Notes: generated by a model from the sequence alone, not told the origin. 64,000 nucleotides of DNA from Candidatus Obscuribacteraceae bacterium (GCA_044226015.1 JBGAHS010000007.1:64001-128000), one strand, 5' to 3'. Positions 1 through 64,000 are shown, counted from the stretch's first letter. Numbers and translations: made by a program.

Positions 1-32
1 TCGGCTGCCTCGCTTGCATAGTCTTTGCTTCC

Positions 33-3000
33 TTATTGCTCTACGCCAGCCTTGGGCTTCTTGTTTGGAACACCAAACTGAGAGAGGTCGGCATGCAGGC
101 TTGTAACTGGTTTTCTGGCAGCAGCAGCCTGGTTGGGCATTTGAGGTGCCTGAGGCATTTGCGGCATCTGTGGCATTTGAGGCGCCTGCGGCATCTGCGG
201 AGCCTGTGGCATCTGAGGAGCCTGCGGCATACGCGGACCATGCTCTACCTGGGGCATGAGCATTTCTTCTTGTGCCATCTGAGGTGATGGAGGCATTTGA
301 GGTGCGTGTGGCATCTGAGGAGCCTGCGGCATCTGTGGTGCCTGTGCGAAAGGTACGGCTTGAGGCATTGGGATGGCTGGAGCTACTGCGCCAGTTGGAA
401 ATGGTTGTGCTTTGGCATCAGCTGCTGGTGCTGCTGCTTCTGCGCCCACAAACTTTCCGCATTCTTTGCAGAAGCGACCCTTACCAGATTGTTTGCCACA
501 ATGTGGGCAAGCTCGTTGTGTCGTAGTAGGACCCTGTGCTGGCATCGAAGCTGCAGCTGCAGCTGGAGCTGGAGCCGGAATCTGAGCCGGAGCAGCCGGA
601 ATCTGAGCGGGCGCAGGTCCTGCCATCGCTGCTGGTGCGGTGCCTGCTATGCCCATCGCGGGTATCGGCACCGGCGCTGGTGCTGGAGTCAATGGTATTG
701 ACACCGGTGCAGCTGAACCAGGAAATGCTGGTTTGCTGCTCGCTTGTGGCTCTGGACTTCCTGTGTTGAGTATTACGGCACTGGTAGATAGTGTTGCCTG
801 ATCTGGCGCCTGTGCATTTGCAGCGGCAGCGTTTGATGCTGCTGCCATAGCTGCATCGAGAGCGGCATTGGCGGCGGCTTTTGCAACTGGTGCTGCGACC
901 CCTGGTATGACGGCTCCTGGAACTGCCGATGGTACAGCGCCACCCGGAACTCCTGGTACAGGTGCCGCTGCCGATGGGTCTTGCCCGCCGCGGTTCGACA
1001 CATTGTGCAGCAAATGCAGTCGTGCGATTTCTTCGATACCACGCAAGTCAACCATGAATGGCTTGGTTTCGCCAAATTCTGGGTCACCTGCTGGTGATAG
1101 ATATACCAGAGCGTGGTGCTTCTCCATACGCTTGATGGTGTCTGCGTCTACTCGGGCTACAACTTGTTGCGAGTGAATTCTGTTCCAACTTGTTGGGAAG
1201 ATGCCGAATCCATTCGATTCATATCTATCTGAAATACCTGGAACGATAACGGCGTGTTTACCGATTTCATCCGAGAAGAACTTAGATGTCGATTCGTCAG
1301 CATTGTGCAAGCAAACACGAATTGCGCAGTTTGAGAACAATGTCTTCAATTCTGAAGCGCCGCCCGATGTCGGGTCTGCGCTCATCTTGCCAGCAATCTG
1401 GCTGATGTTCTGAAGAATTACTGCCAGACCGCCGTTGGCGCCGCGTACAATCGCTGACAATCTGCCTGCCAGGTCGATATTCAAGGTTTGATACTCATCG
1501 AAAAACGCGAACAATGGCAGAACCGAGGCGGTACCATATCTGGTGTGCAATGCTTGTTGTAATTGATAAACGAAACATGCTGCAAGTGACTCAGCATCAG
1601 GTCCCAAGCTTGCCGGCGCACCGAAAATCAGCACGGAAGGACGGTGCATGGTTGCTTTGATGTCTACGTTCGATTGCTCGGTAACGCGCAGAACCTGTTC
1701 GTTTCTGAACATTCTCAAGCGACCACGTACACCTTGAATGTTCTTGTCCCAATCTGTATCTGTTCGAATGATTGAGGACAGAGTCATGGTTTGTTCATTG
1801 AGTTCTGTTGGGTCGACATCTGGGTTTGTCTTCAGTCGGCGTAGTGACTCAACGATGTTTCTGCGGTTGTTTACAAGTTTCATTAGACCGCGCGGATTGC
1901 AAGGCAACGGCGCAACTTCTGCAGTCTGTCCATTTTCATCATCACGAACTACTTGCACTGCGCCCCATTTCAGAAGCTTCACCAGTCCAGAGATGTATCC
2001 GTGATCACGTTCTGCCCAGTGTTGTTCTTCTGGAGGCAGCGAGTTTACGTCTTGTACGATAGATGAAGCGAAGCTAGTTGGGTCCAAATCAAGCGGGTTC
2101 CAGCAAATAGATTCAGCGTCCAGAGGGTTGAAGTACAAAGCTTCAAATCCTGCTGCTTTGGCTTCTGGCAATACTGTGTGCTTGAAGCTTTCTTTCTTTT
2201 CGTCGAGGTTCGGGTCGTTCGCTTTAGCTTCCAGTGCGATCATGACGCAAGGCTTTGCAAGCAGTGCTTTCATTACCGCACGCATCAAGGTCGTTTTACC
2301 TGAACCTGACGGAGCTACGATGAACATGTTTTTGTTTGGAAGGTGACCAAGTGGAATGGTCACTGGCAAGTGCGTTCTAGCCAGGAATCCGAATGGAATT
2401 ACAATGCCATCGGCATCTGTCCACGTCGCCTGCGGGTTGCGCTTACCCATTCTTCCATGTCTCCGCAAATTAGGCGGACACACAAATGAACGCTCGTAAT
2501 CTCGCGGTGTCATCAAGCCCGATGGCGGGTTGAAGGTTCTGATTGTTTGCCATGGGAAGAGGCGTTTCTTGTGTGCTGCTGCGACGATTAGGGCTAGCAG
2601 AACTAGAGTCGGCAATAAGATTGCAATAGAAGTTGCATCCAGAAATCCGTGAGTGCGGTAATTCTTTCCGCCAGCCAAATGAGGAGTTTGCTTTTCGACG
2701 CCTTCCAACCTATGGCTTGGGGGTGTTCCCGCCGTCTGCTCTGCTGAACCTGGTCCGAGCGTTTGCGCGCCTGGTTGAACGAGCGGGCTGCTTCCGTCTG
2801 GAGCGGGTGCTGCTGCTGGCGCTGGAGCTTGCTGCATTGGCATCTGTTGGCTCGCCATCGGCATGGGGGCTGCTTGTCCCTGCTGAGCTGGCTGCTGTCC
2901 AGGAGTGAGAACTGGGGCGAAACCTTGTTGCTGCGAACCGAGCTGTTGCTGGTTGTACTGAAATATTGGAGCTACGCCGTTGCCGCCGTATTGACCTTGT

Positions 3001-3176
3001 TGAGCTGGCGGCACTGCATACATCTGCGGTGCTTGCGGTGCCGGAGTCATGACATAGCCACCACTTTGTTGCATGAAGCGGCGTTCGAATTCTTTTGCAC
3101 TGATGACTTCACCAGTTTCAGAATCCTTATATTTAGTGATGACGCCACGATCATCGATTTGTGCTCTGTAAGGCAT
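33..3176 (-). CDS. virD4: VirD4/TraG-like type IV coupling protein with Gln/Pro-rich N-terminus and Pro/Ala-rich, zinc-ribbon-containing C-terminal tail
   Basis: Single TM segment (IAILLPTLVLLALIVAAA), Walker A APSGSGKTT, CWNPL motif, Walker B FFDEYQ and ILQNISQ; last gene of a virB3-virB4-virB8 run. Confidence 0.85.
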   Translation of the reverse strand: MPYRAQIDDRGVITKYKDSETGEVISAKEFERRFMQQSGGYVMTPAPQAPQMYAVPPAQQGQYGGNGVAPIFQYNQQQLGSQQQGFAPVLTPGQQPAQQGQAAPMPMASQQMPMQQAPAPAAAPAPDGSSPLVQPGAQTLGPGSAEQTAGTPPSHRLEGVEKQTPHLAGGKNYRTHGFLDATSIAILLPTLVLLALIVAAAHKKRLFPWQTIRTFNPPSGLMTPRDYERSFVCPPNLRRHGRMGKRNPQATWTDADGIVIPFGFLARTHLPVTIPLGHLPNKNMFIVAPSGSGKTTLMRAVMKALLAKPCVMIALEAKANDPNLDEKKESFKHTVLPEAKAAGFEALYFNPLDAESICWNPLDLDPTSFASSIVQDVNSLPPEEQHWAERDHGYISGLVKLLKWGAVQVVRDDENGQTAEVAPLPCNPRGLMKLVNNRRNIVESLRRLKTNPDVDPTELNEQTMTLSSIIRTDTDWDKNIQGVRGRLRMFRNEQVLRVTEQSNVDIKATMHRPSVLIFGAPASLGPDAESLAACFVYQLQQALHTRYGTASVLPLFAFFDEYQTLNIDLAGRLSAIVRGANGGLAVILQNISQIAGKMSADPTSGGASELKTLFSNCAIRVCLHNADESTSKFFSDEIGKHAVIVPGISDRYESNGFGIFPTSWNRIHSQQVVARVDADTIKRMEKHHALVYLSPAGDPEFGETKPFMVDLRGIEEIARLHLLHNVSNRGGQDPSAAAPVPGVPGGAVPSAVPGAVIPGVAAPVAKAAANAALDAAMAAASNAAAANAQAPDQATLSTSAVILNTGSPEPQASSKPAFPGSAAPVSIPLTPAPAPVPIPAMGIAGTAPAAMAGPAPAQIPAAPAQIPAPAPAAAAASMPAQGPTTTQRACPHCGKQSGKGRFCKECGKFVGAEAAAPAADAKAQPFPTGAVAPAIPMPQAVPFAQAPQMPQAPQMPHAPQMPPSPQMAQEEMLMPQVEHGPRMPQAPQMPQAPQMPQAPQMPQMPQMPQAPQMPNQAAAARKPVTSLHADLSQFGVPNKKPKAGVEQ
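136..345 (-). repeat. Intragenic 9/18-bp tandem repeats encoding (PQMPQA)n in the VirD4 tail
   Basis: Repeated ggcatctgaggagcctgc / ggcatttgaggcgcctgc units; translation PQMPQAPQMPQAPQMPQ. Confidence 0.85.
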
Positions 3177-3198
3177 TTAAGCTAGTCTCCGTTGCAGC

Positions 3199-3846
3199 CT
3201 ATTGTGTATTATTTCCGGCTTCGCTGATGGCCGCAATACGTAATCCCTCAGGAAGTTGTTTAACTAAGTAGATAACTTTTACATTTCTGGTTTTGCTTCC
3301 CTTGCCGGGAACGGTCAATACCTGTTCTCCTTCTACAGTGACCTCGACAGAACCATCAGCTCGAATTGGGCTCTGGTCAATTTTTTTCGTACTGAAAGTG
3401 CTTTGAACTCCTGATTGTTCAATCTGTTGAGCAATCTGTGGCGTCCAGATATTCTGAGTGTAAGCCTGTCTGCACTCTTCGGTCATAACCATCAGAGCGC
3501 GATCCTGGTTAGCGCGAGCTGAGTAGGCGCTGAGGTCCCAGGCCAGAGGCAAGAAATTTTCAACAAGCGTGCGAGCTTGCATTGGGTCGGCTGCCATCGC
3601 TTGAGCTCCCGCCCCACCCTGTCCGCCATCTGCTGGTGGACCACCCTGATAATCTTCCGGCATTCTGGCTTGACCCGTTGCATCTGGGTTGTTAGCCCAA
3701 GCTGGCGGCTGGCGGCGCTTTTGCGGACCTGAAGCTTCAGGAGTTGGCATCAACAAGACAGTAAAAAATACACCGGCCATAACGCCGGCAATTGCCACCA
3801 TTATGAGCGTTAGCTTGTATTTTTCACCTGCTTGATAGTCAAACAT
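3199..3846 (-). CDS. VirB8/TcpC-like bitopic T4SS protein
   Basis: N-terminal TM helix, then a VirB8/NTF2-like pattern (ARTLVENFL...ARANQDRAL...VTVEGEQ...EGLRIAAISE); lies between virB4 and virD4. Confidence 0.6.
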   Translation of the reverse strand: MFDYQAGEKYKLTLIMVAIAGVMAGVFFTVLLMPTPEASGPQKRRQPPAWANNPDATGQARMPEDYQGGPPADGGQGGAGAQAMAADPMQARTLVENFLPLAWDLSAYSARANQDRALMVMTEECRQAYTQNIWTPQIAQQIEQSGVQSTFSTKKIDQSPIRADGSVEVTVEGEQVLTVPGKGSKTRNVKVIYLVKQLPEGLRIAAISEAGNNTQ

Positions 3847-3850
3847 TTTT

Positions 3851-6709
3851 CTATTGCATCCTCAGCATTTCATCTTTGAAGGTTTCTGGCGTAACGCCGT
3901 TGGCGAGCAGATGGCAGGCCCATCTGTTATCGTTGTTGCAAAGTTCAATCATACGCGAACGCAGGGGTTGGTCATTGTTTGGTTCGGTCGTTGCGACCCA
4001 GTACATGAAGCGCGGAACGATGAGTTTCACAACACCGCGCGACATCTTGTGGTAGACCAGAAACGCATCTGAATACTCTCGGTTTTTTCTGGTCAAATGC
4101 CCGATGGAGGACATTTCGGCAGCGGTTAATCCGCATGAGTCGCGAATCAAATCAAAGTTACTCGGGTCGTTACCCAAAATAATTTTGATGGAACTGTTGC
4201 TTGCCAGGTTGCGTGCGCGGTCGTCTCTAAGCAAGTCTCCCAATTCCTGGGAGATGCCTATAAAGAGCAAGCCTAAGTGGCGGCTGGTACGTGAAGCGTC
4301 TTCAACGAGTGTTTTTCCGCCTTCGTAGCGAAGCAGTCTCCACAACTCGTCTATACAGAACACAAATCGCGAAGGCTTACCTTTGCCGATTTGTTCTTTC
4401 TTGTGTTTTGCTGCTCTGCGCAGAACGAAGTCCGATACGAAAAGTGTGACAACAGCCTCGAGTGTTTTGTCGTGAGACAGGTCAGCGGTGTCGAACACGA
4501 GAAGTTGCGCATCGGTTGGAATGGATGTTTCGCCGTCGAACAATTTGCCGAAGATTGCGCCCTTGCAGTAGAGACTCAATCGGTTAGCCAGGTCTTCGCA
4601 GACCTCACCGCGGCGAGCGCCCTTATTATTTGCGGCTTCATTAAAGAGCCAGGCAACAAGGTCTGACTCGATTGGCAGTCGTTGCTCAGCAGCGGTCATT
4701 TTATAAACAGCCTGGATGCCTTGCATCAAGATTGGCTTTTCTTCTTTGCTCATCGATTGCTCGCCACGTTCGCCCAGCATTACTGAGTGGAAATTGAGCA
4801 ATTTAATGATGTGCGATTCTGGTGGATTTGCCGGGTCAATCGGTTTGCCGTCAGGACCTTCCGGAGGCAAGTCGTAGAGGTTGATACAAACTGAACCGTC
4901 AGGACCCAATTTGATGTAAGCCGAATTGTCGTAGACCTCGGTGAGCAGCCTATAGCTTCCCGAACGGTCGATGATTACGCATTTCGCGCCAGCCAGCAGT
5001 TTCAACTGAATGATTTGCTGGGCAACCATGGATTTACCTTCCCCAGGTTGACCGAATACAACACAAAGCGCGTTCGGTAATTTTTCGTCGTAGGGGTTCA
5101 GGAAGACGGGCTCAAGAGTTTCTTTCGAGAAGCCTATCCAATCGCCATCGTCAGACCCTAGTTTGGCATGAACGAAGGGGAATGAGTTGCGGACCGTGGG
5201 CGTTCTTACAGCTTTGCCGCGACGAGTGAAGTCCACTCCGAGAGCTGGCAGGCTGGTGAGAAACAATTGTTTTTGCTCGTGCTGTCCAACAACGAAACGA
5301 GCCCCACGGCACTGTGGAGCTGCAGAGCGCATCATTTCTGTGTTGCGGTTCAAATCTTCGATTGAGTCAGCAACCATCGTAAAATAAATCGAGTAGTTGA
5401 ACATTTCAAGGTTCGATGTGTACAACTCTGAGCCGATTCTGGCGGCTTCTTGTGCTTTCTCAGCTTCTTCCTGGTTCGGTGCAGAGCGCGGACCCATCAC
5501 CCCCTGGTAGGTGTTCGCTGTTGCCTGTGCTTGCTTGCGTTGCAAGTTTTTTCTAAACAGGTCTTTGTCCAACTTGTGGCAGTAAATGTTCATTCTCCAC
5601 TGGCAATTGAGGCGCAGCAGTGGCATCAACCATAGTGGAGCCGTTCGTTCCGGCAAGCGGCTCATGTATAGCGTTCTAACGAATTTCGCCTTCTCTCCAC
5701 CACCCTCAGCATCGGTTTCTGTGAGGTCGGAAATTTTTGCAAAATCAGGCTTACTGAAATCGTAAAGCGACTCTGCCAGCTGCTGTCTGATTGTGGCAGG
5801 CTCCATGTCCGGGAAAACTCTTCTCAGTCCCGGAGGCATCGGCGCGGTGTTCGGACGAATTGGTTCTGGCAAATTCTGCATTCCATAACTCTCTGCAAGA
5901 GTCGGATTGAAATTCTTGTATAGAAATTGGAAATACTCTTTTGCCGAAATTGGACGAGCGCTCATTCCGCATGCTCCTAACTGAGCAACGTGACCTTGAG
6001 CTCGTTGAATCAAGGTCTGAACATTTTTGCCATGCGCTGCTACGGTCTGCCGAGCGGCCTGATTTTGGAAGCTATCGATGACATGGTTGACAGTGTTTTC
6101 AATCCATCCTTGCTTTGCTGGCTTTTCTCTTGGGGGGCGGTAGCAAAAGGTGACAAAGAACTTAAGCTCAGGGATGAAGTTTTTCGAGAGGAGGAAGGAC
6201 TCGTCGTTTTCAACACTTTTGGCAACATACTTGAGGAATTCATCATCTTCTTTGACCTCTACAGGGTGACGCAGGAAGTAATCTTTTTTGCTCACGTTAT
6301 GGCAGGCAATCGTGAGCTGAACTGAAGTATCAATGCTATTAACGAAGCCGGTGAAATGGTTCATTAAAGAGACCAATCTGACTTCGTCAAAACCGCTTAC
6401 GTGGACTCCATCCACTTCGAAGCAACAGCGATAGCTGCCGTCTTTCAAAACTACAACGCCCAAACCCGAAGCATCATCATGGAACAAATCCCACAGTGGC
6501 GCTAACCCAGCAGCTGAATTGTGCGGACGGGGCACTTCGTTTGCGGGCAACTTAGACATACCTGGTGCTGGCATTTGCGCCCCAGCACTGGTTTTGTTTC
6601 CGAGCAATCCGATCAGATTAGAGAGAGGATTAGTCTTCTCCTGATAGTTGCGTAAAGAGCTAGCCATTTCGTTGTTGTTACTCATTGAATTCAAGAAGCG
6701 ACTCGTCAA
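3851..6709 (-). CDS. virB4: VirB4/TraE-like T4SS ATPase (alternative ATG start at 6685)
   Basis: Walker A VFGQPGEGKS, IIDRSGSY, INLYD, Walker B FCIDELW, SRHLG...ISQE; 952 aa; directly downstream of a PrgI/VirB3-like gene. Confidence 0.9.
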   Translation of the reverse strand: MTSRFLNSMSNNNEMASSLRNYQEKTNPLSNLIGLLGNKTSAGAQMPAPGMSKLPANEVPRPHNSAAGLAPLWDLFHDDASGLGVVVLKDGSYRCCFEVDGVHVSGFDEVRLVSLMNHFTGFVNSIDTSVQLTIACHNVSKKDYFLRHPVEVKEDDEFLKYVAKSVENDESFLLSKNFIPELKFFVTFCYRPPREKPAKQGWIENTVNHVIDSFQNQAARQTVAAHGKNVQTLIQRAQGHVAQLGACGMSARPISAKEYFQFLYKNFNPTLAESYGMQNLPEPIRPNTAPMPPGLRRVFPDMEPATIRQQLAESLYDFSKPDFAKISDLTETDAEGGGEKAKFVRTLYMSRLPERTAPLWLMPLLRLNCQWRMNIYCHKLDKDLFRKNLQRKQAQATANTYQGVMGPRSAPNQEEAEKAQEAARIGSELYTSNLEMFNYSIYFTMVADSIEDLNRNTEMMRSAAPQCRGARFVVGQHEQKQLFLTSLPALGVDFTRRGKAVRTPTVRNSFPFVHAKLGSDDGDWIGFSKETLEPVFLNPYDEKLPNALCVVFGQPGEGKSMVAQQIIQLKLLAGAKCVIIDRSGSYRLLTEVYDNSAYIKLGPDGSVCINLYDLPPEGPDGKPIDPANPPESHIIKLLNFHSVMLGERGEQSMSKEEKPILMQGIQAVYKMTAAEQRLPIESDLVAWLFNEAANNKGARRGEVCEDLANRLSLYCKGAIFGKLFDGETSIPTDAQLLVFDTADLSHDKTLEAVVTLFVSDFVLRRAAKHKKEQIGKGKPSRFVFCIDELWRLLRYEGGKTLVEDASRTSRHLGLLFIGISQELGDLLRDDRARNLASNSSIKIILGNDPSNFDLIRDSCGLTAAEMSSIGHLTRKNREYSDAFLVYHKMSRGVVKLIVPRFMYWVATTEPNNDQPLRSRMIELCNNDNRWACHLLANGVTPETFKDEMLRMQ

Positions 6710-7022
6710 TTAGGAATCGAGTTGGGTTAGGGTCAGGACCAGGAATTAGGACTGAAGAGGTGACATAGAAGTTGATGAATGTTTCCCATGAAACGCCGCC
6801 GCCACTGCGGGCAGTGACGAGGCAGTAAATCGGACCCACCATAAAAATGAGAATAGAAATGTCGAGGCGAAGGTCGTGCCCTCCCATGATGGGCAGTGGG
6901 TTCATCCAGGAATATAGCTGCGTTGATGCAATTAGCGAACCGAGCACAGTGATCAACTGGTCGTAGCGTAAGCCAAAAAGCTTCGGTTGGTCTTCTAGAT
7001 TGAGGGGTGTTATGTCTTCCAT
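6678..7022 (-). CDS. PrgI/VirB3-like membrane protein
   Basis: N-terminal PLNLEDQPKLFGLRYDQL matches the PrgI-family pattern; two TM segments; overlaps the virB4 start. Confidence 0.7.
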   Translation of the reverse strand: MEDITPLNLEDQPKLFGLRYDQLITVLGSLIASTQLYSWMNPLPIMGGHDLRLDISILIFMVGPIYCLVTARSGGGVSWETFINFYVTSSVLIPGPDPNPTRFLIDESLLEFNE

Positions 7023-7033
7023 CTTACTCTGTC

Positions 7034-7720
7034 CTAAGCTGCATTGAAGGCTTTTACTGGGGCGAACATGTTTTCCACCAGATAAGGTGGCAGAAGGGTA
7101 GTTGATGGGTCAGCTGAGCGAGTCTGAACCTTTTGTCTCGTTATGAGACACTCGGGAAGTCTCTGTCCTGCCACTGCGAGGTCGAGGTGTTTGAGTGCTG
7201 CTTTGAAGTCAGACTCCTGTCGGCAAAGTTCTCCGAGAAGATATTGGTAAAAGCCGCGATCTTTCCTTGTGCTTGGGTGTCTGAGCGCCTTCTCCAGTTC
7301 TTCTCTGGCAATTCTCGACCAGTTAGAATGAGCCGTTTTGCCATCTCGCGCACACCAGCTGGCATTGAGTGCAACCAGTCCGAGTTCGAGATGGTTCAGT
7401 TTGTGTTGTTTGCCGCAAATGTATGCTCGGGCGAACTTTCGCAAATGCTCGTCTCTGGAACGATAGTCTGCTTCTGCTGACTCATCCAGCGAGAGCAGAC
7501 GAAAAGTTTTGAGCCACCAGGCATAGCCGCAGTGTGAGCACATGCTGATCGCCGCGCCTCTGAATGCAGATGTCGCATAAACACGATGAAGGTCGGTTTC
7601 GAATTTAGTTTCTGCTGTGATGCAATCGACTGTGTTTGGTACAGCCGTGCTGAATGAGAAGCTGCATGCTGGACATTCAACTCTTGCAACACTGAGGGTG
7701 AAATCAGCCACGATTTGCAT
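7034..7720 (-). CDS. DUF2225-like protein (two CxxC zinc knuckles plus TPR-like helices)
   Basis: CPAC...ETDLHRVY...CSHCGYA; ALNASWCAR; YLLGELCR; first gene of the virB3-virB4 block (11-bp gap). Confidence 0.7.
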   Translation of the reverse strand: MQIVADFTLSVARVECPACSFSFSTAVPNTVDCITAETKFETDLHRVYATSAFRGAAISMCSHCGYAWWLKTFRLLSLDESAEADYRSRDEHLRKFARAYICGKQHKLNHLELGLVALNASWCARDGKTAHSNWSRIAREELEKALRHPSTRKDRGFYQYLLGELCRQESDFKAALKHLDLAVAGQRLPECLITRQKVQTRSADPSTTLLPPYLVENMFAPVKAFNAA

Positions 7721-7820
7721 TTAGTACCTCAAAAGAAACTTGGGTCTTTGACCCTGAAAACAGTCCCCGCCACGCCAATCGGACCACTTTCGTAGGTAGA
7801 TTATGCAATATTCACAATGC

Positions 7821-7892
7821 CGGTAAATCGGGGAAATCACCATATAAGTGGGAATATTCCCATGCTACACGTTTTTAGTGGGGAAATTACGT
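7821..7892. promoter_or_regulatory. Operator-like palindrome cluster (CGGGGAAATCACCA 7829, perfect palindrome TGGGAATATTCCCA 7849, TGGGGAAATTACGT 7879)
   Basis: Read directly from sequence; about 110-170 bp upstream of the 7720 start; first two sites are 20 bp apart. Confidence 0.6.
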
Positions 7893-8047
7893 ATTCTGTA
7901 ATACGAATTGCAGAATATTTTTGCCCCGACAGAGACGAGCATCAGGCGAGATTTAAGCTTAATTCTCACATCCGCAGAGCTTCACGAGCCCTGCCTTCTT
8001 GATTTTGCGAAAAGGTGGCAGCACCAGCAAAGCCTCTGGGCGCACAC

Positions 8048-8269
8048 TTACTTCCATGCCACCCAGATAGAGATCGGGTTCAGCATGGTATTGGCCGCTG
8101 ATACCAATTCTGGTGCTGAGTTTTCGTCAGACGTGGTAAAAGTCGAATCTGTAGTATGCTCCGCAAAGGGCTCTCCGGCTTTAAGAGTGATTTTTTCAGC
8201 CTCGCTGCAAACGACCCCGGGATCGATCCGGGGCGATTGCTTACGCGTTTCATCTTCAAATGGAGTCAT
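8048..8269 (-). pseudogene. Short ORF, probable gene remnant
   Basis: 73-aa ORF whose ATG overlaps the TGA of an upstream start-less reading frame (...ARKDWRERWSERFR*); no recognisable family. Confidence 0.25.
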
Positions 8270-8394
8270 CTAAACCGTTCGCTCCAACGCTCGCGCCAGT
8301 CTTTCCTCGCCATCGCCAAGCTCGGAGCATACTCAACTGTACCAACTACCGTAACCTGTTTAACATCATAGAGCGGTAAATGAGCAGGACAACC

Positions 8395-8877
8395 TCACAC
8401 ATTCTTTCTGAGCTTCTCAAACTCCTGCGACCAAGATTCTACCAAGTGTTTCCCCACACGTTGGTGCTCGGAACCTGTCCAGGCCAGCAGCAATAGCTGA
8501 TACCACCCATCAAGAATACTCCGCAGGGTTTCGTCATTCCACCGAAAGTCGCCTGCAACCTTGGAAAAGAACTGTTGCGAAGTATTTGCTATCGCGCACC
8601 ATACAGTTCGCTCTAAATCTTGAGGTGCTTCTGGTCCGAGAACTTTCTGAGCTTGCCACACTAATCGAGGTCGAAAGAGGCTTAATTGGGCTGGTTCTTT
8701 CGCCACAGCATCGATGTACTGGCGAAACAGTTCCTTGAACTCGTTATCATTTGTAATTCGTGCTCCGCTCTCGCAAGTAACACAAGTTGCAGATCTTGGA
8801 TGCAGTCCGCACTGAGTTGTGCAGGGGAATTGGTCACGCATAAGTCCTACTCCTAAGCCAGTCAGTAAGTTCAACAT
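8395..8877 (-). CDS. Hypothetical protein, possibly 5'-truncated
   Basis: 160-aa ORF whose C-terminal half looks helical and protein-like; no recognisable motif. Confidence 0.4.
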   Translation of the reverse strand: MLNLLTGLGVGLMRDQFPCTTQCGLHPRSATCVTCESGARITNDNEFKELFRQYIDAVAKEPAQLSLFRPRLVWQAQKVLGPEAPQDLERTVWCAIANTSQQFFSKVAGDFRWNDETLRSILDGWYQLLLLAWTGSEHQRVGKHLVESWSQEFEKLRKNV

Positions 8878-9144
8878 TACTATACTCAGAAGCAGAGGCC
8901 TGCAAACGCAACGATTAACTCCAAAGACTATGCCCGGTCGTCGTCTGAAACGACCAGCTTTTTTCTAAGCTCGATAAGCATTCCTTGATCTGAGCCGTAG
9001 CGTGGCTGAGGTGCAATTTAATGCCCCAATTTCTCTGTCTAGAACTACCCTTGTGCGATCTGTGGATCTTGTTCATAAATGGAAAGTCACATATTTGGCA
9101 CTTCAGACCAAGACGATATTCGAAAGTACCTGCCAGGAGCCTAT

Positions 9145-9678
9145 TTAATAAAACTTAGTTAATTTTGCATTATTGTTTGGCAGCAATTTGAGGACCTTTG
9201 CGCTGCGCCGGCTTTCCGCCTGTGCTCCCGGACCTAGCCGATTCGGATGATGCACAGGAATGCACCGCGATGCAGTAAGTTGCAGGGAAACATGGCACAA
9301 ATTTGTCACATCATTATTGACATAGGCATAGAGATTCGTATCTCCAGCTCGAAATCCAATTGGATCCGGCTGCAAAAACCTCCCTATCGAAGGGGAGTAA
9401 GTTCTTGCTTTGTAATTGTACAAATCTACTTCCGAATCGTATCGCTGCCCGGTGTAACCAAAAGGAATATCAAATTCTCCAACAGACTCTCCAAATGGAC
9501 CGTATGTGTATCTGTTCAAGATGGCGCCAGATTCGTCTGTCTGTGTAATCACAGATCCCAAACGGTCATGATGAAGATAAGTCTTAATAGAATCGGCAAT
9601 GTTGACGTATATTTCGTCCGCCCGGTCACTCCTTATACAGCGGGTCACTATTTCGTCGGCATCGTTGTATTCGCAGTA
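9145..9678 (-). pseudogene. Truncated RHS repeat-associated core domain fragment
   Basis: YLHHDRLGSV...YTYGPFGE...FGYTGQRYDSE..LYNYKARTYSPSIGRFLQPDPIG...NLYAYVNND; in-frame stops just upstream; terminal DPxG is missing and no toxin domain follows. Confidence 0.8.
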
Positions 9679-10234
9679 GAACTATCACAACGCAGACACA
9701 GCTGAGTGTTGCAACAACGTGCAGGCAATTTGTAGCTGCACAGTAATTACCAGGAGTGATCACCAAGCGCGAAGATAAGCATCTACAGCGCGGCGCGCGT
9801 GAAGAATAGTTGTAGTTGCGTAGACAATTTGTATGCAGTGTATTCTAGATTGATATTCGCGTGCTGATTTGCACAATCACCTACGGAAAAGATTTTCACC
9901 GCGTAGTCACTAAATTGGTGCCTACAGAATGACTACAGATACGCGCACCTTCCTCGCGCATTCACTTTATCCTGCTCGTTTTTCGGAATTCGAAAAAGGG
10001 AAGAACTACCGCGCCTCCTACAAGTTCGTCTACCGGGGACGGTTGCTGTTCGTCATGCAAGAATTGTGATAATTCCAGTACGAATTTGAGCTTTTGAACA
10101 CTACGCCTTCCTTCAGACGGATACGTTCGGCTGCCGACTGACAGATGGTCGAGTTGTAAGGCAAATTGGCATTCATGCCATCTCTCAGATCTCATTCAAC
10201 CTTCATCATTAATTTAATCGTTATACCCAGCTCA

Positions 10235-10471
10235 TTAGAAAGGAGGAGGCGGTACAGGCTTGCCAGTTAATTCAAAAACCGCCGGAACCACGCAGTTCTG
10301 AAATATATTATCCCGTAGGTTGTGCAATGGACCAGACTTGATCCAGCAGGTCTTGTCCGGATGCTCCTTGCTACAGCGAGCCATTAACTTTCTATCCCCG
10401 ACTTCCTCACATATGTAGGCGATGATCACCGTAGAAGCTAGTAATCCGAGAGTAAGAAGGATTGTTTTCAT
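10235..10471 (-). CDS. Small hypothetical membrane or secreted protein
   Basis: ATG with upstream AAAGGTG; hydrophobic N-terminus; 78 aa. Confidence 0.45.
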   Translation of the reverse strand: MKTILLTLGLLASTVIIAYICEEVGDRKLMARCSKEHPDKTCWIKSGPLHNLRDNIFQNCVVPAVFELTGKPVPPPPF

Positions 10472-10658
10472 GAAACACCTTTAGAGTCTCTATGAAAGTC
10501 ATATTCGACAAATCTTAAGTTGTCAATCCTAACTGCTATGGACAAGGCACTTTACCGGCCGGATAGATGCCGTAGACTGTGCCTCGATCTGAGCAAGAGT
10601 GCCAATCAGCACTCATTTGGTACATATGGCCATCTCCAGCTAGAACATGTCTGTAGTT

Positions 10659-10961
10659 TTAATCATTAAAACTGATTTGCGGCTTGGAAGAAGTCTTGCA
10701 TTGCTTCGCGATGAAGTTGGCGGGAAGTGGACCGGTATAACTGCATGACCTGCAAGTCACCGTTTTGTCATCGGTTATCCAATCGCAGTCAGAGACACAA
10801 GTTTTTGATGAACGAGGCTTCTTAGTTTTGTCGCTACCAACATTCATCGCGGTAAAAAGCTGCTCGCAAAATGAGCAGCGCATGATGATAGTTTTGCCCT
10901 CAACATGCACTACCGGACCAAAATGTTTTTGATCGCAAAGATAGTAGTCGTAATCGTCCAC
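10659..10961 (-). CDS. Small Cys-rich hypothetical protein (putative zinc ribbon)
   Basis: CSFC and CRSC motifs; GTG start with upstream GGAGG-like sequence. Confidence 0.45.
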   Translation of the reverse strand: MDDYDYYLCDQKHFGPVVHVEGKTIIMRCSFCEQLFTAMNVGSDKTKKPRSSKTCVSDCDWITDDKTVTCRSCSYTGPLPANFIAKQCKTSSKPQISFND

Positions 10962-11238
10962 GGATTAGCCCCTAGCCTCCGGGAGAATTGTAAGACATTT
11001 TTGGCGATCTTCTATTGTAATTTTCCACAAGATGCGCATTTTTCCAGCGACAATGCTTGCTGGAAGCAACAATAATTCTTTGAATCTAGCGCTCCTTTGC
11101 AAGGCTGTATATCCCTTCTGGATATCTCAGATAGCCATTAAAAGATGATGGTCCGTTGTGTGCTGCTGCCTGGCAGTATCTTACGAGGCACCGCTGGTGG
11201 TGCATTAGTTACTCGGAAAATTCAAGCTCGCTTCTTGC

Positions 11239-11700
11239 CTAACAGTCTGGCGCAAAAATCTCAAGCCAGAGCAGGCTGCTATTCTCATCCATGGCGTTGC
11301 AGCAAGCGCGCATGCCCGGGCGTTCGAAAAATGCGCCTTCGTTTCTACTCACTCCGATGGCAACGAACTTTCCAAAAGCCGCGGTTAGTTCGCATATATT
11401 TGCTGGCACAAGAAATAGTTGTGACGCTCGTGCATCAATCCAGATTCGCGCGATTTTGTCATTTCCGTTGCGCACAGTCACGCGGACCTTTCCTTCTTTG
11501 AAGTCGTAAGTGATACCATTTGCTAATTCACTTTCTCCGCACACTTCACCGAGAATCTTTATTGCATCGTCTATGGAACTTACAGATGGGATAAGTCCCT
11601 GCCAGCCATCATTGAATTTCCACCCTGCGTTTTCAACGGACTCATCGCCTATAGAAACCGTTGGAAGGTCTTTTGAGTTGCTTTTTCCATTCGCATACAT
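11239..11700 (-). CDS. Hypothetical protein
   Basis: 153-aa ORF with globular-protein-like composition (WQGLIPSVSSIDDAIKILGE); family not recognised. Confidence 0.55.
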   Translation of the reverse strand: MYANGKSNSKDLPTVSIGDESVENAGWKFNDGWQGLIPSVSSIDDAIKILGEVCGESELANGITYDFKEGKVRVTVRNGNDKIARIWIDARASQLFLVPANICELTAAFGKFVAIGVSRNEGAFFERPGMRACCNAMDENSSLLWLEIFAPDC

Positions 11701-11762
11701 CTGGAGGTTCCTTGTAGTCCGCTGTGCTGATCATATCATTGCTCTAAAAACCGCCAGGGTGG

Positions 11763-11948
11763 TCTCAGGAGCGGAGCAGGATGGCGACGCTCTCAGGATC
11801 CGAGCTGGTGGTGACGCTTTCAGGATCCGAGCAGGATGGTGGCGCTCTCAGGATCCGAGCTGGTGGTGGCGCTCTCAGGATCCGAGCAGGATGGTGGCGC
11901 TCTCGGGATCGGAGCAGGATGGTGGCACTTCCAGGTCCGAGCAGGGTG
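11763..11948. repeat. Intergenic tandem repeat of about 6.5 units of 27/28 bp (TCTCAGGATCCGAGC[AGGA/TGG]TGGTGGCGC)
   Basis: Units start at 11763, 11791, 11818, 11846, 11873, 11901, with a degenerate unit at 11929; no unique spacers. Confidence 0.9.
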
Positions 11949-12079
11949 TCCGAGGATCGGAATCCGTCGGAATCGAAGCGGTTCCAGGATCCTCCACAGT
12001 AAGGCGAATTTCTCGATTCTGGCAAAGCACCTGGGAGCGCCGTCTTCGAAGATCTAAGAGTTCAATGAGCGGAGAATTA

Positions 12080-13552
12080 TTACGCCAAGAGCTGCGCTAG
12101 TCCGATGTTCCAAACCTGGTTGTTCTCTCGGTGCCAGGGAATCATAGACATCAAATTCTCGGGACTCTTCGCTTTGCCATTGTCCTTTCCTGGCTCCTTT
12201 TGCTTGGACTGTTCTTTTTGCTTCTCAGTCTGCTCTTTTGCTTCGGTCAAAATTTTCTCTTCGAATTCTTTCACCAATTTACGTTCGGCCTCTGTATTTT
12301 CTTTCAGCATACCGTCTGCGTTTCGGATATATCGAGCTGCGCCTCCAGAGTCAGATCCATAGCGTGCATCAATTTCGACCTGGTCACCTTTCTTAGCAGC
12401 TTCGTGGAGAGCAGGGCTCTCTTTCAGCAGCTGCTCACGGTCCTTGCCACCAAGCCTATACATCATCAAGCCCTCAGCATACATCTCAAGCGGGCTAGGG
12501 AAATAATAGGTCAGTGGCTTCACAAGCGCATTTTCTGAGACATCGGTTCGCTTTAACTGTTTTGCTGCTTTGAACGAACCTGCTTTCCCACCCTTATCAT
12601 CGAGCGGGTTGCCATCGCTGTCGCATTTCACCCAAACCTTGCTGTCTTTGCAATGGTCTTTTCCGTAGCGGAAAAATTCACCGCTTTTCCCTTTCATTAT
12701 GTAATCGGTGGCGCCATTCTTGTCAATAATTGGAACCCAACCAATAGACTTTGCGAGCTTCTCTTTCTCCGCAGGAGTGTACCAGCCAGTTTTCGCCTGA
12801 TGATTGTGTGACAGCTCATGAGTAGTCAGCGCTTCAACGCTCATCAAATGGTTTCGCTTAAATCGTGCAGAGTCTCTTTCTGTTGCAGGTTTGCTCTTGT
12901 TCGCTCCTGGTTCGAAGAACACTGATGGATTGCCATCTTTGTCCGCTGAAGTGAAGTAAGCGAGCACCGGCTGCTCTTTGTAATAGTTGGTTTCCAGAAA
13001 GTGGAACTTAACCCCTGTTTTATTCACTGTTATGTCACTGGGTTGGCAGCGATACAGGGCTGCCTGTATTCCATGAATCTCAATCATGTTTGGGTTGCGA
13101 GCTTTGATCATCTCGCCGCGTTCCCAGCTGCAATCAGCTTTCTCTATCCATTGTTTGACCACATCATCGCCTGCTTTGCTGAAGGTCACGCTGAAGGTCT
13201 TCTCGAGTTCTTTCATTTTCTCAAGAACTTGTTCAGTCAATTTTTTGTCGGCTTCTTCGAGACCCTTCGTGGTAGCGTCTGTGGTGGCTAGGATTTTATC
13301 TTTTCCATCATAACTAATTGAATACTCGAACTTCTCACCCTTGCGTGTGACGGTTACCGCAGTCTTTGTTTCAAAATCACTAATTTCTTTTGCTAGCGGT
13401 TCTTCGTTTCCAGCTTTGCTGCTGTCGGATAGCCTGAGTTCAGCAGCATCTCTTGAGTCTTTATTCTCGCGGGCATCATCGACGCTTCGTTGACAGCGCT
13501 CGCAGCCGCAAGTAGATTTGCGCATTTCGTCTGCGCGAACAGTTGAATCCAT
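12080..13552 (-). CDS. Hypothetical protein with zincin-type HEXXH motif (putative metallopeptidase)
   Basis: THELSH plus downstream EMYAEG candidate third ligand; ATG at 13552 has a GAGGT RBS (ORF track start 13594). Confidence 0.6.
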   Translation of the reverse strand: MDSTVRADEMRKSTCGCERCQRSVDDARENKDSRDAAELRLSDSSKAGNEEPLAKEISDFETKTAVTVTRKGEKFEYSISYDGKDKILATTDATTKGLEEADKKLTEQVLEKMKELEKTFSVTFSKAGDDVVKQWIEKADCSWERGEMIKARNPNMIEIHGIQAALYRCQPSDITVNKTGVKFHFLETNYYKEQPVLAYFTSADKDGNPSVFFEPGANKSKPATERDSARFKRNHLMSVEALTTHELSHNHQAKTGWYTPAEKEKLAKSIGWVPIIDKNGATDYIMKGKSGEFFRYGKDHCKDSKVWVKCDSDGNPLDDKGGKAGSFKAAKQLKRTDVSENALVKPLTYYFPSPLEMYAEGLMMYRLGGKDREQLLKESPALHEAAKKGDQVEIDARYGSDSGGAARYIRNADGMLKENTEAERKLVKEFEEKILTEAKEQTEKQKEQSKQKEPGKDNGKAKSPENLMSMIPWHRENNQVWNIGLAQLLA

Positions 13553-13931
13553 CGCAAGGACCTCGCTACATACGTAGTCGCCAGTCCTTACCAACCCACT
13601 CGAATACTATTGGTGTTGCACTTTCATAACAATCGTAGAAGCCCCACTAATAGGTGCTGCGCGTATGAACTTACTCTCATCGCTGAATGGACGGGCTCCA
13701 TGATTTGCTCAGAGATAGGCTCTGACGTAGGCAGATGGCTTACAGACATGGAGGAATCGCTGCGCTATCAAGTGTTTTCTTCTCGCCGAAACCTTCTATA
13801 ATTGCCTATTCATTCTCTTTGCACAGTGAACAGTAAATCGGGCAAGCTTTTGCGAGGAGTGCGAGTCATATGCTTTCGTGTGCTAATTACATTTGAAAAG
13901 CTGCGGTTGAGTTGAGCAACAGGAAATCGGC

Positions 13932-14939
13932 ATGTACGTTCGAAAAGACATCTCTTTTAAGATCATCTGGTTCTTCTCAAAGACTCCGCTGATTCTGTTC
14001 TCTGCGCTTGCCGTTTCTGCCTATTGCAGCTATGTTTATTTGCACTGGAAATTTGTTGCCATACCATTTTTGCCTGTTGCGACAATTGGTACGGCAGTGG
14101 CTTTCTACGTGGGCTTTAAGAACAACGCTTCTTATGAGCGCCTCTGGGAGGCAAGAAAAATATGGGCGGAGATTGCGCATCTCTGCCGTTTCTGGGCAAT
14201 GATGCTGACGCAAACCTATGTCCTCGATGCCGACGGCAACGAGCAAAATCTTCTTGTCGCACGTCGACTTGTCTACAGGCAAATCGCATGGGCTTACTGT
14301 CTCAGCGTTGAGCTGCGATCAGAATATGCGTTTGAAAAATTGTGCAGCGAACGAATCTCACAGGTACAGGTGGTGGCTCACCATAAAGCCAATCAAGGTG
14401 CTGGCTTGCAAGAGATTCTCGAGACTTTTACTTGTCCGCACGAGGCAATAGAGATTCTTGAATCAAACAATATGAGCGCTATGTTGCTGGCGAAGCAAAT
14501 TAACGACTTAAATCATTTGCGCAGGGCGGGCATTTCGAGTGATGAATACTCGAAACTCTGCGATGTTATTCAAGCTTGCAGTCAACAGCAATCTGCCGCT
14601 GAACGCATAAATCGATTTCCATTTCCTCGACAATACGCTTATTTTAGCTCGCTTTTCGTCAATATCTTTATTCTGCTTCTCCCCTTTTCTTTGTTAAACG
14701 AGCTTGCCAAAAATGACTCTATGCTGCTCTGGACTGTCGTGCCAATGAGCATTTTGACTTCATGGGTCTTTTATACAATGGAAAAAGTTGGTGACACCAG
14801 CGAAAATCCGTTCGAAAACGGACTCAACGATGTTCCTATGACGAGCATCTGCAGAGATATAGAAATAGACCTCAAAGCAATGCTCAGCGAGACTTCCTTG
14901 CCTGATCGCCTTGGTGCGAAGGAAGGAATTTTGATGTAG
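13932..14939 (+). CDS. Bestrophin-family ion channel (YneE-like)
   Basis: GFKNNASYERLWEAR, ERINRFPFPRQY, ENPFENGLNDVPM motifs; four TM segments. Confidence 0.9.
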   Translation: MYVRKDISFKIIWFFSKTPLILFSALAVSAYCSYVYLHWKFVAIPFLPVATIGTAVAFYVGFKNNASYERLWEARKIWAEIAHLCRFWAMMLTQTYVLDADGNEQNLLVARRLVYRQIAWAYCLSVELRSEYAFEKLCSERISQVQVVAHHKANQGAGLQEILETFTCPHEAIEILESNNMSAMLLAKQINDLNHLRRAGISSDEYSKLCDVIQACSQQQSAAERINRFPFPRQYAYFSSLFVNIFILLLPFSLLNELAKNDSMLLWTVVPMSILTSWVFYTMEKVGDTSENPFENGLNDVPMTSICRDIEIDLKAMLSETSLPDRLGAKEGILM

Positions 14940-14942
14940 CGC

Positions 14943-17324
14943 TTAGAGGTTCGAGAAGTTTCTCGAAGAATAAACGCGACGTGAGAACGATAGATAGCTT
15001 TCTACTCTGTTAATTGCGTCTGTGTAGTCCTTTCCTTTTACCGGATCATCGATTGCTAATCCTGGTAGTGGTGCGCCCGCTTCCGGTTCGCCTTGTGCTT
15101 GTTGTTGTCTGGGTTGTTGATTATCTGATTTAGCTGCTGTTTGAACTCGCTGCTCAGCGCCAGCACTTTGCTTAGTCTCGACTTTCTCTTCGACTACGCT
15201 AGTGCTCTTGCTTGCTGCGGTCTGTGGAATTTCTTGTGCTGGTGCCGGTGCCGCTGGAGCTGCAGCTACAGCTGTCTGAGCGTTGCCCGTGCTTGTGTTA
15301 CCAGTGTACTTTTGAACCAGGTCCTTGATTTCGACACTGTTGCCGTAGTCATTGACCCAACCGTAGTGGTTTGGAGTTTGATTCAATGCTACTGGACGCC
15401 TGGAGAAATAATGGTCATCTCTTGAAGGCTTTTGCTTTCTTGAACGCTTTCTTGAAACAGCTGGTGGCTTTGGCTTCTCTTCGCGAACTTCAGCTGCTTC
15501 TTCTGCCATTGGCTTTGGAATTGCTACCTCAGTTTCTGGCATAGCGACACCGGTTTCGTCAGAGCGCTTGATTTGCACAGGAGCTTCAACGTGTGATGGA
15601 GAGTGCGCTGCATTAGACGCTGTCGAGATGCTCATGCTGATGGAAACACTGCTGTGCGCATCAGCTGTTGAAACGTTGGAGACCGGTTTGACGATTTCAG
15701 CTTTCTCTGGTTCTGCGCCTGGAATGTAGGGCGCGAATTCTTCTTCGGTTTCAGTTGGAACGACCATTGGCGCCGGAGCAGCTGCTACCGCCTGAATCTG
15801 CATCGGAGCAGAGGTTCCGTTCATGTAAGGCGCGGAATATGCTGCCGGACGAAGTACTGGGTTCGAGTTAAAGCCGCCTGGGCGAACGATTGGCAAAGGC
15901 AGTGTTGCTGGTCTGATCGTCGGCGCAATTGAAGGGATCGGGGCTGGCGCAACAGGTTGTGCTGCGCGAGCTCTTTCCGTAGCTCTCTGTTCAGCGTCCT
16001 GGTCTGCCACTGCCAGTGGTGGAATGACTTCAGCTGTAGGATGAAGCTTCTTGCCTTTCTTTTGTTCGCTGCTATCGCTTTCTTCTGCGATGGCTTTCAC
16101 TGATGACTCTGTCGCAGTGCTTGCTGCTTCAGCTGCAATCTGGGCGTTCTCTTGAACTGTTGGCGCCACTGGCGCCTGTGTAACAGGTGATGCCGCGCGT
16201 GTCAGTTCTTCTGAAAGTGAACTGAGAGTTTCAGCGTCAACACTTGAATCATTGCTAGCTACCACGCTTTCGTCTGCGTGCTCGACTACAGGCACTTCCT
16301 CGTCTGACTCAGCATCTATGTTCGCATAAGCATCGAGGAATGATGATTTTGAATCGGAAGAGAACAGGGTATTGATAGCCGCCAGAATAGGAGCAGATGT
16401 CGGCTCGGTCGACGTAGCTTCTTCTGTTGAAAAACTTGTCGGCTTTGGTTCAGCTAGAGCTTCACTAGAGTCAAAGTTCAAATCAACTTTGATCTTAGGC
16501 TCATTCGCTGTCAGATCGCTAGGCAATTCCGGCTGTGCTTCTGCCTGTACTGGAAGTTCGCTTGCTGCTGCAACATTCTGTCTGCTTGAAGCCTCTGTCT
16601 TAGCTTCTTCTGACTGTTGCTGCGGCGCAAAATTCATCGGCTCGGCAACTTCTTCTATTTCAAAATAAAGGCGAGCAAGGCGCAATGGTAGTGCAATAGC
16701 ATCAGAGAATCCACGATTTGCCATCATGTTCAGATGCGACAAAATCTCTCTGGAAACAGTTCTGTCTTCGGATGCGAGTTGATATTCGCTGACAGCTTTT
16801 TCGAAGTTTCTTGATTGACGGTAGAGCTCACCCATAATGAGGTGAGTCATTCCATCGTCACAGAGTCTCTGTGGCGAACTCGATACACCCTTTTCGTGTT
16901 CATAGATTGCCAGCTCGAGCCAGAGCGAATCAGCTTCGCCTGCTTCTCTTGCGCACCATAAACCGTTCAGCGCTATGAATGCAATGTCGAGTGAGTGAAC
17001 TTTGTTTTGACGAGCCCACTTAACCGCCAGAGCGTATTTCTTGCTTGGTTCGATTTTTGCTTCGCGACGAAGCAACTCTGGCTTGAGGCGGAAAGGTTTG
17101 AATGCGGATGTCCATGCACTGTATTTGCAAACTGGGCAGCATGAGAGGAGTGCCGAGCGAAGTTCGGCGTCCTTAAATACGCGATGCAGGTCGGCTTCTA
17201 TGGTGTCAGTGGTGTTTACCTTGCGCGACTCGACCACAATCTCCGTGGTGAACGGCTGTTGACACTCGGGGCAGCCGACAACTGCCTCCTCTAATATGAA
17301 TCCATCTATTTTGCGTTGTGCCAT
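14943..17324 (-). CDS. DUF2225-like Zn/TPR domain fused to a ~570-aa low-complexity acidic Ala/Pro/Ser tail
   Basis: CPEC...EADLHRVF...CPVCKYSAW; ALNGLWCARE; LIMGELYRQ; paralogous to 7034..7720. Confidence 0.75.
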   Translation of the reverse strand: MAQRKIDGFILEEAVVGCPECQQPFTTEIVVESRKVNTTDTIEADLHRVFKDAELRSALLSCCPVCKYSAWTSAFKPFRLKPELLRREAKIEPSKKYALAVKWARQNKVHSLDIAFIALNGLWCAREAGEADSLWLELAIYEHEKGVSSSPQRLCDDGMTHLIMGELYRQSRNFEKAVSEYQLASEDRTVSREILSHLNMMANRGFSDAIALPLRLARLYFEIEEVAEPMNFAPQQQSEEAKTEASSRQNVAAASELPVQAEAQPELPSDLTANEPKIKVDLNFDSSEALAEPKPTSFSTEEATSTEPTSAPILAAINTLFSSDSKSSFLDAYANIDAESDEEVPVVEHADESVVASNDSSVDAETLSSLSEELTRAASPVTQAPVAPTVQENAQIAAEAASTATESSVKAIAEESDSSEQKKGKKLHPTAEVIPPLAVADQDAEQRATERARAAQPVAPAPIPSIAPTIRPATLPLPIVRPGGFNSNPVLRPAAYSAPYMNGTSAPMQIQAVAAAPAPMVVPTETEEEFAPYIPGAEPEKAEIVKPVSNVSTADAHSSVSISMSISTASNAAHSPSHVEAPVQIKRSDETGVAMPETEVAIPKPMAEEAAEVREEKPKPPAVSRKRSRKQKPSRDDHYFSRRPVALNQTPNHYGWVNDYGNSVEIKDLVQKYTGNTSTGNAQTAVAAAPAAPAPAQEIPQTAASKSTSVVEEKVETKQSAGAEQRVQTAAKSDNQQPRQQQAQGEPEAGAPLPGLAIDDPVKGKDYTDAINRVESYLSFSRRVYSSRNFSNL

Positions 17325-17384
17325 TTAAGAAGCGTAAATTACTTTAATCCCAGACCATGTAAAGCTTAAGGTTTACACGCGCTC

Positions 17385-17426
17385 GGGTAAATTGGGAGAA
17401 TTCCCATACCTATGTGGATTATCCCC
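17385..17426. promoter_or_regulatory. Tandem operator-like sites TGGGAGAATTCCCA (17393) and TGTGGATTATCCCC (17413)
   Basis: 20-bp spacing; preceded by GGTAAAT as in the 7821 region; lies between divergent genes. Confidence 0.6.
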
Positions 17427-17522
17427 CAGAGCTTTCGCCCCGCGACTGCTAAGGCAGATGTCCAGGCAGTTCCAGTATGATTCAGGTAGTTGAAAGATTT
17501 TTGGAAGTTTTATGCCAGTTTT

Positions 17523-17951
17523 ATGCCAGTAGTCGATGTTGAGGTCACAAAATTGGTTGGTGCTGATCCCGAGAAGGTTTTCAAAATTCTCGTGGAGCCT
17601 GAACATCACCGCCGCATCTTGCCTGACGAGTTTTCGAGCTTCACTGTTGATTCCGAGGGCATTTTTCACGTGGAGATTAAGAGTGGCATGATCAAAAAGA
17701 AGCTCAGCCTGCTTCCGGAAGTAGTTACACCAAATGTGCTCTTTCGCGAAACAGATTTGGAGACATCTGTTGTCACTGAGTTCAAGGTGAAATCGCATCC
17801 TGATGGTTCTCTTGTTTCGATTCACACCAGATATTCAAAACAGGGATTGGCTGGATTTATAGAGTCCTTTTTTGCACCAGACTTTCTCAAACAGCTATAC
17901 GAGGCTGAGCTGACGAAGCTCTGCCGCTACGCACTTTTGGATATTGCCTGA
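17523..17951 (+). CDS. SRPBCC/START-fold (polyketide cyclase-like) protein
   Basis: VEVTKLVGADPEKVFKILVEPEHHRRILP...LKQLYEAELTKL pattern; ATG at 17523. Confidence 0.75.
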   Translation: MPVVDVEVTKLVGADPEKVFKILVEPEHHRRILPDEFSSFTVDSEGIFHVEIKSGMIKKKLSLLPEVVTPNVLFRETDLETSVVTEFKVKSHPDGSLVSIHTRYSKQGLAGFIESFFAPDFLKQLYEAELTKLCRYALLDIA

Positions 17952-17967
17952 GGACCCTGAACGCGGA

Positions 17968-18037
17968 AGCGCTGTCTGGGGAGCGCTGTCTGGGAGCGCT
18001 GGCTTCCAGCTTCTGATGCTGCTGTCTGGGAGCGCTG
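17968..18037. repeat. Short intergenic direct repeats (AGCGCTGTCTGGG, 3 copies plus a partial)
   Basis: Copies near 17968, 17982 and 18021, between convergent stop codons. Confidence 0.7.
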
Positions 18038-18064
18038 AGCTAAACGCTAGCGTTGGGCTGCCGC

Positions 18065-21000
18065 TTAGGCGTCATCGCCGCCGCCACCTGGAGCAAATCG
18101 TTTTGCAGACTTCACGATTCGGTCAATCAAATCTGCGGAGAAGTTGTTTGGATTTTTCGCACTGTAGCTAGGATCGCGCTGAACCATCTTGATGATAGCC
18201 GGGCTAATCTTCACGTGACCCCAATCTGGGTCTGATGCATGCGACGAACGCAGCTGGTCGATTGCGGAAGCAACTTCAAGATTTCCGAGATTGATGTCTT
18301 TAGAACGTCCATCGTTGTCCAGGTATTCCTCAACGACACGAATATGTTGCGGTGTGGTTCCGCCACCACCCATGATGCGGGTAACGACGTTGATTGCTTG
18401 AGGACTGTATGGGTGCGAGCCGCCATCTCTGACCAACATTTCGACAGCTTTGGAATCTGTCCATTGCGTGTCTGAGAAGTTGCCACCCTGACGAGACAGC
18501 GCGATGGCTTTCTGTACCACGGTGCCAGACGATGAGCCTCTGCTTTCGAGTGCGTCGACCACTTCAACCACTGTCATTGAGCTTGTATCGATGCCATGTG
18601 ATGAGGCTTCTGCCCGAGCGATATTATCGAATACAACTGCAGCAGAATTCGGGTTCTTAACGACTTGCTGAACCTGAATGGTTCCTTTGGCGATTTTTTC
18701 GATGTCGCCCCATGGAACGGTGTCATTGATAGCATAGCCTTGCTGTGCTGCAACTTCGATAACTTGCGGAGCGACAGAGCCTGAACCACCATGAGAGTAG
18801 GCTTTCTCTGCCAGAATAATGCGTGCCTGGTCCATGCTTCCAACCGAGCCGCCATTGCGCTCGTAGCTGACCAATGCTTCCAATGTGCTTGCGCTTCTGT
18901 CGACGCCGACCGTGTTGCAGGTCTTCGCGACGATGTTGAGTGCTCTCTGACCAGCCACCGAGCTGAGTCCAGCAGCGCCGTAATTCGCGAGGAATCCGTA
19001 CACATCTGCCATCGCTGGTGTGGAGAGTTGAGCCATCGGAACTCTGGCTGTCTGTGCTTGAGACAGAACCCCGCCAGTTTCTTCCATGATGACTTGCATC
19101 GCTTGAGCGTGGCTCTGACCAGCCGCCGGAACGATGACTGCTGCAAGGTCTGAGTAGGTGGAGATGCCGCTGATGTTTGCATTTGAAGGAATGAAATTCA
19201 TTCTGCGAGCTGTCTCTGGCATTCTTGCGATCAGTGAGCTGTATGCCGTGCCGTAGTCGACTTGAGCGGCGCTCGCAACTGCTGCAGTGCCAGCCATGAG
19301 TTGTGGAGCCATTGTAGAGTTGAGGTCGGCCTGACCGGTGGTTTGGTACATGACGAGTGATTGTTCAACTTCAGCAGCTGACAAAGATCGTGCCATTTCG
19401 CCATGACCGAGTGCAAATACTGATGGATGCTCGTTTCCGTACATCTCTTTGGCACGCTGATAGGTGTAGGACAATGCCGCGAATACGGCTTGCTTTCTGC
19501 GTGCTGGGTGCATGCCCTGAATAGACATGTTCTGCATCGCGCCTCTTGTGTCGGCGCCGATTGGAATACCGCTTGATACCAGAGCATCCGTAGCTGGTCC
19601 AATGTTTCTGTTCCATGGAGATTCGCTGGAGTCTGGGTTGGTGATGAGGTGAACAGCCATAGCGTCTTGCTCGTCGCCCCACTCTCCATATCTGCCGCGC
19701 AGGTAGTCGGTGTATGCGTTGCCTTTCTGCTTGGACACATAAGCTTGTGAGCCCTTCACAGCTTGCTCGAACATCGCCTGTTGGAATCTTTGCTTGGAGA
19801 TAGCTGTCCTGTTCCAGCTGCTGCCGGTGTTGCTCAACCAGTTGGCTGCCATGTTTTCCAGTGCGCCCTTAGGCTGATGAGCGCCAGCATCCATCGCGGA
19901 TTTTCTTGCTGCGTCTCTTGCAGGGTCGTCAGTTGATACGTTGTTGGCGAAACCTGCAGAGTAGATTGCGTGAGCCATTTCAGAATCGCTAGCGCCTTCA
20001 GCGATGTTGACGCGCTGAATACCATTGGCGGTGCTACCGAGAGCAGATGTTCTCTTCTGTCCTACGCGCAAACCGACACCATCAACCGACGTCAATTTAC
20101 CGAGCAATTTTCTTGTGTCAACGTGAATTAAGTTCGACTCGTTCCAACCTTCAGCAGTTGATTTGCCCCACTCGAATTTATCGCCTGGTGGCTTGAGTCC
20201 GCCTTCGCCATCAGGCGGAGGTCCCTTCGGCGCTTCGGGTGGTCCGGATGCTGTTGGTTTGCCTTCTGCGCCAGCTGCCAGTGCGCCAGCCAGAGCGCCG
20301 AGACCTGCCGCAGCCACTACGCCGCCAGTCTTCACGTCTTTCTTTGGCGGAACTGGAACTGTGGTCGAGAGTGATTTTTCTCCGATTCCTTTGTCGCCTG
20401 GCTTGCCTTCTGCCGTCTTGAGTTTGGGGTCGGTCTTGTCGATAGGTGGAACTGCGCCACTCTTGCCCAGTCCATCGCCTGTGCCTGTACCGAGCGGTTT
20501 CATCGCTGGAGCTGGTCCACTTGCAGCCAGTTTGCTTGGGTCAGCGGCGCCATCTTTCTGAGTTACTTTGTTCAAGCTGTTCAGCAATTCAGGATTTGAG
20601 CTCTTGCCAGGTAAGCCGTTCATAGCGGCATCTTTTGTGACATTGAGACCTTTGTCGGCAAATCTGTCGTTGGTGAACCAGTTGATACCTTTATCTGTCA
20701 ATGCTGTGCTCATGTCCTTCAGTCCACCCAGTGCTTTACTGAATGTTCCGAAGACCAGACCTGCCGTGACGAAGTCTGATACTGGGCTGATTTGTGCGCG
20801 ACCGAGGAAGCTTGGCACTTGAATCATCAGCTGCAGTACGCCGATAGAAATGAGAATTTTGCCCCAGGGGTTGAAGTTAGAGAAAAGGATGATGGTCATC
20901 ACTTTTAGCAAGCCGACCCATACGAATGTCCACAAGCTGGTTTCAACGAAGGCGCGCACATAGCCGGTTGCATAACTTTCTGTGTCAGGTGTTGCAAAAA

Positions 21001-22231
21001 ACACAAGGAAGATAGGAGCGAACATGTATTGTGCAGTCAGGAGAGCTGTCTGAACGGCTTTGAGAATAAGAATGTAGACCAACTCGGCAATTAAGATGCC
21101 ACCGAGAATGGTGAAAATCATTGTTGAGGCGAAGTAAAAGAGTGAGCCGACAAATTGTCCAGCCACTGGAATCGCCAGGTTAGCCAGGAGAGGAGCAAAC
21201 ACGCTTGTAGCTCCGGCACCTGCTGCGATAACACCGCCTTTGACTGCTTGAGCCAGAGCATAGTCGAGCATCAGCACCTGGTCTGCACTGTTGAAATAAA
21301 TTGCCTTGATCATTTCGTTTGAAATCTGAATCTCAAACGCATATATGGTCGGCCAGGCAAGTAGTAAGCCTGCTGTGAAAATCAAACGACCGACTGGTCC
21401 CATCAGGTTGCCTGCGCCACCCCAGGAAGCATCTGCCCAGAATTTCCAGATACAGAGAATGAATAGAAGAAGTAGAAGGTCGACGGCAATTCCGTACATC
21501 ACATCAGCGCCCTGACGAATGTATGGCGAGATGCCATCATTTTGCTGTCCGTTCAAGCCGTTGACGGCTATGTTCGGGTTGAGCACGAATACACGGAGGA
21601 ACTTCGCGAGGAACTGCGCGGTGTCCGCGATCCATCCATCAATTAGTTCAGACAACCACTTACCGAACAACTGACCGATGTTCTGGAAGAGGTTGCCTAC
21701 GATGTCATCTTTGAAGAACTGGTGCATGCCTCGATAGGTGTCATTAACTGACCCGAGGCTAGCATTCAATATATTATTTGCTGCTTTCTGAACGTCGCCG
21801 CCCTGACCCTGTTCGGCAGCCTGGAACACGACTGGTGCATAATTTCCTGTAAGGATTTTTGCGACACCATCATCGATGTTTCTCTGGTTTGTTGGAATCG
21901 CCTGGTCGACACGGTACATGTTGCCAACCGCATCTTCATACGGGTTCGGAACTGTATTTTCAGTTTTCTTACCGGCTTGAGATGGGTCCTGACTGCCCTG
22001 CCCTTGTCCCTGCAGAGTTTCAGCAGGCTTGGTTTGAGCGAAAGTCGGTGCCATTGCACAAAGGTGCATAGCCAGTATAAGCATTAAACCGATGAACGCG
22101 TTGCGTTTGCGATTCAGCACCGCGCTTGGTGCTCGCAATGACTTGACGAGCTTGTTTAAAACGTCTGATAGCTGGCCAGGCGTCTTGCCTTCCAGCTTTG
22201 TTGTTTCGCTAAAACCCTTACTGTGAGTCAC
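18065..22231 (-). CDS. Giant VirB6/TrbL-like polytopic T4SS protein with signal peptide and ~850-aa C-terminal extension
   Basis: Cluster of 6-7 hydrophobic segments at about aa 240-500 including the VirB6-typical AQYMFAPIFLVFFATPDTE..ATGYVRAF; follows a pilin-like gene. Confidence 0.75.
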   Translation of the reverse strand: MTHSKGFSETTKLEGKTPGQLSDVLNKLVKSLRAPSAVLNRKRNAFIGLMLILAMHLCAMAPTFAQTKPAETLQGQGQGSQDPSQAGKKTENTVPNPYEDAVGNMYRVDQAIPTNQRNIDDGVAKILTGNYAPVVFQAAEQGQGGDVQKAANNILNASLGSVNDTYRGMHQFFKDDIVGNLFQNIGQLFGKWLSELIDGWIADTAQFLAKFLRVFVLNPNIAVNGLNGQQNDGISPYIRQGADVMYGIAVDLLLLLFILCIWKFWADASWGGAGNLMGPVGRLIFTAGLLLAWPTIYAFEIQISNEMIKAIYFNSADQVLMLDYALAQAVKGGVIAAGAGATSVFAPLLANLAIPVAGQFVGSLFYFASTMIFTILGGILIAELVYILILKAVQTALLTAQYMFAPIFLVFFATPDTESYATGYVRAFVETSLWTFVWVGLLKVMTIILFSNFNPWGKILISIGVLQLMIQVPSFLGRAQISPVSDFVTAGLVFGTFSKALGGLKDMSTALTDKGINWFTNDRFADKGLNVTKDAAMNGLPGKSSNPELLNSLNKVTQKDGAADPSKLAASGPAPAMKPLGTGTGDGLGKSGAVPPIDKTDPKLKTAEGKPGDKGIGEKSLSTTVPVPPKKDVKTGGVVAAAGLGALAGALAAGAEGKPTASGPPEAPKGPPPDGEGGLKPPGDKFEWGKSTAEGWNESNLIHVDTRKLLGKLTSVDGVGLRVGQKRTSALGSTANGIQRVNIAEGASDSEMAHAIYSAGFANNVSTDDPARDAARKSAMDAGAHQPKGALENMAANWLSNTGSSWNRTAISKQRFQQAMFEQAVKGSQAYVSKQKGNAYTDYLRGRYGEWGDEQDAMAVHLITNPDSSESPWNRNIGPATDALVSSGIPIGADTRGAMQNMSIQGMHPARRKQAVFAALSYTYQRAKEMYGNEHPSVFALGHGEMARSLSAAEVEQSLVMYQTTGQADLNSTMAPQLMAGTAAVASAAQVDYGTAYSSLIARMPETARRMNFIPSNANISGISTYSDLAAVIVPAAGQSHAQAMQVIMEETGGVLSQAQTARVPMAQLSTPAMADVYGFLANYGAAGLSSVAGQRALNIVAKTCNTVGVDRSASTLEALVSYERNGGSVGSMDQARIILAEKAYSHGGSGSVAPQVIEVAAQQGYAINDTVPWGDIEKIAKGTIQVQQVVKNPNSAAVVFDNIARAEASSHGIDTSSMTVVEVVDALESRGSSSGTVVQKAIALSRQGGNFSDTQWTDSKAVEMLVRDGGSHPYSPQAINVVTRIMGGGGTTPQHIRVVEEYLDNDGRSKDINLGNLEVASAIDQLRSSHASDPDWGHVKISPAIIKMVQRDPSYSAKNPNNFSADLIDRIVKSAKRFAPGGGGDDA

Positions 22232-22263
22232 GTTTGCTGAACCTGAGAGAGAAACGCTTCATG

Positions 22264-22298
22264 GATTTATATTCCCGACTTCAGTGGGAAAATCCGTA
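22264..22298. promoter_or_regulatory. Tandem operator-like sites GATTTATATTCCCG (22264) and TGGGAAAATCCGTA (22285) upstream of the virB6-like gene
   Basis: 21-bp spacing; same motif family as at 7849, 17393 and 24309. Confidence 0.45.
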
Positions 22299-22338
22299 AA
22301 ATAACGGGTCGGTACATGAATAAACATATACCGACCCG
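22298..22338 (-). terminator. Intrinsic terminator-like hairpin after the pilin gene
   Basis: Inverted repeat CGGGTCGGTA (22305-22314) / TACCGACCCG (22329-22338) followed on the minus strand by TTATTTT. Confidence 0.7.
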
Positions 22339-22354
22339 ACTTGAGAGCTTTGGA

Positions 22355-22783
22355 TTAGAGACCGCCGCCCAGACCGCCGAAGTTGTTGATTGCGAATGTA
22401 CCGATGAGGTGAACAGCGGTTGGTCCGCCGAATCCTACACCGAGACCCTTAGCAACGTTCATTGCGGATTCACCACCGTCTCTCTGACCGAATGCAATCT
22501 TCATGCCAGCGAGTGATGAGGGGACTGTCGAAAGTGCAGTTACTACACGGGAAATATCTCTTGCGGTGTCATAACCGTAGTCAGCCAATTGACCGACTTC
22601 GTTTGATTGTCCGTAACGTGGGTCTACTGGCGCACCCACGAGACCTTGGGCATGCGCAACTTGATCGTATACGCCGAAAGCCATGAGGACTAGTTGAGGA
22701 GCCAGGAGAATACCTACGCGCGAAGCAACCCGGAATGCTCTGGAAGAGACGACTTTCTTCGAAAGAGTGCTGAGTTGTGACAT
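22355..22783 (-). CDS. VirB2/TrbC-like pilin
   Basis: Long signal peptide ending AHA-Q; two hydrophobic helices separated by GMKIAFGQRDG; 142 aa; upstream of virB6-like gene; AGGAGG RBS. Confidence 0.6.
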   Translation of the reverse strand: MSQLSTLSKKVVSSRAFRVASRVGILLAPQLVLMAFGVYDQVAHAQGLVGAPVDPRYGQSNEVGQLADYGYDTARDISRVVTALSTVPSSLAGMKIAFGQRDGGESAMNVAKGLGVGFGGPTAVHLIGTFAINNFGGLGGGL

Positions 22784-22834
22784 TGTTGAACCTCCTGAAA
22801 GGATTGATCTTGTTGTGTGGAAACGAGTAAGGAT

Positions 22835-23476
22835 TTAATGTTTGAGGATGCGACCGTTAACAGCGGTTCTAACACTGTTTCCGGAACTGCTTGAAGGCAA
22901 GGAGCCTCCGGGCATATAGCCTGTGCTGTACGAAGCAACTGCTGGACTTGCAGATTGGCCAACGTGCTTGTGGGGTGTAAGCAGCTTGCCGCTAACATGA
23001 GCATTATGTGAGCGAGCAACTGGTCTGTGCGCCGGTGCAGCTTGTCTTACTGCCGGAGCGGTCGAAGTTCCTGGTCCAACTGCTGGTGGAAGCTGTGCCA
23101 TTTGAATTGGCGCTCCTGCACTCATTGGTTGTACCGGTTGTCCGAACGACGGGTTGAAGGCCGTTGTCGGAACGAAAGCTCTACCTGTGACCTGAGGCAT
23201 TGCTGGTCTAGCAGCAACCTGAGGAACTGGGGCTGGTGGGCGATTAAGCATGCCTGGTTCCAACCCGAGGAAACTTGAACTGCGGGGCATTGAACCTTGC
23301 TGCACTGATGGTGCGCCATAGCCCTGTGGAAGTCTTGGTTGTTCAACTCTATAAACGTTTGGAGCGAATGACCAGCGCGCGCCGCGCTCTTTAGCCTGGG
23401 CATTTGCTTGCTGCGCATCTACTGTGACCAGCGCTGCAACTGAGAGAAGTGACATAAGGAAGAATCTGCTTTTCAT
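22835..23476 (-). CDS. Secreted Pro/Gln/Ser-rich hypothetical protein
   Basis: Signal peptide MKSRFFLMSLLSVAALVTVDAQQANA; ATG at 23476 lies 4 bp after the upstream stop (ORF track start 23509). Confidence 0.7.
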   Translation of the reverse strand: MKSRFFLMSLLSVAALVTVDAQQANAQAKERGARWSFAPNVYRVEQPRLPQGYGAPSVQQGSMPRSSSFLGLEPGMLNRPPAPVPQVAARPAMPQVTGRAFVPTTAFNPSFGQPVQPMSAGAPIQMAQLPPAVGPGTSTAPAVRQAAPAHRPVARSHNAHVSGKLLTPHKHVGQSASPAVASYSTGYMPGGSLPSSSSGNSVRTAVNGRILKH

Positions 23477-23480
23477 TAGC

Positions 23481-24206
23481 TTAAAACCTTGAGTTATTGC
23501 GGACACCAAATCCGGTCATTGTGGTTGCGAACATGCCGGCACCCATCCAGGGGTTGTTAGACCAAAAACCTGATGTCATTGCACCTGCACCGAACGCTCC
23601 TGCGTAATTCAGAATGTTGGAAATTCCGCCCCTGCGAGTATTAACTTGTTTAGGTTGATTGTTTGAGCCACCAGTCAGCGTTTGAGTTTGTGCGATATAG
23701 CCTTGTTGCATTTGCTGATTGTTAGCCATTTGGAAATTTGGACCGCCCAGGCTGTTTTGTGCCATCGATGACGAGGACATCATGTCCATTCCTGGAGCTT
23801 GTGGAGCCATTCCTGGCGCCGTTGTTTGTTGTTGAGCTAGTGAGGGTTGAAGACCCGCTCTCCAGACTTTGTTCATAGCATCTGGAGGAAGCACTGTTTG
23901 ATCGCCCATCAATTGACCGAGAGCTTGTCTGCGGAGGTCCATCGGGTTTCCAGAGTCTGTAAGACCAGGAACTGAAGAACCGGCTGACATAGCAGCTTGT
24001 CTTGATTGAGCCTGGCTGGCACTAAGAGCACTTGCCGAACCCGGGTCGAGTGGCACCACTTCTGGTGGCAGCAACGCGTCCTGGTCAGGACCGATGCTTG
24101 CAGATGGATTAATGGATTGCATAGTTCCAGCTTCCATGCCTTGAGCCATCGCCGGCGCTGTCGCCAACATTAGACTTAGAATCAGGAGTGTGAGCTTGCC
24201 AACCAT
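23481..24206 (-). CDS. Secreted Met/Gln/Gly-rich hypothetical protein with C-terminal glycine-rich hydrophobic segment
   Basis: Signal peptide ending AMA-Q; C-terminal AGAFGAGAMTSG..WMGAGMFATTMTGFG. Confidence 0.75.
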   Translation of the reverse strand: MVGKLTLLILSLMLATAPAMAQGMEAGTMQSINPSASIGPDQDALLPPEVVPLDPGSASALSASQAQSRQAAMSAGSSVPGLTDSGNPMDLRRQALGQLMGDQTVLPPDAMNKVWRAGLQPSLAQQQTTAPGMAPQAPGMDMMSSSSMAQNSLGGPNFQMANNQQMQQGYIAQTQTLTGGSNNQPKQVNTRRGGISNILNYAGAFGAGAMTSGFWSNNPWMGAGMFATTMTGFGVRNNSRF

Positions 24207-24288
24207 TTCTATCTACTCTTTCCGGTGTCGGGTGAAATTTGTTTCAACCAGTGCGTGAATAATACGATCTTCATACTTAGACTAGAAG

Positions 24289-24322
24289 ACGGGTAATTCC
24301 CATCGGCATGGGAAGATTCCCA
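24289..24322. promoter_or_regulatory. Tandem operator-like sites ACGGGTAATTCCCA (24289) and TGGGAAGATTCCCA (24309)
   Basis: 20-bp spacing; in the intergenic region upstream of 24206. Confidence 0.6.
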
Positions 24323-24341
24323 CTGAGCACTTCCAAATCAA

Positions 24342-25325
24342 TTAGAAGTTTGTCACGACTGCCTTCGGAAGCAGCATCTGATTGCGCTTCTGGTTCGGAA
24401 CGTTGGAAGGCGAGAACTGTGTATAAGGGAATCCGAAGTCGGTCGTCTTATTGCTGTAAACGGGGACGCGTCGCATACCCTGACCGAATTCAGTAGCCTG
24501 GTTGGCGTGAAGTGCTGAAATGCCGTTATAACGCATAGCACTGTTACCATAATCCTGAATTGACTGAGCCGTAGAGATGGTTTGACCGCCCACAGAGAAG
24601 CGTTGTCCACCGCCAAGGTCGATAGAGCTGTTACGCATGCCATTTCCAGTCGACACACCGAACGGTACGCCGTAACCTGCCATAGGTCCGAGCAATTGCA
24701 CCTGGTCCTGGCTGCAGTCGCCGCCCAGTCCACCGAGGGCTGAATTGCGTCCACGAAGTTCATACTGGCGAGTTTCCTGACCACCTCTTCTCACGGTAGG
24801 AATGGTGGTGCAATAGCCGCCTGCTCCAGGAATGCCGCCGTCTGGATTAATTGGCAATTGAGCCGCTGGGTTCATCGAGCCCATTGGGGCGGTCAACATT
24901 CCAGGGTCAGCGCCGGGAGTAGATGGTGGCGTTGGAACGAAAGGTGTCAGCAATGGTCCGAGTACGCCAGGTGGCGACTGAATTGCTGGTGAAAATGGAA
25001 TTGGAATACCAGAGCTTCCACCACGAATATCATTAGAAGGAACGGATGGAACCCATGGCAAAAGTGTAGGAGCGCCGGTATGACCAGGCACTACTGGTGC
25101 TGCCGTCGGTCCGTCACCGGTTGCTGGCGGTGCACCTTCTTGAGCTGGCACGAAGGGGAGTCCTGTCTGGCTTCCAGCGACGATTGGACTTCTCAGTCCG
25201 AACGCTGGAGCGCCCACGAGGTTGCAACCATTGCTGGTACTGCTAGGTGCGCCCTGCGCTAGTGCAGCTGTAGGAGCAGCAATCGCGACAGTGAGTGAAA
25301 TTCCAAGAATGTTTCGAAGCAGCAT
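24342..25325 (-). CDS. Secreted Pro/Gly-rich hypothetical protein (paralog of 25351..26085)
   Basis: Signal peptide ending ALA-Q; shares GCNLxGAPAFGLRxP and GHTGAPTLLP with its neighbour; AGGAGG RBS. Confidence 0.8.
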   Translation of the reverse strand: MLLRNILGISLTVAIAAPTAALAQGAPSSTSNGCNLVGAPAFGLRSPIVAGSQTGLPFVPAQEGAPPATGDGPTAAPVVPGHTGAPTLLPWVPSVPSNDIRGGSSGIPIPFSPAIQSPPGVLGPLLTPFVPTPPSTPGADPGMLTAPMGSMNPAAQLPINPDGGIPGAGGYCTTIPTVRRGGQETRQYELRGRNSALGGLGGDCSQDQVQLLGPMAGYGVPFGVSTGNGMRNSSIDLGGGQRFSVGGQTISTAQSIQDYGNSAMRYNGISALHANQATEFGQGMRRVPVYSNKTTDFGFPYTQFSPSNVPNQKRNQMLLPKAVVTNF

Positions 25326-25350
25326 TGGTACGGCCTCCTGAGCCAGTAAG

Positions 25351-26085
25351 TTAGTAAGGAGCGATAGTCATAGTGGTGCAACCACTACGCGTGTAACCAC
25401 GTTGTCCATAAAGGTCTTGTGTAGCCATTGCACCAGGCAATGATTGGTACGGTCCATCTGTAGACAGCTGCCCATAGGAGGCTTGTTGTCCCCAGTCATA
25501 AGAACGCGTTCCTCTATATTTGTAGCGACCCCAATCGGTCGTTGTTTGTCCGCCCCATTTCTGGGTCGGTGCGCTGGCGCTGATGCCACCACCTGGGTTG
25601 ATGTTGGTGAGCGTTACAGGCGGAGTGTAAGTGCGAGTGTTGTAACAGCCACCGCCCATCGGTCCACTAATCATGCCCGGGTCGCAACCTGGTGTTGATG
25701 GAGGAGGCGGAACTGAATAACTCGGACCAAGCTGACCTGGCATAGATTGATTTGCTGGGTCGTGGTTTAGTGTGAATGTTGGTGTGCCGAGGTGATCGGT
25801 AGGATAGTCAGGATTTTGCGGCAGCAAGGTCGGTGCACCGGTGTGCCCCGCGACCACTGGTGCCGGGCATGCGCCGTCGCCGATTGCTGGAGGACGACCA
25901 GCAGGTGCCTGAACGAATGGTGCACCGTATGATGCTCCGTTGACTAATGGCGTTCTCAGTCCGAAAGCTGGTGCTCCCGCGAGGTTGCAACCGCCGCCTG
26001 AAGAAGCCTGTTGAGCATTCGCTGGCAACGCAAGCGCCAGCGCTAGTAAGAGAATTGAACTTGTGCTCAGCTGATTTAGTCTCAT
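25351..26085 (-). CDS. Secreted Pro/Gly-rich hypothetical protein (paralog of 24342..25325)
   Basis: ATG at 26085 with AGGAG RBS gives signal peptide MRLNQLSTSSILLLALALALPANA (ORF track start 26202). Confidence 0.8.
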   Translation of the reverse strand: MRLNQLSTSSILLLALALALPANAQQASSGGGCNLAGAPAFGLRTPLVNGASYGAPFVQAPAGRPPAIGDGACPAPVVAGHTGAPTLLPQNPDYPTDHLGTPTFTLNHDPANQSMPGQLGPSYSVPPPPSTPGCDPGMISGPMGGGCYNTRTYTPPVTLTNINPGGGISASAPTQKWGGQTTTDWGRYKYRGTRSYDWGQQASYGQLSTDGPYQSLPGAMATQDLYGQRGYTRSGCTTMTIAPY

Positions 26086-26166
26086 CTTTGCTCCTGTTTC
26101 GTTCTCAGGTCGCTCTCGCACACCTGGACTCCTCACAAAAGTAGGACTTCTAATAATGAATGTCGT

Positions 26167-26201
26167 TGGGGCGATTACGCACCCTATTACGGTTTCTCCC
26201 A
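26167..26201. promoter_or_regulatory. Tandem operator-like sites TGGGGCGATTACGC (26167) and TACGGTTTCTCCCA (26188)
   Basis: 21-bp spacing; the second site reverse-complements to TGGGAGAAACCGTA, close to the 22285 site; followed by CTGAG as at 24322. Confidence 0.45.
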
Positions 26202-26826
26202 CTGAGACCCGAAGAGCCAGGAGGGTTCAGTGAAGGCAGGCTCGTTTAATTTTTGTCATGGCTGCCAATCTATTAATAGCTGGTCAAAGTCTGACAAATT
26301 TTTTCCGTCGCACATCCGAGCTTCAATCTGTCGCATTCGCTAAGCAAACGGTCAAAAATTTTTCACGATGTTCGCTACCACTCAGATCCTTTCGTTCGTG
26401 CAATTGTTTCGGCAGCTCCGCAGCTGGAGTATGAGAGCCGCCCCTGTCAGTTGTTGGACTAGATTTCCCTACCTTCTTATTCAAAATATTGCAATTAATT
26501 TAGGTAATCGCCGAAACGCCAGCAGCGTCCTCTTTGCATGGTGTCACTGATGCATGATTCCATATATAGTGTCAGTGTGATCCCGATAAGGATCTTCACC
26601 ACTAGTGGTGCTTTTGATTTATCAGAATCTTTCTACAAGAGAGCAATTTATAGAATGTAGATCTAAAGCCAGTCTCCCGAAACATCTTGGCAGCGACAAA
26701 TCTCCGGATTGATCTCCAGGCAAGCAATTCCAGATCTTGAGCACTATCTGTGGTGTCAGTCTCGAAAAATTTGTTTGTCATATTTGCATGTTGCCGGTAT
26801 CATAACGGCAGGAAAGGAAGGCGCCT

Positions 26827-27528
26827 GTGGAAAGTCAGAAAGCAGAATTTTATTTCAGTCCGGTCGACGCTCACAACGATGCTGTGAACGTTCAAGGCAT
26901 GGAAGATCTTTTTCAGTGGGCATCAGAGACGGTGGCAGATGGTCTAGATGGTCGTCAACGCCGCGCTCGTGAGCAGCAAATCAAGAGGCAAGTGCTCAGT
27001 ATCATTCACCGAAGCGCTGATAGCCAGGCGCAAGCAAAATACGTGAATGAACTTGCCTATATGCAACGCAGAGTTATTGCATTGCAAGGCGCATTGATTG
27101 ATACCAATCAAGAAGTTCTGAATCTGAAGCAAGTGGTAGTTGCTCAGTACGTAAGTCTTCAAAGAGTTCCCGAGCTTGAGGAAAAAGTCATCAAGCTTGA
27201 AACCGAAATCATGCTGCGCGACAAAAAAGCAGCTGAACAGAAGAGTATTGACGAGCAGCGTAAACAGGCTGATGAAGAGCAAAAGCGTTCTGAAGAAGGA
27301 CGTAAGCTCGTTCTTGAAATAGAGCGCAAATCGGTAGAGGAAGAGCGCAATCACATGATGAACGCTCTTGCTAAACTCAAGAAAGAGCGCGATATTCTCG
27401 ACGAATTGCTCACTGCTAACGAGACGGAAAATTCACGACTGGTAAATCTTTTGAATGAAGCACGCAAAGAAATTGAAGTGTTGAAGTCCAGAAGATGGTG
27501 GCATATGTTCATGCCATGCAAGAAATAG
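26827..27528 (+). CDS. Coiled-coil hypothetical protein
   Basis: Long heptad-like E/K/Q-rich helix; C-terminal RRWWHMF; GGAAGG RBS. Confidence 0.7.
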   Translation: MESQKAEFYFSPVDAHNDAVNVQGMEDLFQWASETVADGLDGRQRRAREQQIKRQVLSIIHRSADSQAQAKYVNELAYMQRRVIALQGALIDTNQEVLNLKQVVVAQYVSLQRVPELEEKVIKLETEIMLRDKKAAEQKSIDEQRKQADEEQKRSEEGRKLVLEIERKSVEEERNHMMNALAKLKKERDILDELLTANETENSRLVNLLNEARKEIEVLKSRRWWHMFMPCKK

Positions 27529-27651
27529 TTCGCACTTACTAAGTTCACTAATTTTACATCGATGCGTTGATTGCCTCATCTAAGCCCCCGCTGGATGAGG
27601 CATGTCCTTTGGAGGACTTCAAGTTTATGCATCGAAGTAAAGACAAGTTCT

Positions 27652-28947
27652 CTATTCTTCGGCTGAATTCGAGTTCTTTGCTTTTTTCAATTTTCCTTCG
27701 AAGCCTCGGTTGCTTGGTTCGAAATAAACAGTGCCCTGCAATTCTTCTGGAAGGCACTTCATGTCTGTGTTTGCATTCTCGTAATCGTGCGCATACTTAT
27801 ACCCTTTGCCATAACCAATGTCTTTCATCAGCTTGGTTGGCGCGTTTCTCAAATGGAATGGAACCGGGTGCTGCAGAGAATTGTGCGCATCATTTGCGGC
27901 TGCACCGTAGGCGCGATAAACGGCATTTGACTTTGGGCAATAGGAAAGCAGCACTACGAGCTGGGCAAGTGCTAATTTGCCTTCTGGCATTCCAATTAGA
28001 TTGACAGCCTGCATAGCTGCAACTGCTTGTTCAAGCGCTTGTGGATGCGCAAGCCCAATGTCTTCTGATGCGAATCTCACCAGGCGTCGGGCAACATACA
28101 TTGGGTCTTCACCAGCTTCTAGCATTCGTGCAAGCCAGTAGAGAGAAGCGTCTGCATCTGAATTGCGAATTGATTTGTGCAACGCTGAAATGAGGTTGAA
28201 GTGATTTTCGCCCGTCTTGTCGTATTTCAGAATGGCTTGTTGAACAGCGTCTTTTACTTGCCCGTCGGTTGCGTCTTGGTTGCCGCGTCGTTTCATCACC
28301 GACGAGAGCAATTCAAGGCTGTTTAGCGCTGTTCTGGCGTCGCCGGACGAGTAAGTCGCGATAATGCTTAGCTGATCTTTGCTGATTTTGAGCCCCATTT
28401 TTCCCAGTCCGCGTTCTTCATCAGTGAGTGCGCGAAACAAAATTTCAGTGAGAGCTTCGACAGTAAGTTCGTCTAGAACGAAAACTTTCAAACGAGAGAG
28501 CAGTGCAGAGTTTAGTTCGAATGAAGGGTTCTCTGTTGTAGCACCGATTAAAACTATGGTTCCAGCCTCAACATAAGGCAAAAATGCATCCTGCTGCGCT
28601 CGATTAAATCGATGAATCTCATCGACAAACAAAATTGTTCTTTTGCCAGCAAAGTTGAAGTTTGCGGTAGCTTCAGCCATGACACCTTTGATTTCCTTGA
28701 TGCCAGAGGTGACAGCTGAAAAAGAGATCCAGCTTGTATTTGTAATTTTGCTGATGAGCCTTGCCAGGGTCGTCTTTCCTACCCCAGGAGGACCCCAGAG
28801 TATAAACGAGCTTACCTCGTCGGCTTCGATCATCTCTCGCAAAAGCCCGCCCGGTGCTAGAAGACGCTCTTGTCCGAAAAACTCGTCTAAAGAGTTCGGA
28901 CGCATTCTTTCTGCAAGAGGAATTGGCGCTTGTCTGGAGGAAGACAT
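27652..28947 (-). CDS. rarA: Replication-associated recombination protein A (RarA/MgsA AAA+ ATPase)
   Basis: [46 protein letters not shown]. Confidence 0.95.
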
Positions 28948-29087
28948 TTGTTACCCGAATTTAGTAACCTGAATAATTAGAGCATAAGTGGAAAATCAGC
29001 CCCACCGGAGACAGTTAATCTTAGCTTTAGTGCTTTCAGGGCTTTTACTGGTTTCTCAACTATCTCGATATGCGTAAATACTAAGGC

Positions 29088-30569
29088 ATGCATCTGGCCT
29101 CTATCATTGGGAATAAAGCCTTTATGCAGTTGGCGACTAATCCAAAAATCATACTTCGTTACAAGGCGCGAGTTTCGCAGGAAGCCTTGCGCGATTTGCT
29201 AGCATTGTCGCCTGTATGGGGCGTGTGGTCGCTAGCCATGATTTATTTCGCTTTTGCTACTGCTGGCGAGCTAGATTTGCAAAGTTTGATTCAGGGAATT
29301 CTATTGCTTCTGACACCACTTTTTGCAATTTCTGTTTGTCTAAAAAATGAATTTGCTCTAGATGAAAATGGTATTGAGTTTCCGCTGTGGACATTGCTTC
29401 AGTTGAAGGGCAAGAGAAGGTTGGCTTGGAACCAAATAACTGCAGTCGAATTTCTTAGAGTCTCTGGTTCTACAATCGTTGTTTCTGAACAACCTGACCA
29501 TGTACGTTTGATTTTTGCTGATTCTAGCAGTCTGATGTTATCATTGCATTCCTTTACCAGCACTGACTTTCAGAACTTCATTATGGCGCTGCAGCTCTAT
29601 TTGCCAGCACATAAATTCAGTCCTGAATTGGGCTCACTAAAAGCCGATATTGCAGGGGGCAGCCTATCTCATCAAGCTCTTTCTTTCACCCAAATTTGGG
29701 AGGAAGACATGAGTGCGCGATTTGCGTCTACAGCTTTTGTTCCACTTGAAGCCGGATGCAAATTGAATGGTGGCAGATTCGAGATTGTCGGGCAGATTGC
29801 ATTCGGCGGGTTGTCAGCTATTTATTTGGCAAAAACAGCGGAGGGCATCTGTGTTTTGAAAGAAGCTGTCATTCCTGCTAACGCCGATGAAGAGACAAGC
29901 AAGAAATCTATCGAGTTATTCGCGCGCGAAGCGAAGTTATTGATGGGCTTGAGTCATCCAAAAATTGCTGCTGTGAAAGATCATTTCGTGGAGAACAATC
30001 ACCACTATCTTGCTCTGGAATATATCGACGGTATTGATTTACGCCGCTTCGTGCGTGAACGGGGACCACAATCCGAAGATGTTGTATTAAAATGGGCGAT
30101 TGAAATTGCTGAAATACTATCGTATCTGCACGGAAGAGAGCCGGCTGTCGTTCATCGTGACTTGAGCCCTGACAATCTCATGCTAGATGAACTCGGAAAT
30201 ATTGTGTTGATTGATTTCGGCGCAGCAAATGAGTTAGTCGGCACTGCAACTGGAACCTTGATTGGAAAACAATCGTACATATCTCCTGAGCAGTTTAGAG
30301 GCAAGGCGTGCACCTCAAGTGATTTGTATTCTTTGGGTGCTTGCATGTTTTATCTTTTGACCGGAGAAGACCCTGAGGCTCTGGCTGAAAGCCACCCTCG
30401 AGAGCACAACAATCAAATCTCTGAAGAGATGGATAGTTTGATTTCTAAGCTGACATCTCTTGATGTGAACAACAGATTTGCATCAGCAAATGACTTGATT
30501 GATGCTTGCAAGAGTTTGCTCAAAGAGAAGAAAACAATTCGTTTAGTGGAGGCAGAGAATGTCCACTAA
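29088..30569 (+). CDS. Membrane-anchored Ser/Thr protein kinase
   Basis: Two N-terminal TM segments; GGLSAIY, VLKE, HRDLSPDN, DFG, YISPEQ, SDLYSLG. Confidence 0.9.
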   Translation: MHLASIIGNKAFMQLATNPKIILRYKARVSQEALRDLLALSPVWGVWSLAMIYFAFATAGELDLQSLIQGILLLLTPLFAISVCLKNEFALDENGIEFPLWTLLQLKGKRRLAWNQITAVEFLRVSGSTIVVSEQPDHVRLIFADSSSLMLSLHSFTSTDFQNFIMALQLYLPAHKFSPELGSLKADIAGGSLSHQALSFTQIWEEDMSARFASTAFVPLEAGCKLNGGRFEIVGQIAFGGLSAIYLAKTAEGICVLKEAVIPANADEETSKKSIELFAREAKLLMGLSHPKIAAVKDHFVENNHHYLALEYIDGIDLRRFVRERGPQSEDVVLKWAIEIAEILSYLHGREPAVVHRDLSPDNLMLDELGNIVLIDFGAANELVGTATGTLIGKQSYISPEQFRGKACTSSDLYSLGACMFYLLTGEDPEALAESHPREHNNQISEEMDSLISKLTSLDVNNRFASANDLIDACKSLLKEKKTIRLVEAENVH

Positions 30570-32493
30570 AGAGTTTGGAAAGCAAGCGGAACCTTCAAAA
30601 ACGCAGGCACTGGATCGCTTCTTGATTCTCTGTCTGGTTCTTTTTTCTGCTTTCAACATTTTTTTGATGGTGCCGTCCGAGTTTCTAAACCAGGCTTTTC
30701 TTCCAGCGTACACATATGAATTTATTCAGCACTCTCTAAGTTCAATAGAGATGCCTTTTTTCTTTAATAGCATGATGCATTGGAGTTCGTCTGCGCTCTT
30801 GCTATTTGGTTTTTGCTCATTGTTTAGCGTGCTATTTTTGTTCAGGGCCGGCGCGGTTGTAAAACACTTGAGCGACTGTAGAGAAAGAGTCAAGGCACTA
30901 AATCTGGTGGCGGCTCTTGGTTTTCTGCCGATTAGTGTGCTTACCTTCGCTGCTTCTTTCATACTCTGGCATCGCTGGCAGGGTTATGCTGATTGGCTAC
31001 ATCGGTTCTATCTCAATGGCAACCTTTCTTTTTCGGGTTTGGTGGAGTCAGGTGGGGCGAGTTGGGCTTTCGATTTAGTAATTTTGATTTTTGTCTTTAT
31101 GTACCTGTACAGATTCTTGTGTCCTGAATTTGATTTTCAGGTTACTGACCAGGGCTTGTTAATAAGCGCCCAGAACAGATTCCTGGCACCTATTTTTGGA
31201 AACCGCTTGGTAATTTGGAGTGAAATCAAATCAGCTCGCATCAATACTAGAGCTGGAAAATCAGAGACCGTTGGTGTTGAATTGAATGATGGAGCTAAAT
31301 ACAGTTTCTCTGTTGATTCCATAAGAAAATTTCGACCTGTGGCTGAATTCATGCTGCTCTTAAAGAATAGATCTGGAGTTGAGTTTGATTATGCAACTGA
31401 GGAGAAGAACAGCGCTACAGCTGGTGATTATACTGAACTCTGGCTGCGGTATTTTTCGAGTCCTGAGAAACGTACAAGAAAGTCCAGTCTGTGCAAAGGT
31501 GATGAGGTTGGCGGAAGATTTAGCATAATCTCTACTCTGGGCCAGGGAGGGCAGGGCACCGCTTACCTTGCCCAAAGTATGTCGGCTGAGCAAAGCTCAG
31601 GGAGTGCCTGCGAAGCGCTTGTGCTAAAAGAGTACATTCTCCCGTTCCATCGAGGCGAGTCTGTATTTCGCGATAGCTTGAATAAACTACAGAAAGAAGC
31701 TGCGATTTTGTCGAGAATAAGGCACCCTAACATCGTGCAGTGCCGTGAATGTTTTGTGGATGATCACCGCGGCTACCTCGTACTGGAGTATCTTGAGGGT
31801 GAGGGGCTTAACGACTATGTTGCTCGCAATGGTGCGCTTTCTGAGCCTCAGGTTATCGAAATCATATTGCAAATTTGCAACGCTGTTGAGTACATGCACA
31901 CACTAGACCAGCGCATCATTCATCGTGACCTTACTCCAGACAACTGTATATTGCAAGAAACTGGTTGCGTCAAAATTGTTGATTTCAATGTAGCCCATCA
32001 ACTTGAAAGTTCAGCAACCAATACTGTAGTCGGGAAACACGCCTATATTCCGCCTGAACAATTCAGAGGCAAAGCAACTGAACAAAGTGATATCTATGCT
32101 ATCGGAGGAACAATGCATTTCCTTTTGACAGGTGCAAATCCTGAACCTATGTCTGTCTCCTCACCGCACAGTATAAAAAGTTCTGTTAGCGAAGAGTTGG
32201 ATGCAATTGTAAGAAAGGCTACAGCCCTTGAGGCGAAAGACCGTTATTCAACTGCATTCGAATTACGCGCTGCCTTGTTTGATCTTGCTCGAAAAAATGC
32301 TTACTACCTTTCTGAGCATGTTGAACCGGCTAAGTTTGCTACTGACGCGCCGGCTCAATTAATTGACGTCTCGTTCGATAGTCAGACTATTCAGCTTGAA
32401 ACAAGCAGCGAAGAGCTTATTGAAATTGGGTCGAAGCAGAACCCCGGTGCCGTAGAGTCAATCGCTGTCAGAGAGCCGCTCGAAGAGAAGTGA
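30559..32493 (+). CDS. Polytopic membrane Ser/Thr protein kinase
   Basis: About four TM segments; GQGGQGTAY, VLKE, HRDLTPDN, DFN (in place of DFG), YIPPEQ, SDIYAIG. Confidence 0.9.
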   Translation: MSTKEFGKQAEPSKTQALDRFLILCLVLFSAFNIFLMVPSEFLNQAFLPAYTYEFIQHSLSSIEMPFFFNSMMHWSSSALLLFGFCSLFSVLFLFRAGAVVKHLSDCRERVKALNLVAALGFLPISVLTFAASFILWHRWQGYADWLHRFYLNGNLSFSGLVESGGASWAFDLVILIFVFMYLYRFLCPEFDFQVTDQGLLISAQNRFLAPIFGNRLVIWSEIKSARINTRAGKSETVGVELNDGAKYSFSVDSIRKFRPVAEFMLLLKNRSGVEFDYATEEKNSATAGDYTELWLRYFSSPEKRTRKSSLCKGDEVGGRFSIISTLGQGGQGTAYLAQSMSAEQSSGSACEALVLKEYILPFHRGESVFRDSLNKLQKEAAILSRIRHPNIVQCRECFVDDHRGYLVLEYLEGEGLNDYVARNGALSEPQVIEIILQICNAVEYMHTLDQRIIHRDLTPDNCILQETGCVKIVDFNVAHQLESSATNTVVGKHAYIPPEQFRGKATEQSDIYAIGGTMHFLLTGANPEPMSVSSPHSIKSSVSEELDAIVRKATALEAKDRYSTAFELRAALFDLARKNAYYLSEHVEPAKFATDAPAQLIDVSFDSQTIQLETSSEELIEIGSKQNPGAVESIAVREPLEEK

Positions 32494-32521
32494 AGTATCC
32501 GCTTCTAAGAAAGATTCTTTT

Positions 32522-32658
32522 CAATAAAGTATCCACTCCAATAAAGTATCCACTTCAATAAAGTATCCACTCCAATAAAGTATCCACTCCAATAAAGTAT
32601 CCACTTCAATAGGGATCCGATTGAATAGGGATCCGATTGAATAGCGATCCACTTCAAT
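32522..32658. repeat. Intergenic tandem repeat: five 17-bp CAATAAAGTATCCACTY units plus three degenerate 16-bp units
   Basis: Units at 32522, 32539, 32556, 32573, 32590, then (C/G)AATAGGGATCCGATT-like units from 32607. Confidence 0.9.
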
Positions 32659-32673
32659 GATGGCAGAGCACAC

Positions 32674-33972
32674 TTAGAGGTTGCTGACTGACTTATTCAA
32701 TTTAACGACCCTCAGGCAGTTTTCCGCAGAGTGCGAAGAAGTCTGAAGTTTAGTCAGCTTGGATAGAGCGAGGCTAGTCTTGCTTCGCGCTCCTGACTGC
32801 TCTTCCACAAACTTCAGGTCTTTGCCTGGGACGTTCGAATAGGACATACTGCACATCAGGTCTACTGGAATCTTATGCCCTATCACTCCACTATCTAAGT
32901 TGGTGAAATCGATAGTTTGCATGCGCTTCTTAAGAGTGCTAAAAAGCTCTGGCTGCGCGTTATCCGTCTTTTCAGCAAGCGGAGTTTGTTTTTCGCTTCC
33001 CTGCAAAGCTGTTTTTGCAACATTTGCCAGATTGTCAGCGCATTCACCAAATCTGGCGTAGCCTCCATGCACCATCTGCGACAGCGCCAGCGCTTTGTCA
33101 CGCTGCGACATGTACAATCGCACGGTTGTGGTGCCTTCCGCAGCGAGGTATCGGCGGGCATAATGCTTAACCAATCCTCCATCCACATCAGGACATATCA
33201 GCGCAACTTCCTTGATGAACGACTTTCCACACAACACAGCCATGCCACGAACAATCAGTCGCGTGCCCATAGAATGGGCGAACAGTCGGAGTTTCAACTG
33301 TGGGTCGGCCTCGCAGATTTCTTGCATCTTCATCCCTACGTCGTTGAAGTGTTCCTGGCTCCACTCATTGTTGTTTTCATCAGAGTTGTAGGAACGCAGC
33401 TTTGCTACCGAAGGCCACGAGTAGAGAACCACGGGACTTTCGTACGCGTAGGAGAACCTGCCGGCAGTACGAAATGCGGCATCGAATGTGTTTTTGTATC
33501 CGTGTGCGAAGAGCACAATTTCTTTACGAGAGGTCTTAAGCGCTGTTTCTCGTAGTTTTGAGTAAAATGTTGATTGAACTGTAGCAAAGTCTTTGGCATC
33601 AATTGTTCGAACTACTGTTTCGCCTTCCTTGTCGGTAGGAGAAGCCGGTGCCCAGCCTTGTTCGGTGAGTTCTGAGCTGAGCGATTTTCCGGTGGCATTC
33701 TTTATGACGCAATATCCCACGCCCATAAAGGGGTCATGCAAGCAGTCACCGATATGTTTTCGATGAGGACCAAAAACTGCTCCTTTGTCCTTCGAATCGG
33801 TTTCGAGGTTTCGATCTGTCACAAAATAGACAGGTACGCGAACCATGTCGGGAACAACGGGTTCTGCTATTGCATTACAGAAAACAAAACTCAAGGCAAC
33901 GAAGGCGAGTAGCGCGACAAAGTGCAAGTAGATATGCCTATTTTTCATTTCCATTAAGACCCACGATTTCAA
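32674..33972 (-). CDS. Alpha/beta hydrolase (DUF900 family)
   Basis: VYFVTDR, LFAHGYKN, YSWPS, nucleophile elbow AHSMG, DKALALS; N-terminal hydrophobic segment. Confidence 0.85.
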   Translation of the reverse strand: MKSWVLMEMKNRHIYLHFVALLAFVALSFVFCNAIAEPVVPDMVRVPVYFVTDRNLETDSKDKGAVFGPHRKHIGDCLHDPFMGVGYCVIKNATGKSLSSELTEQGWAPASPTDKEGETVVRTIDAKDFATVQSTFYSKLRETALKTSRKEIVLFAHGYKNTFDAAFRTAGRFSYAYESPVVLYSWPSVAKLRSYNSDENNNEWSQEHFNDVGMKMQEICEADPQLKLRLFAHSMGTRLIVRGMAVLCGKSFIKEVALICPDVDGGLVKHYARRYLAAEGTTTVRLYMSQRDKALALSQMVHGGYARFGECADNLANVAKTALQGSEKQTPLAEKTDNAQPELFSTLKKRMQTIDFTNLDSGVIGHKIPVDLMCSMSYSNVPGKDLKFVEEQSGARSKTSLALSKLTKLQTSSHSAENCLRVVKLNKSVSNL

Positions 33973-34226
33973 GAAGCTTTGGGATCTTAGCTGATTCAGG
34001 AGGTTGTCACGTTATGCCGAAATAATCCAGAAATGGGCACAATGCAAACCTGAAGGACAGTTTTGGCTTGCAGTAAGGAGTCTGGCGGATATCTAAAATG
34101 TATAGAGGCGATATGATAGGAATCGGAATGTCCGTTAAGCACGAGTCTGCGAATCGCCAGTGTCTATTCAGTACAATACGCAACCCATCATCACTGGAAA
34201 TCTCGAGTTGGAATGTTTTGAACGAG

Positions 34227-34793
34227 CTATTGGGGCTGCCAATTTTGGTTCGTCAGCGAGGTCATTACGTGGTCTTGCCATTTGCCTGCAAGATACAAAT
34301 ATTCGCGAGCAAACCCTTCCTCGACAAATCCGAGGCGCTGTAAGACCTTTGCGCTGCGGTCATTGCCAGGAATGTAATTCGCCATCAGTCTGTGCAAGTT
34401 CATGTCATTGAACGCAAAATTTATGGTTTCGACAAGAACTTCATGCATGTATCCGTGCCCTTCTTTTGCTTTTGCAAGACCATAACCGAGATAGCAAAAC
34501 TGCGCAGCACCGCGCAGAATTCCGCTCAAGCTGACGTTTCCGATGGGCACCGGGTTGTCTCTTTCAAACACAAACATTCGCGCTGAAATATCTCGTTCGA
34601 ACTCCAAACGATTTTTTTGAATCTGCGCGGTCCAAAATTCGCCTGTCAAAAAATTGTCTGGCCACACCGGACCCCAGGGTCCAAAGTGCTCTTTGTTGCT
34701 TCCATAAAAATCTATTGCTGCACTTTCTTCGCCATTCTCTAGTAACCTGACAATGCAGCGTTCACTCTGTATAAACGGAAAGGCGCGCAGCAT
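34227..34793 (-). CDS. RimJ/RimL-family GNAT N-acetyltransferase
   Basis: CYLGYGL...GHGYMHE...LHRLMANYIPGNDRSAKVLQRLGFVEEG...WQDHV. Confidence 0.9.
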   Translation of the reverse strand: MLRAFPFIQSERCIVRLLENGEESAAIDFYGSNKEHFGPWGPVWPDNFLTGEFWTAQIQKNRLEFERDISARMFVFERDNPVPIGNVSLSGILRGAAQFCYLGYGLAKAKEGHGYMHEVLVETINFAFNDMNLHRLMANYIPGNDRSAKVLQRLGFVEEGFAREYLYLAGKWQDHVMTSLTNQNWQPQ

Positions 34794-35046
34794 CAGCGAA
34801 GGAATAGTGCTGGAAGCAAGGATGCAAGAAAGCTAAGTATCATGATCCAAATCACGACTTTATAGTTTTTCTTGAAAAACTCTATCATGGCTGCCTCGGG
34901 AAACAAGAATAAGCTCATTCTATAACAATTTGTGCTAACCATGGTTGCCATGAGGGCGCTTGGGTAATACATCTGCCTAAATAATGGCTAGCACTTGCCT
35001 AAATTTTATTTTGTTCAAGTTACCTTTGAAGTTAGAGGGAGAGAAT

Positions 35047-35493
35047 ATGAAAACTTTGAAGTCTTGTTTGTTGCTTATGCTTGCCGTCGGCTTGACGTTT
35101 GTGCCTCTGGCAAATGCAGACGAGCTTGGACCAAAAGAAACCTATCAAAAGTACAAAGTAGCCTTAGATGCAGCTAGCAAGATTGAAGACCTCAGCCAGT
35201 TTCTTGCAAAGCATGTAAATGATGAGATTGCAAAAACTCCAGCTGATATGAAACCTATGATGTTTGGTTTTATGAAAGAGACTGCACCGCATGCGGTGCA
35301 AATTCTAAAAGAAACTGTAAACGGAAACGAAGCTGTTTTGACTCTGAGCGCCAAAACCGAGCCCGACAAAATCAATGGTGAAAAAGTAAAAGAACAAACC
35401 ACTGGAACTTGCAAATTATTGAAGGAATCTGGTTCCTGGAAAATAGATAAAGAGTCTTGGAACAGCAAGGTTGAAATTGGTGGAACGCACTGA
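35047..35493 (+). CDS. Secreted hypothetical protein (possible NTF2-like fold)
   Basis: Signal peptide ending ANA; C-terminal LLKESGSWKI; ATG at 35047 with GGGAG RBS. Confidence 0.7.
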   Translation: MKTLKSCLLLMLAVGLTFVPLANADELGPKETYQKYKVALDAASKIEDLSQFLAKHVNDEIAKTPADMKPMMFGFMKETAPHAVQILKETVNGNEAVLTLSAKTEPDKINGEKVKEQTTGTCKLLKESGSWKIDKESWNSKVEIGGTH

Positions 35494-35556
35494 TTGATTG
35501 TGTTATCGCCGTGGCACTAAAACTATGTGCACTAATTCGGCGGAGTTGCGCTAAGA

Positions 35557-37341
35557 ATGGCGGCAAAATTCAAGGGTAGCAAGAACTGCAAAGTATTGCT
35601 TGCCGCGGGTTTATCCCTTCTGATGGGTCTTAACTTGTCCTCGACAGTCTGCGCTGCCGTTCAGGAAACCGATGACGAGAGGGCAATTGTAGAGAAAATT
35701 CTCGGAACCAAGAAAATTCCCAAAGAGGAAATGCTTCTTTGGCTGGTGTTTTTGAATGAGATTGAAGGGAATTACTCAACATTTCTGCGCTTGGAAGAGC
35801 TTCAGAAATACTACGAGGAGCACAAGTCCAACAAGACCCCCTATCGTAAGGGGTGGTGTGCTGCAAAACTGGCTCACTTCTATTTCTTGAAGGGTTACAA
35901 GCAGAAAGCCGCAGCTCAATGCACTGTTGCTCTTAGCCTGCTGAAAAAAATGCCTGACCCTGCGCGACCTGATGCCACGTTTTTCTACAGAAAGGGGTTA
36001 GAGTCGCTTTATCCGGTACTGTACAAGTTGCGCAGATTTAAGGAGGGCATCGACGCTAAAGTGGCTTATGACGATGCGATTAAATACCTCGGCAAACCTG
36101 AAGCTCGCATTTATGGCTGGTTTGGTATTGAAGCTTATTTGAGAGGCGATAACAAGGAAGCGCTTGGCTATTGTGATGAGTCGCAAAAGGCAGACCCCAA
36201 ATATTGCTATCCGCATTTTCTCCGTGCCATGGTTCATTTAGAAGAAGACCGTAGCGAGCGGGCAAGAACTGAGCTATACAGAGCATTGCAAAAGTCGCCA
36301 TTCTTTCCCAGTGCTTACGTCTTTCTTGCTTTCGTCGAGCTGCGGCAAGAACACAGAGATGCTGCAAAGAAATGGTTGGAGCGGAGCCTGTCTCAAGAAC
36401 CGAATGAGCTGGCCTATTTTATTTCGGGCATACTCAAAGCGCAAGAGAAAGACTATGTAGGGGCTGCTGATTATCTAGAGAAATCCGAAGCAGAAATACA
36501 ATATTGGTTTGTTAATGCTGCGCGAGGTGAATGTCTTCTTGAGCTGAGGCGCTACGATGAAGCTATCAAAGAATTTACTTTAGCGATCAGCAGAGCCGAA
36601 AAGAAAGATAGCAAAACGCGCGCGATACTTCATTTTGAAAGAGCTGTTGCCACCGAAAATGGTGGCGATAAGGAAAAAGCGCTGCCCGATCTCGACAAGG
36701 CTATTGAACTTGACCCTTCGAATAAAGAGCTTTTCAAACAACGTGGTGTCTTGCGTTTGGCACTCGGCGATCAAAAGGGCACTTCGGATTACGACGAATA
36801 CTCTCGGCTCGTTTTGGCTGATGAAAACTCTAGCATCTCATCAAAGGAGGGACGACAGAATGTCGTAACTGGCCAAATCATAAAAGGTAAACAAAGAAAG
36901 GGAACGGCAACTGTAGCTGCTAAACCGAGCTGGATAAGTGGCGAGGCAAGTCCGTCAAAGGACGCTGCAGCAGAGGGTTCTTCCACAGCAAATGAGAAGG
37001 ACAAGCGAACTGATTTTGAGAAAAAATTGACTGAGGCGGTTGCTGCCAGCACAAAGGGCAAGTCGGCAGCAGAAAAACCTGCTGCCTTGCGTGATCCATA
37101 TCTGATTTATTTCGAGAATAAGTTATTGCAGGTTGGGCTGCGCAAACCAGGCTTGGAAGCTGTAAAAGGCACCGTCAAAATTGAGTCAGATGGGGTTCCC
37201 ATCGTAGACTCGCAACCTTTGCTTAGAGACCTCGTCAATCGAGCTGCTCCATTTAAGCCTCTTCCAGAAGGTCATTCAGAGCTGCTTGTAGAGTTTTCTC
37301 CTTCCGACGGCACCGTAAAAGTTGAATTTCCTGCGCCTTAG
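35557..37341 (+). CDS. Secreted tetratricopeptide repeat protein
   Basis: Signal-like N-terminus; TPR motifs such as ARGECLLELRRYDEAIKEFTLAI and ALPDLDKAIELDPSN. Confidence 0.85.
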   Translation: MAAKFKGSKNCKVLLAAGLSLLMGLNLSSTVCAAVQETDDERAIVEKILGTKKIPKEEMLLWLVFLNEIEGNYSTFLRLEELQKYYEEHKSNKTPYRKGWCAAKLAHFYFLKGYKQKAAAQCTVALSLLKKMPDPARPDATFFYRKGLESLYPVLYKLRRFKEGIDAKVAYDDAIKYLGKPEARIYGWFGIEAYLRGDNKEALGYCDESQKADPKYCYPHFLRAMVHLEEDRSERARTELYRALQKSPFFPSAYVFLAFVELRQEHRDAAKKWLERSLSQEPNELAYFISGILKAQEKDYVGAADYLEKSEAEIQYWFVNAARGECLLELRRYDEAIKEFTLAISRAEKKDSKTRAILHFERAVATENGGDKEKALPDLDKAIELDPSNKELFKQRGVLRLALGDQKGTSDYDEYSRLVLADENSSISSKEGRQNVVTGQIIKGKQRKGTATVAAKPSWISGEASPSKDAAAEGSSTANEKDKRTDFEKKLTEAVAASTKGKSAAEKPAALRDPYLIYFENKLLQVGLRKPGLEAVKGTVKIESDGVPIVDSQPLLRDLVNRAAPFKPLPEGHSELLVEFSPSDGTVKVEFPAP

Positions 37342-37672
37342 TTTCGTGCATGGTTGCTATCTTCTGCTGGTAGAAGGATTACAGAAGCAAATCCGGTTCA
37401 AGAAATCACCTACAATACTGACGGAAGCAAGCATCTTAAGAAATTTGAAAACGGTATTCCATCTGGGAAGTTAACTGCTTTTGGTGACTTGGTGCCGCGT
37501 TCTCTCCTACAGCGCATACTATGAAAAGGGAAATGAGCTTTCGGTGCTCAGCCCCAGAAGACTAAGCGGTACAGCGCACTACCAAATGCGCAAATTAGCA
37601 TGGGGAGCGACGCAGAAAATAAACATTGCTCAGTTAAAATTCGAGAGGTGGATACGACAGCGCAATTTTTGA
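37342..37672 (+). pseudogene. Possible frameshifted MORN-variant/YwqK-like gene remnant
   Basis: Adjacent frames read EITYNTDGSKH..KFENGIPSGKLTAF and SYSAYYEKGNE; no proper start. Confidence 0.2.
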
Positions 37673-37726
37673 AACTACCAGTACCGCCAATGACTGGCGC
37701 TTCAATCCAATTTGGTTTAGGTCACA

Positions 37727-37996
37727 CTACTTCTTTCGATCAAATTCCTCGTACGCAGGCCTATCGTTGCGATTTCCAACAACAGTTATGTACAAAGTTT
37801 CGTTGTCAAATTTGTAAATTACCCTGAACTCGCCGACATCTTTCCTATAATGAGAACCGTTTCCAATCGAAATTGAATCGACAGGTCGCGGCTCGTCACA
37901 CAGGCTAGTTATTGCTTGCAGTATTTGCAAGAATTGCTTGCTATCGCGCTTTTTCCAAAAGCGCAGTGCATCATTAGTCAGATTTGGTTTCAGCAT
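37727..37996 (-). CDS. Type II toxin, RelE/ParE family
   Basis: 89 aa; PRPVDS...YRKDVGEFRVIY...VVGNRNDRPAY; overlaps the antitoxin. Confidence 0.85.
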   Translation of the reverse strand: MLKPNLTNDALRFWKKRDSKQFLQILQAITSLCDEPRPVDSISIGNGSHYRKDVGEFRVIYKFDNETLYITVVGNRNDRPAYEEFDRKK

Positions 37997-38243
37997 TACC
38001 CTTTAGCATCTCTTTGAAGAAGGCTGTTGTAGCCTCAGTTCCGATGTAACCACTGTTTTCGGCCGCTTCCACCCGAGCCAACCAATAGTCGTTCTCAAGC
38101 TTAGTCAACCGCTCGTAATCGGCATGCGGGATGATGACAGCAACAGCACGACCATTTTTCTCGATGGTGACGGGCTCTTTTTGAGCCGCATCAAGCGTTT
38201 CACCGGCTTTGGTTCTCAACTCAGTTGCAGTAATAGTTTTCAT
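37974..38243 (-). CDS. Type II antitoxin, Phd/YefM family
   Basis: MKTITATELRTKAGETLDAAQKEPVTIEKNGRAVAVII; ATG at 38243 with GAGG RBS. Confidence 0.9.
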   Translation of the reverse strand: MKTITATELRTKAGETLDAAQKEPVTIEKNGRAVAVIIPHADYERLTKLENDYWLARVEAAENSGYIGTEATTAFFKEMLKGNAETKSD

Positions 38244-38289
38244 AGCGCAATGCCTCAATTTCAACAAATTCATTAGTTAAGTTAATTAG

Positions 38290-38411
38290 ATTCAGTCGAT
38301 TCAATGGTTTCAGTTAATTCAATTCAAATTCAGTCGATTCAATGGTTCTATAAATTCAATAAAGTTCAAGATTTCAATTAATTCAATGTAGATTCAGTCA
38401 ATTCAACGGTT
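38290..38411. repeat. Three 20-bp direct repeats ATTCAGTCRATTCAAYGGTT in an AT-rich TTCAA-rich tract upstream of the antitoxin
   Basis: Copies at 38290, 38328 and 38392. Confidence 0.8.
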
Positions 38412-38692
38412 TCATATGGTTTTTAGATAAAAACGCAATTTATACAAATTGCTCACTATGTATATTCTACACATTTTGTACAAAGTAGTCAATGTGGACG
38501 AATTGTTGACCTGAAGCTTAATGACCGAAGCAGCACATTGTGTCTTTAGCATTTCGTTCCAAACTCTTGGTTCTGACACTCTCAAAAGCTTTGAGAGTGT
38601 CTTGCACTTTTCTAGAAGGGTAACAAATGAGAAGTCTCTCTTCGAGGCGTCGATGCTCATGTTGACTTGATTGCGGAATGCAACGTCCGCAA

Positions 38693-40624
38693 CTAATCCT
38701 GATTCTCCGCGATTGAGTCGATGTCTTCAATTTCTGCTACTGCTTCTGCATCTTCTATTTGTTCGGATGGTTCAGCTGGGTGCAAGTGGTAATAGATTTT
38801 TTCTGCAACGGCTTCTGGAATGCCAGAAATTGATTTTAAGTCGTCGATGCTCGCTTTTTTTAGTCGGTCGAAACTGTTGAAATTGAGCATCAGAATTTTT
38901 CGGCGAGCTGCGCCTACGTTCGGTAAATCGTCAAAGCCAGATGCAAGTGTGCGCTTTGCTCGCAACTTTCGGTGGAAGGTAACTGCAAATCTGTGGGCTT
39001 CGTCGCGCACCCGTTGCAAAAGAAAAAGTCCCTCGCTTCGTCGCGGCAGCAGAAATGGCATTGAGCGACCAGGCTTATAAACTTCTTCTTGTTTCTTTGC
39101 AAGTCCGACTATGTCTTGTCCTGCTATCTCTAGCTCTGCAAGCGCCTCGCAGGCTGCATTGAGCTGCCCCTTTCCACCGTCTATTATTATTAGTTCTGGA
39201 AATGCTTTTGACTCATCCTTCAATCTTTTGTAGCGGCGCCCGACCACTTCTTTCATCGAAGCAAAGTCATTCGGTTCACCTTCTACACTCTTTATTTTGA
39301 AAGTTCTGTAGTCTGATTTCTTTGCGACGCCGTTTTCGAAAACAACCATGCTCGCTACGTTATCGGTTCCCTGGATATTAGAGATGTCGAAGCACTCTAT
39401 GCGAGCAGGAGGTTTAGATAGCTGAAGATCCTCCTGCAATTTGACCAGCAATTCCATAACTTTCGCATTTGCACCATGCGTTTCTTTGAGGTAATTTTCC
39501 AAAGTCATGCTCGCATTCTTTTGCGCCATCTCGACTAACTTAAGTTTGTCGCCGCGCTCGGGCACGAGAATTTTTACAGAACGTTTGGCTTTCTGTGGCA
39601 AGATTTCTTCAAGCAAACTTTTATCTTCAACATCATGTTGCAGAAGAACCTCTCTCGGAATTGAGATGTCTTCACACTCGTTGTAATACTGTTCTATGAA
39701 TGATTGATATGCTTCTTCGTGAGGTGTTTTTTCTACAAGTTGCATCTCGAATGTTTCTGAGCCAGTCAGCTTTCCTTCTCGCACCTTCATCAAGCAAATG
39801 ATGATAGACCGCTCGGTGTGCGCCTCAGAGATAATGTCCATGCTTACACTCTGGTCTTTGAAAAAGACTTGCTGCTTTTCCAAAATCGAACGTAAAGCCA
39901 GAAGTCTGTCTCTAATTTTTGCGGCTTCTTCGAACTTCAGCGCCTCAGCCGCAAGCTCCATTTCTTTTTCCATCTTATCGACAGCTTGCTTTTGCGAGCC
40001 AGAGAGAAAGAGTTCGACCTGCTGCACCATCTTGTTGTAGAAGTCTTCTTCAACAAGATTTTGACACGGTCCGAGGCAGAGCCCTATGTGATAGTTCATG
40101 CATGGACGGTCTTTGAAAAATGGTGTACGTCGCTGGCGCATTGGAAAAACTTTGCGCAGCACTTTCACCGTTTCCCACATCAAGCCTGTCTCGACATAAG
40201 GTCCAAAAAGTTTTGCCTTAGGATGCGATTTCTTATGTCTTACGGGGTCTCGAACCATCGTGAGTCGTGGGAATTTTTCCGCATAGTCGATGCAAAGCCA
40301 GGGGTATTTTTTGTCGTCTTTCAGGTGAACGTTGTACCGCGGCATGTGCTTGCGTACTAGCGTTGCCTCCAGCAGTAGCGCCTCTTTTTCCGAATTAGTG
40401 ATAATCGTTTCTATATCTTCAATTTTCGGAACGAGCACTGCGAGCTTTGGCCGGTCAAGCCAGGAGGTTGAGTTCCAATATGAACGCACTCGCGATTTTA
40501 ATGACAATGCCTTGCCAATATAAATGATGGATTGGGTCTTGTCCTTGAATATGTAAACACCCGGCTGGTCGGGCAAAGCCGCCAGCTGCTCGTATATTCT
40601 GGAGGTGGAGTCTGAAGTCTTCAT
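38693..40624 (-). CDS. uvrC: Excinuclease ABC subunit C
   Basis: GIY-YIG (PGVY...YIGKA), RIECFDISN, IIDGGKGQ, RDEAHRFA, HhH tail. Confidence 0.97.
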   Translation of the reverse strand: MKTSDSTSRIYEQLAALPDQPGVYIFKDKTQSIIYIGKALSLKSRVRSYWNSTSWLDRPKLAVLVPKIEDIETIITNSEKEALLLEATLVRKHMPRYNVHLKDDKKYPWLCIDYAEKFPRLTMVRDPVRHKKSHPKAKLFGPYVETGLMWETVKVLRKVFPMRQRRTPFFKDRPCMNYHIGLCLGPCQNLVEEDFYNKMVQQVELFLSGSQKQAVDKMEKEMELAAEALKFEEAAKIRDRLLALRSILEKQQVFFKDQSVSMDIISEAHTERSIIICLMKVREGKLTGSETFEMQLVEKTPHEEAYQSFIEQYYNECEDISIPREVLLQHDVEDKSLLEEILPQKAKRSVKILVPERGDKLKLVEMAQKNASMTLENYLKETHGANAKVMELLVKLQEDLQLSKPPARIECFDISNIQGTDNVASMVVFENGVAKKSDYRTFKIKSVEGEPNDFASMKEVVGRRYKRLKDESKAFPELIIIDGGKGQLNAACEALAELEIAGQDIVGLAKKQEEVYKPGRSMPFLLPRRSEGLFLLQRVRDEAHRFAVTFHRKLRAKRTLASGFDDLPNVGAARRKILMLNFNSFDRLKKASIDDLKSISGIPEAVAEKIYYHLHPAEPSEQIEDAEAVAEIEDIDSIAENQD

Positions 40625-40698
40625 GTCATGATTCAGGCGGGCGTAAATGAGGCGCCCTCATCAATATCATATCCAAAACGGCAAATCAAATGATGAAA

Positions 40699-42120
40699 TC
40701 AGGCTTTAGCGGCTGCCTTCAGAAGGTCTGGCATTGCTTTCTCCAGCGCTTCTGTAAGATAGTCGGCTTCTATGACTTCCATGTCTTTGAATTTTGTTTT
40801 GCTAGATTTTGCGTTGCGCGGAATGATGGCTCGTCTGAAGCCCAAGCTTGAAGCTTCTTTCAATCGTCTTTCTAGATTGGCTACTGAGCGAATTTCGCCT
40901 GACAAACCAATCTCACCGATGCAAGCTAGAAGAGGATCTACCGAGCGGTCCATGCACGAAGTCGCCACAGCCAGGGCTACTCCAAGGTCGCCTCCGGGGT
41001 CATTACATTCCAGTCCACCCACAATGTTCACATATACATCTTGTTTGCCGATGGGCAGTCCGACTCGCTTTTCGAGAACTGCAAGAATTTGCGCCAGGCG
41101 ACCTGAGTCAAAACCGTTGGAAACTCGTCTTGGTGCTGCCAGGCTGCTTGCGCTCACCAGAGCCTGAACTTCCAGCAGCAGCGAACGATGTCCCTGGCAC
41201 GAAGCGATGACCGCAGTGCCCGAAGGCGAACGCTCACCCGGTTTCTTCTCCAGTCTGGGTCCCAAAAAAATTACGCTGGGGTTGGTGACTTCCTCCAGTC
41301 CATCTTCCGACATTGTGAATATCGCAAGTTCTTGCGTTGAACCAAAACGATTTTTCACAGCACGCACGGTGCGGAGCTGCCGAGTGCAATCGCCCTCGAA
41401 TTGCAGCACAACATCAACCATATGTTCCAAAACTCGCGGACCGGCAATTGAACCATCTTTGGTGACATGCCCGACGATGACAGTTGCGATACTGGCAGAT
41501 TTCGCCAGGTTTACGATGGCGCCAGCGCTCTCTCTGACCTGGCTTACAGAGCCCGGTGCGCTTTCGATTTCTGGATGATATACAGCTTGTACGCTGTCTA
41601 TTACTGCAAACTGTGCTTTGTTTGCCACGATTTGTTTTTGTATTTGCGACACATTTTGCTCGCTGTCGATGAGCATATTGCTGCTGCCCAAGCCCAGGCG
41701 TCGTGCGCGCAACAAGACCTGCTTGCTCGACTCTTCCGCTGATACATACAAGGTTCGCAATTCTTGTGAGAGCCGCCCCGCTAGTTCTAACAAGAGTGTC
41801 GATTTGCCGATGCCAGGGTCGCCAGCCAGCAATATAACTGCGCCTGGGACGATGCCACCGCCCAGCACTTCATCAAGCGATGAGAATCCAGTCGAGTAGC
41901 GCAAATCATCGTTCAATTCCACCGAGGTCAACAGTGTGGGTCCGTCCGACTGGGTTTCTGGAAAGGCGCCGCGGGCTCTCAACGGCATCGACTCTTGCTG
42001 CTTTGCAGTGTCCAGTTCCTCAACAAAAGAATTCCAGGAAGAACATTCAGTACATCGACCAAGCGGTTTTGAAGTCGAAAAACCACATTCCTGACAGACC
42101 CATTTCGTTTTTGTTTTCAT
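40699..42120 (-). CDS. radA: DNA repair protein RadA/Sms
   Basis: CQECG...CTEC zinc finger, GDPGIGKST, KNRFG motif, Lon-like C-terminus; probable ATG at 42120 (ORF track 42201). Confidence 0.97.
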   Translation of the reverse strand: MKTKTKWVCQECGFSTSKPLGRCTECSSWNSFVEELDTAKQQESMPLRARGAFPETQSDGPTLLTSVELNDDLRYSTGFSSLDEVLGGGIVPGAVILLAGDPGIGKSTLLLELAGRLSQELRTLYVSAEESSKQVLLRARRLGLGSSNMLIDSEQNVSQIQKQIVANKAQFAVIDSVQAVYHPEIESAPGSVSQVRESAGAIVNLAKSASIATVIVGHVTKDGSIAGPRVLEHMVDVVLQFEGDCTRQLRTVRAVKNRFGSTQELAIFTMSEDGLEEVTNPSVIFLGPRLEKKPGERSPSGTAVIASCQGHRSLLLEVQALVSASSLAAPRRVSNGFDSGRLAQILAVLEKRVGLPIGKQDVYVNIVGGLECNDPGGDLGVALAVATSCMDRSVDPLLACIGEIGLSGEIRSVANLERRLKEASSLGFRRAIIPRNAKSSKTKFKDMEVIEADYLTEALEKAMPDLLKAAAKA

Positions 42121-42351
42121 CGGTGCTCGCGCTGTGAAGAAGAAAGTCTTCGCCATTCTAACGAATTTTCCCGTACTGGGCGTTATTTTCAGCAAAGGCA
42201 AAAGTGGCTAATTTGCAACTGACAACGCCTGTTTTTGCGTGTTATCCCCAATGATATATGGAAACTAATTTGACCTTCTTGCGCACTGGATATATGGTCT
42301 GGAAAGGAAGATTTGAAGGCAGATGATATTCTGCTCAATGGGGGTATCGAT

Positions 42352-42642
42352 ATGTTGACCACTGTTATTTTGCCGTTATTGGTAACCTATAACATCCAGG
42401 CGCCCTCTGTCGCAGAGGTTCAGTGTGCGAAACCTGTGACTAACATCTTCAAGCTTGCTGCTGAGAAACGCACAGAGTTTCTCGCTGGTGGCAAGCGCAA
42501 GGCGCCGGGCCCAGACCACGGTGATGACCCGAACGATGAGCAACATGATGGCGGCTTGCCAGCTAACAAAGAAGCCGGAAATGGTTTCCCTTCGAGCGAT
42601 CCATACAATGACACCTTGCCAAACGGAAGAAAGCCGTACTAA
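42352..42642 (+). CDS. Small hypothetical protein, possibly secreted, with disordered acidic C-terminus
   Basis: ATG at 42352 with GGGGG RBS; hydrophobic N-terminus; 6 bp upstream of lgt. Confidence 0.55.
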   Translation: MLTTVILPLLVTYNIQAPSVAEVQCAKPVTNIFKLAAEKRTEFLAGGKRKAPGPDHGDDPNDEQHDGGLPANKEAGNGFPSSDPYNDTLPNGRKPY

Positions 42643-42648
42643 AAGTTC

Positions 42649-43503
42649 GTGCCAACAATAATTCTTCAGTCGCCCGGTGCGCTAATCTGTAAAATCGGAA
42701 GCCTGAGCATACGCTGGTACAGCATAACGTATGCGGTGGGTTTTCTTTCGGCGAGTTATTTTGCGGGCAAGCTGGCGCAAAGATATAAAATAGAAAGCGA
42801 GAAGCTCACAAACCTGATGCTTCTCGCTTTTATTGCGGGCATCCTCGGCGGGCGCCTGTACTATGTTGCTTTGAAATGGGACGAATTTGCAATCAATCCG
42901 CAAGACATACTTGCCACATGGAAGGGCGGTATGTCCATTCACGGTGGTATCATCGGCGGTTTCATTGCTGGTGTATTGTATGCGCACTATGCTCGTCTGC
43001 CGAAAAGGCAAGTTGCCGACATAGTGGCATCAGTGCTGCCGCTCGGGCAGGCAATTGGGCGTTGGGGGAACTTTTTCAATTCTGAAGCGTTCGGTGGACC
43101 TGTTCCAGAAGGCTTTCCTCTGGCGGTGTTCATTCCGGCTGAAGCTCGCCCACCTGTTTATGCCAGCAATGAATTATTCCATGCAACTTTCTTGTATGAG
43201 TCAGTTTGGGATTTTGGTATCTTTGCGCTTCTATATTTTTACTTGAGCAAACGTTTGCAACGGGTGCCAGGTGTTTGCTTCCTTGTGTATCTCGCCCTGT
43301 ATAACATCGGCAGGTTGATGATTGAACCTCTCCGCTCTGACAGTATTATGGCGGGGCAAATTCCCGTGCCGATTATAGCGAGTGCGGTGCAGTTGCTTCT
43401 TGCGGTGGTTCTGGTGCCGGTTCTTGTGCATTATGCAAAGACGCATCCGCAGGTTGAGAATGCGGCTAATATAGAGTCAGAGACGGCTGAGCAGGTAAAG
43501 TAG
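42649..43503 (+). CDS. lgt: Prolipoprotein diacylglyceryl transferase
   Basis: IRWY, GGRLYYV, GGMSIHGG, GRWGNFFNSEAFG, HATFLYES. Confidence 0.95.
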   Translation: MPTIILQSPGALICKIGSLSIRWYSITYAVGFLSASYFAGKLAQRYKIESEKLTNLMLLAFIAGILGGRLYYVALKWDEFAINPQDILATWKGGMSIHGGIIGGFIAGVLYAHYARLPKRQVADIVASVLPLGQAIGRWGNFFNSEAFGGPVPEGFPLAVFIPAEARPPVYASNELFHATFLYESVWDFGIFALLYFYLSKRLQRVPGVCFLVYLALYNIGRLMIEPLRSDSIMAGQIPVPIIASAVQLLLAVVLVPVLVHYAKTHPQVENAANIESETAEQVK

Positions 43504-43607
43504 CTGCAGTGACTTGTTCTGCTGGATTTTGTGCACTATGCAAACACGCATCTGTTTGCTGAGAACACTGCTAATGCAGAGAGAGAAGTTGCGGAGTTGG
43601 TAGGTAG

Positions 43608-43817
43608 TCGCCTGCTTTTCTGAGGTTTTTGTGTTGCGAGTCAGCACGCTTATACCCTTTCGAAGCAACCAAATAGATAAGTGTGGCGGCAACGCTCCAG
43701 TACAAGAGGTGAATCGCCTGCTTTTCTGAGGAGTGCGTGTTGCGAGTCAGCATGCTTATCTGCCCTTTCGAAGCAAACCAAAATAGATAAGGATGGCGGC
43801 AACGCTCCAATACAAGA
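43608..43817. repeat. Imperfect ~105-bp tandem duplication covering the 3' end of the GT87 gene
   Basis: Copy A 43608-43707 and copy B 43714-43817 both run TCGCCTGCTTTTCTGAGG...CCCTTTCGAAGCA...GGCGGCAACGCTCCARTACAAGA. Confidence 0.9.
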
Positions 43818-45123
43818 ATGTAAGTTGCGCGTATATCATGAGCGCCAGTGGTTGTACGTAGAAAAAGAGCCAGGACAGCGGTACAAAATTCACGAACATT
43901 GCGCGAATCCTTCGCCCGGCTGCGTCTTTTGAGTCAATATTTCCAAGAATCAAGACCGCTGGAAGAGCAAGCAGAACATAGTCTTGAACATGAGTGTGAG
44001 GACTTGCTATTAGTGCAATGATTAAAGCTAGAGCAATTGCGTAATCGATTCTCCTTTGGGAGTCGTCCGGATTTGGGCTCACTCTTGAACTGTGGTTTGC
44101 ATCTGAGTTCGCGTCAGATTCAGCGTGGGAGTGCACGGCGCTTGTGTCGGCGCTGGCGGTCTGTTCTTTAGCAGCGGTGAAGAGCTGCCAGGCTGAGAAA
44201 ACTGAGGCTATGCCAAAAAGTCCCACAACAATTTTCTTTAGAGTTCCACTATCCTCTCTAAAGAAAAGGACCATTTCGCCACGAATGTTCTGCATCATGA
44301 ATGCAGAAACGCCACTAACAGCGGTGCCGGTTTCTCCTGAAATTAGGGAGTGTGGATAGTTCACGATTGTGTTCCATCCCAGAACAAACGCACTAAGCCC
44401 GATGAGAATTGCAAGTGCAAGACCCAGCGTTAATGCAAATTTTAGCCTGCCAAAAATTACACCAATGAGGAAAAACATCGGTGCGTATTGCAGTTTAACC
44501 ATCAGAATTGATGCGCTCAATCCTGCAGCAATGAAGCGATGCTCTTTTAGAAAACTAATGAAGAAAGTTGCTGCGGCGAGAAGGAAAAAGGATGTTTGCC
44601 CCAATTCAACGGTCAACCATGCAGGGTAAGAACTCATGAAGAATGCAAGTAGCTTCTTGCGTTCGAGTGCTTCCATTCCCAATTGTTTTGCCAGGCGATT
44701 GAGCCCAAGTAAACTCAGCCCAGCACCTAGTAGGTTCCATACTATCCACGCCAGATTCATTGGCACCAGTGACAGTGGCATCGTAAGTAAGAAAAAATAA
44801 GGAGGATATTGCAAGTAAAAGGGTTGTTCTGGAACGATCGGCGCGATTAGTTTATTGAAGTGCTCGCTCTGTACCTTTATGTCGTAGATGTCGAGCTTCT
44901 CTCCGGTCAGGCATTCTTTCGCCAGGACGCCAGCGTTGTATACGTTCGTGAAGTCGCTTACATAAGGTCTTCCATCAATCAATCTGGCAAATAGGGTTCC
45001 CTTGTACATAAACTCGCCGAGTTTTGCGTAGCACAAAACTCCCCAGGAAAACAGCGCGCAGAGAAGGGCAAACTGCACCAGCGCTTTTTGCTTTTGTTTA
45101 TCCTGCACTGATCTTCCTTTCAC
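43756..45123 (-). CDS. Glycosyltransferase family 87 (DUF2029, GT-C) membrane protein
   Basis: SDF..Y, YPPYF, GQTS, KLQ and SPHTHVQDY motifs; many TM helices. Confidence 0.85.
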   Translation of the reverse strand: MKGRSVQDKQKQKALVQFALLCALFSWGVLCYAKLGEFMYKGTLFARLIDGRPYVSDFTNVYNAGVLAKECLTGEKLDIYDIKVQSEHFNKLIAPIVPEQPFYLQYPPYFFLLTMPLSLVPMNLAWIVWNLLGAGLSLLGLNRLAKQLGMEALERKKLLAFFMSSYPAWLTVELGQTSFFLLAAATFFISFLKEHRFIAAGLSASILMVKLQYAPMFFLIGVIFGRLKFALTLGLALAILIGLSAFVLGWNTIVNYPHSLISGETGTAVSGVSAFMMQNIRGEMVLFFREDSGTLKKIVVGLFGIASVFSAWQLFTAAKEQTASADTSAVHSHAESDANSDANHSSRVSPNPDDSQRRIDYAIALALIIALIASPHTHVQDYVLLALPAVLILGNIDSKDAAGRRIRAMFVNFVPLSWLFFYVQPLALMIYAQLTFLYWSVAAILIYFGLLRKGR

Positions 45124-45169
45124 GGTCTGTTGTATCTGTGAATCACCAAGTAACTTTCGGCAGAATAAT

Positions 45170-46168
45170 TCACGAGTTCAATTTTGACAAGAATGAATTC
45201 CAAGATTCAGGATTCACCAAATTGCTCGGCATTCTCTTGTGAAATGAATTGTTGACTGCATCTACTGCTAGCTGACCCATCGCAGTGCGGGTTTCAATTG
45301 TTGCGCTGCCGATATGCGGAAGAAGCGTCACGTTGTCTAGTTCAAGCAAGCCCGGGTGAATCGCTGGCTCGTTTTCATATACGTCTAGCCCTGCACCGTA
45401 TATGGTTCCATCCTTTAATGCTTGGACCAACGCCGCTTCATCTACAACAGGGCCGCGTGAAGTGTTGATGAGAATGGCGGAAGGCTTCATAGCCTTAAAT
45501 TCTTGATGCGAAATCAGATGCCTTGTTTCAGGCATAAGCGGGCAATTTATAGATATGAAGTCTGCTGAATTGAATAGTTCGTCCTTGCTAACATATTTCG
45601 CTTTAAGTTCGGACTCTAACGCTTCATTTACTCGATTTCTCTGAGTGTATAGCACCTTCATGGAAAAGCCGAGCGCCCTTCTTGCAACAGCCTGACCGAT
45701 TCTTCCGAAGCCGATGATGCCGAGCGTTTTATGATGAACGTCAGTACCCAGCAAAAGGTCAAGTGCAAATCGCTGCCAGCGCCCCTGTCGCAAAAAACTC
45801 TCAGCATTCGTGCTTCGTCGCGCTGCAGACAAAATCAAAGTAAATGCCAGGTCAGCTGTGGTTTCCGTCAATACACCCGGTGTGTTGCTGACGATGATTC
45901 CGCGCGTGATGGCTTCATTGAGGTCAATGTTGTCGTAACCCACAGCGACGTTTGCTACAAGTTTTACTGAGGGGCACGCGTTGAAGAATTTCGCATCGAT
46001 TTTGTTTGTAAGAACTGAAATTACTGCGTCCTTGCCATGGGCCCGCTTCAGCAGCTCTTCTTGGGAGTATGGATCTCCTCTGTTTATTTCCATTTCAAAT
46101 CCCTCAGTCAGGCAGTTTTCTGTATTGCCTGGCAGCGAACTGCAAATTAGTACTTTGGGTTTATTCAT
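45170..46168 (-). CDS. D-isomer-specific 2-hydroxyacid dehydrogenase (glyoxylate/hydroxypyruvate reductase)
   Basis: VGYDNID, NTPGVLTETTAD, GFGRIG, INTSRG, LDVYENEP, PHIGSAT. Confidence 0.95.
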   Translation of the reverse strand: MNKPKVLICSSLPGNTENCLTEGFEMEINRGDPYSQEELLKRAHGKDAVISVLTNKIDAKFFNACPSVKLVANVAVGYDNIDLNEAITRGIIVSNTPGVLTETTADLAFTLILSAARRSTNAESFLRQGRWQRFALDLLLGTDVHHKTLGIIGFGRIGQAVARRALGFSMKVLYTQRNRVNEALESELKAKYVSKDELFNSADFISINCPLMPETRHLISHQEFKAMKPSAILINTSRGPVVDEAALVQALKDGTIYGAGLDVYENEPAIHPGLLELDNVTLLPHIGSATIETRTAMGQLAVDAVNNSFHKRMPSNLVNPESWNSFLSKLNS

Positions 46169-47817
46169 GAGTTTGCGAGTTTTGCCTCTTGTGGATGCGC
46201 TGCGATTTGTTCTTCAAGTACCTGAACTTCAACTTGTGTCCTGTATGTATCCCACCCCAGAAGTGATGCCATCGCTTCTGCAACTCTCGGCGCAGCTTCC
46301 ATGGACAATTTCTTGCTCAGCATTGCGAGCCTTGTCCGGCGTAGTAAAACGTCTTGCAGCGAGACTGCCATCTCTGAAATAACTGCATACGGAAGCTCTG
46401 CCATTATTGGCGGGAAGTCAGGAATTATGCGAGCCTTCAAGCTTTCTTTTCGCTCAACGAGATCGACAATGTCGATTGCGCTTGCTCCATAGCTGGAAAG
46501 CAAGTGGCGAATACATGCTGGTTCTATTCCGACGCGCCTTGCCTTTGCTTCAATGTGCGAGCTGCTTGCGAGGAAGTCGTCTTTCGATGTCCAGCCGCCA
46601 ATCATCTCGGTTTGGTTGACTTTGATTGTTTCTAGATTGAGACTCGCTTTCTTGCTTACTTTTCGCAGAAGCTCATTGCTAAATTTGGCAAAGCAATCGA
46701 GTCTTCCCATGAATGCTGTGAAAACGCCTTCATCTGATTCGAAAATGGCGCAGTTTTGCAGTCCTGACAAATTCTGCGGGCAAGACGATTTTATTCGGGA
46801 TGAAACGCAGGTGATGGTTGAACGAACGTCGGATTGGCTCAATTTGTCAGTCTTTGTGAATTCGTTAACAGAGTTGAGTAATTGGTTTACAGTTGCGGTT
46901 TCGCAATTGCTGTCTTCCGCTGTGCCGCTAAACTCTGTTTCTGCTGATCCTATAAGTAATGCATGATGCCATGGCATAACATAAACGTGCCCACCAAGTT
47001 TAGTGGGAAGAAGAAGCCCCGAGTTCGTTTCAAATGATGATGCAGGAACCACAACTTGCGTGATCTTCACTTTTGAGAAGTAATCGATGTATTCAGCAGC
47101 TGCGCTGGGAAGAAGTTTACTGGTTTCCGGGGCCCATGCTCCGGTGGCGTTCACAACAGCTCTGGCACTCACTCTTAAATCAGCACCGAGGTATCGATCG
47201 CGTACTGCTGCGGCGAATGTCTGGTCAGCTTCTCTGCTTAGTGCGCAGACCTCTGCATAATTGATTACAGTTGCACCAAGGTTCTGGGCGTCATTTATGA
47301 GCCCTAAAACGAAGCGGCTGTCGTCTGTAATTAGTTCTGAAAACTGGATGCCACCACTGGTGAGGTCTACATTCAGAGCAGGTACCAGGTTACTTAGTTT
47401 CTGCTTATTTAGAAGCGTGTTGGATTGGGCTTGTCCGCTTGAGACCGAAAATACCTCATTGAGAGTAATTCCAGCGCTTGCTTTCAAATTGAAGAACGTA
47501 TTGTTTTGTAGCAGTGGCAGAGCTAATGATATTTCCCGAACTAAATGTGGTGCCAATTTCTTGAGGCTCTCTGCATCGCTCAAGTATTGCTTATTTGGTT
47601 TCAGGTGCGCCTGGGGCTCTGGTGCTTTACCGTGGATAAGCTGATTGCTGCGGCTTGATGCTCCAGAGGCAAAGTCTGACTTGTCGATGAGCAACGGTTT
47701 GAGACCTCTAGCAGCAGCTTCTCTAGCAAGTGCGGCACCTGTGAGACCCGCTCCGATGATAAGCAAGTCAAAAATGGTTTCTTTTACGCGAGCAATGTTC
47801 TCGTTTCTGTCCTTCAT
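46165..47817 (-). CDS. glpD: FAD-dependent glycerol-3-phosphate dehydrogenase-like protein (diverged GlpD family)
   Basis: FDLLIIGAGLTG, DFASGASSRS..LIHG, VVNATGAW, EMAVSLQDVLLRRTRL; probable ATG at 47817 (ORF track 47883). Confidence 0.8.
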   Translation of the reverse strand: MKDRNENIARVKETIFDLLIIGAGLTGAALAREAAARGLKPLLIDKSDFASGASSRSNQLIHGKAPEPQAHLKPNKQYLSDAESLKKLAPHLVREISLALPLLQNNTFFNLKASAGITLNEVFSVSSGQAQSNTLLNKQKLSNLVPALNVDLTSGGIQFSELITDDSRFVLGLINDAQNLGATVINYAEVCALSREADQTFAAAVRDRYLGADLRVSARAVVNATGAWAPETSKLLPSAAAEYIDYFSKVKITQVVVPASSFETNSGLLLPTKLGGHVYVMPWHHALLIGSAETEFSGTAEDSNCETATVNQLLNSVNEFTKTDKLSQSDVRSTITCVSSRIKSSCPQNLSGLQNCAIFESDEGVFTAFMGRLDCFAKFSNELLRKVSKKASLNLETIKVNQTEMIGGWTSKDDFLASSSHIEAKARRVGIEPACIRHLLSSYGASAIDIVDLVERKESLKARIIPDFPPIMAELPYAVISEMAVSLQDVLLRRTRLAMLSKKLSMEAAPRVAEAMASLLGWDTYRTQVEVQVLEEQIAAHPQEAKLANS

Positions 47818-48377
47818 TTTTCTGCGACCAATGAGAGGTGGCTGCCGTTCGACTCCGGCATTGTTAGTGCTATTAGCCAACATTATAGGCTAAGCACAGT
47901 TAACGAGATCGCGCTGGAAAGATTTGTTCTAACGAGTTTTACAGCAGTGCCAATTGGAACAGAAGCATTTCGATCTGCATCTTGACATGTAGGTCTATAA
48001 TTCCACTTCTAAGGCGAAATTAGCTATTTTTGAGAAAGTGTTTTTGCATTCGGCTTAATACGATTAGACGCCGCTCAGAATCGCTTTGAGAAAGTCATTA
48101 TTATAAATTTCTGGCTTTTGCGATCATGATGGACAAAAAGTCAGGTGGTTTGTTTCTTGAAGACCATGGTGAAGTTATCTGACATTGATTTCTGGGTGCT
48201 TAGCAACCTTAAGATTTGGCCATCTAGGTTGAACTATCGAATAACAACTAGGAAAATTGGTCATTGTCGGTTTTCAGGCCGACTTCGATTGTGATGGCTG
48301 AAGATTCGCATTTGTATTTTGCATATCAACAGAGCACAACGAAAAACGTCAATCGGAACCCTGGTGTACAGAAACAG

Positions 48378-51300
48378 ATGAGCAACAAACATCTTCTCAG
48401 AATTCGTCAGTCAGCAGTGCCAACACTGGTTTCTCTACTGGCATTCTCGATTGGTATCACGAGCAGTGCGGCTTTCGGTGAGGCAGAAGTCACTGAAGTT
48501 CAGACTGATGCGCCTGACCATCCGTTGCCAGTACCGACAGGCAGTAAGGTTCAGACGCGTATCTACCAGAACAAGTCTAACTTTGTTCCCAAAGGTCAGG
48601 GCATTCCGCTCGAAAAATATGGCATTAAGGTTGGTGCCACACCTGAAGGTGAAAAGGTAATTGATGCACTGTCAGAAGTTTTTGCAATAAACCGTCGCCC
48701 GAAAGAAGACAGCATGGGGCAGATATTCACTCTAGAAAAAGATGGTGAAGCCGCAGTAAAGAAGCAGGACAACTCCAAAGCTCTTACGAAGTTCCAGGAA
48801 ATGTACGGTCTTTGTAAGGAAGTGAATTACGGAGATGGTGAGGGTCGTGCGCTTGAGCGCATGGCACATATCTACCTCAACAAGGGTGAAAAAACTCGCG
48901 CTAAAGCTCTAGTAGAGAATGCGTTAGAAGTTATGTCTTTTACCCAAGACAAGAAGTCGCTCGGTAAAACAAGAGTAACCGCTGCCGAAATCTACCTCGC
49001 TCTGGACAATCCGGAAACTGCTCTAAAACAGCTTTCCGAAGCCATGAAAGACTTCCAGTCGAGTTCAGTAACAGATAGCGAAGAAGCTGCAAAAGGTATG
49101 CTTCTGGCTGCTGAGTTGGCTGTTCGTGTAGACCAGACGAAAGATGCTATCAAGTTCTACAAAGCTGCAGCTGTTTATTTTGGACAGTGCGGCAATGGTT
49201 CCATGGAAGTCAATCTGCACAATACGGCTGCAGGCATGTTGTTGGAACTAGGCTTCAACACTGCCGCTAAAGAAGAAGCCGAGAAGGCTTGTGCTGTTGC
49301 TCGGCAGCTGAAGCGCGATGATCTTGTCGCAGCCTCACTCACACAGTTGGCTTCATGCCAATACAATCTATGCGAATACACAGCTTCAAGAAGAAGCTGT
49401 GAAGCCATTCTCAATCTTAAGCTTGAGAAACAGCCACCGCTCGCTCTTGCGGTGATGACAGAGGCTTACGCTTATTCTCTCGGAGCAACTGGCAGTTTCG
49501 ACCATTCACAGGCTTGCCTTGAGCGCGCTTGGACAATCATCAAGAATGGTGCACCGGCATTGCACAAAGCACAGGTGCTCAACGGACTCGGTGTTCTGAA
49601 TACGCACAGAGGACGCTACGCAGTTGCAATTGAGCAACTTCGTCAGGCCGCTGACTCTGAGTCAGTCGTCGGAAAAGGTCGTGAAAAATTCGGCTTATAT
49701 ATTTCGCAGAACCTTGCCTCGGCACTGTCTCGCTCTGGCGAGAACCGTCAAGCCAAACAAGAGCTTGATGGCGTTCTTCGCACCATGGGCAAAATGAAGG
49801 TTCCAGACCCGCTGATTCTTGGGCAGGTTTATGGAGCTCTCGGCGAAATTTGCTTCAATCTAAAAGAACTTGGACAATCAGATGCTTACTTGCGTAAGAG
49901 CATTGAAGTTGCAAGCAAGATAAATGATGACGGCACACTCTGGCGCTCATACACCAATCTAGCAAAATTGCAGATGTCTCTGCAGCAAGCACCTAATGAT
50001 ACGCTTGCAAAAGCTGCTTCTTGTTTCAGATCGCCTCAAGCTGGCGTGTTCACAACCATCGAGAACAACCCGTTCTCTTCAACCAGAGATGAATTGTCTG
50101 CCGAGTTGATCAGCATGTTGCTCTCCAACAGTATGGTTGAACAAGCCTTCATCACTGCTGAGCAAGTGAAAGAAGAAGGGTTCATCAACGAGTGGCAAAA
50201 GAATGGTGGCGAAGTTAAACCATCTGACCGCGAACTTTATAATGACCTCGTCAGCCAGCGAGCCCACTTGCATGCTGCAGAGCAAACTAGCTCGCCCGAT
50301 AAGCTTCTGAAGCAATGGCAGGACTGGTTGCGTCGTCATCAAATTCTTGCCGCCGATAACCATGAGCTGGCAAGACTTGTTTCGCCAGTTCCAATTCAAT
50401 TGCCTGAACTGGTCAAGAAGGCTCAAGAAAATCAAGCTACTTTGCTCGATTATCTTGTCGGACCGCGTCAGAGTTTTGTATTCATCATCGACCGCGCTGG
50501 AAGACTCGGCGCCGCTAAGCTCGCTGTAGGTAGAGACCAGCTACGCGCTCAGGTCAATTCGATGCTGAGTCTGTCTAGCAAGTCAGGTCCAGAAAATCGT
50601 GCAGCAGAAAAGAGAGTTCTACAAAATCTATTTACTGAGCTGGTCCCTGAGCATGTTGCGAAATTCTTGCCTGCTAACCCAGAGCAATTGCTGATTTTTG
50701 TTCCTGACTCAGTATTGTTCAACCTGCCGATGGCAGCACTCGTTGACACAAAGGGTAAATACCTGGTTGAGTCGCACACAATCACAACGCTGCCCGCAGT
50801 GTTGAGCTTTATGGGCAATGGTGTCGCATATGGTGCGGACCAGTCGTTAGTCTTCAGCGCTTCAAGCCCGCAAAACTCGAGAGAGTCGCTTGAAGCGAAC
50901 GAACTTACTTCAATCTTCAATGACCAGGTTGTAAAACTCGGAAATGAAGATGTATCTCAATTACAAGAGCAAGCCAAAGGCGCTGTATTGCACTTCAGCG
51001 CACCATTGTTGTTGCAGGACAGCAATTTACTGAAGGCCGCTCTACCGATGACCACACAAGGCGCTGCAGATAAGAAAGCAACTGCTGATGCTTTGTTCAA
51101 GATGAATCTTCCAAGTGACCTGGCAGTCTGGAGTGGTACTTCAGTCAACACTAAAGATTCACAAGGTGGTGGCATCAAAGTATTTAGCCGTGGGCTGGCT
51201 TATGCCGGAGTGCGCAATGTCCTGTTCAGTCTATGGGTTGAACAAAACCCACAGAGAACAGAAGAACTGCTGGAATTCTATAAAGGAAGGCAGCAGGGCT

Positions 51301-51404
51301 TAAGTCAGGCGCAGTCATTGCGAAAGGCGCAACTACTTGCTTTGTCGAAAGACCCTTCGCCAAGGGCATGGGCTGCGTTCCAATTGATGGGGATAGGCCG
51401 CTAA
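48378..51404 (+). CDS. Secreted TPR-CHAT domain protein with degenerate catalytic motifs
   Basis: Signal peptide; TPR array; CHAT hallmarks VPDSVLFNLPMAAL, AGVRNVLFSLWV, SLRKAQL, PRAWAAFQLMG; probable ATG at 48378 (ORF track 48264). Confidence 0.85.
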   Translation: MSNKHLLRIRQSAVPTLVSLLAFSIGITSSAAFGEAEVTEVQTDAPDHPLPVPTGSKVQTRIYQNKSNFVPKGQGIPLEKYGIKVGATPEGEKVIDALSEVFAINRRPKEDSMGQIFTLEKDGEAAVKKQDNSKALTKFQEMYGLCKEVNYGDGEGRALERMAHIYLNKGEKTRAKALVENALEVMSFTQDKKSLGKTRVTAAEIYLALDNPETALKQLSEAMKDFQSSSVTDSEEAAKGMLLAAELAVRVDQTKDAIKFYKAAAVYFGQCGNGSMEVNLHNTAAGMLLELGFNTAAKEEAEKACAVARQLKRDDLVAASLTQLASCQYNLCEYTASRRSCEAILNLKLEKQPPLALAVMTEAYAYSLGATGSFDHSQACLERAWTIIKNGAPALHKAQVLNGLGVLNTHRGRYAVAIEQLRQAADSESVVGKGREKFGLYISQNLASALSRSGENRQAKQELDGVLRTMGKMKVPDPLILGQVYGALGEICFNLKELGQSDAYLRKSIEVASKINDDGTLWRSYTNLAKLQMSLQQAPNDTLAKAASCFRSPQAGVFTTIENNPFSSTRDELSAELISMLLSNSMVEQAFITAEQVKEEGFINEWQKNGGEVKPSDRELYNDLVSQRAHLHAAEQTSSPDKLLKQWQDWLRRHQILAADNHELARLVSPVPIQLPELVKKAQENQATLLDYLVGPRQSFVFIIDRAGRLGAAKLAVGRDQLRAQVNSMLSLSSKSGPENRAAEKRVLQNLFTELVPEHVAKFLPANPEQLLIFVPDSVLFNLPMAALVDTKGKYLVESHTITTLPAVLSFMGNGVAYGADQSLVFSASSPQNSRESLEANELTSIFNDQVVKLGNEDVSQLQEQAKGAVLHFSAPLLLQDSNLLKAALPMTTQGAADKKATADALFKMNLPSDLAVWSGTSVNTKDSQGGGIKVFSRGLAYAGVRNVLFSLWVEQNPQRTEELLEFYKGRQQGLSQAQSLRKAQLLALSKDPSPRAWAAFQLMGIGR

Positions 51405-51580
51405 GCATTAATTTCTATGGTGCGGAAATTAATTAACGAAGTCAAGAAGGAGTTGCGGTTGTATAAAAGACATATTCAATGTGCAGTAGGTTTATTTCCA
51501 ACTGCTTTGAATCTGCTAAACAGAGGCAGGCTTCTTGGAAATTCTGACAAGAAACAAATTCGAGAAAGGTTCGGACGAGT

Positions 51581-53266
51581 ATGAAGGGCAAGATCTTGAA
51601 AAACGAAACGAAACAGAAAGCGAGAGGAACGATGAGCATTGTGCTCGCACTCTCACTGAGCCCCCTGGCTGCGCTGGCGCAGTCGTCCGACACGCTCACC
51701 AACAACACATTGCCGATGGCGCAACCTGCACCATCGCAGTTTGTACAGAAGATTTGGGGGTCACTCGATATTCGCAAAGCCGCTAAAAAGGCTCGCGGTG
51801 CTGTGAAGACCGATACTAAGGCTGATGCCTCTGCCGAGAAGAAAGTACAGGTAGCTGATGCCTCCGCCGAAAAGAAGATACAGGTAGCTGATGCTTCTGT
51901 TGAGACCAGCACCGCTGCTGGTGTCACAGCAAGTGGGCAGACAATGAAGGCTGCTCCAGCAGAGAGTCTTGATTCCGATTTGCCAGTTGACTTGAATTCG
52001 CTAAAGAATTCCGGGTCGCCAGCTGAAGCTGCTGGGAAGACAGTAAAGACTGAAGCAAACCCTGAAGTTAAGACCGAAGCAAAGGACGAAGCAAAGACCG
52101 CTGTCTCTGATGCTGCTAGCAGCATTGTCAAAGATACAGATCCAGCAGAAGTAAAATCGGGTGACACTACAAAGACTGCTGAACTTGAAACTAAGCCTGC
52201 CTCACCGGCAGTGAAGGAAGAAGTTCCAGCTGTCAAAACCGATGCTGTCAGCTCAGTTTCAGAAAACAAAGAAACTGCGCCAGTTGCTAGCGAAACAGAA
52301 AAGACTGAAAAGCCAATAGCAATTGCAAATGCTGTTATCTCCTTGCCACCAGGTTCGGTGCTTGGCAGAATGCAGTCTGCTCATGCTAGCGAAGCTGTTG
52401 TTGTCGATAACGATGAAGTCCAAGAAGTCGAAGAAACTCTCAAGCAAGAAGAAATCGAAACTGATGAGGGCAAAACTCGAGCCAAGGCTGGTGCGAGATT
52501 CCCGGTTGTGATTTCCTCACAAATCACCAGTAAGACAGCGAAGAAGGGCGACCCGATTCAAGCTCGTCTGAAATACGATCTGAAAATCGGTGACAGAGTT
52601 ATCGCTAAAAAAGGCGCGATGGTCAACGGTCACGTTAACTACAGCTTGAAGGCAAGAACGATTATGCACTCCCTTGTGAGCAAAGAGCGCTGGTATCGTA
52701 ACTCGGGCTGCGTAGGCATTGCGTTCGACGAAATTATCAATGAGAAGGGAGAGCACCTTCCTTTAGCTGCTGTTCCTTCCCGCCAAGCTCGCATTGTCAA
52801 AAACAAAGCTGAGGGAAGAGAATTGGGCGTCAACCACTACGGTCAGGTTACTGGTCCGTGGGCTCAGCAACTGCGCTACAAAGCATTGCGTATCGGTTTG
52901 AACGCGGCACTTGCACCGGCTGGCGTATTCACTTTCGGAGCGATGCCGGTCGCGCTAGGTGTACTTGGTGCGGCTAACCCATCATTCGCGTTCTCAAAGC
53001 CAGTTGGTCTGAACGTCAGACACAGAAGACTGAAGGGCTTTGCCTGGGGCTTCCTCAGTGGAGTTCCTGGTAGCTGGATAATTGAAGACACAACCGTTAA
53101 AGGACAGGAAGCAATCATCAAGCCTGGTGACGAATTCTATGCAGAGTTCACACAAGAATTCACCGGTGAGCCTGGCGGCGATGCATCCTTGATGCCTGGT
53201 GCAAGCACCAAGCTGCGTGGTGAAGTTCTAACCGATCCGAAGAAAGCTAAGAAGTCCAAGAAATAA
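51581..53266 (+). CDS. Secreted protein with low-complexity N-terminal half and TrbI/VirB10-like C-terminal beta domain
   Basis: Signal ending ALA-Q; FPVVISSQITSKTAKKGDPIQARL...KGAMVNGHV...KGQEAIIKPGDEF; internal ADASAEKKVQV repeat at about 51821-51899. Confidence 0.7.
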   Translation: MKGKILKNETKQKARGTMSIVLALSLSPLAALAQSSDTLTNNTLPMAQPAPSQFVQKIWGSLDIRKAAKKARGAVKTDTKADASAEKKVQVADASAEKKIQVADASVETSTAAGVTASGQTMKAAPAESLDSDLPVDLNSLKNSGSPAEAAGKTVKTEANPEVKTEAKDEAKTAVSDAASSIVKDTDPAEVKSGDTTKTAELETKPASPAVKEEVPAVKTDAVSSVSENKETAPVASETEKTEKPIAIANAVISLPPGSVLGRMQSAHASEAVVVDNDEVQEVEETLKQEEIETDEGKTRAKAGARFPVVISSQITSKTAKKGDPIQARLKYDLKIGDRVIAKKGAMVNGHVNYSLKARTIMHSLVSKERWYRNSGCVGIAFDEIINEKGEHLPLAAVPSRQARIVKNKAEGRELGVNHYGQVTGPWAQQLRYKALRIGLNAALAPAGVFTFGAMPVALGVLGAANPSFAFSKPVGLNVRHRRLKGFAWGFLSGVPGSWIIEDTTVKGQEAIIKPGDEFYAEFTQEFTGEPGGDASLMPGASTKLRGEVLTDPKKAKKSKK

Positions 53267-53763
53267 TGGTTAGAAAGTCTGATGAGCCCACTCCGCTAGT
53301 ACCGGAGAGCTTGTCTCACGTAATCGGATTTCTTTTGAATCAAAACGGAAGAATAATCCGTGAGCGACTTGAAGCTGCCTTGAAGCCCTTGGACTTGAGT
53401 TTGCGAGAACTTGGTGTTCTTCGAATTCTTGATGGTGAAGGTCCTTTGACCCAGCATGTTTTGGGGCGGCGCCACAACATTGATAGAAGCACTACTGTTC
53501 AAATTATCGATCAGTTGGAAGCGCGTGAATTAGTCATACGCAGCGCCAATGTGGAAGACAGGCGCAGCAACCTATTATTTCTCACGCCGCGCGGACGCAA
53601 GACTTTTCAGCGGGCTCGAAAGTTGGTCGATAAAGAACAAGAGCAGTTTCTTGCTGGGCTTGATGAAAATGAGAGAGAGCAATTGCGAAATCTGCTCTTG
53701 AAGCTTCTGACTTATCACTTGAGTTTGAGTTCGAGCACCGACGAGAACGTTGCAAGCAAATGA
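53266..53763 (+). CDS. MarR-family transcriptional regulator
   Basis: LTQHVLG...IDRST..IIDQLEARELVIR...EDRRSNLLFLTPRG. Confidence 0.92.
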   Translation: MVRKSDEPTPLVPESLSHVIGFLLNQNGRIIRERLEAALKPLDLSLRELGVLRILDGEGPLTQHVLGRRHNIDRSTTVQIIDQLEARELVIRSANVEDRRSNLLFLTPRGRKTFQRARKLVDKEQEQFLAGLDENEREQLRNLLLKLLTYHLSLSSSTDENVASK

Positions 53764-53848
53764 GATTGCTCGCTGCCGATTGAGTATTGAGGGTTTTTCT
53801 TACGCAAAATCAAGAACTGAAACGGTACCGTTTGAGTTCTGGGAAAAT

Positions 53849-54601
53849 CTAGAGCGGCAGCAGAATTTTTCCGTCTCTTGGGTAGACCGAAACTGCTGAG
53901 CCCTGCGCAAAAATAACAGAATAGGGCTTAGCGCCATTCAAGCTTGCGAAGTCATTTCCATAAATCTGAGAAAAATCCCAGTCGAGCTCGAATGATTTCA
54001 CCGGGTAACATTGCCAGAATGGATGCTCCACTTCGTAGCGGAGTAGCTTCTTGCTATGGCTGGTGCCGAAGCCCCACTTGTGTTCTTTGAAATAGTGCTC
54101 TGTGCTTGTTTCTTCAGGCAGAAACGGACTCTCCTCAGCCACAAGACTTATCTTGTATAGCTTGTCATAGTATTGCATTTGGTGCGCAATCTTTATTGCG
54201 TTTTGCTCTCGCTTAATTGAGCTTTTCATGGGAAATGCACTGTAAGGCTCGTTATAAGTGAGCTTTGCCATCAGTGCAACAAACCTTTGTGGAACAAGTT
54301 CTTTGATGAAAACAACTCCGCGATCGTTTCCGTGCCGCACGTAAAAACGCAGATTGATTTCAGGAAAATTGACAAACCCTGGCCAACGCAAGCCCAGAAC
54401 GCGAGTGTCAAGAAAATCGAAAGCAACAAGGCTTACAAATGCCTGACCATCAATTGTGTCTGGCTCTAAACCCGGTGGCATGTACTTTGAAAGAGTCGCT
54501 GGTGGCACTGCATAAGTAAAAAGAGCAAGATTCTCCCAGCGAGCCTGAAGGAATTTTGCTCTCGATTTTGTACTATTCATTCCAGGGTCGGAATGTGTCA
54601 T
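53849..54601 (-). CDS. DUF2071/YqjF-family protein
   Basis: FLQARWENL...FVSLVAFDF...FPEINLRFYV...VEHPFW. Confidence 0.88.
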   Translation of the reverse strand: MTHSDPGMNSTKSRAKFLQARWENLALFTYAVPPATLSKYMPPGLEPDTIDGQAFVSLVAFDFLDTRVLGLRWPGFVNFPEINLRFYVRHGNDRGVVFIKELVPQRFVALMAKLTYNEPYSAFPMKSSIKREQNAIKIAHQMQYYDKLYKISLVAEESPFLPEETSTEHYFKEHKWGFGTSHSKKLLRYEVEHPFWQCYPVKSFELDWDFSQIYGNDFASLNGAKPYSVIFAQGSAVSVYPRDGKILLPL

Positions 54602-54630
54602 AGATGCCTGTGCGCGAGACTCTTGCGAGT

Positions 54631-55953
54631 TTAGAATGCGCCTGTGTAGGGGCTAGCACCGCCAACAGAGATAGAAACAGGTGCATCAAGTTGAATGGAG
54701 ACATTCTGTCCGGATGGAATCACAACATCCTTACCCTTACGCAGAACAAGGCTGTCTAGAACTCCGACACCGGCTCCGATTGCGGTACCAGACCAGGCAC
54801 CGCGACCCGCGCCTCTGCCACCACCTGCAATGGCGCCTACTGCTGTACCGAGTGCTGCACCAGCGCCGGCTCCGATACCACCTCTGATGGCTCCCTGTCC
54901 AACTTTGGTTTTCCAGGTTTCACCAGCAAATGTGTCGTTGCCATTTTTGTCGTTGTACTTACCAATGCCGCCTTCGATGTGTGCAGTAATTGGTGTTTCT
55001 ACTCCATCTGGAGTTCTCAATCTGTTGAACTTGACGCCCAGCGTGCCAGCTCTTCCGAGAAATCCGCCGTGCTTCGCTTCAGTTACTGTACCAATCAATA
55101 CTGCGCCGGGTGGAATTTGCGCATTGCCTAATGGAATAGCCTGGCTTATTGTGGCTTGAATCAAATCACCAGCCTGTGCAGCTTGCGTTGCGATTGATGT
55201 ATTCAAAGTCGCTTGCAGCACCATTCCAGCTGGTGCATAGGCAACCTGCCCTCTCATCGGTCCACCGGGATAGCCACCACCTTGAGGTGGGTATCCGCCC
55301 TGTTGTGGGTAGCCCTGCTGATATCCACCGCCTTGAGGTGGGTATCCACCCTGAGCTGGCGGATAGCCGCCTGCGCTGCGGTTGAACTGGTCGCCGCCAT
55401 AAGGTTGCTGCGGTGGTGGTGAATAAGTTTGTGTTTGCGGAGGCGGATTATATTGGACATTCGTTGCCGATGCGGCACCAGGGTCGTAAGTTGGTGCTGG
55501 TGCCGGCGATGAACCTGCGCCAGTCAACTGCGCTACATAATGGCTAACGCTAGCTGTGTCTTGGAGTGATTTCTTTAGAGCATCTGCCCAGCGTTGCGCG
55601 AGGACTGCTGGCGTCACTCCTGCTAACCTTGCGTTGTCAGCGTCGACTGTGCACACTTGATAGCCGCCCAATGTGATTACCGGAACGCCCTTCACATAAA
55701 CAATGTTTACTGCTGACGGATTGCGATCTTTCGATGCGACAAGTGCATTGTCAAGATTCTTCTGGATTGCCTCTGCCTTTTGTTCAACTGACATGCCTCC
55801 ACTTGCAACCTTGTTTTCGAACACCGTGGAGCCAGCAAGACGGACCGAACCATCAGCGGCAAAAACAGATAATGGAGCAATAGCAATGGTTTGCGCGACT
55901 GATAACGCTAGAACCAAAAGTGTGCGCTTTGAAAAGGAAGCTCTGGAAGCCAT
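54631..55953 (-). CDS. Secreted protein with GGYPPQ repeats, TrbI/VirB10-like beta domain and glycine zipper
   Basis: Signal peptide; PAGMVLQATLNTSIAT...IPPGAVLIGTV...GTLGVKF; GAGAGAALGTAVGAIAGG; KGKDVVIPSG. Confidence 0.75.
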   Translation of the reverse strand: MASRASFSKRTLLVLALSVAQTIAIAPLSVFAADGSVRLAGSTVFENKVASGGMSVEQKAEAIQKNLDNALVASKDRNPSAVNIVYVKGVPVITLGGYQVCTVDADNARLAGVTPAVLAQRWADALKKSLQDTASVSHYVAQLTGAGSSPAPAPTYDPGAASATNVQYNPPPQTQTYSPPPQQPYGGDQFNRSAGGYPPAQGGYPPQGGGYQQGYPQQGGYPPQGGGYPGGPMRGQVAYAPAGMVLQATLNTSIATQAAQAGDLIQATISQAIPLGNAQIPPGAVLIGTVTEAKHGGFLGRAGTLGVKFNRLRTPDGVETPITAHIEGGIGKYNDKNGNDTFAGETWKTKVGQGAIRGGIGAGAGAALGTAVGAIAGGGRGAGRGAWSGTAIGAGVGVLDSLVLRKGKDVVIPSGQNVSIQLDAPVSISVGGASPYTGAF

Positions 55954-56118
55954 ACGACATCTCCGTGAGACGAAACTAGTTCATCAGAATAGACATTTCA
56001 CAGTCTATCAATGTTCCCAGCATGGTTTCTGAGAGTACATAAATCCTTCACTTTGATTGCACATGATGAGAGCGCAAAAGGCTGGACAAGAAGCGTTTTG
56101 CTCGTTTAGATTAGGCGA

Positions 56119-56967
56119 ATGCAGAATTCATTCCATCGATTAAAAGATTTCAAAACAGAGTTCGCTGGCAAAGTGGTTCTCGTCACGGGCGCAAGTCGAG
56201 GCATCGGCCGTGCGATTGCTCTGGCTTTTGCAAGCTGCGGAGCGCGGGTTGCCGTCTGCTCTAGTAATTCTGTGCATCTGGCTAAGTTAGAAAGTGAATT
56301 GAAAGATTTGGGCGCAAGTTACTTTGCACGAGTTGTTGACGTCAAAGACGAAAGCGCGGTCTGCCATTATTTGACTGAACTCAAGCAGCAGTTTGGAGCT
56401 GTGCAAATCCTGGTGAACAACGCGGGCATCTTCAAAACAGCTTCAGTCGCGGGGCATTCCAGTGAAGATTGGAAGGAGATTTTGCAAACGAATCTTGACT
56501 CTGCATTCTACTTCTGTCGTGAGCTCATCCCAGATTTTGAGCAAGCCGGCTGGGGGCGCATCGTGAATATTTCCTCTATATCTGGTCGAAGAGGAGAGGC
56601 TCATGGTGCAGCGTACTCTGCGTCCAAATTTGGGCTCATCGGACTTACAGAATCGCTCGCTCTTGAACTAGCTCATACGGGTGTGACTGTGAATGCGGTA
56701 TGTCCGGGATGGGTAAGGACAGATATGTCTGTCGCACAGTTACACGACCCCGCCTATCGAGCAAACGTGGAAGTTCTTGAAAGCGCCGAACAGACGAGCC
56801 GAATTCCCAGTGAGGACGAGTCAGTTGAGATCGCGCGCATGTCAGTTCCGCAGCAAAGATTTATAGAACCAGAAGAGGTTGCAGAACTTGTTCTCTATCT
56901 TTCGAGCCAGGCTGCGCAAGGAATTACAGGACAGTCGATAAACATTTGCGGTGGTATGAGCATCTAA
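56119..56967 (+). CDS. Short-chain dehydrogenase/reductase
   Basis: TGASRGIG, NNAG, YSASK, VCPGWVRT. Confidence 0.95.
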   Translation: MQNSFHRLKDFKTEFAGKVVLVTGASRGIGRAIALAFASCGARVAVCSSNSVHLAKLESELKDLGASYFARVVDVKDESAVCHYLTELKQQFGAVQILVNNAGIFKTASVAGHSSEDWKEILQTNLDSAFYFCRELIPDFEQAGWGRIVNISSISGRRGEAHGAAYSASKFGLIGLTESLALELAHTGVTVNAVCPGWVRTDMSVAQLHDPAYRANVEVLESAEQTSRIPSEDESVEIARMSVPQQRFIEPEEVAELVLYLSSQAAQGITGQSINICGGMSI

Positions 56968-57023
56968 TTCGCAAACGTGCTTTTATATAATGAAGGTGCA
57001 GATGTGTTTCTAGAGGATGAGAG

Positions 57024-57860
57024 ATGGCAGATAAGCGGCAACTTGCGCTCGAAAAGAATGAATGGCCACTGGAAGAAATAAACGGAATTACTCTCTGTCC
57101 GTCACCGCTTTTGAAAAGTTTGAAATCAATCGTCCATACTTTCACCACACGCAAAGGTGGTGGAACTCCTGCGCCGCTTGATTCCTTTAATTTGGGGCGG
57201 CACTGGAACACTGATGAAAGCAAAGTTGATGCGATGGAAAACCGGAGGGTGCTCTGCGATCTGTTTGGCATTGAATCGCAAAAGTTGGCAGTACCTGGGC
57301 AGCAGCATACAAACAATGTGCATATTTTGAAAGCAGAAGAAACGCAAAGTCCAGGACCCTATCAGTTTGCTGCGATTGACGCTGTAGCTACCGACTTGCA
57401 AAGGCAGCCAGTCTTGCTGCATTTTGCTGATTGCGTTCCCGTTATGCTGGTTGACGAAAAGAAAAAGAAAATTTGTGTGATTCATGCCGGATGGCGTGGC
57501 ACCGCCAGTAGTATCGTGAAAAAGAGTGTTGAACTCATGGTCAATGAAATGGACTCTAAGCCTGGCGATATTTATGCCGCAGTAGGTCCTGCCATTGGAT
57601 CTTGCTGTTATCAAACCGGCGAGGAGGTCGTTTTGCAGTTGAATGAAACTGTGGAGAATGGCGATGAATTGATATTGCGAAAAGATGGAAACCCCTTCCC
57701 TGATCTCAAGGCATTTAATGCAAGGCAACTTCTAGAGTCGGGTGTTCGCAACATTGATGTTAGTGGCTGGTGCACTGCCTGTCATCCAGAGACCTTCTAT
57801 TCCCACCGACAGTCGGGTGGAGTAACGGGGCGACAGGGCGCAATGGCTTGCCTGATATAG
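57024..57860 (+). CDS. pgeF: Peptidoglycan editing factor PgeF/YfiH (purine nucleoside phosphorylase/laccase-domain family)
   Basis: FTTRKGG, QQH, ADCVP, HAGWRG, GPAIGSCCY, CTAC..FYSHR, GRQ. Confidence 0.93.
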   Translation: MADKRQLALEKNEWPLEEINGITLCPSPLLKSLKSIVHTFTTRKGGGTPAPLDSFNLGRHWNTDESKVDAMENRRVLCDLFGIESQKLAVPGQQHTNNVHILKAEETQSPGPYQFAAIDAVATDLQRQPVLLHFADCVPVMLVDEKKKKICVIHAGWRGTASSIVKKSVELMVNEMDSKPGDIYAAVGPAIGSCCYQTGEEVVLQLNETVENGDELILRKDGNPFPDLKAFNARQLLESGVRNIDVSGWCTACHPETFYSHRQSGGVTGRQGAMACLI

Positions 57861-58075
57861 GTTTCCGCTGGAGAGACAATTTGAGGGTCAAATGTGTTCG
57901 GCGCGTGATGGAATGACCGCTTGTAGTTCGGTTTACAAAGTAAAGGCAGGCAATTCCGGCATATGCGACAATAAGCTAGTGATCTGGCTAATCTGGGCTT
58001 AATCTTTCTACTTGTTACACAAATAATCCAGGTTTCGAGACACAATAGATATGGAAGTCTTAGCGAGATAAGTCT

Positions 58076-60070
58076 TTGCGTAATTCCAAAAAGGTTGTGC
58101 CGCTAATATCGTCTCTGCTGCTTTGCGCACAGGCGCCTATTGTTCTGGCGGAGAATTCAGCTGATTTGAGTGCTTCTGCGGTATCGACCAAGACCGGACC
58201 ATCCTCGACAGAGAAGAGCGCGGAGAAGAGCGCCTCAGGGAAGATCGCCACAGAGAAGGGCGCTGCTGGAAAAACTGCTTCGGCAAAAAGTTCTACGGAG
58301 AAGGGCGCCTCAGAAAAGAAGGGTGAGAGCACAAAGCACAATTCAAATTACAAAATGGCAGAGCCCATTGCTGACCCAGCTGGTTCGCCGACAAGAGTGC
58401 ATAGACCCGGCACAGATTCTGCTATGCCACCAACTGCACCATCAGCGGCAGCCAGTCAAAGTCCGATGCCTCTCTACACGGCACCAGCGAATCCTCCGGC
58501 GCGAGAACGTTTTCCCAGTGTGGGACAACTAGAGCAGCTAATGTTCGGGCACGCATCACCGCAAATAGTTGTGGACAATCGCCTTGATAAATTGGAATCT
58601 GCGATTTTTCAAAAGACTTATCCTGACCTCGACATTGAACAACGAATTAAGCGACTCAAAGATGTGGTCATCGGCGAGGAAAACAATCACAGCGCACCTC
58701 CAACAGGCACGCCATCTGGTATGCCTTCCGGCTCTGATTACTATTCGAGTGCCACACAGCGCCCTCCTGCGGCTGCCGAAACAGAGGCTCCCGACTCTCA
58801 ACCTAAGCCTCCTTTCTTTCCTAATTATGGACATTACGATTTAAATCAGGAACTCAGCGTTGCTGAGGCTGAAAAATTTGCAGTTGATGTTCTCAATGAA
58901 GTGCGTGCACAGCAGGGGTTGAGCGAAGTTCAGTGGGACGACATGGGCTTTAAAGTTGCAACTGAACAAGTGCAAGATTTGATCAAGCGAGAAGCTGTTT
59001 CACATCAAAATGCTGCGGGGCAAAACCCTGATGTTCGCTATTCAGGCGCTGGTGGAGCTGATTCACTAGTAGAAAGCACAATAATGTTTCCTCGTGCGGA
59101 AAATCTGAAGGTAACGCGCGACCTTGTGGTGAAGATGCTTGAGACTTTGTTCACACGGCAAGATGATCGTGAATGCTTGTTATTTCCGCATGCAAGCGGC
59201 TTCGCAATGTCATTCAGATGGACTCCATCAAAGCAAAAGTTGTTTTGCTGCACTGAGGTGGTGACCAAGCATGGGCAGATGGATCCCATCCCGCTTGAAG
59301 CCGTTGTTGGCGACAAGGTGGAGATAAAAGGAAATATCGAGGCGCCGTACAAGTTCCACAAAATAACTCTTGCTTGGGAGAGTTTGCCGCCACCACCTGC
59401 GGATGACGGTACAGAGGCGACTGAAGCCCTGCCTTATTTCCCTCCGTTGGATTATGAGGCTCACGCAATTAAATCAAATAGAGACTTCGATAAAGGTATT
59501 CGCATTCTTCAAATCGCAGGCATTACCGCTGCCATCGCGGGTGGTATCTTCATTCCTCCAGTTGCGCTGGCGGCTCCGTTAATCGCCGCATCTGTAGGAA
59601 CCAGCACTCCAAAGCCGGTCTCGGAAATTCCGGTAAAGGGTGGTGTCAAGACTGACGGAAATAGCTTCACTCATAGAGTTACACTAAACAATCAGGGAAA
59701 AGAAGGCATTTATTACCTTACGGTTTGGGCCCAGTCTTCCACTAATCCGAATGAGATTCTTCCAGTTTCACGAAGAGCCATCGTTGCGAAAAAGAGCGTG
59801 CTAAGCGAAGAGAAGGACGATAAGAAGTCAGACTCGGGCGTCAATTCTGATAACTCCTCGAAAGACACTAGTTCGGTGCAGAAAGCTGAAACAGATTCGC
59901 AATCTGACAAAGAATTTGATAAAAAAGAAAAGAAAGCCCGAAAGAAGGCGGCGAAGGAAGCTTCTAAACATAAAGAAGATAGCAAAGATATAGCTACCCC
60001 ACGAAGTGAACTCAAAAGTGAAGACCCAGCAAATGGCGAGGCTAAAAAAGATCAGGCAAGTGCACCTTAA
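58076..60070 (+). CDS. Secreted CAP/SCP-like domain protein
   Basis: Signal peptide; LNEVRAQQGL...SHQNAAGQNPDVRY resembles the CAP domain; low-complexity termini. Confidence 0.7.
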   Translation: MRNSKKVVPLISSLLLCAQAPIVLAENSADLSASAVSTKTGPSSTEKSAEKSASGKIATEKGAAGKTASAKSSTEKGASEKKGESTKHNSNYKMAEPIADPAGSPTRVHRPGTDSAMPPTAPSAAASQSPMPLYTAPANPPARERFPSVGQLEQLMFGHASPQIVVDNRLDKLESAIFQKTYPDLDIEQRIKRLKDVVIGEENNHSAPPTGTPSGMPSGSDYYSSATQRPPAAAETEAPDSQPKPPFFPNYGHYDLNQELSVAEAEKFAVDVLNEVRAQQGLSEVQWDDMGFKVATEQVQDLIKREAVSHQNAAGQNPDVRYSGAGGADSLVESTIMFPRAENLKVTRDLVVKMLETLFTRQDDRECLLFPHASGFAMSFRWTPSKQKLFCCTEVVTKHGQMDPIPLEAVVGDKVEIKGNIEAPYKFHKITLAWESLPPPPADDGTEATEALPYFPPLDYEAHAIKSNRDFDKGIRILQIAGITAAIAGGIFIPPVALAAPLIAASVGTSTPKPVSEIPVKGGVKTDGNSFTHRVTLNNQGKEGIYYLTVWAQSSTNPNEILPVSRRAIVAKKSVLSEEKDDKKSDSGVNSDNSSKDTSSVQKAETDSQSDKEFDKKEKKARKKAAKEASKHKEDSKDIATPRSELKSEDPANGEAKKDQASAP

Positions 60071-60089
60071 TTTATTTGAGAAGGGCAGA

Positions 60090-61187
60090 GTGAAGTCATT
60101 GTTTCTCCAGGCTGTCCTTCTGGCTGCGGGGACTTCTGTGTTATTGCCGCAACTGGTGCAGGCTGACCCCTGTCCAACTTGCCCGAAACGTGGGCCAGGG
60201 CTCGACCCTTATTCGACAGGAAATTCCTACAATCCGCTGGCGGCGCCATCTTTGCAGGGTGGTACCAACACGACAACTCTTCAAGCAGGTACTGGCTCTA
60301 CCACCCTTCAGGTCGGAACTGAGCAGACCTTGCTGCAGACCGGTACAACGGGCACTCTGCTGCAAGCAAATGTTCAACGTGATTCAAACCCCGTGAGCAT
60401 TCTGTTTTTGATTGACTCATCTAACAGTATGCGCGAAAAAATTCCAGGCACAGCTGGCGATAAAGACCCGAAAATGGAAGCCGCTAAGAAGGTTTTGCAA
60501 GAAGCGATTTCTCGAATTCCAAATGATGTCAGCCTTGGCTTGCGAGTATTTGGAAATAGCTTTAGAGGCGATTTCAGTGATTGTCAACAGTCAACACTTC
60601 TTGTGCCGATTCAGAAGAACAATCGGCGAGCCATAATTGAAGCAGCAAGAGGCATGATGCCTTACGGGTTAACGCCTTTGACTTATGCTTTGATGCAGGC
60701 TGAGCAAGACTTGCGCTATATTCAGGGGCAGAAGACTGTGATTCTGATATCTGACGGTGCTGAAACTTGCGGTGGAGACCCTTGTGCTTATATCGATCGG
60801 CTTTCTCGAATCGGCGTGAAAATGAAGATCGATATAGTTGGGCTCGGGCTGCGTAAGGACAAGGGCGCACAAGAGCAATTGAATTGCATAGCGCAAAAAT
60901 CTGGTGGCAAATATTATGATGCAAATTCTTCTGGTGAGTTAATCGATAGTATCACCAATAGTGTCAAGCAAGCTATTAGTGGTAAGGTGATTATTCGACT
61001 TGATTCACCAAAAATTCTGGATGGTGTGCCGGCAGACTTCGCCTTGCCCGGCGACAAGCCAGCTTCGGTGAAACCCGTCAGCCCCATTAAGCCAGAGACG
61101 GAAGAAACGAAGACGCAATTGAAGATGGATAAAAAGCCTGACGAAAAGCTTCCAGGCAAGCGCATTCCACTTGATGAGAATCCCTAG
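60090..61187 (+). CDS. Secreted von Willebrand factor type A (VWA) domain protein
   Basis: MIDAS DSSNS, TPL, ISDGAETCGGDPC; probable GTG start at 60090 (ORF track 60006). Confidence 0.88.
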   Translation: MKSLFLQAVLLAAGTSVLLPQLVQADPCPTCPKRGPGLDPYSTGNSYNPLAAPSLQGGTNTTTLQAGTGSTTLQVGTEQTLLQTGTTGTLLQANVQRDSNPVSILFLIDSSNSMREKIPGTAGDKDPKMEAAKKVLQEAISRIPNDVSLGLRVFGNSFRGDFSDCQQSTLLVPIQKNNRRAIIEAARGMMPYGLTPLTYALMQAEQDLRYIQGQKTVILISDGAETCGGDPCAYIDRLSRIGVKMKIDIVGLGLRKDKGAQEQLNCIAQKSGGKYYDANSSGELIDSITNSVKQAISGKVIIRLDSPKILDGVPADFALPGDKPASVKPVSPIKPETEETKTQLKMDKKPDEKLPGKRIPLDENP

Positions 61188-61307
61188 TCCGCTTACGCTG
61201 CATATTGATGCTGTTGCATACTGCTGGGTTTCGCAAGCTGGCACAACGCAAATTTCACGCTAAAGCGGGTAAGATTTGCTTGTGGCATATATTTTCCTGG
61301 AGGTCTC

Positions 61308-61691
61308 ATGAAAAGACAGGTTCTAGCTGTTGCTATTGGTCTCTGTTCGGTTTTTAGTGTTGGCGCGAGTTACGCCGCACATGACGCAAAGACGTGCTCT
61401 ACGACGTGTAAAGACTGCGCTGATGTCTGTCAAAAAGCTCTCGATTACTGCACAAAAAAAGGTGGCGCTCACGCAAAGGCTGCTCACGTCAACCTATTAA
61501 AGGATTGCATCACTATGTGCAAGACCAATTCTGAATTGCGCGGACGTGGGTCGAAAGTAGCTGATGAAACCTCCAAAATTTGCGCTCAGCTCTGCACCGA
61601 TTGCGCCAAGTCTTGTGAGGACTTGAAAGATTCCAAGCTGAAAGATTGTGTTGCCAGCTGCAAGTCCTGCGCTGATTGTTGTAGCAACTAA
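61308..61691 (+). CDS. Four-helix bundle copper storage protein (Csp/DUF326 family) with signal peptide
   Basis: 16 Cys in the mature part, mostly in CxxxC/CxxC spacing; GGAGG RBS. Confidence 0.85.
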   Translation: MKRQVLAVAIGLCSVFSVGASYAAHDAKTCSTTCKDCADVCQKALDYCTKKGGAHAKAAHVNLLKDCITMCKTNSELRGRGSKVADETSKICAQLCTDCAKSCEDLKDSKLKDCVASCKSCADCCSN

Positions 61692-61797
61692 TCTTCACGC
61701 TTATTCAAATTAACAAGCAGTTCAAACATTAAACGGAAACTTCCTGTAAAGTCATCGCGTTCCTGTTTCACGCGTCGATGACGGAAGGACCTTTTCC

Positions 61798-63894
61798 ATG
61801 TCTGCAAAGTTGATTAATCGAGCCGCGCTGAGCAAGTCGCTCAGTTCGGCTCTTATCTTGTCAATACTCTTGCCTCTGGCTGCAAGGGCAGATGAGGGTA
61901 TGTGGCTTTTCAACAATCCGCCGCTGAAAATTCTACAAAGCAAATACAAATTCGAGCCCAACGCTGGTTGGATGGAGCATTTGCAAAAGTCATCTGTGCG
62001 TTTCAATAGTGGTGGCTCTGGAAGTTTTGTTTCATCGAATGGTCTGGTGATGACTAACCACCACGTTGGTGCAGATTCCCTGCAGAAGCTCAGCCCGCCC
62101 GGGAAAGATTATTTGAACACTGGCTACTATGCCAAAACTAATTCCGACGAATTGAAATGTCCCGACCTCGAATTGAATGTTCTAATGGAAATAGAAGATG
62201 TCACCGCGAAGGTAAATGCAGCGGTGACAGAAGGCATGGCGGCTGCAGATGCGCAGAAAGCTCGTCGTGCCGCGATGAACACCATCGAAAAAGAATCGTT
62301 GGACAAAACAGGCTTGCGAAGCGACGTTGTGACTCTTTATCAGGGAGGACAATATCAGCTCTACAAGTTCAAAAAATATACTGATGTGCGTCTTGTTTTC
62401 GCTCCTGAAAAAGATATCGCATCATTCGGTGGTGACCCAGACAACTTCGAATACCCTCGATATGACCTGGACATTTGCTTCTTCCGTGTCTATGAAAATG
62501 GCAAGCCGGCAAAGATTCAACATTATTTGAATTGGAGCAAAGATGGTGCCGCCGATGGTGAATTGGTTTTTGTGTCGGGGCATCCTGGAAGTACAAATCG
62601 TTTGAACACAGTCAATCATCTCGTTTTCATTCGCGATGTTCTAATGCCATATAGATTGAATGACCTCGCTCGTCTTGAAGTTTTGCTGAAGACATATAGT
62701 GATCGCAAAAGTGAAAACGCACGACAGGCACAAGAAGATTTGCTTGGTGTACAAAATAGCAGAAAGGCGCGCCTGGGCGGTTTAGCTGGCTTGCAAGACC
62801 CCGCGTTAATTGCACAGAAAGCAAAGTCCGAACAAGAGCTTCGTGCTGCAGTAGCGAAGGATGATAAATTGGTTCGTGAGTGTGGAACCGCATGGGATGA
62901 GGTTGACTCTGCCTTAAAAGTGTGGAAAGACATCTTCATCGACCATCGCTTGTATGAAGCGCACACAGCGTTCAACTCAAGATTATTTGATATCGCGCGC
63001 ACCCTGGTGAGACTCTCGGAAGAATCTCAGAAACCCAATGCCGACAGGCTGCGTGAGTACAGAGAGTCAAATCTTGACTCTCTCAAGCTTGAGTTGCTTT
63101 CTGATGCGCCCATCTACCCTGAATTGGAAGTGACAACGCTCGCCAACTCACTCAGTATGCTCATGCAGGTCAAAGGCGGCGACAATGAGTTAGTGAAGAA
63201 AATATTGGATGGAAAGTCGCCGCAAGAGCGCGCAAGTGAATTGATTCGCCAGAGCAAATTGATTGAGGTCAGCGAAAGAAAGCGTCTTTCTGGAGAAAAA
63301 GATGCCGTTGCAAATTCCAAGGACCCTCTTATTGAATTCGCGAAGATGATTGACCCCACGGCAAGAGACTTGCGAAAAATGTACGAGCAAAAAGTGGAAG
63401 AAGGGCTTCGGCAGGCTTACGCCAAAATAGCAAAGGCGAAGTTCTCTATTCAGGGAACTAGCCAATACCCTGACGCTACATTCACCTTACGTTTAGCCTT
63501 TGGTGAAGTTAAGGGCTACAAGGAGTCCGGCACTGATGTGCCGCCATTCACAACTCTGGCAGGAACCTACGAACACGCTGCTGAGCACGGTAATCAGAAA
63601 CCGTTCGAGTTGCCACCATTGTGGATCAAGAAGAAGGACAAAATCGCTGGCAAGACTCCATTTAATTTCGTTTCCACTGCTGACATTATCGGAGGTAATT
63701 CGGGAAGTCCTGTAGTAAACACGAATGGCGAACTTGTTGGCATCATATTTGATGGCAACATTCAATCGTTGGTTTTGGACTTTGCTTACACTGATGTTCA
63801 GGCACGTGCTGTGTCTGTACATTCCAGCGCCATAAGGGAATCGCTTCAAAACGTCTATGAGGCAAAGGAACTAGTTGACGAATTAGGCCATTAG
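61798..63894 (+). CDS. S46 family dipeptidyl peptidase (DPP7/DAP BII-like)
   Basis: ADEGMW, TNHHV, FGGDPDNFEYPR, PDATFTLRL, DIIGGNSGSPV. Confidence 0.95.
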   Translation: MSAKLINRAALSKSLSSALILSILLPLAARADEGMWLFNNPPLKILQSKYKFEPNAGWMEHLQKSSVRFNSGGSGSFVSSNGLVMTNHHVGADSLQKLSPPGKDYLNTGYYAKTNSDELKCPDLELNVLMEIEDVTAKVNAAVTEGMAAADAQKARRAAMNTIEKESLDKTGLRSDVVTLYQGGQYQLYKFKKYTDVRLVFAPEKDIASFGGDPDNFEYPRYDLDICFFRVYENGKPAKIQHYLNWSKDGAADGELVFVSGHPGSTNRLNTVNHLVFIRDVLMPYRLNDLARLEVLLKTYSDRKSENARQAQEDLLGVQNSRKARLGGLAGLQDPALIAQKAKSEQELRAAVAKDDKLVRECGTAWDEVDSALKVWKDIFIDHRLYEAHTAFNSRLFDIARTLVRLSEESQKPNADRLREYRESNLDSLKLELLSDAPIYPELEVTTLANSLSMLMQVKGGDNELVKKILDGKSPQERASELIRQSKLIEVSERKRLSGEKDAVANSKDPLIEFAKMIDPTARDLRKMYEQKVEEGLRQAYAKIAKAKFSIQGTSQYPDATFTLRLAFGEVKGYKESGTDVPPFTTLAGTYEHAAEHGNQKPFELPPLWIKKKDKIAGKTPFNFVSTADIIGGNSGSPVVNTNGELVGIIFDGNIQSLVLDFAYTDVQARAVSVHSSAIRESLQNVYEAKELVDELGH

Positions 63895-64000
63895 ATTTTA
63901 CCTTCTCCTTACAGCATTCACAACCTTCTAACAATTTGCTTCGCTATCATCTCTCTCGTTAGATGAAAGTTGAATATGTATTAGCGTATTAGCAACCAGA

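Follow-up and report, generated by a model that had tools for sequence, protein, structure and literature searches.

The DNA analysed here, a window of 64,000 nucleotides, comes from the 8.2-Mb genome of a member of Candidatus Obscuribacterales (G000), an order without cultured members whose bacteria are related to Cyanobacteria and do not photosynthesize. It harbors a genuine type IV secretion gene cluster, in which VirD4, VirB4, PrgI, VirB6, VirB8 and the pilin are each backed by a profile, an atlas match or a fold. The conserved genes lie on the minus strand. The VirD4 coupling ATPase (33-3176, 1047 aa; PF02534, E 2e-15) has intact Walker A and B motifs and long low-complexity N- and C-terminal tails with a CxxC-CxxC motif, and the VirB4 ATPase (3851-6709, 952 aa) matches PF19044 and TIGR02746 (E 3e-48). 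The virB8-like, prgI, virB6 and pilin genes have no direct HMM match of their own and are labelled by fold, homologues and atlas. Between virD4 and virB4 a bitopic protein of NTF2 fold is encoded (3199-3846; AF2 pLDDT 81), for which Foldseek returned IcmL, TraM, DotI, CagV and VirB8; alignment against solved sequences gave no match, and only the fold search is informative. The PrgI/VirB3-like membrane protein (6678-7022) is assigned through PF12666, matched weakly by 4 of 26 homologues (best E 0.002). The extended VirB6 (18065-22231, 1388 aa; atlas TrbL_3/4/5, 0.90-0.92) ranges from 765 to 2509 aa in relatives, and G000 has two more full-length paralogues elsewhere. The VirB2-like pilin (22355-22783; atlas pilin-type families DUF4134, 0.90, and DUF2976, 0.88) consists of a leader and two hydrophobic helices. 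RNA-library contigs overlie the pilin gene and are absent over 6500-18378; the runs were retrieved with 21500-26300, and hence the contigs do not rank expression.

Several accessory genes accompany this core. A DUF2225 protein with CxxC and TPR-like features (7034-7720) is encoded directly upstream of prgI, where the relatives mapped carry one or two copies; the gene also occurs in a second locus of some genomes. Its duplicate (14943-17324), with a long disordered tail, is found in five genomes of the same genus. Upstream of the pilin lie four ORFs, all with signal peptides and no family match: the Pro/Gly-rich s224 (22835-23509) and s241 (23481-24206), both conserved in order and position, the Pro/Gly-rich s327 (24342-25325), 43-85% identical in relatives, and its paralogue s283 (25351-26085). 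The original prediction, made from the sequence of the window, had named all these genes and the rarA flank, and profiles (PF02534, PF19044, TIGR02746), fold search, PF12666 matches of homologues and the atlas bear it out. It had treated 33-26201 as one system, which has to be corrected. The last ORF probably starts at 26085 rather than 26201. Moreover, 7721-14942, with an RHS fragment, a 504-aa HExxH protein lacking a signal peptide and a bestrophin, and 17373-17951 are strain-specific, missing at the same place in the relatives mapped, and lie outside the conserved system.

At the operon head, on the minus strand, a 42-bp element (26161-26202) is conserved in 12 of 13 genomes viewed and unique in G000, where it scores 38.7 bits and the next site 18.4. 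It is likely an alternative-sigma promoter. A riboswitch was considered and dropped, as no Rfam family matched; its use as a regulon marker was dropped too, since the genome holds no second full site. Beyond it, o233 and rarA (26827-28947; rarA itself at 27652-28947), with uvrC, radA and lgt next, form a housekeeping anchor common to 10 relatives. The predicted absence of an obvious compositional break did not hold: there is a mild step from 51-52.5% GC over the core genes to 46% in the right flank. Those core genes that were tested have a GC3 of 0.46-0.55, compared with a genome median of 0.45.

The machine is present in essentially every genome of the order, in sizes from 2.8 to 9.6 Mb, at a fixed site beside rarA-uvrC-radA. 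VirB4 was found in 80 of 80 genomes, with exactly two matches in 62 and a third in 11 (best 10 candidates per genome scored), the pilin in 79 (as a stand-alone gene in 77) and a relaxase-family gene next to virD4, described below, in 77. The VirB4 tree follows that of RpoB (10 of 17 splits common, one strong conflict, patristic r 0.80), and pN of 0.01-0.13 against pS of 0.23-0.77 in eight pairs indicates purifying selection. Among the best matches, no plasmid VirB4 exceeds 25% identity; the profile scores are 164 bits for TraC-F, 156 for CD1110 and 124 for VirB4_T, whose cut-off is 643. Weak matches to this VirB4 occur in 2 of 13 genomes of other orders, and among the 120 matches listed in the search for outgroups there were near relatives only. 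None of 19 tyrosine integrase matches lies on the 577-kb contig, in line with the predicted lack of an integrase. The system is thus a vertically inherited, order-wide, syntenic chromosomal machine, and the original view of a domesticated secretion system with lineage-specific subunits, unlike P-type systems, is upheld, as are the checks it proposed on synteny and on VirB4 against a species marker.

A second, paralogous locus with VirB4, several VirB6, VirB8 and a VirB10-like gene is conserved in 6 of 6 relatives viewed; it has no VirD4, and in G000 its virB4 is broken by two in-frame stops. The original prediction had overlooked this division of the system between two or more paralogous loci. 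As to the predicted absence of adjacent VirB7, VirB9 and VirB10, VirB9 (PF03524) was indeed not found in G000, while four sub-cut-off VirB10/TrbI-like matches occur elsewhere in the genome, one of them in locus 2. The statement that VirB11 is lacking stands: VirB11-like matches in G000 are below cut-off and confined to Tad loci, which were called from neighbouring sequences. With VirB4_T below cut-off, no VirB9 and no VirB11 outside Tad, the system falls outside the P-type (MPF_T) class. The search for an outer-membrane core in G000 identified none. A lipoprotein of locus 2 was considered as VirB9 and dropped for want of a specific match; its model shows a generic coiled coil and an Ig fold.

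The claim that no relaxase is present is correct within the window and fails just left of it. There, 146 bp past the virD4 stop, starts a minus-strand Replic_Relax gene of the MOBC type (283 aa; PF13814, E 5e-12; G000:C10:63035-63886, equal to L001:17035-17886). Its product combines a wHTH with a PD-(D/E)xK domain, and the D-E-D-K residues are intact in 22 of 27 genomes. The tyrosine of the family, however, is present in 0 of 27 proteins of the order, where it is Phe (as in G000), Leu or Thr, against 67 of 78 outside homologues; the position, after the catalytic lysine, was compared within the family, and its equivalence to TraX Y181 is an assumption. The catalytic glutamate is absent in G011, G025-G027 and G008, which keep the machine (fragmented in G008). 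In 10 of 11 relatives there is also a conserved second paralogue, which is fully degenerate and adjoins a second rpoB. Upstream of the gene (C10, about 63911-63930) lies a conserved site, ATTT-n-n-GGGGTA, a candidate promoter or nicking/binding site. It scores at least 13 bits in 19 of 27 genomes (leave-one-out), and is the top match of the 8.2-Mb genome. None of the five genomes whose active site is dead has it, and a good site is lacking as well in three genomes that keep the active-site residues. The site also resembles the consensus of group-3 sigma promoters. The MOBC-type protein has likely ceased to be a standard relaxase and would act as a regulator that binds DNA or as a hydrolytic nickase; the retention of D-E-D-K and of the site in most genomes fits live DNA processing better than a regulator. 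The interval between virD4 and this gene carries inserts in G002, G005, G007, G008, G017, G022, G023 and G024. We dropped the idea of an integration hotspot, since other junctions carry inserts too and the site is single, not at both ends.

Most genomes of the order also harbor mobilizable elements that encode a NikA-like RHH protein, a MOBP relaxase and a coupling protein and no mating genes. They occur in 61 of 77 genomes of the main family, f1, in neither of two of f2 and in none of 221 in other orders. In 16 of 17 loci the relaxase is adjacent, and in 17 of 17 no T4SS gene lies within about 10 kb; a relaxase and a coupling protein without mating-pair genes are the gene content expected of an IME. 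The stretches contain an integrase-like ORF in 3 of 17 cases and a tRNA in 6. The element tree ignores host phylogeny (r 0.10 versus 0.96 for chromosomal VirB4), and the elements are patchy and horizontally moving. Because a strong canonical VirB4 was found in only 2 of 80 genomes (G011 and G068; best 10 candidates per genome), the elements likely borrow the chromosomal channel. They are common in near-complete assemblies with only two chromosomal VirB4s (G012, G060, G061, G079, G081); most genomes look like draft metagenome assemblies, prone to plasmid loss, and unbinned conjugative plasmids may serve the elements. Given these order-confined, channel-less elements and a MOBC-type gene with its site, the original term non-conjugative is too strong, and DNA may pass through the machine.

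The pilin is 78-98% identical order-wide and occurs in one to four tandem copies; outside the order, its profile matched in 0 of 250 genomes. The pilin domain also forms the C-terminus of about 74 long proteins, mostly VIT proteins, and sits at that end in 96 of 101 longer matches; elsewhere the fusion families bear sortase or exosortase signals at the same end. A weak pilin match at C7:245142 was dropped as Tic20-like. For candidate cargo, G000 encodes several giant proteins that lack a signal peptide; RHS, FHA, annexin or phosphatase domains are found in some of them. Neither an FlhA/T3SS gate nor a T6SS sheath was found in this genome. No convincing secretion signal emerged in the candidate effectors: a regex search of proteins without signal peptide gave no enrichment (46 versus 43, 33 and 38), Gibbs sampling stayed near shuffles, and a seeded, self-trained profile gave 32 N-terminal matches, its six seeds included, against 8 and 14 in controls, a weak lead. 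Every link between cargo and channel is one of co-occurrence.

We favor, with an even chance of being right, a host-owned, vertically inherited T4SS that would act both as a channel, capped by a pilus, for export of cargo to cells in contact and as a mating channel for the order-specific mobilizable elements. VirB4, PrgI, VirB6 and VirB8 of both loci would form the inner-membrane part, while the secreted Pro/Gly proteins, the locus-2 lipoprotein and the VirB10-like protein might span periplasm and outer membrane. VirD4 would recruit the host's own cargo. Most of this is likely protein, since genomes in which the active site of the relaxase-like protein is gone still retain the machine; mobilizable elements would connect to that channel through a coupling protein of their own. 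Predation or effector delivery, as originally proposed, is plausible. More tentatively, a former conjugation machine may have become a core-genome organelle into which a dedicated family of elements plugs and so moves from genus to genus, with the pilin as a C-terminal sorting tag and relaxase-derived DNA-binding proteins running the programme. We hold with similar reserve the joint form of this organelle idea, in which the tag would hang VIT/vWA proteins on the pilus and one relaxase-derived DNA-binding protein is encoded beside the second rpoB.

Dedicated chromosomal DNA transfer is possible, if on the unlikely side. Here the MOBC-type protein would nick its own or a related site without a covalent tyrosine link, and VirD4 would pump chromosomal DNA to kin, in an Hfr- or distributive-like manner. 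The gene being single-copy and, in most genomes, placed downstream of virD4, its largely intact active site, the upstream site that is absent where this active site is dead, and the adjoining rarA, uvrC and radA agree with this. The 5' end is left free by CloDF13 MobC, and a covalent link is perhaps dispensable (PMC6736028). However, the family tyrosine is gone throughout, and TraX Y181, if equivalent, is essential for transfer (PMC6736028). The machine also persists without the active site, the site is promoter-like and no good copy occurs in three genomes with intact residues, and no copies of it flank the inserts found between virD4 and the gene.

A pure protein-export or adhesion device for predation, competition or symbiosis, through which no DNA passes, appears rather improbable. 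Its pilus would display VIT/vWA proteins via the C-terminal pilin domain, and the elements would ride conjugative plasmids missing from the assemblies. The extended, variable, multi-copy VirB6, the tandem pilins, the C-terminal fusions in families with sortase or exosortase signals, the lack of T3SS and T6SS, a parallel in Patescibacteria (PMC12102498) and the canonical VirB4s of G011 and G068 speak for such a device. Against it, the elements are common in near-complete assemblies with only chromosomal VirB4s, and their family does not extend beyond the order. A role in repair through uptake of DNA, as in the archaeal Ced/Ted systems, which import DNA, is very improbable: the VirB4, VirB6 and pilin core, a locus 2 without VirD4 and the repair-gene neighbours would suit it, but the coupling protein and relaxase-family gene point outward, and ComEC and type IV pilus ATPases already offer an uptake route. 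An ordinary or decaying ICE, suggested by the ICE/IME-like layout of virD4 beside a MOBC-family gene (PMC5357655) and foreseen as the outcome if a relaxase and integrase lay just outside the window with patchy distribution, is refuted: the relaxase-family gene is there, but the contig lacks a tyrosine integrase and the fixed site, order-wide presence, congruent tree and purifying selection leave no patchiness.

A close parallel is the T4SS of Patescibacteria, likewise chromosomal, lineage-wide and mostly vertical, with VirB4, PrgI, VirB6 and VirB2-like pilin arrays (PMC12102498); a P-type outer-membrane core is lacking there and was not identified here. There, 148 of 5,713 T4CPs are near virB4, 58 MOBC genes occur in 3,035 genomes, the system is MPF_FATA-nested, and pilins are about 25% identical (PMC12102498). 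In contrast, VirD4 and the MOBC-type gene are fixed parts of the Obscuribacterales locus, the pilins are nearly invariant, the core occurs twice and is joined by VirB8-like and (below cut-off) VirB10-like genes, and genomes are 3-9 Mb in size. MOBC elements (pAD1 TraX, CloDF13 MobC, streptococcal class-8 IMEs) likewise place a wHTH and PD-(D/E)xK protein beside VirD4 (PMC12857230, PMC5357655), whereas the present locus has no tyrosine integrase on its contig and no replicon and is not mobile, its tyrosine is replaced, the active site is lost in some lineages, and a dead paralogue sits beside the second rpoB. For Vampirovibrio chlorellavorus, of the same class of bacteria, predatory use of a T4SS was proposed; it is a VirB4_T system that resides largely on a plasmid and has its near relatives in Nitrosomonas (PMC4451040), while the Obscuribacterales VirB4 is far under the VirB4_T cut-off (124 versus 643 bits). 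Streptomyces SCT, mycobacterial DCT, mycoplasma MCT and the gonococcal GGI move non-element DNA by T4SS-type parts, yet rely on plasmids, ICEs, islands or ESX (PMC12857230, PMC6736028). The accessible parts of these two papers on host-encoded transfer systems describe no order-wide core-genome channel borrowed by IMEs. We found no published description of the Obscuribacterales system, and supplements, such as those of PMC4451040 or of T4SS surveys, could list its genes.

A contact machine in essentially every genome suggests that cell-to-cell export is central to life in Obscuribacterales. The rvh T4SS of Rickettsiales is also vertical, with dispersed loci, duplicated virB4 and virB8, several extended VirB6 and multiple pilins; it is P-type, with VirB9, VirB10 and VirB11 and no relaxase, and the likeness is one of layout, by description. 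If the favored reading is true, mobilizable elements would rely on core genes of their host and not on a helper plasmid or an ICE, and the system would be a class-level addition to T4SS classification from the cyanobacterial phylum. The order would also offer a natural test of whether a MOBC protein can do without its tyrosine. Further leads, each testable independently, are the second rpoB and the fusions with the pilin as tag. Singleton pilin fusions to BlaR1, TIR, kinase and WD40 proteins (P0108-P0112, P0116) were seen as well and were left out of the evidence.

All type IV secretion genes listed in the original prediction are present in the source genome (G000; 8.19 Mb in 13 contigs, the window being G000:C10:64001-128000), and all lie on the minus strand. 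Most named homologues come from Ca. Obscuribacterales or Melainabacteria, and the order is accordingly taken to be Obscuribacterales. VirD4, VirB4 and both DUF2225 genes are recognized by profile matches, and the remaining labels are borne out indirectly. VirB6 has TrbL families as atlas neighbours, the pilin has DUF4134 and DUF2976, which we take to be conjugative pilin families, and PrgI is identified through 4 of its 26 homologues. The AlphaFold model of the VirB8-like protein (pLDDT 81) retrieves IcmL, TraM, DotI, CagV and VirB8 in Foldseek, with plastid ARC6 as the best match. The segments 7721-14942 and 17373-17951 are inserts that relatives lack at the same place. A 504-aa protein with HExxH at residue 259 and without a signal peptide is encoded at 12080-13594 and has three paralogues in the genome. 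The predicted lack of an integrase, VirB9 and VirB11 was confirmed: none of 19 tyrosine integrase matches in the genome falls on contig C10, VirB9 was not found in G000, and its VirB11-like ATPases are located in Tad loci. The same contig carries an array of 18 tRNA genes (G000:C10:356333-358584).

The genome also harbors mobilizable elements. One (G000:C2:2024-6038) codes for a NikA-like protein and a MOBP relaxase together with a coupling protein of its own, mating genes being absent; its family, at G000:C2:2024-9966 (L200) and C12:320759-332102 (L201), comprises an RHH protein, the MOBP relaxase, a T4CP, a 224-aa membrane protein and a DnaJ protein, the copy on C12 being decayed and near an integrase. 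Members of this coupling-protein family are present in 62 of 80 genomes at 1-9 copies each (family f1 61/77, f2 0/2, other orders of the class 0/221), and the element family is confined to the order Obscuribacterales. At 17 loci, chosen for long contigs among 176 matches, a relaxase adjoins in 16 and an RHH gene in 14, and in none was a T4SS gene detected with the chromosomal proteins as queries and a scan for large P-loop ORFs. Near-identical copies occur in different genera; element distances are not in line with those of RpoB (r 0.10, 11 sequences), the value for chromosomal VirB4 being r 0.96 (7 genomes). Of the 80 genomes, 62 have two VirB4 matches, 5 have one, 12 have three and 1 has four; among the 10 candidates scored per genome, a high-scoring canonical VirB4 appears in G011 and G068 only. 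Mobilizable elements depend on a channel provided in trans; the system described here is the only order-wide one seen, and the elements would likely borrow it. The main caveat is that draft assemblies lose plasmids. We favour, with about even confidence, a host-owned channel, likely for contact and protein export, that would still be DNA-competent and be borrowed by the elements.

The claim that no relaxase is present holds inside the window, but a Replic_Relax gene (283 aa) lies just outside its left edge, 146 bp past virD4. A profile search of G000 gave no other PF13814 match, and PF13814 proteins are MOBC relaxases by class (PMC5357655). In 27 sequences of the order, D175 is kept throughout, E193 in 22 and K208 in 24. 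Four residues past the lysine, 67 of the 78 outside homologues (93 matches ranked 15-107, less 15 that were too short) carry Tyr, and the order's 27 carry Phe (24), Leu (2) or Thr (1). We infer that this position is equivalent to TraX Y181, which PMC6736028 describes as essential for pAD1 transfer; the same paper reports that with CloDF13 MobC the 5' end stays free. A site ATTT-n-n-GGGGTA upstream of the gene reaches at least 13 bits in 19/27 (leave-one-out) and could serve as either an oriT or a promoter. It is the top-scoring site of the G000 genome; of 2,000 control upstream regions, a single one reaches 16 bits. The active site is gone in G008, G011 and G025-G027, and all five dead copies lack the upstream site, which is poor in G014, G021 and G023. 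Dedicated chromosomal transfer would give the conserved residues and the site a role, leaves the five dead copies to be explained, and seems doubtful to us. In the favoured host-owned channel, upkeep would be independent of relaxase catalysis, which argues for contact and protein export as its likely function. A separate 42-bp element, unique in G000, stands at the operon head in 12 of 13 genomes; a half copy (19.5 bits, reverse orientation) lies at window position 22284 (+ strand), between pilin and virB6. A serpin-led insert of 15-29 kb, a cluster common to L082-L083 (G023), L085-L086 (G024) and L087 (G017), separates virD4 from the relaxase-like gene.

G000 encodes giant proteins without signal peptide that may, on indirect grounds only, be T4SS cargo. 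Some of the 18 sequences scanned have RHS, FHA, annexin, LysM, phosphatase or beta-amylase domains, 8 gave no domain match, and G007 carries the gene for such a protein as an insert in the interval from virD4 to the relaxase-like gene. A protein-only device is in our view unlikely. FlhA and VipB have no match in G000, and ComEC and an exosortase are present. DNA import we hold to be highly improbable. G000 encodes 77 proteins of 1,500-14,391 aa on many contigs, most with a signal peptide and a common C-terminal domain (58-member cluster); a smaller set without signal peptide has a loose N-terminal helix pattern, A-S-x-x-L-x-x-E/D-A. A 915-aa beta-amylase (GH14; G000:C8:585694-588514, L196) lacks a signal peptide, has a long extension at its N-terminus and is preceded by a partial operon-head element (22 bits); it would fit starch-bearing prey.

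The mature pilin domain, starting directly after the predicted leader, forms the C-terminus of 96/101 longer matches, about 74 of which exceed 900 aa and are mostly VIT proteins. Ten of 15 scanned are related to XrtN/MSEP-CTERM-sorted proteins, 2 to sortase targets, and 3 had no match; the domain therefore occupies the usual position of a sorting signal. One example is a 1008-aa membrane VIT-family protein (G000:C1:951942-954968, L135:6942-9968) ending in the pilin domain, with many homologues across the order. In a 440-459-aa membrane family (P0202-P0205, P0207) the pilin is split by a large insert, and P0208 combines a pilin motif with a VirB6-like segment near its end.

The main locus is not a mobile element. 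Of 27 further genomes of the order, 25 yield a VirB4 orthologue (62-93% identity) and two match the paralogue only; other orders give weak 22-28% matches in 2 of 13 genomes, and the best 30 plasmid VirB4 matches are 20-25% identical. In a census of 80 genomes (completeness at least 85%), VirB4 is present in all 80, the relaxase-like gene in 77, the pilin domain in 79 (39/39 high-quality genomes) and a stand-alone pilin gene in 77. Elsewhere in the phylum, the pilin profile matches none of 250 genomes. Mapping of 17 relatives shows the gene order s283-s327-s241-s224-pilin-virB6-DUF2225-prgI-virB4-virB8-virD4 conserved as far as the contigs permit, save for extra pilin copies and inserts (G009, G011, G020), a split in G025 and fragmentation in G008. 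RarA anchors the locus in 10 of these relatives, and in 11/26 no more than 1.5 kb separates the relaxase-like gene from an oppF facing it. VirB4 and RpoB trees (20 genomes; r 0.80) have 10 of 17 splits in common and one strong conflict (G011+G025); the relaxase-like tree shows three conflicts, all of them with the long branches G011, G022 and G025. For virB4 and the relaxase-like gene alike, pN lies well under pS in nearly all pairs, the contrast being weakest in degenerate relaxase pairs (G025/G027, 0.025 vs 0.119; G025/G026, 0.25 vs 0.72). An ICE, to which the adjacent relaxase-like gene might point, can practically be set aside against this order-wide retention. The pilin gene is mostly covered by contigs of 4/4 RNA runs from 3 sludge/biofilm studies, indicating presence in RNA libraries and not level.

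The Patescibacteria T4SS (PMC12102498) is likewise domesticated, whereas the Obscuribacterales system has a fixed VirD4, a fixed MOBC-type gene, a duplicated core and an invariant pilin. It is also distinct from the Vampirovibrio system, which is classed as VirB4_T (PMC4451040). A literature search, mostly without subscription papers, found no description of this Obscuribacterales system.

A second, paralogous locus (G000:C1:182285-211355) encodes VirB4 (33% identical), PrgI, one VirB8-like and two VirB6-like candidates and another small membrane protein. Further genes specify a lipoprotein, a TrbI/VirB10-like protein and two each of secreted Gly/Pro and TPR proteins, and there is neither VirD4 nor pilin; the VirB6 and VirB8 labels of this locus are based on position and sequence pattern, with no profile match. 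All 6 relatives viewed keep the locus, that of G021 without the VirB6-like pair. Two in-frame TAA stops interrupt its virB4 in G000 (C1:183853-183882), through either a pseudogene or an assembly error; the frame is open in relatives compared. A coiled-coil hairpin and an Ig domain make up the modelled lipoprotein, for which no T4SS-specific match was found. Orphan paralogues of the extended VirB6 (62%), VirB8-like and TrbI-like genes are dispersed in G000 (C1:171194-174379, C4:238902-242321, C11:823849-824904, C10:34332-35309, C9:73102-74073, C1:1274326-1275039).

A second, divergent rpoB (G000:C11:702253-711571, L202:7253-16571) encodes 1279 aa with six Rpb2 Pfam domains, at 42% against the main copy; most genomes searched show a second rpoB match. 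After it come genes for an s283-like protein, for a secreted protein and for a Replic_Relax paralogue (profile E 8e-15) that is catalytically dead. A literature search found no paper on this arrangement. The gene order is the same in 10 of 11 relatives, the contig ending in the eleventh.
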